Source: a virus (taxonomy: Duplodnaviria; Caudoviricetes). From it: a stretch of DNA of 64,000 bases. The notes under the pieces are model-generated. The model made no database searches, was not told where the DNA came from, and worked only from the letters and a program-made list of their open reading frames with translations. The position numbers were made by a program, and so were the translations under genes. Below, one piece after another: positions 1 to 64,000 of the stretch; the stretch's first letter is position 1, and every line of letters starts with the position of its first letter. Location: IMG/VR virus record IMGVR_UViG_3300028833_000094, positions 52,468 through 116,467 of that record. The stretch is one strand, 5' to 3'.

Positions 1-798
1 GACATGTGGATGCACTATGAGCAGTGGGTACTTGAGCAGCAGTGGAATGCAGCTAAGAACAAGCTGATTGCTTATGGCCGTAGCAACCGCAACAAGAATG
101 GTGAGTATCTTGACATTGGTAAGAGTGGTGAGGTTATTCGCATGGGTGCAGGTCTGTTCCAGCAGATGGAAGTTAACAACACAGACTTCTACAACAACTT
201 CTCTCTGAAGAAGATTGAGGATGCCCTGTACAACCTGAGTGCAGCTAATCTTGACATGAAAGACCGTGTATTCATCCTGAAGACTGGTGAGCGTGGTGCT
301 GCCCAGTTCCATAAGGCAGCTCTTGATACTATCAGTGGCTGGCAAGCATTCACTACCAATGCAGACCAGATTGGTATGGTACGCAAGGTGAACTCTCCCC
401 TGCATGACAATGCTTTGAGTATTGGTGCTCAGATTGTTGAGTTCAAGGCTCCTAATGGTGTAACTGTACGTGTAGATGTAGATCCCATGTATGATGATCC
501 TGTACGCAACAAGATTATGCATCCTAATGGTGGTCCTGCCTATTCTTACCGTTATGACATCTTTGACATTGGTACTATGGACCAGCCTAACATCTTCAAG
601 GTAGGTGTCAAGGGTCAGGTAGGTGACTACACTTCTTATGAGTGGGGCTTCCGCAATCCATTCACTGGCAAGATGGGCAATGAGTACATGAGCCATGATG
701 AGGATTCTGCAACTATTCACAAGTTCACTACTACTGGTGTATGTGTTCTTGATCCTACAAGGACAATGAGCATTATTCCTGCAGTACTTCGTGGTTAA
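1..798 (+). CDS. Major capsid protein (crAss-like, HK97 fold), 5' end outside the window
   Basis: Frame is open from base 1. Motifs YGRSN..GEY..GKSG...MGAGL and DPMYDDPVRNKI.HP.GG.A.SYRYDI match crAss-like MCPs as recalled. High-expression codon style; followed by a strong terminator. Confidence 0.88.
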   Translation, partial: DMWMHYEQWVLEQQWNAAKNKLIAYGRSNRNKNGEYLDIGKSGEVIRMGAGLFQQMEVNNTDFYNNFSLKKIEDALYNLSAANLDMKDRVFILKTGERGAAQFHKAALDTISGWQAFTTNADQIGMVRKVNSPLHDNALSIGAQIVEFKAPNGVTVRVDVDPMYDDPVRNKIMHPNGGPAYSYRYDIFDIGTMDQPNIFKVGVKGQVGDYTSYEWGFRNPFTGKMGNEYMSHDEDSATIHKFTTTGVCVLDPTRTMSIIPAVLRG

Positions 799-806
799 AA
801 AGAGAA

Positions 807-850
807 GGTAAGGAGGGGGACTTAGGTTCCTCTCCTGCCAATCTTTTTTA
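807..850 (+). terminator. Intrinsic terminator after the capsid gene
   Basis: GGAGGGGGAC-TTAG-GTTCCTCTCC hairpin followed by a T-tract. Confidence 0.75.
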
Positions 851-895
851 TTATGATGAAGAAACGATACAACTAATAAATAAATAGGAGAAGTA

Positions 896-1906
896 ATGGC
901 AAACAAGAAGAGAGTAGAAGGAGAAGAGATGCCAAACTTTGGAAGGATTGTACTGGACACAGAGGAGCATCTCCAAGAAGTCCCCAAAAGGGCAATGGCA
1001 GAGGTAGAACCTCAGCCTACACAAAAAAGACAAGAGGCTGGTGAGCCTATCAACTGTCTGAGAAATGAACGGATTATTGTAAGATTTGTCCCCAGTCCAA
1101 GTGCTATGGTTCAGACTAAAGGACATGTACTTTGGGGAGGAATGGCAGAAGGAGCAAGAAGGAGCTTTGTAGTTCCAAGACTTCGTTCAGGACAGTATGT
1201 CAATGTTCTTACTGATAATGAGATGGCATTCCTGGAGCAGGCCATGCGTTTGGAGAAAGGAGCACTGAGTATCTATAACAAGCGTGACAACTTCTGGGAT
1301 GACAATAATCCAGAGGGATGTGGAAAGGTGATACTGTTCAAGCAGGATAACTACCTTGACCTTAGTGACCCTCTTGATTACATCAAATACAAAGTGCTGC
1401 TTGCCAATAAGGACTATATCTGTCCTTCCATGCAAGAGCTTGAGGACAGGCCTAAAGCAACCTATCAGTATGTAATCATCTCAGAGAATGCAGAGGTACA
1501 GATGAACCTTAGCAAGAATGATGCAAAGATGGAGTGCTTTATGGAATATGGAGCTATCCGCAATGACAAGGATACTCTCCGTGCTATTCTTGAGATTCTT
1601 ACTGGCAGACCTGTTACAGCTCAGACCAAGCTTGATTTCCTTCAGGCAAAGGTAATGGAGTATATAGAGAGTGATTCCCGCAGGTTCCTCAGCACTATCA
1701 AGGATCCACTTCTTCCTGCAAAGGTACTTATCAAGAAAGGTGTTGAAGCAGGTATTATTACACGAAGGAATGACCTTTACTACTATGATGGTTCTCCGAT
1801 GTGTGAAATGGGAGAGGATAGCACACTGACAAATGCGGCCAAGTATATCACTAATGTGAAGAGGCAAGAGCTTAAATATACCTTAGAAGCAAGATTAAAA
1901 GATTGA
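896..1906 (+). CDS. Conserved crAss-like protein downstream of the MCP (PhiCrAss001 gp33-like position)
   Basis: 336 aa with a YLDLSDPLDYIKYKVL motif; synteny between MCP and ring genes. Confidence 0.65.
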   Translation: MANKKRVEGEEMPNFGRIVLDTEEHLQEVPKRAMAEVEPQPTQKRQEAGEPINCLRNERIIVRFVPSPSAMVQTKGHVLWGGMAEGARRSFVVPRLRSGQYVNVLTDNEMAFLEQAMRLEKGALSIYNKRDNFWDDNNPEGCGKVILFKQDNYLDLSDPLDYIKYKVLLANKDYICPSMQELEDRPKATYQYVIISENAEVQMNLSKNDAKMECFMEYGAIRNDKDTLRAILEILTGRPVTAQTKLDFLQAKVMEYIESDSRRFLSTIKDPLLPAKVLIKKGVEAGIITRRNDLYYYDGSPMCEMGEDSTLTNAAKYITNVKRQELKYTLEARLKD

Positions 1907-1925
1907 TAACAACAGGGGAAGTATA

Positions 1926-1950
1926 GGGGCTATTCATTAGCCCCATACAG
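1926..1950 (+). repeat. Junction hairpin family, copy 1
   Basis: GGGGCTA-TTCAT-TAGCCCC-ATACAG. Confidence 0.6.
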
Positions 1951-1969
1951 AACCTTAAAAATAAGTACT

Positions 1970-3004
1970 ATGACTATAACAGAGTTTTCAAACCAGTTTG
2001 ATGTTCTTTATAATAACATTACTTCAAATCAGGCCCCTGGTCTGAATGAATATGAAAAAAGTGTATTCCTTACCAAGGCTCAAAATGAGATAGTGAAGAA
2101 CTATTTCACTGCCAATAGTAAAGGCAATAACATTGGGCAGGGCTTTGATGACTCTGCTAAGAGGCAGGCAGATTTCTCCTGCTTAATGAAAACAGCTCAT
2201 TGTGATCTTAATAGTAATCCTGGATCATCTAGTAGGTATATATATGCTTTTACATATAATAATTTCAGTCCTGCTACTACTATAAATTCTAGTGGCTCTG
2301 TTTATGCCATCTATAATGGGGAAATAGTAGAACCATATAATCATCCTATTCCTGCCTCTAAATATACTATAACAAGTGTAGATGCTTGGAATGATGTTAT
2401 TGTTGGTACTGGAAGTGGCGTAGAAGTAGAGTTTCACGGTCTATATTCAAGGATACATTATGTAGAAGGAGGTGCTGATAATAGTATTTCAGTAAGTCAG
2501 GTTCAAATAGATGTACTTAGTGTAGACAACAGAATTGATCCTAGAAGCAGTCTATATATATTTCCAGATAGTGTTTTTATTGTTATCAATGAAGCACTTT
2601 ATACATCAGATGGTAGTATTCTCCAAGTAGTTCCACTAAGATATGATGAATATTTAAGATTAATGTCTAAGCCTTTTAAACGCCCTTTAAAGAATCAGGC
2701 ATGGAGATTAATTAATTCTGGAACATCTGTTAATGATGTGAAGAATGCCGAAATCATCACTAATCTTGGTGTTTCTATTTCTACCTATATGATTAGGTAC
2801 ATCAGAAAACCAGAGCCGATTATATTAGCAAATCTTGATGGTTTGACTATTGAGGGGAAAGGAATTCCATCAGAATGTGAACTAGACTCAGTTCTTCATG
2901 AGGATATCCTTCAGAGGGCAGTAGAATTAGCTAAGGTTGCTTGGACAGCAACTGGTCAGGATAATGCACAGATGGTGCTTCAGGCAGGACAAAGGAGTGA
3001 ATAA
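1970..3004 (+). CDS. Tail ring (tail tubular) protein, paralog 1, with an inserted domain
   Basis: N-terminal MT..EFS..FD.L.N, EYEKS.FLTKAQ and C-terminal RY.RKP.PIIL..C.L...LH.DIL.RAV motifs, all shared with the next two genes. Confidence 0.78.
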   Translation: MTITEFSNQFDVLYNNITSNQAPGLNEYEKSVFLTKAQNEIVKNYFTANSKGNNIGQGFDDSAKRQADFSCLMKTAHCDLNSNPGSSSRYIYAFTYNNFSPATTINSSGSVYAIYNGEIVEPYNHPIPASKYTITSVDAWNDVIVGTGSGVEVEFHGLYSRIHYVEGGADNSISVSQVQIDVLSVDNRIDPRSSLYIFPDSVFIVINEALYTSDGSILQVVPLRYDEYLRLMSKPFKRPLKNQAWRLINSGTSVNDVKNAEIITNLGVSISTYMIRYIRKPEPIILANLDGLTIEGKGIPSECELDSVLHEDILQRAVELAKVAWTATGQDNAQMVLQAGQRSE

Positions 3005-3036
3005 TTGCAATATAATTGCCAATTAAATAACGTAAC
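3004..3036 (+). repeat. Junction hairpin family, copy 2
   Basis: ATTGCAA-TATAA-TTGCCAA-TTAAATAACG (imperfect stem). Confidence 0.6.
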
Positions 3037-3050
3037 TAAAAATACAGGAT

Positions 3051-3827
3051 ATGACAGTTAAGGAATTTAGTGATTTGTTTGATACTCTCCTTAATAGCTA
3101 TGCTACTACAGCATCATTTGGAGAAGATTCTTCTAAGGCAGATGTCACTTTGGATGAGTATGAGAAGTCTGTCCTCCTGACTCAGGCTCAAGATATGATA
3201 ATTAAGTCTTACTTCTATAGCAATCTTAATAGCCAAGGACAGGGTTTTGATGATAGTGAGAGAAGGCAGGTAGACTTTTCAAGTCTAATTAAGGTTGCAA
3301 CTCTTACACAATCAAGTAGCCAAACTAATATCTTTGATGAGAGGGGTATCTTGTTTGATATGCCTAAAAAGACTGGAGGAAGTACTGATGTACTATTTAT
3401 CCTTAATGAAAGACTCCTTGTTCCTACTGGAGAAGGGACAGCCAAAGACAGTTATGTTATTATCCCTCTGAACTATAAGGAGTATGACAGAGAGATGTCT
3501 AAAGCTTATGCTCAACCTTTGAAGAAGCAGGCATGGAGATTATTTCAGAATACTGCTACTGGTTTTGACGTGCAGTCAGAACTGATACCTATTTGGGATG
3601 TTGTAGATTCTCAGAATAAAAGTGGCATTGTTTATAAAATAAGATATGTCCAGCGTCCTGATCCAATTGTATTAGTAAATCTGCCCGATGGGCTTAGTAT
3701 TGATGGATTTAGTACAGAGCAATCTTGTACATTGAATCCTATCCTTCATGTGGATATCCTGAATAGGGCAGTGGAACTGGCACTGACTACCAGAGGAAGA
3801 GTTAGTAATAGAAGTCAAGGAGAATAA
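3051..3827 (+). CDS. Tail ring protein, paralog 2
   Basis: Same motifs (MTVKEFSDLFD, EYEKSVLLTQAQ, GFDDSERR, LHVDILNRAVELA). Confidence 0.78.
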   Translation: MTVKEFSDLFDTLLNSYATTASFGEDSSKADVTLDEYEKSVLLTQAQDMIIKSYFYSNLNSQGQGFDDSERRQVDFSSLIKVATLTQSSSQTNIFDERGILFDMPKKTGGSTDVLFILNERLLVPTGEGTAKDSYVIIPLNYKEYDREMSKAYAQPLKKQAWRLFQNTATGFDVQSELIPIWDVVDSQNKSGIVYKIRYVQRPDPIVLVNLPDGLSIDGFSTEQSCTLNPILHVDILNRAVELALTTRGRVSNRSQGE

Positions 3828-3833
3828 TAGACT

Positions 3834-4565
3834 ATGACAGTATCAGAGTTTTCAGACGGATTTGATGTCCTGGTTAACAGCTACAGGAGAATCAGGAGCT
3901 TTGACAACCAGGAGGCTACTGACAGTATCGAGTTTAATGAGTATGAGAAGAGTTTCTATCTTACCAAAGCTCAAGAGGAATTTGTCAGGAGTCTCTACAA
4001 TGGCAGGAATCCTTCAGGTCTGAGCTTTGAAGAAACTGAAGAACAGAGGAGACTTCTCTCCAATCTCATAGGAGAGGCACTTCTTGATAAGGAGGATAAT
4101 CCTGGAATCATTGGAATGAGGTTTGCTGAGTCAGCGGTCTTTACACTTGATCCTGACCTTTGGTTTATTACCTATGAAGAGGCAACAGTAGATGCTGGTA
4201 ATGGTAAATGTGGAGGTAACCTTTCTCAGGAAGTGGTTCCTGTTACTCAGGATGAATTCCATAGAATCAAGAAGAATCCTTTCAGGGGAATTAATAGGAG
4301 AAGGGCTCTAAGGCTTGACTTGTCAGATGACAGGGTTGAGATAGTCAGTAAGTATCCTATTACCAAATATTATGTAAGATATATGAAGAAACCTACTCCT
4401 ATCATTCTTGTGAGATTGCCGAACAATCTTGAGATAGAAGGAGACAGAGGGCCTTCAGAATGTATCCTCAATGATAAGCTTCATCAGGATTTACTTGACT
4501 TGGCTGTGAGGATGGCTTTAAGAAGTAAAGGTATATCAATACCTACAAATAGAAATAATGATTGA
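3834..4565 (+). CDS. Tail ring protein, paralog 3
   Basis: Same motifs (MTVSEFSDGFD, EYEKSFYLTKAQ, LHQDLLDLAVRMA). Confidence 0.78.
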   Translation: MTVSEFSDGFDVLVNSYRRIRSFDNQEATDSIEFNEYEKSFYLTKAQEEFVRSLYNGRNPSGLSFEETEEQRRLLSNLIGEALLDKEDNPGIIGMRFAESAVFTLDPDLWFITYEEATVDAGNGKCGGNLSQEVVPVTQDEFHRIKKNPFRGINRRRALRLDLSDDRVEIVSKYPITKYYVRYMKKPTPIILVRLPNNLEIEGDRGPSECILNDKLHQDLLDLAVRMALRSKGISIPTNRNND

Positions 4566-4627
4566 TAAAAGTCCTTTGGGCTAAGCCATAGCCACTGGAC
4601 AATGTTTAACTTAAATATTTTAATGTT

Positions 4628-5605
4628 ATGGCAAACTTTAGTGTAAATCAGGTACGACAGTTTTATGTACTGAATGGTGAGTATGCAGAGACAGTAACAG
4701 CTGCTTCCAATAATGGTACTATTGGTGGCCTGAAGGAAATTAAGGGTCTTCTTGGCCCAGAAGTTATGTTCTTCTATAAGGGAGCTGATAATGAGACTGT
4801 ACTTCCCAGCGACATTATTCCTCTGAAGAATATCACTTATGCAAAGGCTTACGCTGCTGCAGATTTGGCTACTAAGATGCGCAAGGTAAAGGTTACTCTT
4901 GCAATCACTCCTACTGCTGGTCAGGATTGTGTTCTGGGTATTAACTTCAAGAACTTCTTCAGCTCAGGTGATGCTTCTCAGTATTACAAGGATGCTGCTG
5001 TTCATGTAACCAGTGCAATGGTATCAGATGTCAAGGAATTCTATAAGGCAATGGTAGCTGAGCTTAATGCTTGCTTCAGCCGTGAGGATGGTGCAACTGC
5101 TACTACTAATCCTTATCTTACCTTCAGTGCTGGTACTGCAGGTTCAGAGGATGGTATCTATATTGAGGAGAAGCCTCAGGCTTGGAAGCTTGGTACCATG
5201 AAGGCTCGCAGGATTATGTTTGATGTTCTCCCTGGCACTGTTCTTGATAATGGTGATGATGTTATCTGGGGGACTGTAGCTGAGCAGACTCCTACCACTA
5301 CTGTTAACAATGGTCAGCAGATTGCAGACCTTGAGTGGTTCTGTGCAGGTGAGCGTGGTGACCAGTATAGGATGAAGGGATGGCCTAACTATGTACATAC
5401 TGACTATCTGGTAGATCCTACTCAGGCTTACAATGTATTGGAGATTCACTATGCATTCACTGATACTGGTGTAAATAGCTACCGTACTGAGAAAGAGATT
5501 ACCATTGTGGCAAAGACTGCAGCTCATCTGACTAGCTTCATTACAGCCTTCAATGCTTTGGATTCTGTAGAAGCTGCTGGATTTGCAATTGAAGGTCTTT
5601 CCTAA
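4628..5605 (+). CDS. Auxiliary capsid (decoration) protein, gp36-like
   Basis: MANFSVNQVRQFYV start and IADLEWFC.GERGDQYR..GWP motif; MCP-like codon usage; syntenic position; followed by a terminator. Confidence 0.7.
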   Translation: MANFSVNQVRQFYVLNGEYAETVTAASNNGTIGGLKEIKGLLGPEVMFFYKGADNETVLPSDIIPLKNITYAKAYAAADLATKMRKVKVTLAITPTAGQDCVLGINFKNFFSSGDASQYYKDAAVHVTSAMVSDVKEFYKAMVAELNACFSREDGATATTNPYLTFSAGTAGSEDGIYIEEKPQAWKLGTMKARRIMFDVLPGTVLDNGDDVIWGTVAEQTPTTTVNNGQQIADLEWFCAGERGDQYRMKGWPNYVHTDYLVDPTQAYNVLEIHYAFTDTGVNSYRTEKEITIVAKTAAHLTSFITAFNALDSVEAAGFAIEGLS

Positions 5606-5630
5606 GCTGTGGTAAAACCACAACCTACTG
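5606..5630 (+). repeat. Junction hairpin family, copy 3
   Basis: GCTGTGG-TAAAA-CCACAAC-CTACTG. Confidence 0.65.
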
Positions 5631-5637
5631 AGAAATT

Positions 5638-5675
5638 GGGGAGAGGGAGACTAATCCCTTTCCCCTTTAATTTTT
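5638..5675 (+). terminator. Intrinsic terminator
   Basis: GGGGAGAGGGA-GACTAA-TCCCTTTCCCC followed by a T-rich tail. Confidence 0.7.
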
Positions 5676-5695
5676 AACTTAAAATAGATAGAGCT

Positions 5696-6013
5696 ATGAA
5701 ATATTTGAAAGTGGTATGTTCCAATACTGCACCTAATGTAAGGGATGCTCTTTGGCTGAAGCCTACAGACGGTGGCTTTACTCTCTATGCTCTTAATGGT
5801 GGGTGGAAGCCTGTCAAGATGGAGGAAGGAGATGATGAGCCTAAGGCTGAGTATGATGCAGCAGGAGCTGCTGAAGCAGTTAAGACAGCAGTCATTGGTT
5901 CTGTGAAAGATAAGAAGACAGCCAATACTATCAATGGTGCCAAAGCCTATGCAAAGGATGTAGCAGATGCTGTGAAATCCTATGTGGATGAGAAATTGGC
6001 AAAGTTGGATTAA
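5696..6013 (+). CDS. Small putative virion fibre/vertex protein
   Basis: 105 aa; N-terminal AP....LW motif and a YDAAGAA...GAKAYA coiled segment of the kind seen in fibre proteins. Confidence 0.45.
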   Translation: MKYLKVVCSNTAPNVRDALWLKPTDGGFTLYALNGGWKPVKMEEGDDEPKAEYDAAGAAEAVKTAVIGSVKDKKTANTINGAKAYAKDVADAVKSYVDEKLAKLD

Positions 6014-6020
6014 TAAAGAA

Positions 6021-6048
6021 GTTGTCATATAATGACAACATAAATAAC
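6021..6048 (+). repeat. Junction hairpin family, copy 4
   Basis: GTTGTCA-TATAA-TGACAAC-ATAAATAAC. Confidence 0.7.
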
Positions 6049-6062
6049 AAAACGTAGAAGCA

Positions 6063-6716
6063 ATGAGTGTAATATTTGACCAATTAAGGGTTTCTGATGA
6101 TGGCAAGAGGCTTTTCATAGATTTGCATGTCAATCAGGCAACTTACTTTAATGACTACTATCTGAAGAGCCTTACTGTTACTACTGCTGAGTATGTACCA
6201 GAATCTGTCAGTGGAATACCTGAGGATTATATCTATAAGAAAACCTATCCAGATACTGAGGAAGGACGTGTCAAAGAAGACCATTTGCTGCTGAATGTAG
6301 GAGACTTGGCTTATGGTACTGTTCAGGCTCCTAATACCTTTAGTGGGCCTTTGCTCTTTGTCTTTGCAGAAATCCAAATCCTTGGAAGTGTTGACCCTTG
6401 TACTCCTTGTGGTCTTGATGGAGACTATGCTGTAGCAGTTACCTTTGATACTAATCTGCTGTATCAGCGAGTGATGGATTATACCAAGCAGTTTGGAGAT
6501 AATTGCACTATTCCTACTGGATTCACTGATTACATTCTCTTGTGGAATGCATTTAAGGCCAGTGTGGAGACAGAGCATTATGTTCCTGCTATCAAGTACT
6601 ACAACATGTTGTTTGGTATTCCTCATGAGTCTCCTACAAGAGATGGAAGCCATAGTCCCTTTGGAGGGGCGGGTGCTACCAGTAAGATAATTAAACCTTG
6701 TAACTGCAATGGATGA
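6063..6716 (+). CDS. Putative tail hub protein A-like
   Basis: 217 aa; PCG.D motif and Cys-rich C-terminus (CNCNG); synteny. Confidence 0.5.
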   Translation: MSVIFDQLRVSDDGKRLFIDLHVNQATYFNDYYLKSLTVTTAEYVPESVSGIPEDYIYKKTYPDTEEGRVKEDHLLLNVGDLAYGTVQAPNTFSGPLLFVFAEIQILGSVDPCTPCGLDGDYAVAVTFDTNLLYQRVMDYTKQFGDNCTIPTGFTDYILLWNAFKASVETEHYVPAIKYYNMLFGIPHESPTRDGSHSPFGGAGATSKIIKPCNCNG

Positions 6717-7101
6717 GCTGATTTATAATGGAGTAGGCTCCTACTACAATGCCTTGGAGAAGACAGGCTACATGAGCTATGCTAATATGCAGAAGCTTTT
6801 GCTGCTTATCTTCTACAGGGACTTTGTATTCCATGACTACAGGGGATTATTGAGTAAGGAGGACTACCGTCTGATAGAGAGAGCTTTAGACTGTCTTTGG
6901 GGCAGTACGTGTTTAATACCTTATCCAGATTATTTGAAGATGGGAAAATTACATTTAGGTGAGATGACCGAAGTAGGTCAGAGACTCAGGAATATTGAGA
7001 ATACTAAGGTTGTCAAAGTTAAGACTCCTGAAGAAGATGGCACTGAAGCCTATGAGAAGGTAATCAATGACATTGAGATTCCTGAAGATTCAGGTGATTG
7101 A
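6709..7101 (+). CDS. Putative tail hub protein B-like
   Basis: 130 aa overlapping the previous gene; CL.GSTCLIPYP motif; synteny. Confidence 0.5.
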   Translation: MDELIYNGVGSYYNALEKTGYMSYANMQKLLLLIFYRDFVFHDYRGLLSKEDYRLIERALDCLWGSTCLIPYPDYLKMGKLHLGEMTEVGQRLRNIENTKVVKVKTPEEDGTEAYEKVINDIEIPEDSGD

Positions 7102-7173
7102 GCCTTACTAAGTAAGGTACTTAACTCAGTAAATAAAATCTTTAATACGGCTCAGGAGTATACTAAAATGTTG

Positions 7174-7181
7174 TACTTTTG
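7174..7181 (+). promoter_or_regulatory. Bacteroidota -7 promoter element (TAnnTTTG)
   Basis: TACTTTTG, 20 nt before the ATG at 7202, inside a long inverted repeat (7146-7188). Confidence 0.65.
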
Positions 7182-7201
7182 AGCCGTAATATATAATAAC
7201 T

Positions 7202-7900
7202 ATGAAAGTAAGAGAGGTCGTATATATGTGCCTTGACATGCTCAAGGGTTTCAGCGATGACTTTGTATATACAGAGGATCACCTGATATTCCTCTTGAAG
7301 AAGTACAGGGCCTTTCTGATTAAGAAAGAGCAGGACAAGGAGAAAGCCTCTACTGATGTAGCTTCAGAGTTTGAGTATCAGGAGATATGTCTTGACTTGG
7401 AGAAGGTAGCAGCTATTGATGGTGAGCCTTGTACAGGAGGTTATTATCAGCGTACTACAGCAAAGATTCCTAAGATACTGGAAGGTACTCAGCCCAGAAT
7501 CTATCCTATGGATTATTTCCAGGGTATCAATGTAAGCTATATCAGCAGGGACAGGATGAGGTATGTGGGAACCAATCCTTATCTCCAGAATATCCTCTAT
7601 GTAGCCTTAGGTCCAGATATGCATCTGTATCTGAACAGTAACAATCCACAGTTCTTCTATATGAAGAAACTTAGGATGAGTGCTATCTTTGAGGATTTTG
7701 ATGAAGCAGTGGATTTGCTTTGTGATAATGGAGATGATTCCACAGAAGGCTGTGATGTACTGGATTCAGAATTTCCTATCAGGGAATATCTGGTTCCTCC
7801 TTTAATTGAACTGGTAGTAAAAGAGCTTTCAGGTTTCAAGTACCAGAAGGAGGATGTACAGAATAATGCCAAGGATAATATGCCTGAGAACTCCCGATAA
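7202..7900 (+). CDS. Tail ring protein (R2/gp40-like)
   Basis: YQEICLDLE, CDVLD.EFP and terminal NNAKD motifs; synteny. Confidence 0.62.
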   Translation: MKVREVVYMCLDMLKGFSDDFVYTEDHLIFLLKKYRAFLIKKEQDKEKASTDVASEFEYQEICLDLEKVAAIDGEPCTGGYYQRTTAKIPKILEGTQPRIYPMDYFQGINVSYISRDRMRYVGTNPYLQNILYVALGPDMHLYLNSNNPQFFYMKKLRMSAIFEDFDEAVDLLCDNGDDSTEGCDVLDSEFPIREYLVPPLIELVVKELSGFKYQKEDVQNNAKDNMPENSR

Positions 7901-7903
7901 GCC

Positions 7904-8443
7904 ATGCAGACACTGGAAGAGTTCAAGACAGCACACATGCCCAAAAGGACAGGTAAGGGTAACAGAAATATCATTGTCACCAATTCATGGGGTGTGTATG
8001 ACGCATATAAGCTAATCAGAAAGAATGGATGGTACAATATTGGGAGACCTCTGAAAGAGAAAGAGTTCTATGCTATAATAAGAGGAGTCAATAAACTTCT
8101 GGCAGAGAATATCATCAATGGTGAGACTGTGAAGTTTCCTGAGAAGATGGGACTCTTAGAGTTAAGGAAATGGGAGAAAGGAGTCAGTATTGTAAATGGC
8201 AAGTTGAAGGTAAACTATCCAATAGACTGGGGAGAAACCTGGAAGCTATGGTACAATGACCCTGAGGCATTTAAGAACAAAACCTTATTAAGAGATGAGA
8301 AAAATGATATATTCTCTATAAGGTATGTCAAGAACAATGCTACCTATGAGAACAAGCTGTTCTATCAGTTTGTGCTTAACCGTAAGATAAAGAAGCGTCT
8401 CAAAGTGAATATTAAGAATGATAAAATAGATACACTATGGTAA
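7904..8443 (+). CDS. IHF/HU-like DNA-binding protein
   Basis: Basic 179 aa with the GETVKFPEKMGLLELRK HU/IHF-type signature; usual crAss position before the tail tubular and stabilization genes. Confidence 0.7.
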   Translation: MQTLEEFKTAHMPKRTGKGNRNIIVTNSWGVYDAYKLIRKNGWYNIGRPLKEKEFYAIIRGVNKLLAENIINGETVKFPEKMGLLELRKWEKGVSIVNGKLKVNYPIDWGETWKLWYNDPEAFKNKTLLRDEKNDIFSIRYVKNNATYENKLFYQFVLNRKIKKRLKVNIKNDKIDTLW

Positions 8444-9198
8444 GTGAGATTAGATATACAACAGTTAAGAGAGTATTGGATGACTTGCTTGACCATCCCC
8501 AGTTAAGGGATTTAACCTTGGAACAAGTAGTCAGGCATGTAATCCGCTTTATTGCTCTACATGGATATCCCAAACTCTACGAAGACAAGATAGAGAATGT
8601 GGAGATTCATGAGTTCAGGGGTTTGCTTCCTTGTGACCTGATAAAGATTATTCAAGTGAAAGACTTGAAGCACCATGTGTGTATGAGAGCTATGACAGAT
8701 AATTTCACTCCAGGAATGAGACCTGAGATAGAGGAGAGAGGAAAGAGGAGAGAGGAGAGAGATATGCACCATCATCCATTCCATCATCCTCATCATTTCT
8801 GGCATGGAGAACCAGCCTTTAAAACTCAGGGAAGGGTTATCTATACCTCATTCCCTGAAGGAATCATTCAGATAGCCTATAAGTCTATTCCTGTAGATGA
8901 AGATGGGTATCCTAAATTGATTGATAATGAGGTATATCTTGGTGCTTTGGAAGCCTATATCAAGAAGCAGGTATTTACCGTGAAATTTGATACAGGAAAG
9001 ATTTCCTCTGGTGTACTGGATAATGCCAAGCAAGACTATGCTTTCCTTGCCAAAGAACTTCAGGCAGAATTCACTATTCCTTCTGTCAGTGAAGCAGAGG
9101 CTATGTCAAGGCAGTATCAGACATTGATTCTTAATATGAGAAGCTTTGACAGAGGATTTAAGGATTTAGGTAATAGAGAGTATTTGAGGAGACATTAA
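8437..9198 (+). CDS. Tail tubular/ring protein (R1/gp43-like)
   Basis: LPCDL, I.TSF.EG...IAY..IPVDEDGYP motifs; directly upstream of the muzzle gene. Confidence 0.72.
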   Translation: MVSEIRYTTVKRVLDDLLDHPQLRDLTLEQVVRHVIRFIALHGYPKLYEDKIENVEIHEFRGLLPCDLIKIIQVKDLKHHVCMRAMTDNFTPGMRPEIEERGKRREERDMHHHPFHHPHHFWHGEPAFKTQGRVIYTSFPEGIIQIAYKSIPVDEDGYPKLIDNEVYLGALEAYIKKQVFTVKFDTGKISSGVLDNAKQDYAFLAKELQAEFTIPSVSEAEAMSRQYQTLILNMRSFDRGFKDLGNREYLRRH

Positions 9199-9233
9199 AG
9201 ATTCAGGATTCAGGTTTCAAGATTAAAGATTAA
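9199..9233 (+). repeat. Degenerate 7-mer tandem repeat, 5 copies
   Basis: AGATTCA GGATTCA GGTTTCA AGATTAA AGATTAA. Confidence 0.6.
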
Positions 9234-9238
9234 GGAGA

Positions 9239-12200
9239 ATGAAAAGAGTAGAATCACATATATTCCAGGGAATGCAGAGAGATGTGAGTATCTCTAAGCA
9301 GCAGCCTCAGTTTCTATGGGATGCAGTAAATATCAGACTGACAGCCAGAGAAGGTGATACCTTGATGAGTATTACCAATGAGAAGGGTTCTGTTGAAAGT
9401 GGTATATATTGTACAGGCTCCTATATGGGACATTGTGTCATAGGTAATAACCTTGTAGTGTTCACTACAGATGATGGATATGATTATATCTACAGAATAA
9501 CAAAGATGGAAGAAGGTTTCTTCAAAAAGAAGAAACTTTATGGTGGAAGTATAGGGCAACCAAGTCTTGGTTTTGACCCATCATATCCTCTTCAAACACT
9601 GGGTGTGTATGAGAATGAACATATCCAAAAAGTATATTGGACAGATGGAATTAATCAGCCAAGAGTTATCAATATTGTAAAAGACCTTCTTAATTCTGCT
9701 GCAACTGAATATTACAATGAAAAGTCTTTTGATTTTGTCCCTGAGATGCAGCTTGATGATTCTATTCATGTTAAAAAACTTAGTGACAGCAGCGGAAGCT
9801 TTCCCTCAGGTGTAATTCAGTATGCTGTTACCTATTATAATAAATATGGGCAGCAGAGTAATATCAGCTGTGTATCTCCTCTGATACCTATCTCATTTTT
9901 TGGAAGAGCTGGAAGTCCTGAAGAAAAAGTAAGTAATTCATTTAGAATTGTAATTAATAATCCTGATACTACTTTTGAATATTTAAGACTTTACTCTATA
10001 TTTAGAAGTAGCCTGAACGGTACTCCTATTTGTAAGAGAGTAGAAGATGTAAAATTAGGAGATGGAGGAACCAGCGGTACTTACTATAAAATGGAAACTT
10101 CTGGAACTATTATTTCTAATTATTTCTGGGTTACAGGCGCTTACCAGGCTACTGAAAGTAATGGAGACCCTTTTAATCAATCTGGATTTGTATATACTGA
10201 GCATGTTCCCTATGTTAATAATGGCTCTTTTTTCCATATACAAAAGGGCAGCAGTACAGAACACCTAGTAATTAAAATAAAACAACAAAATAATACATAT
10301 AAATATATTACCTGGGGTGATGCTACAGAAATTTTTATATCTAAAAACTCCTTAGCTGGAGGTGCTGGTACAGCATATTATGTTGTAGGAGCTGATGGCA
10401 TGAATGAGACAGGTGATTTTAGAAATGCAGCGAATTTATTTATATCCACAGAAGAAATACAATATGTAGAGAAAAGAACTGTGGAGAATGTTACTATTAC
10501 CGATAATGGTAGTATTGGAGAAAATATTGATCCACAGGAGTTGTTTTATATTGGAGGTGATGAAATCGTTGCAGAAACTATAGAATCTAAAGATGGAACT
10601 TTGTTTTTGGGTAATATTGTACTAAAGCAAGCTCAAATAGAAAGTTTAAAGAGTAGTATTAAAAATGGTGTAACTATTACTAACAACAATACAAGACAAG
10701 TTTCCAGAGCTATTGCTTTAAATAGTAATAATTATAAATGGGGAAGTTCTCTAAATTCAACGGGAGCTGATGATTATGCTACTAATCCTGCAGGATTTAA
10801 GTATGGGGAGCATTACAGACTTGGTGTTCAATTTCAATACAAGAATGGAAAATGGAGTGAGCCTGTATATATACCTAATATGTCTGGTAATACTGATATA
10901 GGAAGTTATATATGTAATGAAAATCCTGAATATAATGAAAGTTCTAGTTCAAGTAGTTCTGAGGTATATAACATCCCATGTTTTAAAGGTGTTTTAAGTA
11001 GTGATATTAGGATTGCTTTACAGAGTAAAGGATATAAAAGAGTAAGAGGAGTTGTGGTTTTTCCTACAACTTCAGATAGACTTATTCTGGCACAGGGAAT
11101 ATTAAATCCTACTGTGTCTTGTGTTACTGCTCATGATCAACATTCTCCTGATTATCAAAGTTCTTGGTTTTTCAGACCTTGGATCTCTTCAAGTTTTAAT
11201 AATGATAGTAATATATTAGAAGGAGCTGTAGTTGAATGGGAACACAATACTAAGTTATTTGGTTTCAATGACAGAGGTGCAGAAATACAGGGATTGCCAG
11301 TAAACTATACCAATTGGAGTATGATGGGCAACACTATTAATTTTGGAGGAGGGCCTTTTAGTCCTGTTTATTTTGATAATGTTAATATTGGAAATAAAAA
11401 TAATCCCAAATATGTGACAGTTAGACAAGATTTAGCAGATAGTGTTTTCTATGTAGACCAACAATATGTTACTATGCATTCTCCTGAATTTGAGTTTGAG
11501 GATTCCTTGAAGAATTTAGATTTCATAGAAACATCTCTTAGGAAACGAGGATATGTACAGTTTAATGCAAATGTTGGAGATATATTCATAGAAACATCTA
11601 CTCCTCCCATCGGTAAAAGCAGCACAGGGTTTGTACGTAAAGTTATGAACTGGGGAGGAACTGGGGCTTGTAGAAGACTATGTGCTGGATTATTCTATAA
11701 TGATTGGCTTGTAGATGAAAATGTCAATGACAATAAGAATCTTTATGCTGAATTCCCACATCAAGGCTATGAGGTAGGATTTATGGTTTATCCCTGGAAT
11801 AAATCAGGTTCTTTGAATAATGACTGTAACAGACCAGCAGAAGCTGGGGTGAGAAGTGCTGTGCTAAAAAGAAAGATTATTTCTAATATGCTTTACAGTA
11901 GGCAGACTTCTTTTGTATCTAGTTCAGATATTCCCATGCCATCTACATCTACTCCGAAGTTATTTGATTTGGATCAGATAGGTCTTGTGAAATTAGGAGG
12001 TAATACAAATTATTATGGTAATATAGATACCTTATTAGGAGCTATGGCACCTTTTGGTTCTATTATTAGTACTGGAGAAAATATATGGAAAATAAATAAG
12101 AGTGACTATAACGATATGAAAGAATATGGTTCTGGGCAATATAAGCCTACAGAAGATTATATGTCGTATAGTACTCATATTTTTAATTCCCGTAAAAATT

Positions 12201-14077
12201 ACTTTTGGAAAGGAGTAGAAAAAGGGTTTGAGCATATAGCCAGAGACGAAAATCAGTTAGTTTGGACCTATAAAATGGGTATTGAGGAGAATACTATAGG
12301 AAAAGAAAATGAAAGCCTTACCATAAGTAAGGCAAGCATCAGGATGAAATATAAATCCACTCCACATGCAGTAATGTATTTAACGAGCCCATTAACTTCT
12401 TCTAATGCTAATTCTCTTTATCTTGCAGAACTATATAGATCGGGAAACTCTAGTACAGACTTTGGGGGAACTTCTCCTGATGCTATTCAAGCAAATATGT
12501 GGGTTCCTGCTGGCGAAGCAGTCTCATTAAATGATACTGACAATAGTGGAAGGGTACCATTCTATTATGAATGGGGAGATACTTGGTATCAGAGATATGA
12601 TTGCTTGAAAACATATCCCTTTACTCCAGAAGATGAAAATCAGATTGTAGAGATAGGCTCTTTCATGGTAGAGACTCATGTGAATATAGATGGAAGGTAT
12701 GATAGAAACAGGGGTCAAGATAGTAACTTGTATGTGAATCCTCAGAATTTTAATCTGATAAATCCTGTATATTCACAATTGGACAATTTCTTCTCCTACA
12801 AGATAATGGATGCTGATTTTTATAAGTTGAATGCTTTTCCTGCTACTGTAGCATGGACACTCCAAAAGAATAATGCTTCAGAGATAGATGCATGGACTAA
12901 TATTACATTATCTAATACATTAGACATGGATGGTACTATGGGACCAGTTACTTCTATTAATAGTAGTAATGATACGCTCTATTGCTTCCAGGAAAGAGGA
13001 GTTAGTCAGATAATGTTTAATTCCAGGGTACAGATTCCTGCTTCTGATGGTGTACCTATTGAAATCAGCAACAGCTACAAGGTAGATGGCAGTCGTGGTA
13101 TCAGTAGTACTGTAGGCTGTTATAATAAGTTTTCTATTACTAAGTCTCCTATAGGATTATATTTTATTGATGGAGTAGGAAGTACTTTATATCTCCTTCA
13201 AGGAAATCAGATGCAGAACATCAGTGATACTCATGGTATGGGTTATTGGTTCTCTCAACAAGATACCCAGAGACGCTGGATACCAAGTGGTGGAGAAGGT
13301 GGAGTCGATAGAAGAGCTCAGGGTATGAGGGTATGCTATGATAATGTGAATAATGACCTATATATGATTCCATATAATGGTAAAGCATTATGTTATTCAG
13401 AGCAATTGCAACAATTTGTATCTTTCTTTGACTACTATCCCTATGCTATTTTTAATCTTGGAAATAGTGTTCATGCTATTGGTGATGATGAGAATACTGT
13501 AGGTATGTGGAATCTATTTGAAGGAGAATACAATAAACTCATGGGAACCTTCTTCCCAAGCAGTATTACTTTTGTCAGCAATGCTGATATGCAGATGGAC
13601 AAGATATTCACCAATCTTGAAACAAGGACTGACTTCTATATGAATGGTGAATTGCAGCACATGCATTTCTTTGATACTATCAGAGTATGGAATGAATACC
13701 AGGATACTGATTGGCTAGATGAAAGTTTTATGGAGGAGCATACTACTCAACTTGAACATAAGTACTACCCGTATAGTTCATCTTCTATATCTTCGAATGT
13801 AAAGAAGAAATTTAGGATTTGGAGAATAGATATTCCAAGGGCTAAAAAATGGGTAGCTTATACACAGGCTGAAAAACAGGCTATGATAAATAGTGGTCAG
13901 TATACTTCTAATACAGTACCAGGTGGACATCTTATCAATATCAATGATAGGATTAGAAATACTTGGTGTAAGATTAAGCTTACCATGAATATTCCACCAA
14001 CAAATAGTGAGGAACTGGAAAACTTCCACTCTCATAATATGGAGATGCATGATATAAGTGTCATTTACTATGTTTAA
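9239..14077 (+). CDS. Tail muzzle/stabilization protein (gp44-like)
   Basis: 1612 aa; N-terminal GMQRD.S...A.NIR.T...TNEKG, VYWTDG.NQPR.INI, GDT.YQRYDCLKT and KKFRIWR.DIPR motifs. Confidence 0.82.
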   Translation: MKRVESHIFQGMQRDVSISKQQPQFLWDAVNIRLTAREGDTLMSITNEKGSVESGIYCTGSYMGHCVIGNNLVVFTTDDGYDYIYRITKMEEGFFKKKKLYGGSIGQPSLGFDPSYPLQTLGVYENEHIQKVYWTDGINQPRVINIVKDLLNSAATEYYNEKSFDFVPEMQLDDSIHVKKLSDSSGSFPSGVIQYAVTYYNKYGQQSNISCVSPLIPISFFGRAGSPEEKVSNSFRIVINNPDTTFEYLRLYSIFRSSLNGTPICKRVEDVKLGDGGTSGTYYKMETSGTIISNYFWVTGAYQATESNGDPFNQSGFVYTEHVPYVNNGSFFHIQKGSSTEHLVIKIKQQNNTYKYITWGDATEIFISKNSLAGGAGTAYYVVGADGMNETGDFRNAANLFISTEEIQYVEKRTVENVTITDNGSIGENIDPQELFYIGGDEIVAETIESKDGTLFLGNIVLKQAQIESLKSSIKNGVTITNNNTRQVSRAIALNSNNYKWGSSLNSTGADDYATNPAGFKYGEHYRLGVQFQYKNGKWSEPVYIPNMSGNTDIGSYICNENPEYNESSSSSSSEVYNIPCFKGVLSSDIRIALQSKGYKRVRGVVVFPTTSDRLILAQGILNPTVSCVTAHDQHSPDYQSSWFFRPWISSSFNNDSNILEGAVVEWEHNTKLFGFNDRGAEIQGLPVNYTNWSMMGNTINFGGGPFSPVYFDNVNIGNKNNPKYVTVRQDLADSVFYVDQQYVTMHSPEFEFEDSLKNLDFIETSLRKRGYVQFNANVGDIFIETSTPPIGKSSTGFVRKVMNWGGTGACRRLCAGLFYNDWLVDENVNDNKNLYAEFPHQGYEVGFMVYPWNKSGSLNNDCNRPAEAGVRSAVLKRKIISNMLYSRQTSFVSSSDIPMPSTSTPKLFDLDQIGLVKLGGNTNYYGNIDTLLGAMAPFGSIISTGENIWKINKSDYNDMKEYGSGQYKPTEDYMSYSTHIFNSRKNYFWKGVEKGFEHIARDENQLVWTYKMGIEENTIGKENESLTISKASIRMKYKSTPHAVMYLTSPLTSSNANSLYLAELYRSGNSSTDFGGTSPDAIQANMWVPAGEAVSLNDTDNSGRVPFYYEWGDTWYQRYDCLKTYPFTPEDENQIVEIGSFMVETHVNIDGRYDRNRGQDSNLYVNPQNFNLINPVYSQLDNFFSYKIMDADFYKLNAFPATVAWTLQKNNASEIDAWTNITLSNTLDMDGTMGPVTSINSSNDTLYCFQERGVSQIMFNSRVQIPASDGVPIEISNSYKVDGSRGISSTVGCYNKFSITKSPIGLYFIDGVGSTLYLLQGNQMQNISDTHGMGYWFSQQDTQRRWIPSGGEGGVDRRAQGMRVCYDNVNNDLYMIPYNGKALCYSEQLQQFVSFFDYYPYAIFNLGNSVHAIGDDENTVGMWNLFEGEYNKLMGTFFPSSITFVSNADMQMDKIFTNLETRTDFYMNGELQHMHFFDTIRVWNEYQDTDWLDESFMEEHTTQLEHKYYPYSSSSISSNVKKKFRIWRIDIPRAKKWVAYTQAEKQAMINSGQYTSNTVPGGHLININDRIRNTWCKIKLTMNIPPTNSEELENFHSHNMEMHDISVIYYV

Positions 14078-14094
14078 TTATAAGATAGTATTAT

Positions 14095-15150
14095 ATGAAG
14101 TACGATCAGAAATTTATAAATAAAGAAACTGGGCATTTTACAGTCAGCAAGGCTTTGAAGGGAATTACCCTTGCATCTGTTAAACAAATAGTAGAGGAAG
14201 GGGAAACTAGAGATGAATTACTCAGTGTGGAGAATTTCAGACAAATATCTTCTGATAAATTCTCAGCTGTTGTTGATGGTGTAGAGCATTTTTTTGATAA
14301 TGCTGGAAAATGTGTGGATGCTCCTGATACTGTAGGAGATCTTGCTTTTGTATCTAGTGATATTCAGAAGAGTACTCAAAATACTGCTGATGCAGATAAT
14401 ACAGGTACTTCTGAAACCTTAAAAACAACAGCTACTATTTCTTCTTTAAGTCCGAGGGATTATTTTGCACAGGAAATTATGAATGCTTTTATGAAAGGCA
14501 TAAATAATCCATTCAGTCTTTCTGATGCAGATATCTATAAGTATACTACACTATCATATAAGATTGCTCAAAGTATGATTAATGTAGCCGCTTTTAACAG
14601 AAAGGGAGACCCTCAAAGTGGTTCAACTGATTCTTCAGCAGAAGTAGTAATAGATAAAGCCACACTAAATGGTAATACTGAAAAGCTGCTAAATAATATA
14701 GTAGCAGCTCTTGATAAGACCAATGGCTCAATTGAGGTACCTGGGGAGAATGATACCACTGTCTCAGTTCCAGCGGAAAGACTTACTATTCCTGAACTAA
14801 ACAAGCTGATAGAGGATTTAAAGACTCTTCAAGAGAATTATGTGAAGGATGGGAGTAATACTGTAGGACTGAAGGATTTGATTGCTGCTATTAATACAAC
14901 TCTTACATCATTAAAAAATATCACATCTATTGGTTCTATTAATTCTCTTCCAGACATTGAAGGAAATATAAACTCTAGTGTTAGTGGTACAATTACAGCC
15001 ACTCTTTCAAGAGGAAGCAGCTCAAGCAATCCTTTGTATGTAAGCATTCCATCAACATTAATGGATACAAGAATCAAAGCTTGGCTTAATGCTACAACCA
15101 TAGTAGCAGATGGTTCTGGATGGAAACTTAATGTTCCTAGTTCAATTTAA
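14095..15150 (+). CDS. Hypothetical protein
   Basis: 351 aa ORF with an SPRDYFA motif; no confident family. Confidence 0.55.
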   Translation: MKYDQKFINKETGHFTVSKALKGITLASVKQIVEEGETRDELLSVENFRQISSDKFSAVVDGVEHFFDNAGKCVDAPDTVGDLAFVSSDIQKSTQNTADADNTGTSETLKTTATISSLSPRDYFAQEIMNAFMKGINNPFSLSDADIYKYTTLSYKIAQSMINVAAFNRKGDPQSGSTDSSAEVVIDKATLNGNTEKLLNNIVAALDKTNGSIEVPGENDTTVSVPAERLTIPELNKLIEDLKTLQENYVKDGSNTVGLKDLIAAINTTLTSLKNITSIGSINSLPDIEGNINSSVSGTITATLSRGSSSSNPLYVSIPSTLMDTRIKAWLNATTIVADGSGWKLNVPSSI

Positions 15151-15268
15151 TAGAATTTTAGGAGTTCCATAATATTTACTATATAATGTGTCTAAAGGGA
15201 GTATAAGTAATTGACTTATATTCCCTTAGTACTTTAAATATCTAGGGTTGGAAATAGTGGTAATCTTT

Positions 15269-15276
15269 TATTTTTG
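15269..15276 (+). promoter_or_regulatory. -7 promoter element
   Basis: TATTTTTG(CA), 20 nt before the ATG at 15297; TTG about 19 nt upstream. Confidence 0.6.
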
Positions 15277-15296
15277 CAGAAAATAGATGCATCGAG

Positions 15297-18200
15297 ATGA
15301 AAAAAGGTAAACTGTATACAGTAACTCCGTGGAATAAACAAGCACTAGTAAAGGCAGGGCCTTTACCTGCTAAGAATTTGTTTGATGGAGTAAATATGCC
15401 TACCCAGCAAATGAATAACAGCCGCTCTGGTATAGGAAACTTTAGTGGGCAGCAGAGTACTTTTGGTATGAATAATACTAATTTTGGAGCTGCTGGAAAC
15501 CCTTATACTCCAGGAACAACTGCTTTCAACCATTATAATATTCAAAGTGTTGAGAACAGTGTTAGTAATGGTTCTTATTTTAAAAATCCTTTTACTAGTT
15601 TAAAGAATAATCCAACTGCTAGTTATACTGGAAATGTTAAAGGCATAGACTTTAAGACTGACTTTAATAATCCAATTCAGAGAGGTCAATTTATACAAAA
15701 TTCTGCTGAGAATGGATTAGGGAATTGGAAGAATGCTGGAGTTAATGATAATGGAAGTGGAAGTAAAGGCAAGTCTAAAGGTATGTCTGCTGGAGCCCAG
15801 CAAGCCATAGCTCTTGGAGCCAGTGCTCTTGGCAGTATTGATACAGGTGAAAAGAGAGGAATGTGGGATACTCTTGATCCTGTACATCATCTTGCAGGAG
15901 GTAGAGAGACTGGTTTTGGAAATGCTATGGAAGATGCAGGTGTAGCACTTACTCAGGCAGGTCTTTCTTCTGGTAACTACTATCTGGCTATAGCAGGTGC
16001 AGCTGCTAAAGTAGTTGGAGGATTATCCAATGCAGCTTTTGGCTATAAGATTGAAAATGAGAAAGCTGTTAATGATAATATCAACCGTCTTGCTAACACA
16101 AACTACAATGCTGATGATTATGATACCCTCTTAAGTCAGGATGCTGCAATGGGTGGAAGGAACCGTGTAGACCTAGGAGAAATTAAAGACGGATGGTTTA
16201 ATAGTAAAGGAACTGAAAAGGCTAAACAACTTGAAGCTACACAAGATTGGGCTTTGGCTTTTGGGGATAACTCTTTTGAAAATGCAGAAAAGAATATACA
16301 ACAGAGACAATTGGAAAATGCTTTGAGGTGGTATGGCACTACTGATTTTAACAGGAATCAGAGTGCTTATGGAGGACCTTTGGATATAATAGGAAATACT
16401 GAGAATGATATGAGTGCTGTGAATTATGGATTTATGTCTGACTATCTTACGGAGAAGAAACGTCAGAATGATTTGAAGAATAAGATGATGGGTATGACTC
16501 AGATACCTAATTTTATAAATAATGGATATGCCATTGGTGGAGATTTGCAGACTAATGGCTCTGACTTCCCTACAGGACTTACCTATGTCAATGCAGGAGG
16601 TTCTCATGAAGAGAATCCCTATGAAGGAGTACAGATGGGAGTAGATCCTCAGGGAGTACCTAACCTTGTAGAAGAAGGAGAGACAGTATTCAATGACTAT
16701 GTATATTCCACAAGGATTCCTATTGATGATATTACTAAGGAAAGATTCCATATTGGAAAGAAAAGAGAAATGACTTATGCAGACTTATCTAAGAAGCTGG
16801 AAAAAGAAGTATCAGAAAGACCTAATGACCCGATTTCACAGGCTGCTTTTAAAGCACAGATGGCAGATTTGGCGGAAGAACAGGAGCGTCAAAAAGCTGA
16901 GATGGAAGCAGCACAGGCAAGAGAAGCTTTTGAAGCATTAAGTCCTGAAGAGCAGACAGCTTTGATGCAACAGGCAGCTCAGCAAGAACAAATGGCTCAA
17001 GAGCAAGCTATACAAGAACAGGCAATGGCTGAACAAGCTGCTGCAGAGCAACAGCCTGCTCCTGAAGAAATAGCTATGGCAGAACAGCAGCAACAGATGG
17101 CGCAGGGAGTCCCCACAGCTGATGCTATGGGCACTGTGGCAACAGCTCAGCCTGTAATGGCTTGTGGAGGTAGGATTAATAAGTTTGATAAAGGAGGTAT
17201 GAAGCAAAAGATATATAATCTTCTCAAACTTAAAACTAAGAGTGATTGGGATGCTTGGGTTAAAAAGAATGGGCTTGATGGGCTTAATGATTTTGAAGAT
17301 TGGGATAATGCACTTCAGAATACAGAGCTTATCAATGCTATTGCCAAGGATAATCCAGCACTTAGACATGCCCTTGAGAATAAATATGACTTTGGATTGT
17401 ATAAGCCAGGAGCTTCTGGAAGTGTTACCTTTGATGATGACAGAGGTAACTGGGATGCTCAGACTGTTCAAGGATGGTGGGGAAGTACAGACCCTGCTTG
17501 GCAGGAAGTTATCAAGAATAACCCAAAGCTGACTAAAGACACTAAACTTTCTAAGGAGGAGCTTGCTAATCTTATCAGAAGTACTGATGCCTTTAAAAAG
17601 GGCACACAGTGGCTTCAGGATTCAGAAGATAATAGACTTAACTATCTGAAGAGGATTATCAATAATCCAGGAGCTCCAGATAGAGCTGTGGCTTATGCAA
17701 GAAAATTTATTGATGAGAATGGTTGGAAGGAAGGAGCAGCAAGGGATTATGAAACTATCTTTAACAATCCTAGTGGTAGGGCAGCTAATCCTGGAACTTA
17801 TTGGAAAACTCCTATAGAAGCTGTTAGAAATAGTTTGGCAAATAACTATGTCATTAATGAAGATGGTACTGTAGAAGCACTTGAAGGAGGCCTTGATGGT
17901 CTGAAATTAGACAGTACTTATCAATGGGCAGACCCACAGACTGATTATACTAATAACTATTATAGGAGAGCAGCTGCTGCTAATGCTAATGGGCAGAATG
18001 GGACTGCTGGGAATAATGGGAATAATAATCCTGCAGCTGGAACTGGTGATGATAGAGAAGTGGTTCCTATCCATAGAAATGAGAACTGGAGGTATGCTGG
18101 ATTGCTTGCTCCTGCTGTAGGATTGGGAATGCAGGCTCTTGGTATTGGAAAACCTGATACTTCTGGACTGGAAGCTGCGGCTAATAGTGGTGGTAACTAT

Positions 18201-18851
18201 ACTACTGCAAGTTGGATGCCTATTGGAGACTATATGAGATATACTCCTCTTGACAGATTGTTTGAAGGTAACAGAATACAGGCTAATGCAAGGGCTACTG
18301 ACAGAGCTTTGATGAATACTTCTGGTGGTAATAGGGGAACAGCAATGGCTGGACTCTTGGCTAATGGGTATAATACTCAGATTGCCTTAGGTACTGCTGA
18401 CAGGCAGGGAGATGAGAGTAACTGGAACAAGTATGCTCAAACTAAGACCTTTAACAGAGGTACTAATCAGTTTAATGCTGAAGCCTTTAACAGGAATTCT
18501 GAGTTTAATGCCAATGCCTATAATAATGCAGCAAGGAATAATGCTCAGATGAAACTTCATGCAGCACAGGCTAAGATGGATGCTGATGCAGGATGGTACA
18601 ATGGCATCTATGGTAATATCAGTGGATTGCTTAAGGGTGTAGGAGATATAGGCAGAGAGAATGCTCAGAGAAATATGATTTCTGATATGGCTGCTACTGG
18701 ATTGTTTGGTCAGATGACTCCTAATACCTATATAGCTAATGGAATGCTGAGGTATGAGACTGATGAGGAGAGGGCCAAGAGGCTTGCCAAACAGAAGAAT
18801 TCTGGAGCTAAGGGAGGTAAGATTAAGAGGAAGAAAGGATTTACTTATTAA
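15297..18851 (+). CDS. Virion cargo/ejection protein (C1/gp45-like)
   Basis: 1184 aa; GGSHEENP..GV.MG.D..G.PNLVEEGET motif; Gly/Ala-rich hydrophobic segments, Q/A-rich coiled coil and repeated xxxGG motifs. Confidence 0.65.
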   Translation: MKKGKLYTVTPWNKQALVKAGPLPAKNLFDGVNMPTQQMNNSRSGIGNFSGQQSTFGMNNTNFGAAGNPYTPGTTAFNHYNIQSVENSVSNGSYFKNPFTSLKNNPTASYTGNVKGIDFKTDFNNPIQRGQFIQNSAENGLGNWKNAGVNDNGSGSKGKSKGMSAGAQQAIALGASALGSIDTGEKRGMWDTLDPVHHLAGGRETGFGNAMEDAGVALTQAGLSSGNYYLAIAGAAAKVVGGLSNAAFGYKIENEKAVNDNINRLANTNYNADDYDTLLSQDAAMGGRNRVDLGEIKDGWFNSKGTEKAKQLEATQDWALAFGDNSFENAEKNIQQRQLENALRWYGTTDFNRNQSAYGGPLDIIGNTENDMSAVNYGFMSDYLTEKKRQNDLKNKMMGMTQIPNFINNGYAIGGDLQTNGSDFPTGLTYVNAGGSHEENPYEGVQMGVDPQGVPNLVEEGETVFNDYVYSTRIPIDDITKERFHIGKKREMTYADLSKKLEKEVSERPNDPISQAAFKAQMADLAEEQERQKAEMEAAQAREAFEALSPEEQTALMQQAAQQEQMAQEQAIQEQAMAEQAAAEQQPAPEEIAMAEQQQQMAQGVPTADAMGTVATAQPVMACGGRINKFDKGGMKQKIYNLLKLKTKSDWDAWVKKNGLDGLNDFEDWDNALQNTELINAIAKDNPALRHALENKYDFGLYKPGASGSVTFDDDRGNWDAQTVQGWWGSTDPAWQEVIKNNPKLTKDTKLSKEELANLIRSTDAFKKGTQWLQDSEDNRLNYLKRIINNPGAPDRAVAYARKFIDENGWKEGAARDYETIFNNPSGRAANPGTYWKTPIEAVRNSLANNYVINEDGTVEALEGGLDGLKLDSTYQWADPQTDYTNNYYRRAAAANANGQNGTAGNNGNNNPAAGTGDDREVVPIHRNENWRYAGLLAPAVGLGMQALGIGKPDTSGLEAAANSGGNYTTASWMPIGDYMRYTPLDRLFEGNRIQANARATDRALMNTSGGNRGTAMAGLLANGYNTQIALGTADRQGDESNWNKYAQTKTFNRGTNQFNAEAFNRNSEFNANAYNNAARNNAQMKLHAAQAKMDADAGWYNGIYGNISGLLKGVGDIGRENAQRNMISDMAATGLFGQMTPNTYIANGMLRYETDEERAKRLAKQKNSGAKGGKIKRKKGFTY

Positions 18852-18874
18852 GGATTAAAGAATAAAGTTGAGAT

Positions 18875-21292
18875 ATGAGTTACTTATATAATGGTTTTCC
18901 ACCTCAGCAGTTGTCTTTCAGCAGGAAGAATAAAGCCTGGAGAAAGAAGTGTGTGGATTTTGGTGACAACCATAGTATCATGCATCATCATGTAGCCAGG
19001 AAGTCATGGTATGGCATGAAGATTAACTATGACTTGCTGAATGGTATTCTTCACATGGAAGACCTGAAGGCATTGGTAAATCCTTATGGACTAAATGCTT
19101 CCTTTATACCTGATAAAATCCAACACTACAGTATCATCAATTCCAAGTTGAATGTACTCAGGGGAGAAGAAGCTAACAGGTTGTTTGACCCAAGGGTAGT
19201 GGTGACTAATCCAAGTGCCATTACCTTGATGGAAGAAGAAAAGAACCGTCAGGTAAATATAGCTCTTCAGCAATTGATTCAGGATACTTCCCAGAGTGAG
19301 GAGGATTTCCAAAGAGAGTTAGACAGGTTGAATACCTATTTCAAGTATCAGTACCAGGACAAGAGGGAAGTAGAGGGAAACTATTTCCTTAACCACTACA
19401 GGAAAGAACTGGAGATAGACCAGAAATTCAACCAGGGATTTGTAGATGGCTATGCTGTAGGAGAAGAAGCCTATCAGTGTGATATTATTGGAGGAGAGCC
19501 TACTTTTGAGAAGATAAATCTCTTGGAGATGAGGGTCCTGATGAGTGGCTATTCCAACAAGATAGAAGATGCTGACATGATTATCCTGGAAGGCTATAGG
19601 AATCCTGGTTCTGTAATAGATGCCTACTATGATGTGCTTTCAGCCAAAGATATCAAAGCCATTGAGGAAGGTTCAGGAAGTGTATATAGCAATGCATCAG
19701 ACTCTATGGATAACATAGATGCAAGAGTAGGTAACCCACTCAGGAGTCTGGTAGGACTTGACTTCCTTGGAAACCATTGGGAAGCAGGAGAAAGGGTGAT
19801 GACACCTGCAGACCTATTTGCAGATGATAATATGAGTACACTGACTCCCTATGACATGAATGGTAATGTCAGGGTATTGAAGGTATACTGGAAGTCAAGA
19901 AGAAAGATTAAGAAAGTAAAGAGCTATGACCCTGTAACAGGAGAAGAAGAATTCAATTTCTATCCTGAGACCTATTACTGTGACCCTGATAAGGGAGAAG
20001 AAGAACAGATATTCTGGGTAAATGAAGCATGGGAAGGAACTAAGATTGGTGCTGATATCTATGTAAACATGAGACCCAGGCCTGTACAGTATAACTCTAT
20101 GAGTAATCCTTCAAGATGTCACTTTGGTATTGTGGGCAGTATCTATTCAACCAATGGATATGAGCCTTTCTCTATGGTGGATATCATGAAGCCCTATGCC
20201 TATCTCTATGACATTATTAATGACAGGTTGAATAAGACCTTGGCAAAGAATGTAGGTAAGGTTATCAGGTTAGACTTTGCTAAAGTTCCTAAGGGATGGG
20301 ATGCAGATAAATGGCTGTACTATATCAATGTGAATGGTGTAGCTGTAGAGAACTCATGGAATGAAGGAGATGTAGGAGCAGCTACAGGAAGGCTTGCAGC
20401 CAGTCTGAATAATGCTTCCAGTGGTGTGATTGATGCTTCATTAGGTAATGAGATTCAGAGTTATATCTCCATGCTAGAATGGATTAGCAATAAAATAGGA
20501 GACTTGTCAGGTATCTCCAGGCAGAGAGAAGGACAGATTTCCAACAGGGAGACTGTAGGAGGAGTAGAAAGGGCTACCCTTCAGAGTTCACACAGTACCC
20601 AATGGCTGTTTACCTATCATGATAGTGTGAAGAAGAGAGCTTTGGAATGCTTCCTTGAAACAGCCAAGATAGCCTATAAGGGAAGGAAAATCAAGTTTGA
20701 CTACATCATGAATGATGGTTTCAAGAAGACCATTGAGATTGATGGAGATGACTTTGCAGAATGTGACTATGGTCTGGTAGTAGATTTGGGCAATGATGTA
20801 CAGGAGCTTAACCAGAACCTTGGACAGCTTGCTCAGGCAGGTCTGCAGAATGATAAGATGAACTTCTCTACCCTGATAAAGATATATACTACCAAGAGTG
20901 TATCTGAGCGCATGAGACTCATTGAGGCTTATGAGGAGCAGGCAATGATGCAGCAGCAGCAACAGCAGCAAATGCAACAGCAGCAGTTTGAACAGCAGTT
21001 GCAGCAGCAGGCACAGCTTGAACAGGCTAAGGCTGAAAGAGAGTATCAGATGCATCAGGAAGATAATGAGACTAAGCTGCTTGTTGCTGAGATTAATTCT
21101 CAGGCAGAGGCCCAGAGATTTGCCATGATGAACCATGACAATGATGAGGCCAATGCTATTGAAAGGGAAAAGATTGCTGAAAATGCAAGGCAGTTTGATG
21201 AGAAGCTTTCCCTTGATAAGAAGAAGCAGGCAGATGATGCAAGACTTAAGGAGAAACAGATTAATGTCACTAAGCAGAAGAAATCATCATAA
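18875..21292 (+). CDS. Portal protein
   Basis: 805 aa; FP.QQLSF..K...WRK.CVD, IQHY.I.NSKLNVL.GEE, W.NE.WEGTKIG and GISRQREGQ...RETVGGVERA motifs of crAss-like portals; C-terminal Q-rich coiled coil. Confidence 0.85.
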   Translation: MSYLYNGFPPQQLSFSRKNKAWRKKCVDFGDNHSIMHHHVARKSWYGMKINYDLLNGILHMEDLKALVNPYGLNASFIPDKIQHYSIINSKLNVLRGEEANRLFDPRVVVTNPSAITLMEEEKNRQVNIALQQLIQDTSQSEEDFQRELDRLNTYFKYQYQDKREVEGNYFLNHYRKELEIDQKFNQGFVDGYAVGEEAYQCDIIGGEPTFEKINLLEMRVLMSGYSNKIEDADMIILEGYRNPGSVIDAYYDVLSAKDIKAIEEGSGSVYSNASDSMDNIDARVGNPLRSLVGLDFLGNHWEAGERVMTPADLFADDNMSTLTPYDMNGNVRVLKVYWKSRRKIKKVKSYDPVTGEEEFNFYPETYYCDPDKGEEEQIFWVNEAWEGTKIGADIYVNMRPRPVQYNSMSNPSRCHFGIVGSIYSTNGYEPFSMVDIMKPYAYLYDIINDRLNKTLAKNVGKVIRLDFAKVPKGWDADKWLYYINVNGVAVENSWNEGDVGAATGRLAASLNNASSGVIDASLGNEIQSYISMLEWISNKIGDLSGISRQREGQISNRETVGGVERATLQSSHSTQWLFTYHDSVKKRALECFLETAKIAYKGRKIKFDYIMNDGFKKTIEIDGDDFAECDYGLVVDLGNDVQELNQNLGQLAQAGLQNDKMNFSTLIKIYTTKSVSERMRLIEAYEEQAMMQQQQQQQMQQQQFEQQLQQQAQLEQAKAEREYQMHQEDNETKLLVAEINSQAEAQRFAMMNHDNDEANAIEREKIAENARQFDEKLSLDKKKQADDARLKEKQINVTKQKKSS

Positions 21293-21312
21293 AAATGATG
21301 AAATAAATAACG
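21283..21312 (+). repeat. Junction hairpin family, copy 5 (6-nt loop variant)
   Basis: ATCATCA-TAAAAA-TGATGAA-ATAAATAACG. Confidence 0.5.
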
Positions 21313-21330
21313 GTACAAAAATATAGAGAT

Positions 21331-23157
21331 ATGCCATACAGGAGAAGTAATTATGACTTTGTCATTGATGCATCTTACCAGCCATTTAGCTTTCAAGAGA
21401 TGCTGCAGCCTTTTGTAATGTATAAAGATGCTTATGAGAAGGATGAAGCAGCCTATATTGACTTACAGAAGAATGCAGATAAATTTAAGTATCTTTCTAG
21501 GACTCTTCCTGAGGGAAGTAAGGCAAGGCAGATATATGAAGGCTATGCCAATCAGCTTAGCAATGATGCCAAAGACTTTATGTCTAATGGAAAGTCCATG
21601 TCTAATGCAAGAAGCCTGCTTGACTTGAAGAGGAGATATCAGGGGGAGATTGGAAGGCTTTATGATATAGATTCAATTAGGAGGAATCAGATTAAAGAGC
21701 AGAATGATCTTAGACTTAAAGATCCTACAAGGCTTTTCTCAAGGAGAGCTGATATGACATCATTTGATGACTATCTGGATAATCCTGATTTAGGGTATGA
21801 ATCTTATAGTGGTGCAATGCTTGCTCAGCAAGTTGGAACTGCAGCCAGTGCTATTGCTAAGAGTCTAAGGGACTATGGTAATGGTAAACCCTTAGATGGT
21901 TTTACAAAGACTTGGTTACAGCAACATGGTTATACTGCTGCTGAAGTAGCTCAAGCCATACAAAATCCTGCTTCAGATAAGACTGGAGTACTTAATTCCA
22001 TAGTAGAGCAAGCTGTTCAGAGTTCAAAGATTCCTGAATGGGCAGATGCTGCAACCTTGAAACAAGCTTATGCTTATGCTAGCCAAGGCTTATGGAATGC
22101 AGTTGGTCAGACACAAGTAAGTCAATATACTGATGAAGCAGCTAAACTTGCAGCACAAGAAGCTTCTCAGATGAGAATGGCCGATTATAATCATAATCTA
22201 AGAATGGCAGAGCAAGAGCAAGCAGCTAAAATAGCTCAACAACAATTGCAACAGCAGGGAGGAGGGCTTGCTATTAATCCTGTAAATATTTATAGCCAGA
22301 AAGAAGTAGATGAAGCAAATGCAAATATGAGGAATTTTGCCAAGTATTTTGATGTTGATGCTAATGGCCGTGTAAAGATGAATAAGAAAGGCTTTGATGA
22401 GTATAATAGGAATGCTGCTCCAAGGGTAAGCACAGCTGCATCAGGTGGAGGTACGGCAAGACTTATGAATGCTGAAACACAATTGAATACTGAAAATAAG
22501 TATCAACCCACTGAGTTTAAAAAGTTTATTGACAGTATTGGAGGCAGTAAATACTTTATAAACGGTAAAATGCAGCCAGGTAATTTAGGAAATCTTTGGG
22601 CACAATACAATAAAGATAATACATCTTCAAAGTATGATGCTACTAAGAGCACTGAGTTTGACTATACTGTGTCAAGTTCTCAACAGAAAGACATGAAATC
22701 TGCTATTCAAATTGCTGCAAGAGGAACTAAACTCCAAGAGGTGGACTTTGATAGAAAGACTAATAGTTTCAAACCAGCTGGAAAGGCTATTAAGATGGAT
22801 GAGCTGAATAGTGATGATGTTACAGTGGTTTCAACTAGATTCTCTCCTTACGGCAGTACTGTTATGATTAAAGGTAAAAATGGAGAAGTGCATAGATACT
22901 TGATGCCAGAAGGTATTAATCCTACCAATGAACATAACAGAGATACAGCTATGCAGAAAGCATTACAATGGCAGAATGTGGTAACTTCAGGTAAGTATAA
23001 GGATACCAAGGGCAATGAAGTACAGGCTTCACCTGAAGAAATTGCTTATGCTCAAAGCATGTATAAGCAGTCACTGCAGGAAGCTTACCTATATCATTCT
23101 CAATTAGGTTTGACAAATAAGACAAAAGAACAGGAGTATAACCCATACGGATATTAA
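21331..23157 (+). CDS. Putative cargo/ejection protein
   Basis: 608 aa; N-terminal Y.PFSFQEML.P motif; helical; lies in the cargo cluster. Confidence 0.55.
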   Translation: MPYRRSNYDFVIDASYQPFSFQEMLQPFVMYKDAYEKDEAAYIDLQKNADKFKYLSRTLPEGSKARQIYEGYANQLSNDAKDFMSNGKSMSNARSLLDLKRRYQGEIGRLYDIDSIRRNQIKEQNDLRLKDPTRLFSRRADMTSFDDYLDNPDLGYESYSGAMLAQQVGTAASAIAKSLRDYGNGKPLDGFTKTWLQQHGYTAAEVAQAIQNPASDKTGVLNSIVEQAVQSSKIPEWADAATLKQAYAYASQGLWNAVGQTQVSQYTDEAAKLAAQEASQMRMADYNHNLRMAEQEQAAKIAQQQLQQQGGGLAINPVNIYSQKEVDEANANMRNFAKYFDVDANGRVKMNKKGFDEYNRNAAPRVSTAASGGGTARLMNAETQLNTENKYQPTEFKKFIDSIGGSKYFINGKMQPGNLGNLWAQYNKDNTSSKYDATKSTEFDYTVSSSQQKDMKSAIQIAARGTKLQEVDFDRKTNSFKPAGKAIKMDELNSDDVTVVSTRFSPYGSTVMIKGKNGEVHRYLMPEGINPTNEHNRDTAMQKALQWQNVVTSGKYKDTKGNEVQASPEEIAYAQSMYKQSLQEAYLYHSQLGLTNKTKEQEYNPYGY

Positions 23158-23161
23158 TGCT

Positions 23162-26100
23162 ATGTCAAAAACAGCTAAACAAAAACCAGTTGATATAACT
23201 AAAACTGGTCCTATGACTTTTAGGCAGCTTCAGGATGCAAATGATAATACATTGTCAAGTTTGAGTCCAGAGTTCTTACAGTTTAGTCAGGGAATAGATC
23301 AAGCGTATGCTCCTGTATCTTTATACGATGCAGGAAGTCATGCTCAACAGGATATAATGTCCCCATTATCCCAACAGCAAACTTATAGTGGTAATCAAGA
23401 TTATTGGGGCAGAAGTCATTATGACAATTCTTCAGCTACTGAGGCTCAATTCTCTCGGCTTGGAGATATTAGGGCTGAAAATCAACCTTGGTATTCTAAA
23501 CTCCTAAATGGTATAGGAAAGGCTGGAGTATTAGCAGGTACTACTGCATTGGAGACAGCTGGATTACTCTATGGTGCTGGACATTCTTTACTTGAGACTG
23601 CTGGTGTAATTGAGGATGATAATAAATCATGGGTTCAGAATCTGTGGGACAATCCTATAACAAATGCTCTACAGAAAGTAACGGAAGCATCTGAAGAACT
23701 GATGCCTAACTACTATACCCAGGATGAGATTGAGAACCCATTTGGTAATATCTTTACAGCTAACTTCCTCGGAGATAAACTGCTGAAGAACCTTGGCTTT
23801 ATGGTTGGTGCTTTCTATGGAGGTATTCCAGCTTCTACCCTTATTGGTAAAGTTGGTACTGCTGCAGTAAAAGGGGCAAGGGCTGCATCTCTAGCTGAAA
23901 GAGCAGGCATGGCTGCAAGAGTAGGAGAACTTACTGCTAAGTATGGAGATGATGTTGCAGGTCTTGAAAGAGCTTTAGCTAGGGAAGGATTAACAGAAGC
24001 TGAGAGAGGTAAAAGGATTCTTGAAGGCTTTGATAAAGTAAGAAATGCTGCCCAGACTACAAGGGCTACTACCCAGACTATTGGTTCTTTAGGAAGTGCT
24101 ATTAATGAAGGTGCTATTGAAGCATTGAATAATAGTAAGGACTGGGCTAAGATGGCTACTCGGCAAGAGAATGAAAGATATCAGACTGAATTGCAGGAAG
24201 AACTTGCTAAGATAGAAAATGCTCTTGGTGGTACCGAGATGGAAGAATCTGTCAAGACAGCCAAAAGGATGGAGCTTGCTGAAAAGCATACTAAACAGCT
24301 TGAAGAAATTGAGAAGGGTAGGGCAAAGATGGGAAATGCAGACTTGCTGTTAAATATTCCTGTCTTGATGGCATCTAACATGTATCAGTTAGGAAAGCTC
24401 TATACCAGGGGATTTGATTCTACCAGAAGGCAAATGGGTAGTTTGTTTAATGGGCACAGGATTTCTGGAGACTTAGCTAAAGGTACTCTCAAGAGTGATA
24501 AGACTTGGAAGGGTGCAGTTGGGACAGCTTTGTTAAAGAGCAATACTGAAGGTTTGGAAGAATATCTCCAAAGAGCTGCTAGTGATGGTGCTGGAAATGC
24601 TGTCAATGAAAGCATCCAAAGATTTTTTGATGCGGGACAAAATGGAGAAGCTAAAACTGATGTAGATGATTATATTGCAGGGTTTGGTAAAGCAATTGCT
24701 ACCAACTTAGGAGACCCTAATGCTTGGGAAGAGTATATGATTGGTGCTCTTTCTTCTATGATAGGTATGCCTGTATTTGGTTCCCAGACAAAGAATGCCT
24801 ATATGAAGTTAGGTCCTGTAGGTTTTGCTGGAGGTATTGTAGGAAACTACAACGATTACATGGATGCTAAAAAACATGAAAATGAAGTAGCACAATATCT
24901 TAATGGGAGGGTAAAAGATCCAAAATTTAAAGCTCTTTATGATAATCTGAAGAAACAGCAAGACTATGATAAGTGGTTGCAGGAAGAAATAGCAAAAGGA
25001 GATAAATCTAAATATAAAGATTTAGAACTTGAATCCTTCTATAAGGATTTGAATGCTGCTGCTTCATCAGGACACTTGGAGGAATTTAAGCAGCTTGTAG
25101 GGTATAATACCGATTATACTGATGAGGAGCTTGAAGATATAGTTAAGCAGACTTCTACTGAGATTACTCCAGAACAACAGAAGAAACAAGATGAAGATAG
25201 AAAGGCATATCTTGAAGGTCAGATAGCTGAGTTTAATAAATTAGACAGAGCTTTGACTCCTGAAGAAAGTAAGGTATATGATGAGCTTGAAGAAGTCAAT
25301 AAGAGGATAGAAGAGGATAATTATCAAAAGAAGTTAGAAGGCCCATTTATTGATAGGAATGGCCAGATGAATGTTACCAATCCTGGTAAGATGAGGGAGA
25401 TTCTTGATAGGAATAGACAGAATCTTCTCCAGGGTATTGATGACTATTTGAAGATTAGGAATGATATTGATATTGAGACTGATGGCAGACTTGATGATGA
25501 GCAGATAGAACTTCTTACCCAGATGAAAGGTAAGGTTCTTAGCTATGAAAGAAGAAGTGCTGAGATGGCCGAGGATTTAATAGATAATCTCAAAGATGTA
25601 AAGGCCGCTCAAGAAATTGCAAAAGAGAGAATCAAGGCAGATTTGGAATCTGCTCAAAAGAAATATAATGAAGCAAAAGAACATTGGGAAAAAGTAAAAA
25701 ATGGTAAGCATAGTCAAGAACATAAGAATGATGTAGAGAAGAAACTTCTTGCTGCCGAAAAGAAACTTAATAAAGCTAAGGTTGCTGATAGAAGTGTAGA
25801 TAATGTATTGAAGTTGCTTCAGATGCTGACGGAAGAAAAAGACACTTCTGCCAGGGAGAGGATTGCTGAAGCTAGGGGGTATGGTGAAGGTTCTCTCTAT
25901 AGTTTGTCTGAAGCCCTGGCTGTTGGACAAAAGAGAAAAATAAATTCTGATGAAGCCCAGGCAATATTGGCAAATCCTCAGAATGCAATGGCACTTGTTA
26001 GTATTCTGAATAGTAGAAACTCTGGTTTGGATGAGGAAGTTAAGGATAAAGCAATTCAAGAAGCCGTTGATTTATCTATTCTTGCCAATCAAAAGATGGC

Positions 26101-29100
26101 CTATAATAAAAAGGTAAGAGAATTCTTAGGTGACCCCAGTTTAATCAATGATGCCTATAAGCAAGCACAAGATAAAATTTCTCAAAAAGAAAAAGACAAT
26201 AAATCTGATGAGCTCTCGTTGAATATCAAGAATGCCAACAATATGGTTGATCTTGACAGAATTTTAAGAGAAGCTTATAATATAAATCCTGAAATAGCTC
26301 AGGCTGCTTTAGATAAAGCAAAGCAGACTGCAGATGAAGATACTAAGAAATTTATTGATGATTATGAGAAGGCAGTAGACTTCTATGGTAATGTAGCAAG
26401 ACAGTCCCAAAAACTTGCTCCAGAGATAGCTGCTGGTGTGCAAGGAACTGCCGAGTCTGAATGGGAGAATGCTTTGCAGGAAGGGGTAGATGTGCAGAAT
26501 AAGTTTATTAATGGTATGAATGAAGCTGCAGAAGAATTGGAGAAGAGTGGTGTACCAGGAGCCAAAGAGACAGCCGATGGTATCAGGCAAGTTCTGTCCA
26601 CACTTAATGCAGCTAAAACTTCTACTGCTACTAATAAAAACACAAGGAAATCAACTAAGAAGGGTAATGATGTAGAAGAAGGTGAAGCATCTGAAAAGGA
26701 AAAGAAAGGATTTGATGCTCTAAGAGAACGTCTTGCAGCAAAGAAGGCTAAAGAATCAGAAGAAAATAATAAGAAAGAAGGTACTACTGATACTAAAGAC
26801 TCTCTTCAGAAAGCTGTAGAGCAAGAGGTCAAAGACAGTAAACAGAAGAATGGTTCTTATAAGGTAGATGATTTAAAGAAACTATCTAAAGAGCTTCAGG
26901 ATAGGATTCAGAAGTTTAATGAAGAGAATCCTGGCAGTGAGTTTTTGGTAGATTTTGAACAACTACTTCAGAATCTTACTGATGAAGATATTGCCAATGA
27001 TGACGGTAATTTTGCAGATGATGATATAGAAGAAGACGATACAGATCTTGGAGATGACAATGATGGAAGTGACAGAGCTGAGAAGATGCATGAAAACCTC
27101 AGGGTTACTTTCAAGAGTGACAATCCGACAGCCTATAGACTTTCTGACGGTGATAACTGGTTAGACTATAGAATTCCTTATGAGCCTACTGTAGAAGAGT
27201 TAATGGAGAATAATCCTAAACTTACTGAAAGACAGGCTCAGGAATTGAAGGAAAGAATAGAAACTGTCCGTAATTTATTACTACAATATAAGGCCTATCA
27301 GTTTGTAGATAATAACTATCTTGGCTATGTAGCAAAAGCTATGGATGGAGAACCTGTAACTGTTCATCTATTAAGAAGCACCGATGATGTCCTTAATAAA
27401 GATAAGACTCATCCTATTACTTTCTTGGCTATCGAATGGAATGACAAAGTTAGGAAGGCTATAGTTGAAAATGGTTTTAATGGTAAGGAAAAAGAATTTA
27501 AGGAGAAAGTTAATCCTGTAACTATTAATGGTAAACAGTACCATATAGTAGGGGTAATGTCCATAAATGGACAGGTAGCACCTGAAGTATCCCAGGCTTT
27601 TGCAAGTCTTCAGGGAGCACTTAATCAGGAACTGAATTCCCAGATAGAAGAGGCTAAAGCTGATAACCAGCCATTTGTTGTAAGTGAAAAAACTACTGTC
27701 ATTAATAAGATTAATACAGGTAGGCTTGATAAGAGGAATGATAAGGATGATGACAGGGAAAAGGTAGGACTTTATGAATTTATGACTTCCCAGCAAGGAG
27801 ACAACTCAAGGACTGTTTCTTCTGAGTGGAGTGCAGGTATGGACTTTTATTTTGGTACTGTAGTAAATGGTTTGCTTAATGCTGTCGAAGATGAGAAAAT
27901 CCAAGACCAGATAGAAGAACCAAACTCTACATGGATGAAGAGAAACAATGGTGCCATAGTAATGTTTATTCCTAAGGCTGATGGTATGCTTTATCCTGTA
28001 CGAGTAACCAGAAGGACTGTTGCTGACTGGTTAGAAGCTAATGTTGATGGTAGTCATACTGGAAGACAGCTGCTTAATGCTGTATTAGATGGTAGTGTTA
28101 AGAATGAATATCTTGAGAATATCATCAGTTATCTGAAGAATATTTATGATGAAGATGCTACTATATCCGATAAGATGACTGCCAAGATGATGCTTCAGAA
28201 GTATTTCATCTTTAATAGCAGAAAGGATGGTAGAAATTCTATTCATTTCAATGGTGGAGATATTACCCTCCAGTTTAATGGTAAGGAGTATGATGTAAAT
28301 AGAGATACTTTTGAAGAATTTGTTACGGCATTCTTTGATGCCCTTGCTGAAGAGGGCAGAAAGTTTACCCTTCCTGCAACTAGTATTGAGGAAGTAAATG
28401 GAAGGGATGTCATAACATCTGGTGTATTTGAAATAGGATTAAGAGGTTTCTATAATTTCAATGCCAATTTCACTGTCGTTCCTATTGATGGTACAGGAAA
28501 CCCTGTAGTTGTAGAAGGTACCTCAAATAATGATGACCACTTTACAGGTGGTAATAATATGAATGATAATGAGCGTAAGTATGATTTTGGAGATGGTATG
28601 AAAAAATACTATGTTACTCCAGATTCTACTGGAACCTTTATTAAAGTTACAGATGAAAGTGGCAAACCAGTATCTACAGACATTCTTAATCTTATCAATT
28701 TGATGGAAGCTGCACAAAAAGGAGGACTACCTAGCTATAAAGAAAGTCAGATTAATGAGAGATATAAACGATCTCCTAAAGTCAGGGATTTTGTTCTTAA
28801 AGGGGTCAAAGGATATAATGATATATTCATAATTGATGGTGAAGAAAAGTGGATTTATAGAATAGGTGATTCAAGACCTGTTAAGCGTGATAGCGAGGAG
28901 GGTCAAAAGTTAATAAATGAAATCAATAGTGCAATCGGAACATTTACTGCGGAAAATGCTATTAAGATACAAGAATTGAAGAAAGAAGGTGCTTTACAAA
29001 CAGAATCTTCTACAGAACAGAAACCTACAAAGAAAGATGCGGAAGATGCCTTGAGAAATGTAGGAAAGCAAATGAAAGATGCTATGGAGACTTCTGGAGA

Positions 29101-29578
29101 TATAGAAGTAATGGAGTCACTACTTGAATTAGGACAAGTTGCTATTGACCAGGCAAGAGAAGCAGGAGTTGGAGAAGGTATTATTAAAAACATTGAGGGT
29201 ATCCATAAGGGTCTCCAAGTTAAATACAATAACTATAAGAAGGCAGCTGATAAAGCTAAAGAAGGTGCTAATACTGGAGAACAGGAGACTCCTAAGATGT
29301 TTGATGGGAAAACTATTGATGACTTAGATGCAAAGAATGGAGGTTTGGAAGCACTTCTTGTAACTAATAAGAAGAGTCCTATTATTAAAGGTACTAAAGA
29401 AAAGAACGGAAGGTCTGCAAGAATGGGAGTATGGGAAGCTCTTCAAAGTGCAGAATCAATAGGTAAGCCTATAGATAAAGATGATATAGCAAGGAGGATA
29501 CAAGCTATATTAGATGCAGATAAGAGCCAGAAAGAGCAGATGCTTGCAGATTTAGTTCATGATATTACTTGTGGGTAA
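23162..29578 (+). CDS. Large cargo/ejection protein with membrane-active Gly/Ala segments
   Basis: 2138 aa; several G/A-rich hydrophobic helices in the first ~560 aa, long coiled coils and an acidic linker. Confidence 0.6.
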   Translation: MSKTAKQKPVDITKTGPMTFRQLQDANDNTLSSLSPEFLQFSQGIDQAYAPVSLYDAGSHAQQDIMSPLSQQQTYSGNQDYWGRSHYDNSSATEAQFSRLGDIRAENQPWYSKLLNGIGKAGVLAGTTALETAGLLYGAGHSLLETAGVIEDDNKSWVQNLWDNPITNALQKVTEASEELMPNYYTQDEIENPFGNIFTANFLGDKLLKNLGFMVGAFYGGIPASTLIGKVGTAAVKGARAASLAERAGMAARVGELTAKYGDDVAGLERALAREGLTEAERGKRILEGFDKVRNAAQTTRATTQTIGSLGSAINEGAIEALNNSKDWAKMATRQENERYQTELQEELAKIENALGGTEMEESVKTAKRMELAEKHTKQLEEIEKGRAKMGNADLLLNIPVLMASNMYQLGKLYTRGFDSTRRQMGSLFNGHRISGDLAKGTLKSDKTWKGAVGTALLKSNTEGLEEYLQRAASDGAGNAVNESIQRFFDAGQNGEAKTDVDDYIAGFGKAIATNLGDPNAWEEYMIGALSSMIGMPVFGSQTKNAYMKLGPVGFAGGIVGNYNDYMDAKKHENEVAQYLNGRVKDPKFKALYDNLKKQQDYDKWLQEEIAKGDKSKYKDLELESFYKDLNAAASSGHLEEFKQLVGYNTDYTDEELEDIVKQTSTEITPEQQKKQDEDRKAYLEGQIAEFNKLDRALTPEESKVYDELEEVNKRIEEDNYQKKLEGPFIDRNGQMNVTNPGKMREILDRNRQNLLQGIDDYLKIRNDIDIETDGRLDDEQIELLTQMKGKVLSYERRSAEMAEDLIDNLKDVKAAQEIAKERIKADLESAQKKYNEAKEHWEKVKNGKHSQEHKNDVEKKLLAAEKKLNKAKVADRSVDNVLKLLQMLTEEKDTSARERIAEARGYGEGSLYSLSEALAVGQKRKINSDEAQAILANPQNAMALVSILNSRNSGLDEEVKDKAIQEAVDLSILANQKMAYNKKVREFLGDPSLINDAYKQAQDKISQKEKDNKSDELSLNIKNANNMVDLDRILREAYNINPEIAQAALDKAKQTADEDTKKFIDDYEKAVDFYGNVARQSQKLAPEIAAGVQGTAESEWENALQEGVDVQNKFINGMNEAAEELEKSGVPGAKETADGIRQVLSTLNAAKTSTATNKNTRKSTKKGNDVEEGEASEKEKKGFDALRERLAAKKAKESEENNKKEGTTDTKDSLQKAVEQEVKDSKQKNGSYKVDDLKKLSKELQDRIQKFNEENPGSEFLVDFEQLLQNLTDEDIANDDGNFADDDIEEDDTDLGDDNDGSDRAEKMHENLRVTFKSDNPTAYRLSDGDNWLDYRIPYEPTVEELMENNPKLTERQAQELKERIETVRNLLLQYKAYQFVDNNYLGYVAKAMDGEPVTVHLLRSTDDVLNKDKTHPITFLAIEWNDKVRKAIVENGFNGKEKEFKEKVNPVTINGKQYHIVGVMSINGQVAPEVSQAFASLQGALNQELNSQIEEAKADNQPFVVSEKTTVINKINTGRLDKRNDKDDDREKVGLYEFMTSQQGDNSRTVSSEWSAGMDFYFGTVVNGLLNAVEDEKIQDQIEEPNSTWMKRNNGAIVMFIPKADGMLYPVRVTRRTVADWLEANVDGSHTGRQLLNAVLDGSVKNEYLENIISYLKNIYDEDATISDKMTAKMMLQKYFIFNSRKDGRNSIHFNGGDITLQFNGKEYDVNRDTFEEFVTAFFDALAEEGRKFTLPATSIEEVNGRDVITSGVFEIGLRGFYNFNANFTVVPIDGTGNPVVVEGTSNNDDHFTGGNNMNDNERKYDFGDGMKKYYVTPDSTGTFIKVTDESGKPVSTDILNLINLMEAAQKGGLPSYKESQINERYKRSPKVRDFVLKGVKGYNDIFIIDGEEKWIYRIGDSRPVKRDSEEGQKLINEINSAIGTFTAENAIKIQELKKEGALQTESSTEQKPTKKDAEDALRNVGKQMKDAMETSGDIEVMESLLELGQVAIDQAREAGVGEGIIKNIEGIHKGLQVKYNNYKKAADKAKEGANTGEQETPKMFDGKTIDDLDAKNGGLEALLVTNKKSPIIKGTKEKNGRSARMGVWEALQSAESIGKPIDKDDIARRIQAILDADKSQKEQMLADLVHDITCG

Positions 29579-29611
29579 AAAGAAAGGTGAGTCGTTTGGC
29601 TCACCTTTTTA
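29577..29611. terminator. Bidirectional terminator between convergent genes
   Basis: A-tract, AAAGGTGAGTC-GTTTG-GCTCACCTTT hairpin, T-tract. Confidence 0.75.
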
Positions 29612-29631
29612 ATTAATTCTAAATCTAAGTA

Positions 29632-31239
29632 TTACTTATGCTTCCATTTTCTAGCATTTAATGCAAAGGTGGCCATCTTCTTTTGAGCAGGAGTTCCATG
29701 AGCTTTAAACCAAGAAGTAGAATGTCCTGTTCTCTTTTTTAAAGCAGTGAATTTTCCTCTATTTTCAGGCTTTATATGGATACCTCCTCCTTTGGAGAAG
29801 GGGTTGCCTGTAAGTAATCCTATGGTACTGAGGAAGGAATCTTCTTCTTGAGGATATGGATTGGTGAGATTCAGGATTCTATTAAAAGTAGAAAGCCTGT
29901 TCATTCTCTCTTGCCTATCTATTTCCTCTGGACTGTATGGGGATATAACTACTGGCTCTTGAACTTCTGGCTCTTCAACAACTACAGGTTGCTGATAGGT
30001 ATCAGGGGTAGCAAAGAAAACTTCTGGATTGAAGGGAGTGAATGGGATAGGGGATTCTAGGAATTCCTGGGATATACTGGGATTTATGGGGGCTATGGGA
30101 GTAGTGGGAGGGGTAGAAGGCTTAGCAGAAGCTATAGGCTGATTGTTAAATCTCACTGTTCCCATACCAGCCCTGCTTCTCATGCCATTGATATAATTCT
30201 GCATGTGCTGTCTCTGGGCAGCTTTCCATTGAGGACTCTTCGGGTCATACTTCACTTTGTCTGTAACATAGTAAAGATAGCCTTTACCAGCAGTTTCTGG
30301 ATTACCTAAGATAGTAGCATATTCATCAATATTCTTAGCTCCTAATGCAGACTTAAACTTGGAATTCATCATCTTCCATTTATCCTGCATATAGTCCTCT
30401 ACAGTATTGTATTTAATGTTCTTACCTCCTCTCTGCATACCACCAAAGTTATTCTTTTCTCTGGCAGCATTGCTTTTTCCTCCAGCACTTTCAAGGTCAT
30501 CCTGTGCTGTGAAGAACCCAGAAAGTCTTGCAGAATCTGCATCGCTTAATCCTTTATTCTTAAGAAAGTTATACCACCTGTTCTGATGTTGCTGATACCA
30601 TCCTGATGTAACTTTCTTCTTTGGACCACCTTTAACAAACTTATTACCATATATAGTAACATTAGGCAGAACTCCTCCCCAAGGAATACCATCATAAATA
30701 GGTAGGCTACCATCAGCTTCTCGGAGCTGTACCCCATTATCTTCAGCATTCTCCAAATACCATTTCCTATCATCCATACTGACAGGTCCTCTATAACCAT
30801 CGGGAGACATAGTAAAGACTTTATAGTCTGGAGACCATGTTCCACCTGTTAGTCCTTTAGGATTGGTTTTGGGATTTCTTACTCCTGAGTAAATACTACC
30901 ATCATTTCCAATACTCTTTGAACTAAATGTAGGATGATATACTGTTTTAAACTCATCAGAGAAATGTGCAGTAGGATCACCATTCAGCATTTTCCAGGCT
31001 TCTTCGGGATACTTATTAAAGAAAGCTTCATAGTCATAGGTATTGTCTTCATCAGGCTTAATACCCATGTATTCTGATATCTGTTTCTTCCAGCCATTAT
31101 AGCTCCAATCAGTATCTCCACCTTCAGCAAATTCATTGTATTCTCTCTTAATATCTTGAAGATTAGTAATACCATTCTTGACAGCTACTCTCATCATAGC
31201 TGCCTTCTCAGTCAAAGATAAATTATCCCAATTACCCAT
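29632..31239 (-). CDS. Modular putative virion protein with a GH73/glucosaminidase-like peptidoglycan hydrolase domain
   Basis: AQDDLESAGGKS..AREKNNFGGM...Y.TVEDY resembles the GH73 core. The likely start is ATG 31239, because the track's TTG start overlaps the promoter. Domains are delimited by FxxGG. Confidence 0.65.
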   Translation of the reverse strand: MGNWDNLSLTEKAAMMRVAVKNGITNLQDIKREYNEFAEGGDTDWSYNGWKKQISEYMGIKPDEDNTYDYEAFFNKYPEEAWKMLNGDPTAHFSDEFKTVYHPTFSSKSIGNDGSIYSGVRNPKTNPKGLTGGTWSPDYKVFTMSPDGYRGPVSMDDRKWYLENAEDNGVQLREADGSLPIYDGIPWGGVLPNVTIYGNKFVKGGPKKKVTSGWYQQHQNRWYNFLKNKGLSDADSARLSGFFTAQDDLESAGGKSNAAREKNNFGGMQRGGKNIKYNTVEDYMQDKWKMMNSKFKSALGAKNIDEYATILGNPETAGKGYLYYVTDKVKYDPKSPQWKAAQRQHMQNYINGMRSRAGMGTVRFNNQPIASAKPSTPPTTPIAPINPSISQEFLESPIPFTPFNPEVFFATPDTYQQPVVVEEPEVQEPVVISPYSPEEIDRQERMNRLSTFNRILNLTNPYPQEEDSFLSTIGLLTGNPFSKGGGIHIKPENRGKFTALKKRTGHSTSWFKAHGTPAQKKMATFALNARKWKHK

Positions 31240-31257
31240 AGTTAATCTCTTTTGCTG

Positions 31258-31265
31258 CAAAAGTA
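31258..31265 (-). promoter_or_regulatory. -7 promoter element (leftward)
   Basis: TACTTTTG(CA) on the - strand, 18 nt before ATG 31239. Confidence 0.65.
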
Positions 31266-31369
31266 AAAAATTCCCGTGATAGTACCAAAACCTTACGGGA
31301 TTTCTTATTCATTTAGAAAGTATTTATTAGGGATTCAGTTAAAAGGATACAGGATATTTGGTTATCCAG

Positions 31370-31377
31370 TACCTTTG
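31370..31377 (+). promoter_or_regulatory. -7 promoter element for the lysis genes (rightward)
   Basis: TACCTTTG, 15 nt before ATG 31393. Confidence 0.6.
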
Positions 31378-31392
31378 TGCTGGAGATAAGAT

Positions 31393-31599
31393 ATGGTGTT
31401 CATAATTCTCTATATGATAGGAGTGCTGGTTGCATGGGTACAACTGCAGTACTGGTTTAAGGACAGGATACTTCTCAATGAAGACTTTCAAGTCCTTACA
31501 GCCCTGAGTTTCCTGTCCTGGCTGGTATATCCTATATATCTGATAGCTTATTTAATGGATTACTTAGACAGTAGCGAAGATGACAGTAAACGCGATTGA
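31393..31599 (+). CDS. Small two-TM membrane protein (lysis accessory?)
   Basis: 68 aa, two hydrophobic helices, acidic tail. Confidence 0.5.
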   Translation: MVFIILYMIGVLVAWVQLQYWFKDRILLNEDFQVLTALSFLSWLVYPIYLIAYLMDYLDSSEDDSKRD

Positions 31600-31966
31600 G
31601 CAAGGAATTTCTCAAAAATGGAAAGATAGATTCCAGTACGGAGCAGCTGGGTTTTTGATAATTACGGCAGTTACATTGGCCTTTGTCTCCTTTATTATCA
31701 CCCTGACAGTAGGAGCAGGAGTGATAGCATGGGGAGGTCTGTCAATGGGAACTGCCTTAACGTTGATAGGTGGTGGAATGTACTTCCATAATCAACTGGT
31801 CACTTTTGAAACCAATGCCAACAGGAAGATGGAAGAAGTGACAACTCATGTAGAAAAGGAGATTAGAAGGATGAATCAGAAGCCCAGCAGGTATTCAAGA
31901 ATGTCTCCTGAAATGCCAGAGAAAGATTACTTTGACCCAGAAGAGCAAGACTTAGATGGACAGTAA
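31580..31966 (+). CDS. Putative holin
   Basis: Two TM segments and a charged C-terminus; overlaps the endolysin gene. Confidence 0.6.
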   Translation: MTVNAIEQGISQKWKDRFQYGAAGFLIITAVTLAFVSFIITLTVGAGVIAWGGLSMGTALTLIGGGMYFHNQLVTFETNANRKMEEVTTHVEKEIRRMNQKPSRYSRMSPEMPEKDYFDPEEQDLDGQ

Positions 31967-32606
31967 AAGCAATTTCATTATTATATTAGGTACAGCTCAC
32001 AGGATGAGAGAGCCAGGGAAACAGTCTCCTGATGGCAGGTTAAAGGAGTGTATCTATTCAAGGGAAATTGCTTCAGAAGTAGCAGCTAAGCTCAGAGCTT
32101 ATGGTTATAAGGTGGAGGTAGACTATATGCCATTGGACTTACCAAAGACTATGCAGTCACCTAACTATAAGCAGGAGCGGAGTAATGAGCTGGCTATGAG
32201 AGTTAACTATGTAAATGAGGTATGTAGGCAGCATGGAGCTAAGAATGTGCTGTATGTGAGTATTCATGTTAATGCCATAGGTAATGATGGTAAGTGGCAC
32301 AATGCCTGTGGGTGGCAGGTGAATGTCAGTAACAATGCCTCACAGAACAGTAAGAGACTTGCAGAATGTTTCTTTGATGCAGCCTCAGCTCATGGTTTGA
32401 AGACAAGGAAGCCTACAGCAACTCAGAAATATTGGCCTCAAAGTCTTTATGTATTGAACAATACCAAATGTCCTGCTGTCCTTACAGAGAATCTATTCCA
32501 GGATAATAAGCAGGATACAGAATATCTTTTGTCAGATGTAGGGAAGCATCAGATAGAGAGAATCCATGTAGAAGGAATTATTAGTTATCTAAATAATAGG
32601 GTGTAA
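31956..32606 (+). CDS. Endolysin, N-acetylmuramoyl-L-alanine amidase (Amidase_3)
   Basis: Zn-amidase motifs: AH...PGK.SPDG...E, L..RV...N, VSIHVNA, PAVLTENLF.DN. Confidence 0.9.
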   Translation: MDSKSNFIIILGTAHRMREPGKQSPDGRLKECIYSREIASEVAAKLRAYGYKVEVDYMPLDLPKTMQSPNYKQERSNELAMRVNYVNEVCRQHGAKNVLYVSIHVNAIGNDGKWHNACGWQVNVSNNASQNSKRLAECFFDAASAHGLKTRKPTATQKYWPQSLYVLNNTKCPAVLTENLFQDNKQDTEYLLSDVGKHQIERIHVEGIISYLNNRV

Positions 32607-32704
32607 TTGTTGTTTTTTTGAAAGTTAGTTAGTAATGTGGTGATTGATTAGTTTTTCATTAATTGATTAAATTTTCATTAGTTAGAAATTAGATTAAACA
32701 TTGT

Positions 32705-32736
32705 AAAAGGGAGGCTGTGAAGTTTCCCTTTTTTAT
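32705..32736 (+). terminator. Intrinsic terminator after the lysis cassette
   Basis: AAAAGGGAGGCT-GTGA-AGTTTCCCTTTTTT. Confidence 0.75.
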
Positions 32737-32739
32737 TTA

Positions 32740-32764
32740 GCTGCGATATAATCGCAACATACTC
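32740..32764 (+). repeat. Junction hairpin family, copy 6
   Basis: GCTGCGA-TATAA-TCGCAAC-ATACTC. Confidence 0.65.
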
Positions 32765-32823
32765 TATGTATTATCCTGTTAACTTGCTGAGAGCTAGCAG
32801 GTTTTTTGTATTTATTGGCATTG

Positions 32824-32855
32824 TTTGAGGAGCCTTTTATTTGTGCCTATCTTTG
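32824..32855 (+). promoter_or_regulatory. Complete Bacteroidota promoter (-33 TTTG, -7 TATCTTTG)
   Basis: TTTG at 32824-27, 20-nt spacer, TATCTTTG(CA) at 32848-55. Confidence 0.75.
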
Positions 32856-32876
32856 CAATGTTCTTGCAAGGATAAT

Positions 32877-32901
32877 GCTGTAGTTAAACTGCAGCCTACT
32901 G
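32877..32901 (+). repeat. Junction hairpin family, copy 7
   Basis: GCTGTAG-TTAAA-CTGCAGC-CTACTG. Confidence 0.65.
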
Positions 32902-32938
32902 ACAAATTAATTTTTTAACCGATTAAAATTTTAGAACA

Positions 32939-33919
32939 ATGGCACAAAATGAAGGTGTTTATGTTTTCCCAGATGCAATGGCAAAAGCTTCTGGTATTGA
33001 TCCTGGTCTGCTTGCACTGTTGAACCAGAATGGTGGTTTTGGTGGTAATGGCAACTGGATTTGGATTCTCTTCCTCTGGTTCCTTTATGGTAACAATGGT
33101 TGGGGAAATAATGGTTTTGGCAGTAACAATGGTACTGGTTATCTTGCCAATCAGATTTCTAACTCAGAAGGTCGTGATTTACTGTTGCAGGCTATTAATG
33201 GCAGAGCTGATGCTGCTGCTCAGTTGGCAAGTATTACTAACACATCTGTAGAGACTGTGAAGAATGGTATCTTCTCTCTACAGAATTCCATCAACCAGGT
33301 AGGTAATCAGGTAGGTCTCTCTGGAATGCAGACTATCAATGCTATCCAGGCTGGTGATGCTGCCCTTGGAAGACAGTTGTGTGAGTGCTGCTGCAATATG
33401 AGGTATGACCTTTCTCAGCAGACCAATGCTTTACAGGCTCAGGCAGCTAATAACTTTGCTGCTTCACAACTCCAGGCTGCTCAGAATCAAGCTGCTACAC
33501 AGCTTCAGATGGCTCAGATTGAAAGTGCAGACCAGCTTGCTGTATGTCAGCAGACTAATGCCCTCTCTTCTCAGGCTGCCAATAACACCAATAATATCCT
33601 TGGTGCTATTCAGGCCCAGAATGCTATGATTACCAAGGAATTCTGTGACCTTAAGGAGCGTGAACTCCAGAATAAGATTGATACACAGGGTGACATCATT
33701 ACCCAGTTGAGGAATCAGATTTCCAATGACCATCAGACTCTGCAATTCAATGCTGCCTTCCATGCACTGGATGATAAGGTAGATGCTATTGCTGCCAAGC
33801 AGCCAAATACTGTACCAGTAACTTGGCCTAATCTTGTGGCAGTGAACAACACTCCTTATGTTGGTGGTGGATTCAATCCTTGGGGATATGCATCAGGTGG
33901 TACTAGCTATTGGGGATAA
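32939..33919 (+). CDS. Q/N/G-rich protein with a hydrophobic segment and a CECCC motif
   Basis: 326 aa: GGFGGNGNW-IWILFLWFLY-GNNGWG, Q/A-rich helices, CECCC, C-terminal coiled coil; high-expression codons. Confidence 0.8.
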   Translation: MAQNEGVYVFPDAMAKASGIDPGLLALLNQNGGFGGNGNWIWILFLWFLYGNNGWGNNGFGSNNGTGYLANQISNSEGRDLLLQAINGRADAAAQLASITNTSVETVKNGIFSLQNSINQVGNQVGLSGMQTINAIQAGDAALGRQLCECCCNMRYDLSQQTNALQAQAANNFAASQLQAAQNQAATQLQMAQIESADQLAVCQQTNALSSQAANNTNNILGAIQAQNAMITKEFCDLKERELQNKIDTQGDIITQLRNQISNDHQTLQFNAAFHALDDKVDAIAAKQPNTVPVTWPNLVAVNNTPYVGGGFNPWGYASGGTSYWG

Positions 33920-33936
33920 TTAAAAGGTTTTGAGCA

Positions 33937-34272
33937 ATGGCAAGATTTCCATATCAGTATGCCAATATCAATGGCATCCCATGTATCAAAACCCAATCTG
34001 TAGCAGTATCAGACACAGCTGTTACCTTTAAGTTTGCTCCTGACTTTGACGGAAGACCTTTCAGAGGATTGATTCTGGTCTATATCTCTGAGGCTATTCC
34101 TGAAGGAACTACAACCACTCTGCCTATACAGTTCTCTATGGCTGGTATCACCAGTACACTGACTGCAGCAGGTGGAGCCAATGTAACAGTAGCAGACTTA
34201 CCTGGAACAGGAATCTATCTGGTTTACTTTGACAGGTGGGCAGATACATTACAGTTAATGAGTAATATCTAG
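33937..34272 (+). CDS. Hypothetical beta-rich protein
   Basis: 111 aa; second gene of the operon. Confidence 0.7.
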   Translation: MARFPYQYANINGIPCIKTQSVAVSDTAVTFKFAPDFDGRPFRGLILVYISEAIPEGTTTTLPIQFSMAGITSTLTAAGGANVTVADLPGTGIYLVYFDRWADTLQLMSNI

Positions 34273-34297
34273 TGAGTAATTTTTAAAGTTAATAACC

Positions 34298-34786
34298 ATG
34301 TTTTCAAATTTAAGCAAAGGCAGTGTCTTGTATGGACTTGAGACTAAGGGAGAGATAAAACTGTTTACAGCCCCTATAGAAAGTGTGAGCCTGCCTTATC
34401 CCAAACAGAGAAGCAATATTTTCGGACAGATGCCAGAAATGGTAGTGGATATAGTTGCCACAGTGAATGGTGAAAGGAAAGAGTTCAAGCAAGTGCCTAG
34501 TAACAGTGCTATTGCTGACTTTGGTAATGATACTTTTGTATTGGCTGATGGCAGAGATTCTCTCAATGGTCATGTGAATTCCATGCTACAGAACAGTAGA
34601 AATATTGTGAATAGTGTGGAGAAGCACAAGGCATTGATTTCCCAGTATGAAGATGTACTTGGCTATCTCAATCCTGGACAGGCTAATGACAGTGCTGTAA
34701 AGGAACTGAGAGGTCAGGTAGAAGATATGAAGACTCAAATGGCAGAGATGCTGTCTTTGCTTAAAGAGAAGACATCCAGTAAATAG
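34298..34786 (+). CDS. Hypothetical protein with a C-terminal coiled coil
   Basis: 162 aa. Confidence 0.7.
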   Translation: MFSNLSKGSVLYGLETKGEIKLFTAPIESVSLPYPKQRSNIFGQMPEMVVDIVATVNGERKEFKQVPSNSAIADFGNDTFVLADGRDSLNGHVNSMLQNSRNIVNSVEKHKALISQYEDVLGYLNPGQANDSAVKELRGQVEDMKTQMAEMLSLLKEKTSSK

Positions 34787-34795
34787 TTCAAGATT

Positions 34796-35020
34796 ATGAT
34801 GGTAATTAAATTTAGAAGCAGTGAGGAACATGAGGACCTGCTGAAGAAAGTGAAGAAGATGAAGAAATTCACTGAGGATTTGGAGGAATGCCTTGAAGAG
34901 GCTATGGAGGATGATTTTGAGTATCGTGGTGGCAGTTATCGCAAGGAATATGATGAGGATGACATGAAGCACTATGAGAGGATGAATGGTCGCTATGGCT
35001 ATCGTAAGGGCAGAATGTAA
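34796..35020 (+). CDS. Small charged protein
   Basis: 74 aa; acidic centre and an R/G/Y-rich tail. Confidence 0.65.
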   Translation: MMVIKFRSSEEHEDLLKKVKKMKKFTEDLEECLEEAMEDDFEYRGGSYRKEYDEDDMKHYERMNGRYGYRKGRM

Positions 35021-35074
35021 TTAATCAGGGTGGGGTGGATAGTATCCACCTCATCCATTTAAAACCTTATAGCT

Positions 35075-35491
35075 ATGTATTTCAGAAACACTGGTAGTTA
35101 TGATGAGATTCCTGAAGGAATGAAGCTGTACCTTAATAACTATGGCTGTCATTTCAACAAGAAGCTCTGTATGGAGGCAGTAAGCAGGATGTACACAGAG
35201 GAGAATGGTAAGAAGAAGAAACTGAAGCCTTATACAAAGGAACAGGTGGATGACTTGCTTTCTTCCTATGACATAGAGCTGAAACATAATAAGATGTATG
35301 ATGCTTGTTATGTTGCCAATATGTGTGCAAATGATTTCCTTGAGAAGTCTGTACCTGATGAGAAGCATCTGGCTATGTATGTAAAGGACTTACTGGATGA
35401 TCCTGATGCTGAAGAAGGATTTGTGTTTAACAGATTCTATGCTGATACTATGTTTATGAACAATCCTATTGATTGGGAGGAAATGGTTTAA
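35075..35491 (+). CDS. Conserved hypothetical helical protein
   Basis: 138 aa; YL..YG.HF.KKLC..AVS.M, YD..YVANM and D.D..EG..F.R motifs. Confidence 0.7.
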   Translation: MYFRNTGSYDEIPEGMKLYLNNYGCHFNKKLCMEAVSRMYTEENGKKKKLKPYTKEQVDDLLSSYDIELKHNKMYDACYVANMCANDFLEKSVPDEKHLAMYVKDLLDDPDAEEGFVFNRFYADTMFMNNPIDWEEMV

Positions 35492-35516
35492 GTAGTCACA
35501 TAGTGACTACCTACTG
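35492..35516 (+). repeat. Junction hairpin family, copy 8
   Basis: GTAGTCA-CATAG-TGACTAC-CTACTG. Confidence 0.65.
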
Positions 35517-35522
35517 TAAATT

Positions 35523-35915
35523 ATGGTTAGACAGCAATTTAGTGTGGAGTCCTATTGGGAAGTGATAGTATACTATAATATAAACTTCAGATTTCTGGAC
35601 TCCATCACTAAAGAGCTGAAAGAGATGGGTGTAACTGCAGCATCTATCAAGGAAGTCTTTGCCATGTTATATCATAGGAGGGCAAAGGCAGTAACCTATA
35701 GTAATATAGAGAAGCACATCAGTATAGTCTTATTCAATACACATACTTCCAGGAGAGACTATATCAATTCCATTGTACATGAAGCAGAGCATGTAAAGCA
35801 AGCTATGCTGAATGCCTATGATGTAGAGGATAGGGGAGAACCACCAGCCTATACCATTGGGTATTTAGTATCCCAGATGTTTAGGGTATTTAATAAGCTT
35901 CTTTATTGTAGTTAA
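35523..35915 (+). CDS. Small zincin-like metalloprotein
   Basis: HEAEH (HExxH) with a downstream E..AY. Confidence 0.6.
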   Translation: MVRQQFSVESYWEVIVYYNINFRFLDSITKELKEMGVTAASIKEVFAMLYHRRAKAVTYSNIEKHISIVLFNTHTSRRDYINSIVHEAEHVKQAMLNAYDVEDRGEPPAYTIGYLVSQMFRVFNKLLYCS

Positions 35916-35955
35916 GGGATTTCTTTAAAAGCCCTGTAATTCCGTAATTAGTCTC

Positions 35956-35963
35956 TACTTTTG
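35956..35963 (+). promoter_or_regulatory. -7 promoter element for the fibre block
   Basis: TACTTTTG, 22 nt before ATG 35986. Confidence 0.6.
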
Positions 35964-35985
35964 TAGAGGTTAAATTTTTATTACT

Positions 35986-38900
35986 ATGGGCTATATTAAG
36001 AAATTAAAGAACAATGAGCTTGTAGGAGGAACCGATAAGACTACTGTCTATCCAGTTACTTCTACTGAAGCTGTATTTGAAGAAATTACCGAAGGTAGTG
36101 AGAGTAATTTCAAAAGCCAAAAGTTCCTTAACAATAATATTACTGGAGATAGAATCAATAAAGAGACTATCACAGACTATAATATTGCTAAAGGTACTCT
36201 CAGTGAAGAAAAGCTTAATACTGAGCTTAAGACTAAAATTCAGCAAGGCGCAGATTCTTCATGGACTCCTAAGGGGGATTATAATGCAGAAACACTTTAT
36301 AATGCCAATGATTTAGCGTATGATAATAATACTCTTTCATCCTATCTTTCCCTTAAGGCAGATAATGTTGGGCATTCTGTAGAGGATACTGAATGGTGGA
36401 TGAAGGTTCTTAATGGAAGTTACATCCATCAGATTGAAGCAGATGCAGAAGCTGAAATTGATGCAGCATTAGAAGATACTAGAGCAGCTACTACTTTAGC
36501 TAATAATGCAGCAGAAAATGCCAATACTGTTTCAGAGCAAGTGGCATCTGATGTTGAAGATGCTATTGAAAGTCTAGGACAGCAGATTAGTGAGCTAATT
36601 GAAGACCAAGGAACCAGTGCTACTACAATTGTTACAGAACCTACTGATACAGACGGTGTTAAGCCAGTACAAAATTATGTTATAGGCCGTGCTCTTAAAA
36701 AATCAGAAGATTATCTGACTAATGATTTGAAAACTCTTGCTGTAGGAGTTAACTATAGCGCAAAAGAACCTGTAATCACTTCTAGTAAACAAATTCTAAG
36801 GATTACCCAGGATGTACGATTCTTAAATTTAACTGATACAGTTAAACAAGGAGAATTAAGAACTTATAATAATGCTACATATCAAGCTCAAGAAGATGTG
36901 AAAGAATTCGCAGATACATCTTTGACAGGAGCTTCTGTTGCAGAACCAGTATATGCTCTCGGCAGTCCCACTAAATTATCTCTTAATATTGAAAGAGGAA
37001 ATTGCAATATTGAGGCATCCTTTACTAATGGGACTGAAATAGTAGGAAATAAAGTAGATATTACTCCAGCTACAGGCTACACTCCAACTATTATTGCTAC
37101 GGCTGTATATGATGCATTAACTGCCCTTGGGGATACTGGATGGACTTTTACAGATAAAGGTAATGGTTCTATTACTGCAGAATATCCTGCAACTGATGGG
37201 TATTCTGACTATAATATTATCTTTAGTGAATCTTCTGGTATTACAAGTACTTCTACAGTATCTGTTACAGATAGCTCAACAAAAATTACGATGGCTTTCT
37301 CTGTAGGTGTTGGAAATATCGGTGCAACATTTAACGGTATTACTTACAATATTTCAGTAGGAGCTTCTACTACGAGTTCTCAGATAGCATCTTCTATAGC
37401 AGAAGCTTTTGAAGATGTAGAAGGTTGGAATATTGAAAATAGTGGAAATGTAGTTTCTGCAATATGCTTAGAGGCTGGGAACAATTCTTCCACTGAATTT
37501 AAACTTACAGACGGTGTACTGGGAGTAACTTATACTTTAAGCAAACCTTGGACTGGAAGTAATAATATTAGCCACTATGATGGTTCTGACTGGTATATTG
37601 ACACTCTTGCTACTTATTCTTCCAGCATTGTTTTTTTAAGCAATGATACTATTGATGAAGCATGGCTCATTGAAAATATCACAGAATCAGATTCTTTAGC
37701 AAAAGAAATCATTGAGGATGAATATACCGTATCCTGTGCTTTTAGCAAACAAAAAGAAGACTACGAAAAAAAGATAATAGATGATGAGTACGTTATAGCA
37801 AAAGCCATTGGAGACCATGAAGCAAGGCTTAATGAACTTGTAGGTGATGGAGGCACTTCAATCTATAATGGTAGTGTTTCCGATACAAATTCAGATGCTA
37901 TCAGTATTTTTGGTTCTTCCTACGGAGCTGCTCTGTCTAACTATGTTAACCCTACAAGCAAACATTGGGTTAATATATTGAATCTCTTTTCTGATTACAC
38001 TATACAAAACCTTTCTATGGATGGAACAAGCAATGCCCACCATATCATAAGGCTTAGAAAAGGACAAAGTGTTATGCTAAAGTCAGCAAGGTTTGCCCTT
38101 CTTGTTGACAACGAAAATCTAAAAGGAAGCATAGAACAATATTTCAAGAGTTTTATATACCTTTCCAAAGTAGTCAAATCATTTGGAGTCCAGCCTATTA
38201 TTGGAACATCTCATAATAGTTATTCCTATAATCAAGACGGACATTATTACTCCTCACTCCTTAGAGAATGGTGTAAAGAAAACCATACATTATTCATGGA
38301 TGCAAGTGAGTATTGTATGATTAATGGTATGAATACTGGGGCACACCCAAATGTAAGGCAGACTGCATCGACAGCCTATGCTTATATGGATGCCTTGGCG
38401 GGAATAGAAAGCCCAAGACAGTCTATGAAAATATACAAGGTTAGAAGTGGTGTAGATACTTCCAGCTTGGATAACCTAATATTTGATGATAATTATGAAA
38501 GGGCAAGAAGATTTGTTCCCGCTTCCACATCAACTACCTTCAATAATATTGCATTGATAAGTGTCATTCTTCCTGCTACTTCAAATTATTTGGACAAGGT
38601 GCGACTTAATCTCACTTGCAGCACTTCTGTCAATGTGTATTGTATGGACTCTGATACACCTCCATATCCAGAACTCACGGACTATACTAGATTTCATATC
38701 AACGATTCTTGTAATGTAGCAGAGGGAGACAGGTATAGTTATAATGGGACTATATTTACCGTTGTTTCTGTTGATACAGAGGATCACTATGGAGAATATT
38801 GTGATTTGTATTGCCTTCCCCTTGTTTCCGCAGAAGATGTTGACGGTACTTTGGTAAAAGAATCAGGAAGTAGTAGTAGTTCTTCGTCAAATATCAATTT

Positions 38901-39630
38901 CAATGGCCATGCTAAAGCCTCCTTGAATTCCGCTTCCGTGATTGAACAAGAAACAGGAGGACATTGGGCTGCTCTTGCAAATGATGGAAAAGACAGGTAT
39001 AATGTATCTCCTATGACGGAAGTGTTTTATGATAAAGTGCATTTTTTGGTGGTATCAGAAGACAGTTTTACAATAAAAAGCGTGTTTGTAGAATGGGGAG
39101 CTTCAAGAGAAAAGGAATGTGTAAGACAGCTTTTACCTGATTTTACATCAAATCTTCTTAATTCCAATACGGAATTAATCACCGAATCCACTTTTGGTTC
39201 TGGTGGTACTGTCCTTTCTTCGTGGACTGATGAAGATAATCAGCCTATAACTTCTGTTGCCGGCTCTTCATTGCCGAATGGATGTTCTTCATACATTCCC
39301 CTTACAAGTACTGGCTCAATGAATTGTATTGTAGATAATAGTAAATTAAGGCAGGGCCATCTCGTCATAGAGATTCTTGCCCGTAATAATATTCCTACAA
39401 TCACTACAGAAAGTTGGGACTGGAATCTGTTAAAACTTACACTGTCTTCACCAAGAGCAAAAACTCCATATACGGTTTATAGCAGACCTATTGGTGTGTC
39501 TTGGAGAATTGTAAGAATACCTCTCGAAACAATCTATAGGCCAAGCGACGGTAAACAAGATATGGTTATTAAGATTAGTTCTGAGTTTGACAATATGCAA
39601 ATTGCGAAAGTATCTTTGAAATATATTTAA
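35986..39630 (+). CDS. Tail fibre/spike with a putative SGNH-esterase-like domain
   Basis: 1214 aa; N-terminal VYPVT...AV adaptor, coiled coil and repeated beta modules, then ISIFGSSYG...NLSMDG...GAHPN resembling SGNH blocks. Confidence 0.6.
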   Translation: MGYIKKLKNNELVGGTDKTTVYPVTSTEAVFEEITEGSESNFKSQKFLNNNITGDRINKETITDYNIAKGTLSEEKLNTELKTKIQQGADSSWTPKGDYNAETLYNANDLAYDNNTLSSYLSLKADNVGHSVEDTEWWMKVLNGSYIHQIEADAEAEIDAALEDTRAATTLANNAAENANTVSEQVASDVEDAIESLGQQISELIEDQGTSATTIVTEPTDTDGVKPVQNYVIGRALKKSEDYLTNDLKTLAVGVNYSAKEPVITSSKQILRITQDVRFLNLTDTVKQGELRTYNNATYQAQEDVKEFADTSLTGASVAEPVYALGSPTKLSLNIERGNCNIEASFTNGTEIVGNKVDITPATGYTPTIIATAVYDALTALGDTGWTFTDKGNGSITAEYPATDGYSDYNIIFSESSGITSTSTVSVTDSSTKITMAFSVGVGNIGATFNGITYNISVGASTTSSQIASSIAEAFEDVEGWNIENSGNVVSAICLEAGNNSSTEFKLTDGVLGVTYTLSKPWTGSNNISHYDGSDWYIDTLATYSSSIVFLSNDTIDEAWLIENITESDSLAKEIIEDEYTVSCAFSKQKEDYEKKIIDDEYVIAKAIGDHEARLNELVGDGGTSIYNGSVSDTNSDAISIFGSSYGAALSNYVNPTSKHWVNILNLFSDYTIQNLSMDGTSNAHHIIRLRKGQSVMLKSARFALLVDNENLKGSIEQYFKSFIYLSKVVKSFGVQPIIGTSHNSYSYNQDGHYYSSLLREWCKENHTLFMDASEYCMINGMNTGAHPNVRQTASTAYAYMDALAGIESPRQSMKIYKVRSGVDTSSLDNLIFDDNYERARRFVPASTSTTFNNIALISVILPATSNYLDKVRLNLTCSTSVNVYCMDSDTPPYPELTDYTRFHINDSCNVAEGDRYSYNGTIFTVVSVDTEDHYGEYCDLYCLPLVSAEDVDGTLVKESGSSSSSSSNINFNGHAKASLNSASVIEQETGGHWAALANDGKDRYNVSPMTEVFYDKVHFLVVSEDSFTIKSVFVEWGASREKECVRQLLPDFTSNLLNSNTELITESTFGSGGTVLSSWTDEDNQPITSVAGSSLPNGCSSYIPLTSTGSMNCIVDNSKLRQGHLVIEILARNNIPTITTESWDWNLLKLTLSSPRAKTPYTVYSRPIGVSWRIVRIPLETIYRPSDGKQDMVIKISSEFDNMQIAKVSLKYI

Positions 39631-39654
39631 ACTGAATTTTAAATTTTATAAATT

Positions 39655-40488
39655 ATGAAACATATAAAATATTTTGAAACGAAAGCAGATAGGGATGCTA
39701 CTATCTTAACTGGTCCTTTTTTGGCTTATACCAAAGAAACAAATAGTCTGGAGATTGAGGACGTTACCCCCATAAATATTCTAGACCAGCCAAATTTGAT
39801 GGCAAAAATGTATGAATGGGGATGGGCCGAGAATCCGAACTATATGACTATAAAGGAATGTGCTGCGGTAACTGATTCACAGTTTTCATCTAAAAAAGGA
39901 GCACTTAAAGTCAACTCTGGCTTTGCTAATATTGCTGAAGACTTTTCTGCATTTAAATATTTTACATCTGTTACAACTATACCCTCATATATGTTCTATG
40001 GTTGTAAGTTTACTGCTTTTGCTGTTCCTGATTCCATAACTAATATAAAAAATTTTGGACTTGTCGGCAGTTGGATTGTTGGAGTCCTGGATTTGTCAAA
40101 TACCAAAATCCAAGTACTTACTGCTTTATATTACAGCCATTCATCACTATCTACGGCTCAGATCAAAGCATCTGGTAATGCTTATTTGACTGCAGTTAAA
40201 CTTCCTTCTTCATGTAATACTTTGGGAGCAGAATCGGCTTATTTATGGTCAATGATCACTCCCCGTACCCCAGAACTTACTTGGGTAACATTACCATATA
40301 ATGGTGTTGTTGAAACAAAATCCAATGTGACATTGCCTTCAATAAGATACTATGTTCCAGATAATTTGGTAGATGTATATAAGGTAGACAGTACAACTGG
40401 TTGGACCAAATGGAATACTGTTGCAAATTATATTTTCCCATTAAGTCAATGGCAGACAGATGTAGATAATGGTATAATTAGTTTATAA
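39655..40488 (+). CDS. BspA/LRR_5-like protein (putative receptor-binding accessory)
   Basis: FKYFTSVTTIP..MFYGC, VPDSITNI and YVPD.LVD.YK...W motifs. Confidence 0.55.
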   Translation: MKHIKYFETKADRDATILTGPFLAYTKETNSLEIEDVTPINILDQPNLMAKMYEWGWAENPNYMTIKECAAVTDSQFSSKKGALKVNSGFANIAEDFSAFKYFTSVTTIPSYMFYGCKFTAFAVPDSITNIKNFGLVGSWIVGVLDLSNTKIQVLTALYYSHSSLSTAQIKASGNAYLTAVKLPSSCNTLGAESAYLWSMITPRTPELTWVTLPYNGVVETKSNVTLPSIRYYVPDNLVDVYKVDSTTGWTKWNTVANYIFPLSQWQTDVDNGIISL

Positions 40489-40496
40489 GTTCAGTT

Positions 40497-40838
40497 ATGG
40501 CAACATACCGAAATAAGAATGATGATATCATATTCTATGGTGGAGAGTTCAAGCTGAAAGTCAGTATGGACACTATAGATGGGTATGATATGTCTGATGA
40601 TGGTATTGAGTTTAGTTGTACTTTCTCTACAGGTAACGGTGATTATACTCTTACTAAATCTGAAATGATTCCTGTAGAGGATGATCCTACTACTTATATA
40701 GCTCCTCTAGATAGCACTATATTAGGCAGGGGAACTCTTACTGTCAAATATGAAGTAGATATCCCAGATACTGACTTTACTGATGATAATCACAGGCATG
40801 AGGTAGTGGAGATTCCAACTAAAATCAAGATTAAATGA
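40497..40838 (+). CDS. Small Ig-like/adaptor virion protein
   Basis: 113 aa, acidic and beta-rich; in the fibre block. Confidence 0.5.
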   Translation: MATYRNKNDDIIFYGGEFKLKVSMDTIDGYDMSDDGIEFSCTFSTGNGDYTLTKSEMIPVEDDPTTYIAPLDSTILGRGTLTVKYEVDIPDTDFTDDNHRHEVVEIPTKIKIK

Positions 40839-41152
40839 GTTGTATAACTACAAAAGTAACAAGAGCCTCCGAGCCTTGTGATGTTCAAGTCAGCAAGACT
40901 GAAGGTATAGGAGTAGTGGTGACGGCTGTTATTTCAGCCGTCACTGCTGCTGTTACTTTTGTTTCCTCTCTTATAGTCAAGGCTACTAGTGTTCCAGGAG
41001 TGAATACTGAGGTAGCCTTAGAGGAGAGAGTGAATGTAGAGGTAGGCATCATCTGCACTGTCAAGCTCTCTGAGGAATTAGAGATGTGGTGGTGTGATGG
41101 ATGGAAAGCATTGTGGAACAATAATCTGAAGATATTATGGCGAGAGGAATAA
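40835..41152 (+). CDS. Hypothetical fibre-associated protein
   Basis: 105 aa, V/T-rich beta repeats; coupled overlaps with both neighbours. Confidence 0.5.
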   Translation: MSCITTKVTRASEPCDVQVSKTEGIGVVVTAVISAVTAAVTFVSSLIVKATSVPGVNTEVALEERVNVEVGIICTVKLSEELEMWWCDGWKALWNNNLKILWREE

Positions 41153-41319
41153 GTATAGGGGATGTAACTAACACCTTGGATACCTTTAATGGCAAAGAAA
41201 AGATTCCTGTGTCTTCTGGGGAAACAGACCCTCAGGTAGTGACTACAGGAAAGCTAAAGGAATATATCAATGATGATGCTGAAATTCCTATAGATGTATT
41301 AGCAAGAATATTAACTTAA
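41137..41319 (+). CDS. Small fibre-adaptor-like protein
   Basis: 60 aa; I.D......G.E.IP N-terminal motif of fibre bases. Confidence 0.5.
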   Translation: MARGISIGDVTNTLDTFNGKEKIPVSSGETDPQVVTTGKLKEYINDDAEIPIDVLARILT

Positions 41320-41334
41320 TAAAATAGATAGATT

Positions 41335-42039
41335 ATGGGACATTATTTAGGACCAACAGGTTTAGGATACCTTTGGGGCAAAATTAAAGATTATGCAAAA
41401 ATTATTACTACTAGTGGCACTACTAAGGTTGTTATCGGGGATAATGAGGTAACTATTCCTTCTGGAATATCCCCTTATACCAGTAATCCAGCAATGAATG
41501 GAAGTGCTTCAGCAGGTAGCTCTGATTTATTCTCAAGAGGAGACCATGTTCACCCTACTGATACTTCAAGAGCTGCTGCAAGTACAGCTGTAACAGGAGT
41601 GGCTTATGACATTACCAATAACAAAATCACTAAGACTATTAATGGTAATACTACTGATGTAGTTACTGCTGCCTCCATTGTAAGTGGTGGAGGAGGTGTA
41701 CTAAGCTCTTCTGTGGGTGTAGCAAGTGGTGTTTGTCCTTTGGACTCCAGTGGTAAGGTTCCTTCTGATAAACTTCCTGGCTATGTGGATGATGTTGTAG
41801 AAGCATATCCTATTAGTGGAGCTACTGAATTGGCACAAGGATGGCTCAGCTTAACTGCTGGTGGTTCCGCATTAAGTCCTGAAACTGGAAAGATTTATGT
41901 GCTCATGGCTGCTTCTACAAACTATGCTGCTAATACTGAATTTAGATGGGGAGGAAGCACTTATGTACAGCTTAATGACAGTGGCTGTAGTGAGATGAGT
42001 ACTGATGAGATGGATATTGCAACAAATGATTGGGCATAA
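41335..42039 (+). CDS. Tail fibre segment protein
   Basis: 234 aa; SRGDHVHP, GVCPLD.SGKVP...LP.YVDDV and RWGGSTYV fibre motifs. Confidence 0.65.
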   Translation: MGHYLGPTGLGYLWGKIKDYAKIITTSGTTKVVIGDNEVTIPSGISPYTSNPAMNGSASAGSSDLFSRGDHVHPTDTSRAAASTAVTGVAYDITNNKITKTINGNTTDVVTAASIVSGGGGVLSSSVGVASGVCPLDSSGKVPSDKLPGYVDDVVEAYPISGATELAQGWLSLTAGGSALSPETGKIYVLMAASTNYAANTEFRWGGSTYVQLNDSGCSEMSTDEMDIATNDWA

Positions 42040-42041
42040 CT

Positions 42042-42383
42042 ATGGCTAAATTTATAGGACCAACAGATTTAACTTATCTGTGGACTAAGATTAAAAACTA
42101 TATAGCAAATAGTTCTCCAGTGACTTCAGTTAATAATCAGACTGGAGATGTTACTATTGCTACAGGAGAAGCTAATGTGATAGAGAATGTATCTTTTAAT
42201 GGGACTGCTGCAACTGTTACTAATAAAATAGCAGCTATTACAGCTACTATTCCTACAGTTCCTTCTAATATAGTCACTGGCTTAAATAGTTCTGGAGTTG
42301 CTGCAGCATATACTATTAAAGTAGTAGACTCATTACCTGGCACAACTGACCCTTCAACCATTTATCTTGTAACAGGCTCATGA
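42042..42383 (+). CDS. Tail fibre segment protein
   Basis: ATG at 42042; PVTSVN.QTGDV repeat; N-terminus paralogous to that of the previous gene. Confidence 0.6.
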   Translation: MAKFIGPTDLTYLWTKIKNYIANSSPVTSVNNQTGDVTIATGEANVIENVSFNGTAATVTNKIAAITATIPTVPSNIVTGLNSSGVAAAYTIKVVDSLPGTTDPSTIYLVTGS

Positions 42384-43084
42384 TTAATATTGCAGGTAAT
42401 GACATAATAGATATAGCCGTGGGTAGCACTCCTATTGAGAAGGCTTACATAGGCTCTACGCTTGTGTGGGAGAAAAATGCTGCTACCGTAGAAGATGCTG
42501 ATGGGAATCTTTACTATATTAAGAATTATATAGAAACATGTGTAGGAACAAAGTATTGTAGCATTGGAATAAAAACAAATGAAACAGATTACTTTGAAAC
42601 TAAAATTTATCTCCCATCCACAGCAAGAAATTATCCTTGTGGCGGATATAGTAGTAACAATAGTAATGACTATGGTCTAAAATGCTATAGTAGTTCTTTA
42701 AGATTTGCCTATGATACTGGTACTATTTATTACTCTAAATCGTATGGCAACCAAACGTTTACTTTCAAAGAAGAATACAATCCAGATAATTCTACTATGT
42801 ATTTTTATATATATAATAGTAGTGGGGCACAAGTATTTAGTTCCTCTACAGCCAAAAGAAGTGGAACAACATCAAAAGAATTCTTAATCGGAGATTATAA
42901 TGGATCTAGTTATGGTTCAGAAGATGGAACTAAATTTTATTATTTTAAATTTTGGAGAAATCAAACACTTGTAAGAGATATGATTCCTGTACAAAGTGTA
43001 GATACGGGAGAATACGGATTCTTTGATAAAGTGAATTTAAAAATATATTATAGTAGTGGTTCAAGTTCTTTTACTGGGGGATAA
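42380..43084 (+). CDS. Putative distal receptor-binding protein
   Basis: N-terminal I..I.VG...I.KAY.G..LVW; Y/S/N-rich beta domain ending LVRDMIPV...GFFDKV. Confidence 0.55.
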   Translation: MINIAGNDIIDIAVGSTPIEKAYIGSTLVWEKNAATVEDADGNLYYIKNYIETCVGTKYCSIGIKTNETDYFETKIYLPSTARNYPCGGYSSNNSNDYGLKCYSSSLRFAYDTGTIYYSKSYGNQTFTFKEEYNPDNSTMYFYIYNSSGAQVFSSSTAKRSGTTSKEFLIGDYNGSSYGSEDGTKFYYFKFWRNQTLVRDMIPVQSVDTGEYGFFDKVNLKIYYSSGSSSFTGG

Positions 43085-43135
43085 TTAAAATATAATTTTT
43101 GCTTCCATAAGTTAGTAAATATATAGTTTATTCAG

Positions 43136-43170
43136 TTAGGGGGTGTTGTGAAAACACCTCCTTTCTTTTT
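43136..43170 (+). terminator. Intrinsic terminator after the fibre block
   Basis: AGG(A/G)GGTGTT-GTGA-AAACACCTCCT followed by a T-tract. Confidence 0.7.
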
Positions 43171-43256
43171 AGGTAATGTATTATTCCTATAATATACTGA
43201 TTCTCAAATACTTCTATATTATACTGGTAATGTTTCACCTTCTTGTAGAATATTCA

Positions 43257-43264
43257 TACCTTTG
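43257..43264 (+). promoter_or_regulatory. -7 promoter element
   Basis: TACCTTTG, 21 nt before ATG 43286. Confidence 0.55.
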
Positions 43265-43285
43265 TACAGTTAAATTATTAAAGCC

Positions 43286-43624
43286 ATGACTAATATAGAA
43301 GAATTAAAAAAGAAGCAGCCTGAATACAAGGAGAGTCTTCAGGAAGTGATTGATTTTATCAACAGCAAGGAATACTTTGACCTTCCCCAGAGGGAAAAGA
43401 ATCTGGTAAGTCAGTATAGGATGGGACTTGAGATGTCTATTAATGCATTGAGTAACCTTACCTATGGAGATATGTTTACCTTTGATGCAGGAACTAACAT
43501 GATATTGCCTTTCCTGCTAAGTGGTATGACAAGTGGTTTTGGTCCATCTTCAGGAGCAGAGTACCTTAAGAAAGAATTAGAGGAAGATGATACTCATCAG
43601 GAACTTACTGACCACGCAGTATGA
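43286..43624 (+). CDS. Hypothetical helical protein
   Basis: 112 aa; helical-hairpin pattern FINS..Y.DL...EK.L...Y. Confidence 0.55.
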   Translation: MTNIEELKKKQPEYKESLQEVIDFINSKEYFDLPQREKNLVSQYRMGLEMSINALSNLTYGDMFTFDAGTNMILPFLLSGMTSGFGPSSGAEYLKKELEEDDTHQELTDHAV

Positions 43625-43755
43625 ATCAGGATCAGGCAATCAACAGACTGGCACAGATAAGCGGAAAATCAAGAAAAGAAGTGATAGAAGCTATAAAAAA
43701 GATAAGTGCCTTACCAGAAGTCCAGAAGGAACTAAAGAAGAGTAGGAAACGATGA
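43621..43755 (+). CDS. Small basic protein (not in the ORF track)
   Basis: ATGA overlap with the previous stop; MNQDQAINRLAQISGKSRKEVIEAIKKISALPEVQKELKKSRKR. Confidence 0.55.
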   Translation: MNQDQAINRLAQISGKSRKEVIEAIKKISALPEVQKELKKSRKR

Positions 43756-43842
43756 GTGTTAATATTCTTAAGGAATACTTTAAGTCGGGGAGAAGCTTAG
43801 AGTATTCTTTTTATTTTTGTCAGCAATAAAATATAGAAGAGT

Positions 43843-44124
43843 ATGTTTGAATTTAGGAGAATGGTTGTGAGATATCTCAGGGAGATTGCTGATAAGATTG
43901 AAGTAGGAACTTCAGAGATTTCAGAGTCTCAGGCTATGGATATTCTCAGTGTGGTAGCCCATGAAGCTATGAGTAAGGAACAGGCTTGTAACTATCTGAA
44001 TCTTTCTAGAAGCAGGTTTGATGACTTGGTAAGAGAAGGAAAACTTCCTAAAGGAAAGAAGAGGGTAGGGTTCAAGGAACTTGTATGGTATAAGGATGTA
44101 CTGGATATGTGTAAGAGGAAGTGA
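43843..44124 (+). CDS. Excisionase/AlpA-like HTH DNA-binding protein
   Basis: MSKEQACNYLNLSRSRFDDLVREGKLPKG winged-HTH motif; -7 element TATTTTTG at 43812. Confidence 0.7.
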   Translation: MFEFRRMVVRYLREIADKIEVGTSEISESQAMDILSVVAHEAMSKEQACNYLNLSRSRFDDLVREGKLPKGKKRVGFKELVWYKDVLDMCKRK

Positions 44125-44156
44125 TTGCAATAAAATTGCAATATAAATAACGAAAC
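44124..44156 (+). repeat. Junction hairpin family, copy 9
   Basis: ATTGCAA-TAAAA-TTGCAAT-ATAAATAACG. Confidence 0.7.
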
Positions 44157-44157
44157 A

Positions 44158-44189
44158 TTTGGTAATTAAAATATTAATCTTTAAATTTG
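44158..44189 (+). promoter_or_regulatory. Complete Bacteroidota promoter
   Basis: TTTG at 44158-61, 20-nt spacer, TAAATTTG(CA) at 44182-89. Confidence 0.7.
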
Positions 44190-44198
44190 CAGAAAGTT

Positions 44199-44333
44199 AT
44201 GACATCAAGACGTGCAAAGCCTGTTGCAGCAAAAGCAGGTGTAACTAAAAACCCAAAGAGAAGATATGGAAGTGGTGGTAAAGCCATCAAGGGAAAGAAG
44301 AACTCCTATAAATGCGGAGGAAAGCTTAAGTAA
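44199..44333 (+). CDS. 44-aa basic peptide with two YxxGGK motifs (not in the ORF track)
   Basis: MTSRRAKPVAAKAGVTKNPKRRYGSGGKAIKGKKNSYKCGGKLK; first ATG after the promoter. Confidence 0.65.
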   Translation: MTSRRAKPVAAKAGVTKNPKRRYGSGGKAIKGKKNSYKCGGKLK

Positions 44334-44700
44334 CAAGAAGTTACTTTACAAGTCTGTGCTGTATTCAGTGAAGATTATTCCTATGTTGATAGCTGGGATA
44401 TATCTGCTGAATACAGTACTTTCTTATTGTGGTATAGACTGGGAAGGTTTTTCCTATATTGTACAGTTCTTGTTTATAGGATTTATCTATCTCGCATCTA
44501 TTACATTCAGATTCTGTGTATATCATAGATTGTTTATACACTATATTCTTTTGACTTTGGTACTGAATATTATAGATTATCATTGGGGCATACCATTATC
44601 AGACAGAAATTTGTTTCTGATGTATATGATAATTACTGGAGTGTTTTTATTCTTAATATTGTACTTTCATCAGAAGTGTAGGAGAGGGAGGCTGCAATAG
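44266..44700 (+). CDS. Four-TM membrane protein overlapping the peptide gene
   Basis: Four hydrophobic segments; F.FC.YHR motif. Confidence 0.65.
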   Translation: MEVVVKPSRERRTPINAEESLSNKKLLYKSVLYSVKIIPMLIAGIYLLNTVLSYCGIDWEGFSYIVQFLFIGFIYLASITFRFCVYHRLFIHYILLTLVLNIIDYHWGIPLSDRNLFLMYMIITGVFLFLILYFHQKCRRGRLQ

Positions 44701-44715
44701 AATTGCAGCATACAG
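44691..44715 (+). repeat. Junction hairpin family, copy 10
   Basis: GCTGCAA-TAGAA-TTGCAGC-ATACAG. Confidence 0.65.
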
Positions 44716-44735
44716 AGATAATAAATAGAAATAGT

Positions 44736-44819
44736 ATGAGTGAATTTATTATTTGGTTGATTGGCTTTGTTCTTACTCTAATTATAGTAGGTACTTTCTT
44801 ATCAAATAGGGGAGAATAA
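44736..44819 (+). CDS. 27-aa single-TM peptide
   Basis: MSEFIIWLIGFVLTLIIVGTFLSNRGE, after an A-rich leader. Confidence 0.4.
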   Translation: MSEFIIWLIGFVLTLIIVGTFLSNRGE

Positions 44820-44859
44820 AAAATAAAAAGAGGGTACACCAAAATGATGCACCCTCCCC
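44817..44859 (-). terminator. Terminator of the RNAP/cargo transcript
   Basis: On the - strand: GAGGGTGCATC-ATTTT-GGTGTACCCTC followed by TTTTATTTTTT. Confidence 0.7.
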
Positions 44860-44890
44860 GTTCACATTAGTATACAGTATTAAAGCTGTA

Positions 44891-47800
44891 TTAGTTATCT
44901 TTTTCAAAGACAGTAAACATACTGTCATCAAAGTCTATTGCCTTTCTAATTTGGCCAATAGCAGGCACAGCTTGGTAAGCATCCCTTTGCCATTCAGACC
45001 ATCCTTGGAATCTTCCAGTCTGTATTTCATCAAACATATTCCAGAACTGGACTACTTTGCTGAATTTCTCAAAGGTATTAATAGATGCTGCAGGAGATTG
45101 TAACAGGGTAAAGATATTACTGAAGAAACCCCCATTGACAGGCATTGATGCTCCTACTTCAAGATACATACGTCTGATTTGGTATAGAACCATCTTATCC
45201 ATCCAACTTCTATCTCTATCCTTTACTCTACCTCCAAGTCTGACAAGAATCATTAGCATTAGGAATTCAGAGATTTCTGCCTGAGCCCTTCTAAGGTTAG
45301 CTTTCTCATGCTCACTAAGTGTGTTATAATATTTTAGTGTAAGCATTTTGGCTTTCCAGGACTCTTTAGCTATCTGGTTCATGGTTTTTAATACAGTATC
45401 ATAATAGCCTTCTCTCCATTGTTCCAAGTCAGCATCATAATGGGCTCTTGCAAATCTTCTCATGTAGTGAGCAGGCATCCACTGCCTGAATTGCATTATC
45501 AATCTACCAACAGCCTTTTTATGAAGAGCACCTTTATCATTAGCCCCAAAAGCACCGTTAAGAGAATCATTAACTTTACGGACTACTTTCTTTTTCTTGA
45601 ATACATATCCTAAGAATTGTTTATAAATAGACGGGCCTTTTGCATATTTAAGATCATTTTTATCATAAGCACCATTTATTTTATTGAATTCATCATTAGC
45701 TTGCTTTTGTAAGCTGTCTTTTAAAGGGTCAAGAGAACTTACTTGAACTAATTCAGTTTTAATCTTACCGTCTTCATCCCTTATAGGTTTACCATAGTTC
45801 TTATTGGTCTTTGGATTACCCGTATTATCAATCAGTTCTCTTTCATAGGCAAGATTAGGCTTAAGTACTAATTTATAAATACCATTGACTTCCTTAACTT
45901 CAAGAGCATCATAAAGACTGATTTTTTCTTTGGTCTCTATATTTATTAACTTTGTATTATTAAGGATAGCCAGCATAGTTTGACAATGTAACATGTGCTC
46001 ACCTGCATTCATTCCTATGTATGCAAGTACTCCATTACCAAGGATTCTTGATACAGCATTCTTGCTGAAGCTTGGGTCTCTGAGAGATTCATAATATTCT
46101 CCCATTGGGTCAAACATCTGGATAAGGAGGCTGAGTTTGTTCTTCTTTACAGGAGAATTCATTTCAGCTAAGCATCCTGGCATTAAGGAACTATACTGAG
46201 TAACAGCTTTTGCATAGTCTTTGAAAGTAAAGTATTCTCCTCCAGCAGCTTCAATCCATTGCTGAAGTTTACCTACTGCAATATTGGAGATGGTAGAGAA
46301 TAGGTTGAATCCAAGCCCTAGCAGTCCTGTATAGTCTTTAATAGCATCCAGAGTTTTTGCTACATCTACGTTAGCTCCCAGGAGTTCTATTGATCCTTCA
46401 TCGTTCTTCCTTTCTTCATAGACTACAGAATCCATATAGTCATCGAATCTTCCCACAATATTAGTACCATTACCTGCTCTTTCTACATATGCTTTATAGA
46501 CTTTACCAAGTGCTGTAAATCTAGACATTACAGAGTGTTGTCCCTCCTTTTCACGAACAGCTCTTTCCTTGATATAGTTTCTTCCTACTTCAAGGATATC
46601 TACAACCTCATTCATCTTCTCATAATTTACAGCCATAGCACTATATGCAACTATGGTACTAGAGAAGTCAGTAGAAAGCATCTTCTTGTCTCTCAGAGGC
46701 CTTGTATAGTAGATGGGAAGACGCTGAATCCTATGATTAGCAAAGTCAGTATCTACAATAGCAAATTCTGCTTCTGACAGTTTTTCCAAGATTTCGCTTG
46801 CAGCCTTTTCATAAGCTTCAGATTTTTCTTCTATAGACCCATCTTCCAGCTGTTTCTTATATTTATTAATTATCCTGGTAATAGTATTTGGTCTGATAAA
46901 AGCTTCAATATCATCATCCAACTGTTCATTGAGTTCAGTTAGAATTCTGTTTGTAGCAGCTTCACTGTCCTTTTCTGTTTTTAGAACTTCCTGAATAATA
47001 TTTCCAAAATTATCATGTGTTCCAAAACCAATGTCATCAGGTCTGCGAAGGAATTTCTTTTTATAATTTTCATAGGCTGCCTTCAGAGGATTTCCAGTAC
47101 TGTTGTCAAGTATACCCTCTACCATATCCTTACTGATATTAACAGCTTTGTATATACCCTGTCCTCTATGGGGAATCTTAGTCATCATAATCCTTTTAAG
47201 ATTAATCATTTCCTCATAGTATTCTTTTTGAGCTGGAGCGAGCTGTTCAATCTTATTAGCATTCTTTGAAAATACCTTTGGATTAGGCATCCATTCAGTA
47301 ATGGCTTCTGGATATGTTTTCTTTGCTTTATCCATTCCATGTTCTTTTGCATAGGCCTCTACTTCTGGATCAACAAATACTTCAATTAATCTGCTATGAT
47401 TGTTTTCAGTACCGTTTTTCCAGTCACTCATCTGTTTCCTTACCCAGTTATCTCCTTTTCTTTTTTTCTCCTTTTCACTAAAAGAATCCCAGCGTTCTCT
47501 TAAAGAAGCAAGCTTTCCTTTATAAGCTTGATTATACCCTTCCCAGTCATATTGGCTAATAAGTCTTAGTGTAGGTACACCATCTTTATCTAGCTCATAC
47601 ATAAAGTCAGAAGAGTATCCAGCATCACGGAGTTTCTTATCAGCTGCTGCAATCCTAGCGTGCCAATCAATCATTTCCATATCACGCTCATACTGCTGGT
47701 TCTTTACAATCTGGTCGAAGATAACAAGCATGGCATCATCTGCATCACTCATAGCAGAAAGCCACCTATCAACAAAGTTAATGTCCCTGTCAGCATGGTC

Positions 47801-49471
47801 TAGGATTTGTTCCAGTCCCATTATTTCATCCTTTTTGGTACCTATACCTCTTACTTTATCCTCTTTATATACAGTTCTAGATGCATTAAAGACAATGTTT
47901 CTTTCAGTAGCCGCTTTCCATCTTTTGAGCACATTTAATTCTTGCATACGTTCATTGGCTTTATTGGCCAGCATCTCTGAAGATTTTTCATCTAGACCTA
48001 GTTCTGTATAGTTTTCTTCTGCTTTGAATGTTGCTATATTACCTATAATATTTTCATATCCACTAATAAAAGTATCTATTTCTCTTGCGACCTTAGCAAT
48101 TTCATTTATAATTTTTATATCCTCTATATTACCTTCTTGCTCCATCCTTTCTGCTTTTCGCATATCTTCCGTAATACTTTTAATCTGAAATGCTGCATCT
48201 TCCAAGAATATTTTTACGGCTTCAAATGGGTCGCCTCCTTCTATATTGTTTCTATCTAATCCGAAAGATTCCCTCATTTTATTTAAATGCTTTGTAGCCT
48301 TTTCTACTCTATCTTTATTACCTTGATTTCTTTCGGACTTTAATAATCGTGCCATAACTTCTTCACCCTTTGAAGCTACCTTGTTTAGGGTGTTAAATTC
48401 TTCACTAAGTTTATATAGTCTTTCTGCACTAAGGATATTAGCCTTATCCACAAGAGGGACAGCTTTTCCAGAAGCCACTAGATTATAGATTCCTGCTACA
48501 GTTTCATGTGCTCTTTCTCTGGCATTATTCAAATCTTCATTTTTAACTTTAGAGAATAAGTTCTTTATAAAGTTCCATATTCTGAAAAGAAGAGGTCTTT
48601 TAGGCTGAATAATAGGCTGGCTGATAGTTCCTTGTCCAGTAATATGCTGAGCAAGAAGCTTACCAGCTGCTTCCTTCTTCATCTTTAAGCCATCATTATC
48701 ATACTGTTGTGCATAGCTCTCATAGTTATCTCCAAGGATTTCTCTGATTTGAGAATCATCCAAAGTATTAAGCAGTCTCTGTACGAGTGGATGGTTAATA
48801 AGGCCTTCAATCATAAGATGGCTAAATTCTTCAGGAAGGGCTTCTTCACCTCTTAGGCCTTTAGCGATTTGGATAATATTAATAAGACCATCATGAAGTT
48901 CTGCATTTTCAGGATTGAACAAACCATCAAACTTTGGGTCTGATACCCATTCTACATTGAAGCCCATTGACTGTAGCAGATTTATTATTTCCCCTGTCAA
49001 AGCATTGTTATAGGACTGCTGTCTGGCTGTTTCAATAGTCTGAGCATTTCTTGCAGATACTGTAACCTCATAACCTCCGTTTACTTTATGTAAAGATGCT
49101 ATAAGTTTTTTCTCTTTAGAATTAAATAGATTTATTTTGTCAACAGCAGTCTCTGAGTTTTCAAATATTGTATTGTCGAACCCATAATCCCTAGATGCTT
49201 CTTCCACACTCTTCTGTGTGTCATATACATCCTGAAGACCTAGAGCCTTGATGAGAGAGGGGAAAGTAACTTCCCCTAACTCATCATACTCTAACTGGTC
49301 TTTATACTCAGCTTTAAACTCAGGAGTCTTGGTATAGGCCCACATCTTCCAAGCAGTTTCCTGGTCTTTAACTGCTTTCTTGATATCCTTGAATAGCTTG
49401 CTATCCCTCTCTTCAATTTGTTTCCCGTTTCTTTTCCTTACTACGGGAGTTAATCTGCATGACTGTGCCAT
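44891..49471 (-). CDS. Large cargo/ejection protein with a degenerate zincin-like motif
   Basis: 1526 aa; ALPEEFSHL (HExxH-like) and QFRQW.P motifs; adjacent to the vRNAP gene. Confidence 0.65.
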   Translation of the reverse strand: MAQSCRLTPVVRKRNGKQIEERDSKLFKDIKKAVKDQETAWKMWAYTKTPEFKAEYKDQLEYDELGEVTFPSLIKALGLQDVYDTQKSVEEASRDYGFDNTIFENSETAVDKINLFNSKEKKLIASLHKVNGGYEVTVSARNAQTIETARQQSYNNALTGEIINLLQSMGFNVEWVSDPKFDGLFNPENAELHDGLINIIQIAKGLRGEEALPEEFSHLMIEGLINHPLVQRLLNTLDDSQIREILGDNYESYAQQYDNDGLKMKKEAAGKLLAQHITGQGTISQPIIQPKRPLLFRIWNFIKNLFSKVKNEDLNNARERAHETVAGIYNLVASGKAVPLVDKANILSAERLYKLSEEFNTLNKVASKGEEVMARLLKSERNQGNKDRVEKATKHLNKMRESFGLDRNNIEGGDPFEAVKIFLEDAAFQIKSITEDMRKAERMEQEGNIEDIKIINEIAKVAREIDTFISGYENIIGNIATFKAEENYTELGLDEKSSEMLANKANERMQELNVLKRWKAATERNIVFNASRTVYKEDKVRGIGTKKDEIMGLEQILDHADRDINFVDRWLSAMSDADDAMLVIFDQIVKNQQYERDMEMIDWHARIAAADKKLRDAGYSSDFMYELDKDGVPTLRLISQYDWEGYNQAYKGKLASLRERWDSFSEKEKKRKGDNWVRKQMSDWKNGTENNHSRLIEVFVDPEVEAYAKEHGMDKAKKTYPEAITEWMPNPKVFSKNANKIEQLAPAQKEYYEEMINLKRIMMTKIPHRGQGIYKAVNISKDMVEGILDNSTGNPLKAAYENYKKKFLRRPDDIGFGTHDNFGNIIQEVLKTEKDSEAATNRILTELNEQLDDDIEAFIRPNTITRIINKYKKQLEDGSIEEKSEAYEKAASEILEKLSEAEFAIVDTDFANHRIQRLPIYYTRPLRDKKMLSTDFSSTIVAYSAMAVNYEKMNEVVDILEVGRNYIKERAVREKEGQHSVMSRFTALGKVYKAYVERAGNGTNIVGRFDDYMDSVVYEERKNDEGSIELLGANVDVAKTLDAIKDYTGLLGLGFNLFSTISNIAVGKLQQWIEAAGGEYFTFKDYAKAVTQYSSLMPGCLAEMNSPVKKNKLSLLIQMFDPMGEYYESLRDPSFSKNAVSRILGNGVLAYIGMNAGEHMLHCQTMLAILNNTKLINIETKEKISLYDALEVKEVNGIYKLVLKPNLAYERELIDNTGNPKTNKNYGKPIRDEDGKIKTELVQVSSLDPLKDSLQKQANDEFNKINGAYDKNDLKYAKGPSIYKQFLGYVFKKKKVVRKVNDSLNGAFGANDKGALHKKAVGRLIMQFRQWMPAHYMRRFARAHYDADLEQWREGYYDTVLKTMNQIAKESWKAKMLTLKYYNTLSEHEKANLRRAQAEISEFLMLMILVRLGGRVKDRDRSWMDKMVLYQIRRMYLEVGASMPVNGGFFSNIFTLLQSPAASINTFEKFSKVVQFWNMFDEIQTGRFQGWSEWQRDAYQAVPAIGQIRKAIDFDDSMFTVFEKDN

Positions 49472-49477
49472 ATTATT

Positions 49478-52400
49478 CTAACATTTATTTTCTTCCTTAA
49501 AAATTTTATTGATTTTATCCATCAAGCTTTGTCTTTCTTCTTGCTTGGCTTCAAGCATTTCATTGAAGGTTTGAGCAAGTTCAGAATTTGTGGTTTTCCT
49601 TGCTTTCTCTAGTGCCTTCTTTAACTTTAGCCTATAGTCCTTGCCTTCTTTACCAGCTTGTGGACCTTTAAGCGTCTTTATAATAGGCATGATTTCATTA
49701 TTCCAATATCCTGTAAAAGTAGTTTCAGGAGATGTTATACCTGATATTTGATCTTGGTCATCTTTGGTCTGTCCTTCAGTTGAGAATTCATCATCCATGT
49801 CATCTATAGATTCATTACGGATATCTTCAAAGTAGGATGTTTCAACGTCACTATTAGCATCATATTCAATAAAGTTATTAGTAAGACCTAACCTGTTAGA
49901 TTTCTTATACCTTACAGATATGCCCCCTTTACCATCAGTTGATACCTTATCTCCTCCAATGGTTTCTACCAATTCATAAAGTTCTTGAGTCATTGTTTTT
50001 CCAGACTTTGTTATCACAGTAATGAAAGGATAAGGTTTACCTTCTATAGGTATAATCTTTGCCAGGTTTGCTTCCTTTCCTTCAGGAGCTGTCAGTATCC
50101 AATCTCCAGTGTCAGCATCTATTTCTGCACCAAATTTACTATTTAGAATATCTACTTTAGGAATCAGTTGACCATTGTTAGCATGATTTCTGATAAATTG
50201 CTTGCAAAACCTTCTGATATTATCCAGATTATTGGCCCTACCCATCAGGAATTCATCTACATCTTTCAGCTTTCTTAAGCCTGTAATATAGTTCTGGAAT
50301 CCTTCTGCATAGGTGGCATTGTATCTTACAACTACAGAAGCCAGGGTCATCATGGTTTTGGGACTAAATGTAAATCCATTTCTCATCAAGTTATAGAAGA
50401 ATAAATCTACTCCGAATCTTCTGATTCTTTCATTATCTTCTTTTGAGAGATTCGGATCATTCATAGTAATGAGGTCACTCCATGCATTTTTAATCTTCTG
50501 CTGCCCATCAGCATTAAGCTGAGAGGTGTTGAATATTAAAGTATCTACTGCAAGGAACTCATCTGCACTACGAACCCTAAGACAATTGTTACCCAGACCC
50601 TGGTCAAGAATCATATTAGGTCTTCTGCCTTCGATTTTTAATACTTCCTGGAAATCTGTAACAAGATTATTCACTAGTCTCTTCTTATCTTGTTCTGAAT
50701 ATGGAATTGTCGGAGAAAAGTCTTCATCTTGATAGGTCATTATATAGTACAAATACTCATTAAGTAATTGATTATATAATTTACTATTCATCTTCTTACC
50801 TCCAAGGAAGTTATCTTTGAAGTACTGTCTTACATTTTGGAATCCAGGATAGTAGTGTGGAAAGAAGTTTCTGAAAATTAATGTAGATGCTCCATCATGG
50901 TCACTATTACCTTTATCTCTTCTCCTATCAGCTGCTGTATATTCGAAGAAAGCATTTATAATAGGGTCGTTGAAAATAACATCCTTAGGATCTGTAAATC
51001 CTTTAGAATCTCTTCCTTCATCGTCTAACTCCCCACTTGGCACATAGAATACATTGGTCTCACAATCTTCAATAAACTTTTCTACTCTGTCAAGGTCTTC
51101 CATTGTATCTGCTATAGTAGGTCCTACAGCATTTGATACGGAATTGAATTTTGTGCAGAAAGTAAGATCCCCCAAATCATGTGCAATCTGATACAGCCTA
51201 TAGAAACATTTCAGCACTTCCTTCTGATAGTTGTTATCATCTTCATCATAGTCAGTGTCGTTGAGATGCTCTATGAAGTTGGTTTTATTCATTGCATATT
51301 CATTCCTATCATCTTTAAGATTGTCAGTATCCTGCAAATCTTTTTTCTTCATTCCTAACGAAGAGGCCAATTCTTCAATGGCTGTATCTCCTTTGTAGAA
51401 ACCGTCTGTATTATTTTTAAAGTAGAGGTCAGACAGTTGCATGATGACAGGTTGAGACAAGAATAGGCCAATAGATGCAGTATCAAATCCCAGTCTTGCC
51501 AATACCATAGCTACACCTCCTGTGAAGGTATTAACATTTAAGTCGGACAGTACAGGGTCCTTAGCAGTATCCACAGAAGCTGCCAGGAATGATGCAATAG
51601 TCTTACTGATAAGCTGCCCGTTAAAGCCCTTCTGAGGATCCAGAATTGTAGGATTGTCCTCATCTCCTATAAGAACTCCATCAAAGCTAAAGGTATTATC
51701 ATATAATGGATTTTTCTGAAGATTGATTCCTACTTTCTGGAAGGTCATAAAGGCATGGCTAACATTATGGTTAGCAAAGATACCAACCATCTGAGTACCC
51801 TGCATATTCTGACGTTGGAAGTAGATTTTACTGGAAGGTAGGGTAGTATTATGCTGTTCTGCATTTTCCAACAGTCCGTCTAACTCATTAATATCTAAGC
51901 TATTTAGATATTCATAGGTATAGACTTCACCTGTTTCAGGATCTGCAGCATTATCTTTCAATAGTCTGATAATCCTACCTACTTTCTTTTGGTCATTAAA
52001 GTTACCAGGGTTCAGCATCTTAGAAGCAGTATCTTCATTAGTGAGTACAGCCCATTGAAGGTCTAGAAGCCTATTATCCCTTGCTTTCTTAGCATTGAAT
52101 TTCTTCTCATCCTGCTGATTAGTAAATTCTTCAAATGCTTCCGTAATTAATTTATTCCTATACCATACAATGAAGTCTACTACATCTTCCCATTTGGTAT
52201 TGGCAGTGATGGTAATATTCTCTCTTCTCCAAGCTTTCTCATTACCATAAAGGATGTCATTACCTATTCTGACAATATCATTGATGGTTTGCTCCCAATC
52301 AGCATTCCATCTCTTTCCTGTTTCATTGAAATATTCTTTAGCAAGCTTCTTCCAATGGTTATCCCTGTCTTCTTTCTTAACTATAGGTGCCTTGACATTG

Positions 52401-55400
52401 AATGCTTTCATCATGATATACATCTTATCAATATCAAAGTCAGAACCAGTCAGATAAGTAATTTCCTGAGGCATCATGATTACCTGACCAGCAGCCTTAG
52501 GTACAAATCCCATAATCTTCAGAGGAAGCATAGAATACTTATCCTCAGTAGGAATACGGTAGCCTATTACTTGCATCATAGAATCAAAGACATCTTTAGG
52601 AAGTTTTTGCTTAAGCTCTTCAAAAGACATCATAGAACCATCAGGGTTGGCCATCAACCTTTCAATAGTAGCATTAGGTATTGGCATATAGCATTCAAAA
52701 TATGCTATACCAGCTTGATTCTCTTCCAGGTACTTCTTGTATGCCTCTACATCTCCACCATATTCTTCAAGAGTAGGAAGGATATTTCCTTTCTTATCCT
52801 TAAATCTAATATGAAGATTTCTATCGTAGGCAGTAGTCTGGACTACAGGACCACCGGTGATTCTCTGCTTATTGATGCTCTTCTTGATAATGGAATTAAT
52901 CAGCTCTTGAATTCTTCTTGATTGGATAGGATCCATCAGAGGAACTGCAAAGTCAATGACATTGCCATCACTGTCATATTGTAGAGTACAAGCTCTGTAC
53001 ATATCTGGACCATATTTAGCATCCTTTGTCAGTTCTTTCTGAAGAAGAGTTTCAATATTTTTATATACTTGATTCCTCTCGTCTGATGGAAGTTCATCAA
53101 TGGTTTCCAGTCTTACCTCACCGTCCCTATTTAATTTGTCAAGTCCCAATTCAACCATCAAATCATTAAAGGATTCCCTGATATTGGTAGCATGGAGTTC
53201 TTTGTACTCTTTTACAAGAGCTTTATCAGATATACTCACACCATTTACTTCAAATTCAGTACCAGGAGTAATGTCAGAAATACCTAAGATTCTAATCTGT
53301 GAGCCGTAGAGTTGCTGATGTTCAAGTAAGTGAGCAGGTACTTCTTGCTGAATGATGTAGTCTTCAACAGGAATAGTATCTACATATTGAGAATTATAAT
53401 AGGTTTCCTCTCTCTTTAACTTTCCTTCTTGTACAAGTCTTTCATTAGCATCAAAATCCTCTTTGTTTTGAACATTAGAAGCAGAGGCCCCTTTAGTTTT
53501 AACATGTCTTAAAAGGTATTCTTTTAATAGTTCATTGTAATTATCTTCAGATATAGTTTTTGTCTTATTAGTTTTTCTATAGTCATCTAAGATTTTACCA
53601 AAGATAGTTTCAGATTCATATAGTTCACCTTCCTTTTGTAGTTCCAATACCTGATTAAACTCTTTGTCAAATGCAGATATGTCAATAACACCTGATTTAC
53701 CTACTTTATTTACCGAAGCAAAATGGGTAGTATCAATACCTTGTTTTTTATTACCCAACTTATGAGTAGCTTCCATAAAGTCGCAGATAGCTACAAGTTT
53801 ACTTCTCTTGCCAGAACCTCTTGCTAAGGCTTCTGCAAGGATAATCAAATACTCTGAGTTTTTATCTTGTAGAGGGGTCTTACGAAGTTCCATTGTAGTA
53901 GAACCTGAATACTTAGCCATATCAGAGGTGACAAAAGGCTTAGATGGCTGAAGCATTATACCAAGATGATTAATTTTAAAATCACCTTTACAGATTGCTT
54001 GATATGCTTTTTCCTTATCTTCATCCCATTCACCTTGTAGGGCAAGTTTTTTCCTGATAGAAGTAGGAGAGGAGTAAGACTGACCGTCAGTAGCTTCAGT
54101 TTCAGTGAGACCACTGAGAATGATTGAAATCATCTTCTTATAGTCCTCTTTAGCTGTACCAGTCAATCCTGCTTTCTCTATGTACTCATTTAAGATGACC
54201 TCAGTATTAGACCTGATTTCACCTCTTACCATTTCATCAGAAATATGAACACTGCGAAGATAACCATCATCATATTCTTCATCATGCATAACCTTAAGAC
54301 CTGGAGAGTGTATTTGGGCAATACGTTTCTGGTAGTTTACAGCATTACCATAATAAGCAAGGTCTCCACCAGTAATCTGAATGATATTGATGTTAGCTGC
54401 TATATCCTGCCAGATAAAGTCTCTTAAAGCCTTTTCCATTTCCTTTACAGCATTATCATATCCATTTTCTCCAGACCCAAGTCTTCCGTCAAACTCTTCT
54501 TGATATTTAAGAATCTTTACATTCTTGCCTCCAATTTTATTGGTCTCTGTATCGAAGAGTCCAATCTTTTTCATGTGATTAATTTCAGAATCTACAACAG
54601 CTTCCATTCTAGTAGCAATTGTCTCCCTTACAATATCGAGAGTACCAGCTTCATCATAATTTTTGAATCTGCTTTGTTTCTGGTCACCTTCTGGAGTTAA
54701 TAGTAGGTTTACTCTTTCTGTCAATTCTTCCCTAAGGAGAGGATTGTTTGCTACCTCATTGTTCAGATACCAAAGGAAATGGAACTTAGCACCTGAAGTC
54801 ACCTTTTGAAGTCTGACAAGGTCATTAGCTGTTACATTCTGAGACTTAATCCTATCTATAAATTCATTAATCTCTTTTTGAGTCCATCCTGCTTTCTTCA
54901 GTTTCTTTTCAGTCAGGTCAATCTGGTCTGTAGCGACATTATCATTATAATTAGCAAAATGGAATAATACATCAACCATACGATTCATCTCCTGCTTGAA
55001 GGTATTCATCAGAACCCTGTCTATAATTTCATCAGGATTCTTATATTTTAGCATTCGAATGAACTCATTAGTTGGCTTGTTTGACATTGTAGGCAGGGCA
55101 AACCATCTATAATCCTTATTGGTAGAATTATCATCTTTTGAACCAAAATAGTTGTGGAGAATAGATAGCTGGAAACCTAAAGCACCCAGATTCTTATATT
55201 GATTTCCAATGTAAGAAAGCTCTACTTTATGTGCAAGTGCTTGACGTGCCTCTCCTTTTTTAGTGTCAGCAAACTGTCTTACCCAATCACATAGCCACTC
55301 AGACCCATCAACAGTCTTGAACCATCCATTATATCTTCCAAAATTGTCTTGAATATAGTTCTCAAACTTTTCTGGATCTCTCAGGGCATCTTGCATATTA

Positions 55401-58400
55401 CGGACAATGTGGCCTATTCTAGAAGGGTTGGTATAAGAATAGTAGGTTTTTCCATCTTGATAGACAGAAGCTTCTACAAATTCCTGAACTGCATCAGATA
55501 CCATTAATAGGATTTTATTGTAGGTACGGAATCCTGTCTTCTTGTTAAATGCTGAAAAGTCATTATCTTTGTTTTCAAGCTGCTGTGTAAGAGTAGCTTT
55601 AGCAAGTCTAAGTAATGTTCCAGCATTACTAGAAGCTCTTTTCTTTGCAATCTTCTGAAGACATGTGTTAAGAACTACATCCTGAGGAATTCTTACACCT
55701 ATACCGTTAAGGATATCTGTGATAGCTTCAACAATTGTCTTTTCTTCATTACTTCCTTTAATCTTGAATTTCCTATTCTGAATCTGGTCCCCAACATATT
55801 CTGTAAGTGTTTGGTCTCCTTTCTTAAGAACAGCCTCACTATAAAGGTCTGTAATGACATTTTCCCATTGCTTTATATCACTTATAATCCTCTCTGCAAC
55901 TTTAGTCTTTTTCTTGCCATATCCATATTCTACCAACACATTATTGCCCTTCTCATCGCTGTTTATCAATGCCATCTCTACACCATCAATGGTATAGCTT
56001 CCTACACGGCCATTTCTGAAACTAGCACCCAGGGACTGCTTGATTGTGTCGTAGGCAGATTTTCTATTGATGACTTTTACTTCAATAATTCTCTTACCAG
56101 TATTCTTGTCAAACTTAGCTTGTGCAATACTGTAGGTGAGTGCATCTTTTCTAAAATGACGGTAGAATTTCTTTTTCAGATTCTCATTACCTTTCATATT
56201 AATGGTATCAATAATCTGATTAATCCAGCTGTTCTGTGGATTTCTAGCTGCGCCTTTCAGAGCTGCCATCATTTCATCCATTGTCTCACAGTTCTTACAT
56301 GTATCGAAGACAGTCTGGATAGCCATTGTAGAATCTAAAGCCATAGAGAAATCCCAACCATAGGGATCTTTTACTTTGTTACCTTTAGCATCCTTCATGT
56401 CTATATCTTCAAACATACGTTTGATTTCCTGAGCCAATGATGCCTTAGGAGAATAATTCCTTTGTCCCATCATCCATGCCTCTATATCTGTTATACCTTC
56501 CAGATATAAATCTATAAATGACTGAGTACTTTCATCATCTCCAGTTTCTCCTCTAGCCTCCATATCATCAGATGTTACAACAGTATTTGGAGTCTTAGGA
56601 TTAAATTCCTGCTTTTCTTCTTGTTCAGACTTTACTTTTTTAGGAGCTACAAAGTTTTCAAGTGCTATCAGTTTACTATTTCCCATTCTGATAAGTTGTG
56701 CCTTATGGTCAATAAGCCATTTGGCCTTATCATTCATATTCTTTTGAGACTGATAGTCTGCATCATCTTCAAAATCAAATTCCAGGTCATCATAGTCTTC
56801 TTCCTTATATTGCTGTTCAGTAGGGAAATTTTCATTATACCTGCTCTGAATATTTTCAAAAGCGATATCAATTAATTTCTGAAGTCCTAATGCTACCAAA
56901 TCATTATCAGGAACACTTTTCCCATCCTTTTTAGATGCCATTCCAAGAAGTTTCACAATCTCTTGCCTACTTTTATCAGAGTAAACAGTACTTGGACCCT
57001 CTTCATTAGCCATACTGTCGGGTATTGCATCATATCCTACTCCTTTTTGAAGGTCAGTAATGATTCTGGATACCCTATACATCACAAATTCTGCTACATC
57101 CTGAATTTCTTGAGAAGATATCAATTCTGGATTACTCTCAATATCATTTTCAGAAAGGGTAACAATACCTTGGGCAGTTCTGAGTACTACGGGTTTGGCA
57201 TTAAAAAGCCATTGAAGCTCTTGTTTTTCATTATCAGATAATGTTGCCCATTGTTGTTCATAACTTACTTCAGAATCAAAAGGAATATCTTCTTTACCTC
57301 TTAAAGCAGCTAGTTCTTCAGAAAATCCTTTTCCTTCTTCAAATCCTACATGAAGGCGGGGTTCCATATAAAGAATAGTTCTTTCATCTCCTTCTTTAGG
57401 AGTTAAGACATCTTCTCTGGTTGGGAATCCTATTGTTTCTGAATAATCTCCAAGAGTTTGACCTGACTCTTTTAATTCAATGGTGGTATCTTGTATATCA
57501 TATACGGCTTCATTTCCCTCTTTTCTGCTTTTAAGGGTATCTGAACTATCATACCATGTATCAATCAAAATAATATATGGATCATTATCAACTTTTAATC
57601 CATAGCTTTCAAGGAGTCTAATGTATCTTGATACCTGTTTACCATATTTATCAGCAGTACCATATTTATCATGCAGAACTTGTTGATACCCTTTGATATC
57701 ATTCATCTTAGAAGTCTTGAAATCCAGTACATGGACAATACCCTTTTTATCTATTACCAACAAGTCAGGTTTACCATGAATCCAGAGATCACTGTCAGGC
57801 TGTTTGGCAAATAGTTTTAAGTCTCCAGAGAATATCTGAATGTCATCTCCCCATTTTTCCCTTAGTTGCTTTTCAAGTTTTTGGAAATCTTTTATCAGAT
57901 TCTTAAGACCACTGACTGTGAATATCCCTCTTAAATCAGTATCAATAATATCTTGTAGCTTTCCATCATTTACTAGTTTTCCATTTTCCCATAATTTACT
58001 TTTTTTGTCAAATGCCAGGCGTCCTACAGTATCTACATGAGTACCAATTCTACTAGCTAATACTGGGAATTTTTCCTCGTCTTGCTCCCCATTTACATTA
58101 TGGCTTACAGATTCTACTAGAATATTCTTGCCATTATAATTGTATATACTACGTCCTGTCTTTTTTCCTTTTTCATCTTTTACAGGTCTTACATATCTAC
58201 TTTCAATAGCTTGAATAGATGCTATAGTATTAAGGGTTTTCTGTTGTGCAGTTTTAACATCTGATTTTTGAGGCTCTAGAAGAATAAAGCTTATAGACTT
58301 TATTAATTTGCTGTTAGGGTATTTCTCTATCCTGTAAGTGACTACATCAGCATATTCTAACAATATAGCTTCTACAGTTGTTGCATCTTTTTGATTTTCC

Positions 58401-58765
58401 TTAGTATTTTGGAATTCAAAGTTGCCTAATCTTCCAGTTTTCCAATCTACACATAGTTCTCCAAATTCTTTATACTTCTGTTTAGCTTTCTCAAAGTTAT
58501 CTTCAGGAACCTTTACAACAGAAAAGTACTTGTCTAAGTCAGAAATGAAACCGTCAATATTTTGTTCCATCTGGTTTTTTCTGTCCAGATTAGGTTCTGC
58601 ATTGATATACCTTTCAGCTAAGGCTTGTATAACCTTAATAGCATCATTACGAGAAGCATCATTGGTAATGCCATACTTCTGCAGTTGCTCTGCAGAAAGT
58701 TTATCTACTACTCTTGTAGCAAATCTTTTACTCCTAAAATGAGGAATACAACTTGGTTCTGCCAT
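49478..58765 (-). CDS. Virion-packaged DNA-dependent RNA polymerase (crAss-type) with an N-terminal PD-(D/E)XK domain
   Basis: 3095 aa; YRIPTEDKYS and GSDFDIDK (DxDxD) catalytic motifs at about 52430-52560; GKPDLLVID...VLDFKTSK...Y.KQ...Y nuclease motif near 57600-57780. Confidence 0.9.
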   Translation of the reverse strand: MAEPSCIPHFRSKRFATRVVDKLSAEQLQKYGITNDASRNDAIKVIQALAERYINAEPNLDRKNQMEQNIDGFISDLDKYFSVVKVPEDNFEKAKQKYKEFGELCVDWKTGRLGNFEFQNTKENQKDATTVEAILLEYADVVTYRIEKYPNSKLIKSISFILLEPQKSDVKTAQQKTLNTIASIQAIESRYVRPVKDEKGKKTGRSIYNYNGKNILVESVSHNVNGEQDEEKFPVLASRIGTHVDTVGRLAFDKKSKLWENGKLVNDGKLQDIIDTDLRGIFTVSGLKNLIKDFQKLEKQLREKWGDDIQIFSGDLKLFAKQPDSDLWIHGKPDLLVIDKKGIVHVLDFKTSKMNDIKGYQQVLHDKYGTADKYGKQVSRYIRLLESYGLKVDNDPYIILIDTWYDSSDTLKSRKEGNEAVYDIQDTTIELKESGQTLGDYSETIGFPTREDVLTPKEGDERTILYMEPRLHVGFEEGKGFSEELAALRGKEDIPFDSEVSYEQQWATLSDNEKQELQWLFNAKPVVLRTAQGIVTLSENDIESNPELISSQEIQDVAEFVMYRVSRIITDLQKGVGYDAIPDSMANEEGPSTVYSDKSRQEIVKLLGMASKKDGKSVPDNDLVALGLQKLIDIAFENIQSRYNENFPTEQQYKEEDYDDLEFDFEDDADYQSQKNMNDKAKWLIDHKAQLIRMGNSKLIALENFVAPKKVKSEQEEKQEFNPKTPNTVVTSDDMEARGETGDDESTQSFIDLYLEGITDIEAWMMGQRNYSPKASLAQEIKRMFEDIDMKDAKGNKVKDPYGWDFSMALDSTMAIQTVFDTCKNCETMDEMMAALKGAARNPQNSWINQIIDTINMKGNENLKKKFYRHFRKDALTYSIAQAKFDKNTGKRIIEVKVINRKSAYDTIKQSLGASFRNGRVGSYTIDGVEMALINSDEKGNNVLVEYGYGKKKTKVAERIISDIKQWENVITDLYSEAVLKKGDQTLTEYVGDQIQNRKFKIKGSNEEKTIVEAITDILNGIGVRIPQDVVLNTCLQKIAKKRASSNAGTLLRLAKATLTQQLENKDNDFSAFNKKTGFRTYNKILLMVSDAVQEFVEASVYQDGKTYYSYTNPSRIGHIVRNMQDALRDPEKFENYIQDNFGRYNGWFKTVDGSEWLCDWVRQFADTKKGEARQALAHKVELSYIGNQYKNLGALGFQLSILHNYFGSKDDNSTNKDYRWFALPTMSNKPTNEFIRMLKYKNPDEIIDRVLMNTFKQEMNRMVDVLFHFANYNDNVATDQIDLTEKKLKKAGWTQKEINEFIDRIKSQNVTANDLVRLQKVTSGAKFHFLWYLNNEVANNPLLREELTERVNLLLTPEGDQKQSRFKNYDEAGTLDIVRETIATRMEAVVDSEINHMKKIGLFDTETNKIGGKNVKILKYQEEFDGRLGSGENGYDNAVKEMEKALRDFIWQDIAANINIIQITGGDLAYYGNAVNYQKRIAQIHSPGLKVMHDEEYDDGYLRSVHISDEMVRGEIRSNTEVILNEYIEKAGLTGTAKEDYKKMISIILSGLTETEATDGQSYSSPTSIRKKLALQGEWDEDKEKAYQAICKGDFKINHLGIMLQPSKPFVTSDMAKYSGSTTMELRKTPLQDKNSEYLIILAEALARGSGKRSKLVAICDFMEATHKLGNKKQGIDTTHFASVNKVGKSGVIDISAFDKEFNQVLELQKEGELYESETIFGKILDDYRKTNKTKTISEDNYNELLKEYLLRHVKTKGASASNVQNKEDFDANERLVQEGKLKREETYYNSQYVDTIPVEDYIIQQEVPAHLLEHQQLYGSQIRILGISDITPGTEFEVNGVSISDKALVKEYKELHATNIRESFNDLMVELGLDKLNRDGEVRLETIDELPSDERNQVYKNIETLLQKELTKDAKYGPDMYRACTLQYDSDGNVIDFAVPLMDPIQSRRIQELINSIIKKSINKQRITGGPVVQTTAYDRNLHIRFKDKKGNILPTLEEYGGDVEAYKKYLEENQAGIAYFECYMPIPNATIERLMANPDGSMMSFEELKQKLPKDVFDSMMQVIGYRIPTEDKYSMLPLKIMGFVPKAAGQVIMMPQEITYLTGSDFDIDKMYIMMKAFNVKAPIVKKEDRDNHWKKLAKEYFNETGKRWNADWEQTINDIVRIGNDILYGNEKAWRRENITITANTKWEDVVDFIVWYRNKLITEAFEEFTNQQDEKKFNAKKARDNRLLDLQWAVLTNEDTASKMLNPGNFNDQKKVGRIIRLLKDNAADPETGEVYTYEYLNSLDINELDGLLENAEQHNTTLPSSKIYFQRQNMQGTQMVGIFANHNVSHAFMTFQKVGINLQKNPLYDNTFSFDGVLIGDEDNPTILDPQKGFNGQLISKTIASFLAASVDTAKDPVLSDLNVNTFTGGVAMVLARLGFDTASIGLFLSQPVIMQLSDLYFKNNTDGFYKGDTAIEELASSLGMKKKDLQDTDNLKDDRNEYAMNKTNFIEHLNDTDYDEDDNNYQKEVLKCFYRLYQIAHDLGDLTFCTKFNSVSNAVGPTIADTMEDLDRVEKFIEDCETNVFYVPSGELDDEGRDSKGFTDPKDVIFNDPIINAFFEYTAADRRRDKGNSDHDGASTLIFRNFFPHYYPGFQNVRQYFKDNFLGGKKMNSKLYNQLLNEYLYYIMTYQDEDFSPTIPYSEQDKKRLVNNLVTDFQEVLKIEGRRPNMILDQGLGNNCLRVRSADEFLAVDTLIFNTSQLNADGQQKIKNAWSDLITMNDPNLSKEDNERIRRFGVDLFFYNLMRNGFTFSPKTMMTLASVVVRYNATYAEGFQNYITGLRKLKDVDEFLMGRANNLDNIRRFCKQFIRNHANNGQLIPKVDILNSKFGAEIDADTGDWILTAPEGKEANLAKIIPIEGKPYPFITVITKSGKTMTQELYELVETIGGDKVSTDGKGGISVRYKKSNRLGLTNNFIEYDANSDVETSYFEDIRNESIDDMDDEFSTEGQTKDDQDQISGITSPETTFTGYWNNEIMPIIKTLKGPQAGKEGKDYRLKLKKALEKARKTTNSELAQTFNEMLEAKQEERQSLMDKINKIFKEENKC

Positions 58766-58790
58766 TTGTTATTTAATTAATATTTTAAGG

Positions 58791-58798
58791 CAAAAGTA
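58791..58798 (-). promoter_or_regulatory. -7 promoter element for the vRNAP gene
   Basis: TACTTTTG(C) on the - strand, 25 nt before ATG 58765. Confidence 0.6.
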
Positions 58799-58868
58799 AT
58801 ACTTTTACTTATTGTAATCATAAGCTTAAGCAAAACCTTAACCATATTTAAAGGGTTTATTAGAATTT

Positions 58869-58905
58869 AAAAAAGAAAGGGAAGAGTCATAGGCCCTTCC
58901 CTTTA
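58869..58905 (-). terminator. Terminator separating the early-type genes from the vRNAP gene
   Basis: On the - strand: AAAGGGAAGGGC-CTAT-GACTCTTCCCTTT followed by CTTTTTT. Confidence 0.7.
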
Positions 58906-59279
58906 AGTGAGTCAATATTCTCTTGAATAGTTACCATGTGTTCCTGCTTCAATTTTCTATATACACCTGTGTCAACCTGTTCAATATGCCCTCTACTAAT
59001 CCATTTACTGATTAATTTTCCAGTATTTTCAATGTCCATACCATAGGCTATCCTGGTATTAACAACATCTTCAAATGTGAATATTCCAGCAGAATTAGTT
59101 GGAATAGACTGGAGAAGATTAGAAGGTCCCCTTGCCTTGGTATTATTAGAGGATATCTTTGGAGGATTGTGTATTATTTTCCTCTTCCTTTTATTTTGTA
59201 GAAAAAGATAACAGGCACATATTACATTAAGAGTTACAGATGCTGAAACAAAAGCAGTTTTTATTATTCTGTAATCCAT
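58887..59279 (-). CDS. Membrane-anchored protein with a possible winged-helix C-terminus
   Basis: N-terminal TM helix followed by a basic patch; C-terminal W..RG.IE....G.Y. Confidence 0.45.
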   Translation of the reverse strand: MDYRIIKTAFVSASVTLNVICACYLFLQNKRKRKIIHNPPKISSNNTKARGPSNLLQSIPTNSAGIFTFEDVVNTRIAYGMDIENTGKLISKWISRGHIEQVDTGVYRKLKQEHMVTIQENIDSLKGKGL

Positions 59280-59302
59280 CTGATATATTCTATAATCTTA
59301 AA

Positions 59303-59482
59303 TCAGTCATTCCTTCCAGCAAACCATACAGTCTTGATTTTCTCATCAATATGAACAAAGCTCATTGGAGCAGGATGACCATTGTGTTGAACTAGTACTA
59401 TATAATCATCACATTCACCCGACATTAGCTTTTCCATATTTTCTTTGAAAATCGGAAGGGTTCTTAATTCTTTTACTGTCAT
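59303..59482 (-). CDS. 59-aa hypothetical protein (not in the ORF track)
   Basis: MTVKELRTLPIFKENMEKLMSGECDDYIVLVQHNGHPAPMSFVHIDEKIKTVWFAGRND; fills the gap between neighbours. Confidence 0.55.
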   Translation of the reverse strand: MTVKELRTLPIFKENMEKLMSGECDDYIVLVQHNGHPAPMSFVHIDEKIKTVWFAGRND

Positions 59483-59492
59483 GTTTTAGCTA

Positions 59493-60083
59493 TTAAACGA
59501 TTTTAAATTCATGTACAAAGATGAAATTATCATCATCTGTGTTATTGTTCTCATGCTCTTCATTAAACTTGTCTATGTCATGCCAATCCTTAACCTTTCC
59601 ATTGGTTGTTGCATATAACTACTTCAAGGCTTCTCCATCTGTAGTAAAATACTCACTGCTATAATCCCCATTAATACAGGTATCTATATAGTATTTATCA
59701 TTGAAGTACTTACCTTTCTTATCATTGGTAGCATAGATTCCTTCCCCTTCTTCCTCTACAGAATAGAAGACTTTTACAGGTAATGCGGATTCTAAGGCTA
59801 TATGGAAATCAGTAGCTCCCCATGCCTCTTCAGTGCAGAATCTTAGTACAGTATCATTCTCTATCCACCAAGGTCCTTCGTGGATAAAACCTCTCATATA
59901 AAGACCTTTCATTCTATCCAGGTCTCTTCTTACCCAGTTTATTTCCAAAGCATTGAGAATATTACCTTCCCAATCCTTAGAACTTCCTTCTTCCATATCA
60001 TGGTGGAGAATAGCCTGCTCAATCTTTTGAAGAGTTTCCTTAGACCCTTCAATAGCATATTCAGTAAATGCCCAGTTTGCCAT
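59493..60083 (-). pseudogene. Hypothetical gene interrupted by an in-frame TAG (pseudogene or readthrough)
   Basis: TAG at 59619-21 is followed by 41 more protein-like codons, ending at TAA 59493 just before the next gene. Confidence 0.55.
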
Positions 60084-60085
60084 AG

Positions 60086-60493
60086 TTATTCTTCTTTAAT
60101 GATTTCTATTTCATTTGTATCACTATAATAATGTCTCTGTTTAAAGGCATCTGTCACATCATTAATGTTGAGAATAGGAAAAGGAAGAAGAGACTCTGTT
60201 ATTTCTAACTTTAAAAGATCTTCTGGTCTATACCATTCAGCAATTTCTAACTGAAGAATGCAGTAATACTCTTCCGATATTTTATAAGAACGGTTATTAT
60301 CTCCACTATTGATATGAAAAATCAAATTGTACTTTCCTATTTGGTCATAAGTATAGTTGGAACTGCCTACTTCTTTGTAGTCAATGCACTGAATTTTATA
60401 TAGCCATAGTTGTCTTCCAGTATAATCAAAATTTACTGGAGTAAACTTATTGTCTTCTTCAGCAAAAGAACCAAGTTCTACTATTTTTGCCAT
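60086..60493 (-). CDS. Hypothetical protein
   Basis: 135 aa; tightly packed. Confidence 0.6.
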   Translation of the reverse strand: MAKIVELGSFAEEDNKFTPVNFDYTGRQLWLYKIQCIDYKEVGSSNYTYDQIGKYNLIFHINSGDNNRSYKISEEYYCILQLEIAEWYRPEDLLKLEITESLLPFPILNINDVTDAFKQRHYYSDTNEIEIIKEE

Positions 60494-60495
60494 AG

Positions 60496-60786
60496 TTACC
60501 TTCTCTCAATAAACATTCTATATTCTTCCTCTGCAGTAAGCTCTTCATAGACATCCTCTGCATATTCATCCCAAGTGCCTGCAGGAGTATCTTGGATAAT
60601 CCCTGCATGACTATTATCATTGCCATATAGAATAATAGCTTCTCCATTGAAATGTAACATCATGAAGTTATACTTCTCAATACTACTATCCGTATATTCA
60701 ATACATAGTTCTGTAACTTTATTTTCCTCAAGAAGATTGAGAAATGTTATAAAGTCTTTCAGTTTAAAGTATCTTCTTTCCTTCAT
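60496..60786 (-). CDS. Hypothetical protein
   Basis: 96 aa; tightly packed. Confidence 0.6.
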   Translation of the reverse strand: MKERRYFKLKDFITFLNLLEENKVTELCIEYTDSSIEKYNFMMLHFNGEAIILYGNDNSHAGIIQDTPAGTWDEYAEDVYEELTAEEEYRMFIERR

Positions 60787-60899
60787 AGTTCATAGTATTT
60801 CTTATCTTTATTCTTCTCAACTATTTCCTTAAGGGCATGGATGTACTCAGTATAAGTAATTTTATCCTTTTGGAATTTCTTATGAATAGACTCTTCCAT
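60783..60899 (-). CDS. 38-aa hypothetical protein
   Basis: Fills the gap; ATGA overlap with the next gene. Confidence 0.4.
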   Translation of the reverse strand: MEESIHKKFQKDKITYTEYIHALKEIVEKNKDKKYYEL

Positions 60900-60900
60900 A

Positions 60901-61806
60901 TCAATCTTTGATTAATGTACCAAATGCTGCATAGTAACTATCTACATCCATACCCCATGAGAGATTGTACATATCTAGTAAATCATCAAGCTCATAGAAA
61001 CATTTATTTCCCATGTGCCTAAAAGCCCTGACTTCTTTTTCACTATGTCTGACCAAATCTCCTAAAGTCTCTATTTCTGCATATCTAAGAGCATTAAAAG
61101 CTCTCACACTGATATTCAAATTACCTACTTTAGTACTCAGGAGAGTGCATGTATCACTAATTATGTTATCAGCATCTTTGATCCCATCTAAAGACAGTGT
61201 CTTTGCAGCTTCTTTTGCCAAGGCTTTCATCTCTAAAGCCTTTATGGAATTCTCCAAGATATTTACTTTCTCTTCAAGCTCTTCATTATGAGAGATTCTT
61301 TCTTCTATGTTACTGATATCAGAAGCATGTCTGATAGCCTTCTGACACATGAAAGAGACATTCTGAGGAGTGACGCCAAACATCTTAGATATTTCCTTAG
61401 AAGTCTTTCCTTCAAGAATAGCAGTAAGAATAGCTGCTTCTCTGGGAGTAAGACACTTACATAGTACAAGGAGATTGATTACCACATCAAAGAATTTATG
61501 GATGGCTGCTTTCTTCATACTGAAATTAATCAGCTTACCAACCCTATATTCTTCGTGCAGTTCCTCTTCAAGCTTCTTATACTTCTTAATCTCTGATTCA
61601 TACTTTGCTTTCTCTTCAGCAAGGAGTCTCTTAGATTCTTCTGTACTTGTCAGTTCTGGGAAGAGAGCATCAATCTGTTCCTCATTTACATAGTGTACAT
61701 GAGGCCTCTTTATGATATCTATGATGCCTTTCTCTCCCCAGTTCCTGATAGTCTGTACATCGACTCCTAACTTCTGAGCAGCGTCTTTTGCTTTGATTAA
61801 TCTCAT
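60901..61806 (-). CDS. Transcription regulator: MerR-type HTH, sigma70-R4/LuxR-like HTH and RNA polymerase alpha C-terminal domain
   Basis: DAAQKLGVDVQTIRNW; LTPREAAIL...G.T.KEIS..FGVT; LNISVRAFNALRYAEIETLGDLV...FRHMGNKCFYEL (alphaCTD signature). Confidence 0.8.
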   Translation of the reverse strand: MRLIKAKDAAQKLGVDVQTIRNWGEKGIIDIIKRPHVHYVNEEQIDALFPELTSTEESKRLLAEEKAKYESEIKKYKKLEEELHEEYRVGKLINFSMKKAAIHKFFDVVINLLVLCKCLTPREAAILTAILEGKTSKEISKMFGVTPQNVSFMCQKAIRHASDISNIEERISHNEELEEKVNILENSIKALEMKALAKEAAKTLSLDGIKDADNIISDTCTLLSTKVGNLNISVRAFNALRYAEIETLGDLVRHSEKEVRAFRHMGNKCFYELDDLLDMYNLSWGMDVDSYYAAFGTLIKD

Positions 61807-62240
61807 TCTCCTTCTTTCTTACCGAAATTCATCAGGTTATCAACAATAGTCTGAAGGGCATTAATCCAATAGTAGTCTCCATCACAGTTGATGCCAAAGA
61901 GAACAATATCATTATCATTATAAGCTTTCTCAATGACGTCAAATATCTCTTTAGTCCTTACTTCTCCATACCAAGAGCACTCCATCATAAGGAACTGTTT
62001 AACATATTCAACATCTTTTTCTGTTTGCATCTTAATGCCTATAACCTCATGTTCATCCATTCCACCCATAAGATCCCAAGCATTTTCCCTATCTACAATA
62101 AGCTTGGCAATTCTTGCTCTGATTACTCCCTTAGCAGATTCTTCATACTTCTGACACTCTGCCTTATCATGGAACTCTGTGCCGTCAAGGGCTTCATACA
62201 CTGTGTACTTCTGTACTTGTTCTTTTGTTACTTCTTTCAT
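61803..62240 (-). CDS. Hypothetical protein
   Basis: 145 aa; Y.A.DGTEF....C..YE motif common in phages. Confidence 0.65.
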   Translation of the reverse strand: MKEVTKEQVQKYTVYEALDGTEFHDKAECQKYEESAKGVIRARIAKLIVDRENAWDLMGGMDEHEVIGIKMQTEKDVEYVKQFLMMECSWYGEVRTKEIFDVIEKAYNDNDIVLFGINCDGDYYWINALQTIVDNLMNFGKKEGE

Positions 62241-62255
62241 AGTTGTTGGGTTTAA

Positions 62256-62585
62256 TCAAATAATATTTTCTTGATATAATCTTTTCTTGAAATCTTCGAT
62301 AAGAGCCTTGAGAGAGTCTCCATCATCTACTGACCAGTGAATACCTTCTGGAATAGAAATATCAAAGTAGCAGCCTTCTTTCTTTTCTGCTTCTTTTATT
62401 CCACAACAATCACTATACTGAGTAGTAATAGTGATTTCCTGGATGCGTTCTTGCTCATCACAAGTATCAGCAGGCTGGATATAGGTAATAGACATTTTTT
62501 CTATTCCAGCCGCAGACACTTTTTCATCCATCATGATTTTTTCTAAATCCCCGATGTAATTTACAGGTGTTACTTTTGTTTTCAT
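62256..62585 (-). CDS. Hypothetical protein
   Basis: 109 aa. Confidence 0.6.
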   Translation of the reverse strand: MKTKVTPVNYIGDLEKIMMDEKVSAAGIEKMSITYIQPADTCDEQERIQEITITTQYSDCCGIKEAEKKEGCYFDISIPEGIHWSVDDGDSLKALIEDFKKRLYQENII

Positions 62586-62803
62586 AACTTATCTTTTATT
62601 CTTTGATACTCTGCATTAGACATAGCTCTCCAACTCTTTTCTGAGACTTGAATAAGCCAGTCATTCTCTCTTGCATAGTGTGCCTTGGATTCAAAGGTTC
62701 CCTTGAATCTGAAATGCCCTGAGACTGTCTTAAAACACATCTCAACACAAGGTAACTGCATGACAGTACCTAAGTTCTCCCTATTGATTTGTATTGCCTT
62801 CAT
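62582..62803 (-). CDS. Hypothetical protein
   Basis: 73 aa; ATGA overlap. Confidence 0.55.
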   Translation of the reverse strand: MKAIQINRENLGTVMQLPCVEMCFKTVSGHFRFKGTFESKAHYARENDWLIQVSEKSWRAMSNAEYQRIKDKL

Positions 62804-62897
62804 CTCTCTCCTTTTTCCAAATATGAGATAAAATTATAAAGTTTACTAATACTACTACAGCACCTAATGCTGCTCCTAATAAGAATGCTATCATCAT
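62781..62897 (-). CDS. 38-aa single-TM peptide
   Basis: MMIAFLLGAALGAVVVLVNFIILSHIWKKERDEGNTNQ; ATGA overlap with the upstream gene. Confidence 0.45.
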   Translation of the reverse strand: MMIAFLLGAALGAVVVLVNFIILSHIWKKERDEGNTNQ

Positions 62898-63100
62898 GAT
62901 TCTGATTTATAATATTTATTAATAGGTTTTATATAACCGAAAGTAATATATAGTTTCAGCCAGATAATATCAAGAGTCCATCCTTCTGGCAGTTTGTAAA
63001 AATAGAATGTAGGTAGTACAAACAAACCACGCGAGAAGTCATGCCACACACATTCAGCAATGACTATAATGCGGTTACGTTTCTTTAATTTGATTTTCAT
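62894..63100 (-). CDS. Hypothetical protein
   Basis: 68 aa; LPT...WL motif. Confidence 0.5.
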   Translation of the reverse strand: MKIKLKKRNRIIVIAECVWHDFSRGLFVLPTFYFYKLPEGWTLDIIWLKLYITFGYIKPINKYYKSES

Positions 63101-63102
63101 TA

Positions 63103-63270
63103 TTATTTGGTTTTAAGTTGTCCTTCACATTTAGATGGATCCCTATCTATCTCATCATTATAACATATAGTTTCCTCATGCAGACCTGGGGTTTCCCCAA
63201 ATAATGGGTCTCCCATATATGTTAACTTGCCTGCATGAGGACATTCCATGCCTTTAAATTTACAATTCAT
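63103..63270 (-). CDS. 55-aa Cys-containing hypothetical protein
   Basis: Fills the gap with 2-nt spacing on both sides; four Cys. Confidence 0.45.
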   Translation of the reverse strand: MNCKFKGMECPHAGKLTYMGDPLFGETPGLHEETICYNDEIDRDPSKCEGQLKTK

Positions 63271-63272
63271 AA

Positions 63273-63647
63273 TTAAATCAAATTTTCAAGTACATATTTC
63301 AATGCTGATTCGACGGCTTCTTTGGAAGACTTATGATAAGTCCCTCCCCAATAATCACCATTAATTTTAGTTTCCGCTATATTCCATAAATAAGGAAGTT
63401 CCTTATTAAAGTCAAAACGAGAATATTCTACCCATATGTGCAAGCCATATACTTCCCTCAACCACTTCATTGCCATTTGGTGAGTCGGGGCAGAGAAAGT
63501 GGAAACACATGCAGTATTTTTATCTTTTAAACCTATCGCTTTTTCTATTTTTCCATTAGAAAAATAATAATATAAACAAGGTTCAACAAATCCTTTTTCT
63601 TTGAGCAGCTTTGCCACTTCAAAAGAGCAAAAATCCTCAGTCAACAT
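63273..63647 (-). CDS. Conserved Bacteroidota-phage hypothetical protein
   Basis: SFEVAKLLKEKGF and APT..MA.KWLRE motifs. Confidence 0.7.
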   Translation of the reverse strand: MLTEDFCSFEVAKLLKEKGFVEPCLYYYFSNGKIEKAIGLKDKNTACVSTFSAPTHQMAMKWLREVYGLHIWVEYSRFDFNKELPYLWNIAETKINGDYWGGTYHKSSKEAVESALKYVLENLI

Positions 63648-63651
63648 AGCT

Positions 63652-64000
63652 TTATTCTTTATAAGGGTTATTATCTTCTGTTACTTCAATAGCAAGACCT
63701 TTAGGAATTAATCCATTTATATCAAAGTGTTTAGAGAGATACCAACTCAATTCTTCAAAAGTGTCTTTAGCCGTATGACTTCCCCAAAAGTTTTTAATCA
63801 GTTCCTCTTTCTCTTCCTCAGTCATACTTGATAGTGTACGAAGATATGGTTTAATGTTGCATTCATTATCATTAAAGTAGTCTCTTTTTGTAGCTTCAAT
63901 ATTCACACCATATTCATTTCCAAATATAGTTTGATTTATACTACATAGATGTCCGTCACCTTTAGGGGTGTTTACAACCACCCCATAAGGCAGTTTTGCA
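63652..64000 (-). CDS. Conserved hypothetical protein, 5' end outside the window
   Basis: Frame is open to the window edge (LPYGV); PYLR.LSSMTEEE and HFD..GLI.KGLAIE motifs. Confidence 0.65.
   Translation of the reverse strand, partial: AKLPYGVVVNTPKGDGHLCSINQTIFGNEYGVNIEATKRDYFNDNECNIKPYLRTLSSMTEEEKEELIKNFWGSHTAKDTFEELSWYLSKHFDINGLIPKGLAIEVTEDNNPYKE

Follow-up and report, generated by a model that had tools for sequence, protein, structure and literature searches.

A strand-polar hairpin repeat, probably REP-like, in a crAss-like phage, in unrelated phages and in rumen Prevotellaceae

Hairpins at gene junctions of the phage

The window (the whole 64-kb stretch of phage DNA that was analysed) holds a + strand gene arm in which copies of a small hairpin adjoin genes for ring, auxiliary capsid, hub, portal and cargo proteins. 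All ten hairpins described in the original prediction were found, with their coordinates correct, and a weaker copy of the family lies inside a gene:

998..1025, + strand, weaker family copy inside the gene at 896-1906; stem 6/7 paired, loop TAGAA, tail CTACAC
1926..1953, + strand, hairpin with tail ATACAGAAC, between an unknown gene and tail ring protein 3/4
3004..3031, + strand, hairpin with a bulged C and tail TAAATAAC, starting on a stop codon, between two ring 3/4 paralogues
5606..5633, + strand, hairpin (C.A at stem position 2) with tail CTACTGAG; stop codon of the auxiliary capsid protein directly 5′, canonical terminator directly 3′
6021..6048, + strand, hairpin with tail ATAAATAAC, upstream of tail hub protein A
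21283..21311, + strand, hairpin with the portal stop codon in its loop and tail ATAAATAAC, upstream of cargo protein 2
32740..32767, + strand, hairpin (C.A at stem position 2) with tail ATACTCTAT, between two canonical terminators
32877..32904, + strand, hairpin with tail CTACTGAC, in a leader downstream of a host-type TTTG / TAnnTTTG promoter
35492..35519, + strand, hairpin with tail CTACTGTAA, filling a 31-nt gap between two small genes
44124..44151, + strand, hairpin with tail ATAAATAAC, starting on a stop codon
44691..44718, + strand, hairpin with a stop codon in its loop and tail ATACAGAG, at the end of the + strand arm

The genes flanking the copy at 1926 were named via Pfam. As predicted, six copies abut the upstream stop codon or include it, and post-stop copies leave an open leader of 20-35 nt ahead of the next start. 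The operons bearing the hairpins are served by host-type TAnnTTTG promoters. It had been argued that the elements are not intrinsic terminators, and indeed no copy is followed by a T-run of its own; separate canonical hairpin-plus-T terminators stand in the same intergenic regions, directly 3′ of the copies at 5606 and 32740 and of a further copy at genome position 50316. Within the window, no curated Rfam covariance model matched at its gathering score.

This placement could suggest an RNA cis-element of the late operons, that is, processing or stabilising punctuation or a protein-binding site that sets structural protein stoichiometry, with host and antisense copies as by-products. The + arm copies do separate genes whose products are required at widely differing levels, and they follow stop codons immediately, with an open leader before the next start. 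Known REPs, moreover, are frequently part of transcripts and influence the stability of mRNAs (PMC3733652). We nevertheless regard this as an unlikely main explanation, in part because a stabiliser would be redundant at the three copies located just 5′ of full terminators.

Structure of the repeat unit

When folded as single-stranded DNA (ssDNA), 10 of 10 copies form a hairpin, with energies of -4.5 to -8.1 kcal/mol and z-scores of -2.6 to -6.5. The predicted geometry of a 7-bp stem and a 5-nt loop describes real hairpins but is slightly too short: seven of the ten copies fold with an 8-bp stem and a 3-nt loop, because the outer loop bases pair (T-A; C-G in two copies). The hairpin core measures 19-20 nt, or 28-32 nt with the tail, and the consensus reads GYTGCGA, 5 nt, TCGCARC, then ATAC-N-G-R-AC. 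The stem foot (GYTG...CARC) is conserved and the loop is short and purine-rich, the tail strand being the one with the purine-rich loops in phage copies, a bias that counts against a mere REP-like repeat. TA is invariant right after the hairpin, and a second conserved block lies farther along the tail. Tails in this genome are CTAC (complement GTAG) in five copies and ATAC (complement GTAT) in seven. Read on the opposite strand, the unit is thus a GTAT or GTAG tag immediately 5′ of a palindrome, which is the architecture of a REP.

Stem pairing reaches 95% across 21 copies, with only two G.T pairs against three C.A. The C.A mismatch reported at stem position 2 of two copies was seen at 5606 and 32740, and the 28/33 identity between the copies at 3004 and 44124 was reproduced. 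The idea of a structure-read family is supported, in that a hairpin is combined with a fixed one-sided tail and pairing is kept while stems differ. The pairing also bears on the RNA reading, against which it argues that G.U pairs are not in excess over C.A.

A 7-5-7 inverted repeat near stop codons and dispersed over the genome might also be a double-stranded operator for a dimeric DNA-binding protein, e.g. the repressor of a possibly temperate phage, by analogy with the stoperators of mycobacteriophage L5. We consider this very improbable, since the half-sites vary among copies yet remain complementary, as expected of a fold but not of a fixed half-site. The conserved one-sided tag is a further argument against an operator, as is the presence of the element in many unrelated phages and hosts.

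Copy number and strand polarity

The hairpins are far more numerous than in shuffled DNA. In intergenic segments of at least 25 nt, 11 perfect 7-bp/5-nt hairpins were observed against 1.1 +/- 1.05 (maximum 5) in 300 mononucleotide shuffles. Genome-wide, 12 of the 29 perfect hairpins are intergenic, though intergenic DNA makes up 9% of the genome, and TA occupies tail positions 2-3 in 9 of these 12 if the + strand is read and in 1 of 12 if the - strand is.

A covariance model built from the ten copies gave E = 4e-7 to 2e-4 for its sources and found 17 copies in this genome at E <= 0.11; the final tally is at least 19. The nine additional copies comprise the one at 998 (E = 0.015) and eight upstream of the window. 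About ten copies at + strand gene junctions had been predicted, which is right for those ten but misses at least nine more, six of which lie in a minus-strand gene arm, and the one at 998 is intragenic. The model scan proposed at the time thus extended the family within the genome, but related crAss-like phages yielded only 0-3 copies per record (mostly 0-2), and across 644 kb of such relatives' loci a single match reached E < 1. The 19-copy set of this phage is AT-shifted; its spacing is irregular, and no copy lies within the 19-kb right arm.

All 19 copies are on the + strand. The six copies in the minus-strand arm are antisense to its genes, indicating that orientation follows the DNA strand and not transcription. 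Their tails equal those of the + arm: TAAAAGAC occurs at genome positions 16727 and 50316, and ATACTCTAT is common to genome position 27515 and window position 32740. Antisense copies, which make up 6/19 here and about half in other phages, are difficult to reconcile with an RNA cis-element.

N4 virion RNA polymerase (vRNAP) promoters are three hairpins on the template strand, ahead of early genes, recognised by a T7-like polymerase. By this analogy the hairpins had been proposed as promoters for a vRNAP of the phage, and there is a resemblance: the 8-bp stem and 3-nt loop recall the short stem and 3-nt loop of N4, read as a folded single strand, TA at a fixed distance past the stem could be a pyrimidine/purine start, and a 3095-aa protein carries DFDxD at residue 2109. 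Yet that polymerase is of the DFDxD type, and the 19 copies occupy late, antisense and coding positions, three of them directly 5′ of terminators. A vRNAP produces early transcripts, whereas the copies stand in the late structural arm, and these operons have host-type promoters. Bacterial chromosomes also carry the element, as do phages that have no crAss genes. In the crAss-like phage phi14:2, vRNAP transcripts share no common upstream motif, and the middle and late genes are transcribed by the host RNA polymerase (10.1101/2020.03.07.982082). A set of N4-like promoters is thus highly unlikely.

Occurrence in other phages and in host chromosomes

The ten-copy model matched other phage records with E down to 1e-6. 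Each non-crAss Prevotella-type phage has 5 to 17 copies, and within a record almost all of them share a strand; strict-pattern strand counts in G011-G014 were 17:0, 0:8, 0:4 and 8:1, and local genes there run in both directions despite the polarity of the element. The crAss capsid was not found in these four records, with the present phage genome as the positive control. To avoid bias, the tag was left out of a further search, made with the strand-symmetric core GTTGCGA-N5-TCGCAAC alone. The tag stood on exactly one side in 47 of 94 cores and on both sides in 0 of 94, against a chance of about 1% per side, and in all eight loci with at least two tagged copies these were co-oriented. Tail positions that the search had not targeted were conserved as well (G +6, A +8, C +9).

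More than 120 loci with the element were found in rumen Prevotella and Bacteroidales metagenome-assembled genomes (MAGs). Five host genomes hold 3-31 copies each, over many contigs (a reversed-pattern control gave 0 matches), rumen Prevotellaceae chromosomes overall hold 0 to 31, and 103 of the 121 host genomes of the family sample have no copies. Host copies are both intergenic and intragenic. Some lie in frame within IleS, LeuS, UvrA, GH92 and others, where the unit encodes about 9-10 residues; in LeuS it substitutes for a variable loop of equal length and adds nothing. Its presence within host enzymes is another point against the RNA reading. In G105, a complete chromosome, + copies span 0.009 to 0.71 Mb and - copies 1.61 to 2.21 Mb, with the origin near 1.5-1.7 Mb by sampled GC skew (noisy samples from one complete genome); one of nine independent loci, a duplicated mobile segment, misfits. 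Such a strand switch between the two halves would be expected for a replication-linked element.

Rumen Prevotellaceae thus have the element in their chromosomes and in many of their phages, unrelated to one another, and it is probably not a set of this phage's own gene-control signals. The phage-specific sense-mRNA system that had been envisaged does not agree with an orientation bound to the strand, nor with copies in non-crAss phages, hosts and housekeeping genes.

Copies per kb are 10-100 times more frequent in phages than in hosts. This density could instead point to a polar ssDNA signal used by the phages themselves, the host copies being spill-over. Such a signal might serve for lagging-strand priming, fork-protein loading or protection of the exposed strand; the G4 complementary-strand origin, for example, is a hairpin beside a primase start trinucleotide. 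In at least five different phages the element keeps to a single strand of the replicon, it switches strand between chromosome halves, its TA and second tail block are conserved, it is kept at some junctions of diverged relatives, and the crAss-type vRNAP favours single-stranded templates in vitro (10.1101/2020.03.07.982082). On balance we find this conceivable but improbable. The 0-3 copies in crAss-like relatives indicate that the element is dispensable, and the irregular spacing with an empty 19-kb right arm, the 103/121 hosts without copies, the copies inside housekeeping genes and the decay of copies in close relatives are all unfavourable to it. To our knowledge, no partner protein for such a signal is known.

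Turnover of copies among relatives

Close relatives differ in the presence, absence and decay of copies. L132 retains the copy at 998 and is without those at 3004, where homology breaks at the stop codon, and 5606; its copy at 6021, in DNA otherwise about 97% identical, has the loop exactly inverted. In L197 (91-96% identical) the copy at 32740 has a decayed stem with two disruptive changes, that at 32877 is unchanged, and that at 35492 shows three differences, of which the one in the stem still pairs as a wobble. Among about 60 relatives, none has a hairpin of this kind 3′ of the portal gene. A clean pair of filled and empty sites was not found among the comparisons, which, like the equal-length loop replacement in LeuS, counts against a REP-like insertion. 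As judged from these alignments, the turnover would be typical of mobile repeats. That the loop inversion is tolerated and that the element is missing at most junctions in relatives speak against the RNA reading, and the inversion, like the few G.T pairs relative to C.A, was counted as a DNA-level signature for a REP-like repeat.

Two junctions behave differently. At the 6021 site, L131, L133 and L134 still have a hairpin, in which a stem change is compensated and the tail is ATACAGAAC; at the junction equivalent to 1926, L009 and L011 have one whose stem differs and whose tail is CTAC. Hairpin and tag are thus kept while the neighbouring proteins are only about 54-60% identical, which suggests selection for function, and the compensatory changes would suit an RNA cis-element.

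Comparison with known repeat systems

The closest known system is that of the GTAG-tagged REPs and their RAYT transposases (Di Nocera et al. 2013; PMC3733652). Like these, the element is a 20-40-nt palindrome with an unpaired conserved tetranucleotide at one end and covarying stems, located mostly just downstream of genes with some copies inside repair or housekeeping genes, and with a copy number that varies widely among related genomes. Unlike them, it belongs to a Bacteroidota host, its tag is mostly GTAT with an extra conserved block past it, copies are mostly single without inverted pairs as a rule, host copy number is low (0-31) with 10-100 times more per kb in phages, and polarity per replicon is absolute. 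The element is thus a small palindrome with a one-end tag in a dispersed multi-copy family, as is a REP, whereas a cognate RAYT gene flanked by the element (a REPtron) was not found.

Y1_Tnp was present in 4/5 multi-copy host genomes versus 22/116 others (hypergeometric p about 0.0075). The phage genomes have no Y1 transposase or tnpA, and the element does not flank the Y1 genes of the hosts G016, G018 and G105, where other, GC-rich palindromes occur.

IS200/IS605 family elements reportedly transpose as single strands in a manner coupled to replication, as Ton-Hoang et al. are said to have described in 2010. Recognition of a hairpin on one strand would be a shared trait, and an orientation tied to fork direction with a strand switch between replichores may be another (here in one complete genome with noisy skew samples). 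Those elements have two different ends and tnpA, whereas the present unit is one hairpin of about 30 nt, and carrier phages are without a transposase gene. An IS200/IS605-type element with two hairpin ends enclosing tnpA, or a PATE, was accordingly rejected.

Rickettsia palindromic elements (RPE), reportedly described by Ogata et al. in 2000, are likewise palindromic repeats found between genes and translated in frame within working genes. They are 100-150 bp long and add a peptide segment, whereas the present unit of about 9-10 residues replaces a LeuS loop. RPE have been placed among CGTC-tagged REPs (PMC3733652).

In T4-type phages, PeSL motifs combine terminator and promoter, their part in gene expression is known, and their orientation is gene-bound (PMC2839356, PMC4122927). 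They too are dispersed intergenic stem-loop repeats at boundaries where related phages swap genes, which recalls the break of L132 homology at the element at 3004, but the element here is without promoter boxes or T-run, strand-fixed and shared with the host.

A probable REP-like invasive repeat

We favour, with a probability of roughly 60%, the interpretation that the hairpins are a REP-like invasive repeat, strand-polar and probably handled as ssDNA during replication. The unit would fold once its strand becomes single-stranded at the replication fork, and a strand-specific ssDNA enzyme, most likely a host HUH/Y1 nuclease of the RAYT type, may then copy or retain the folded unit. Strand-specific handling of ssDNA would explain the same polarity across a replicon or replichore. 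If true, it would also mean that the phage DNA is made mostly by one-directional replication, e.g. rolling circle.

Copies would survive where they are least harmful, that is, just after stop codons or in frame in variable protein loops. The excess of phage over host density would not be expected of a host parasite; perhaps phages benefit from the element. Since some copies persist at the same junctions in diverged relatives, the sense copies on late mRNAs may possibly have a secondary role as RNA.

Copies of the hairpin in the phage genome

The phage record, of 116,467 bp with the window at bases 52468-116467, is crAss-like, with a Crass_capsid gene (E = 6.7e-187) and genes for portal, ring, auxiliary capsid, hub and cargo proteins. 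In the window sequence, all ten hairpins of the original prediction were found at their positions, and the C.A mismatch common to two copies, the stop-codon contacts and the identity (28/33) between the copies at 3004 and 44124 held as well. Folded as single-stranded DNA, the ten gave -4.5 to -8.1 kcal/mol, and in seven the outer loop bases pair, which gives an 8-bp stem and a 3-nt loop. Perfect 7-bp/5-nt hairpins number 11 in intergenic DNA, against 1.1 expected from shuffles. A covariance model built from the ten copies alone, which themselves score E = 4e-7 to 2e-4, was used to search the genome and its relatives. This returned, besides a single match in 644 kb of related crAss-like loci, seven extra copies in the phage genome (E = 0.01-0.11); every one of the seven lies on the + strand, with no match on the - strand. 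Direct scans added two weaker copies, giving a total of 19, all on the + strand. The covariation score of the family is strong and also partly circular, since members were picked for pairing. No match was obtained in an Rfam scan of the window or in a megablast search of 12 kb against deposited phages, and no description of the hairpin element was found in literature searches on crAss phages and on the motif letters.

The left arm, all of whose genes are on the - strand, contains six of the 19 copies. Two of these are intragenic; the other four are intergenic, their tail abutting the stop codon at the end of the upstream minus-strand gene. Judged by sequence, the left-arm copies are true family members, because their tails are identical to those of + arm copies over 8-10 nt. 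Strand ascertainment plays no part in a further test, on the 12 perfect intergenic hairpins, which are palindromic and hence detected on both strands: TA at tail positions 2-3 was read on the + strand in nine cases and on the - strand in one. The orientation of the element therefore tracks the DNA strand and not the direction of transcription.

Promoters and terminators around the copies

Many operons of the + arm, which carries the structural genes, are preceded by host-type, Bacteroidota-type promoters (TTTG, then TAnnTTTG), and canonical hairpin-plus-T terminators belong to many of them:

Window 32607-32938, 43085-43285, 15151-15296 and other long intergenic regions, structural arm: Bacteroidota-type promoters
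Window 799-895, after the major capsid gene: canonical hairpin-plus-T terminator
Window 5637-5680, after the auxiliary capsid gene: canonical hairpin-plus-T terminator

Three elements sit directly upstream of such terminators, and one sits in a leader just past a TTTG/TAnnTTTG promoter. Alongside the copy at genome position 24108 there is a minus-strand terminator, and a promoter scan near this copy gave nothing above chance. In the crAss-like phage phi14:2, vRNAP transcripts have no common upstream motif (10.1101/2020.03.07.982082). Neither a promoter nor a terminator role for the hairpins fits these surroundings and the phi14:2 data. With host-type promoters present and elements standing before terminators, it is very improbable that the hairpins act as N4-like promoters, and we give duplex operators the same very low standing. 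The original prediction was right that the element is read through its fold, but its phage-specific expression system fails, given copies that keep to the + strand regardless of the genes and that recur in other phages and in hosts. Neither vRNAP promoters nor crAss-specific regulatory sites should be annotated at the hairpins; that reading, however attractive, is wrong.

A 3095-aa protein (window 49478-58765, - strand) fits a crAss-type virion RNA polymerase, the single feature behind this candidate assignment being a DFDxD motif at residue 2109. No Pfam family was found for the 3095-, 2138- and 1526-aa proteins. Just past the last + arm element and before the convergent terminator region, a 30-codon ORF (window 44736-44828) encodes a hydrophobic, membrane-like peptide.

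Copies in related crAss-like phages

Related crAss-like phages, with portal proteins ~50-82% identical, have 0-3 model matches per record, mostly 0-2, and no such hairpin was found at the portal junction in ~60 relatives. Two junctions are conserved. At the 1926 junction, two relatives (L009 and L011) have a hairpin whose stem differs and whose tail is CTAC, and at the 6021 junction three others (L131, L133 and L134) have one with a compensatory stem change and a ATACAGAAC tail. A further relative, L132, ~97% identical in parts, is without the 3004 and 5606 copies, and relative L197 has two disruptive stem changes in the 32740 copy. On sequence comparison, such presence, absence and decay among close relatives show turnover of copies.

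Moreover, the loop of the 6021 copy is exactly reverse-complemented in L132 (TATAA to TTATA; L132:7529-7562 against window 6018-6051), with the rest nearly identical. This is a template-switch type of mutation. Changes that look compensatory would also arise, with no need for selection, from template switching at palindromes. Across 147 cells of stem pairing there are two G.T pairs as against three C.A. A DNA-level hairpin rather than an RNA one is favoured, because there are hardly any G.T pairs and the loop is inverted in a close relative. An RNA role of the sense copies seems distinctly unlikely.

Two other differences from relatives were seen. Relative L197 (91-96% identical) carries an HNH/NUMOD4 endonuclease gene on the opposite strand (L197:2053-2727); its neighbours are the orthologues of window genes 32939-33919 and 33937-34272, and this gene is absent from the same place in the present genome. 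At the major capsid leader junction, a family element with the tail ATACAG is present in the relative phage G006, with none in this genome; here (genome 51704-51756, just upstream of the window), as at L204:1521-1590, the major capsid gene is preceded by a hairpin with a 10-bp stem and by a conserved A/T-rich leader.

The family in other phages

Using a pattern derived from one copy type, we found 41 sites in IMG/VR, 19 of them fully paired against ~2.6 expected, with many copies in each carrier record. Model matches over five whole carrier records (G011 to G015) were 16, 15, 5, 11 and 2, and strict-pattern strand counts in the first four were 17:0, 0:8, 0:4 and 8:1. Genes run in both directions around the copies in these records, and about half of the copies are antisense. 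No crAss capsid was detected in the other-phage carrier records, with the present phage as positive control.

The complementary strand of the unit reads as a GTAT or GTAG tag, then a 7-8-bp palindrome. In a search that left the tag out and used the strand-symmetric core GTTGCGA-N5-TCGCAAC, the tag was present on exactly one side in 47 of 94 cores and on both sides in none, and further conserved positions extended the tail to ATAC-N-G-R-A-C. All eight loci with several tagged copies had them co-oriented.

Host chromosomes

The element was found at >120 loci in MAGs of rumen Prevotella, Prevotellaceae and Bacteroidales. Five host genomes have 3-31 copies each (reversed-pattern control, 0), and in a family sample of host genomes the element is absent from 103 of 121, which rejects a Chi- or KOPS-like polar motif. 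Many of the host copies are in frame within genes, namely those for IleS, LeuS (two species), UvrA, peptidase M16, GH92 and a rhamnogalacturonan lyase. In LeuS the unit fills a variable 10-residue loop without added length, and a diverged hairpin persists at the matching position in a third species. In one Prevotella MAG (L332:2835-3055) there are 3.5 tandem copies of a 63-nt unit made of the element and ~40 nt of G+C-rich sequence.

Mimicry of CRISPR repeats by solitary repeat units was rejected: no CRISPR array was found among the >120 host loci, and the sole one whose copies recur every 63 nt has identical 'spacers' and is a plain tandem repeat. Integron attC, Xer and other recombinase core-site readings were rejected from the anatomy of the element, its size and variable half-sites being unsuitable.

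A probable REP-like repeat

We consider the hairpin family to be a REP-like invasive repeat, with a probability of about 0.6. REP-type repeats are a class known mainly from Proteobacteria, and one would now be placed in rumen Bacteroidota, whose phages it would have colonised far more densely than the bacteria, always on a single strand. The tag-then-palindrome architecture of the complementary strand is that of GTAG-tagged REPs. The likeness extends to placement downstream of or inside genes and to variable copy number: published REPs lie mainly downstream of genes, sometimes in repair or housekeeping genes, and their copy numbers differ widely (PMC3733652).

The most economical mechanism would be handling of the folded single strand at the replication fork by a strand-specific HUH/Y1 enzyme. 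Folded single strands are handled in this way in REP/RAYT and IS200/IS605, the two systems on which the proposal is modelled. Such handling would lead to one orientation per replichore; a phage would likewise have a single orientation provided that its DNA is replicated mostly in one direction. A point in favour is that the Y1_Tnp domain is present in four of five multi-copy hosts and in 22 of 116 others (p ~0.0075). Against it, the host Y1 genes examined are flanked by palindromes other than the element, no Y1 genes were found in the phages, and no clean pair of filled and empty sites was found. Were the responsible enzyme to be found, single-strand DNA transposition into viral genomes would have a compact model in this system.

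Host Y1 transposase genes at L546:1800-2920, L546:12460-13330 and L377:1308-1954 are flanked by arrays of other G+C-rich palindromes, and resemble genuine REPtrons that belong to other REP families within the same Prevotellaceae genomes.

Replication polarity

Fourfold-site GC and AT skew in the phage is uninformative on the direction of replication, because variation within arms is as large as between arms. In the complete 2.92-Mb host chromosome G105, copies lie on the + strand at 0.009-0.71 Mb and on the - strand at 1.61-2.21 Mb. GC skew in 33 samples of 20 kb is noisy, with mainly negative values between 0.4 and 1.4 Mb and mainly positive ones from 1.8 Mb past the zero point to 0.3 Mb; this sign pattern tentatively places the origin near 1.5-1.7 Mb and the terminus near 0.3-0.4 Mb in this one genome. 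At eight of the nine independent loci, leading-strand synthesis would then use the tail strand as template and lagging-strand synthesis the tag strand, on which GTAT precedes the palindrome; this, too, is tentative and concerns a single genome.

A benefit to the phage is conceivable, given that the element is denser in phages and that two junctions are conserved. The element may be a polar single-stranded DNA signal used by phages rather than a parasite, converged on or exchanged by unrelated Prevotella phage families, which we hold to be possible but unlikely. Its role could be to flag the lagging-strand template for priming or to protect that template from a host nuclease. Orientation would then report in which direction each phage replicates; for the present crAss-like genome, this would be one-directional replication from right to left through both gene arms.

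The main value of the element is as a marker, in uncultured rumen phages, of replication polarity and of the link between virus and host. Its polarity offers a sequence-only handle on the replication direction of uncultured phages, crAss-like ones included, and a repeat common to this phage and rumen Prevotellaceae is a new signal for linking virus and host.

The exception among the nine G105 loci is one of two inverted copies of a ~7-kb mobile segment. This segment, which contains three elements, occurs at 9-16 kb (L396:9041-16196) and at 2,130-2,138 kb (L397:5746-13422), probably as two copies of a mobile element or prophage.
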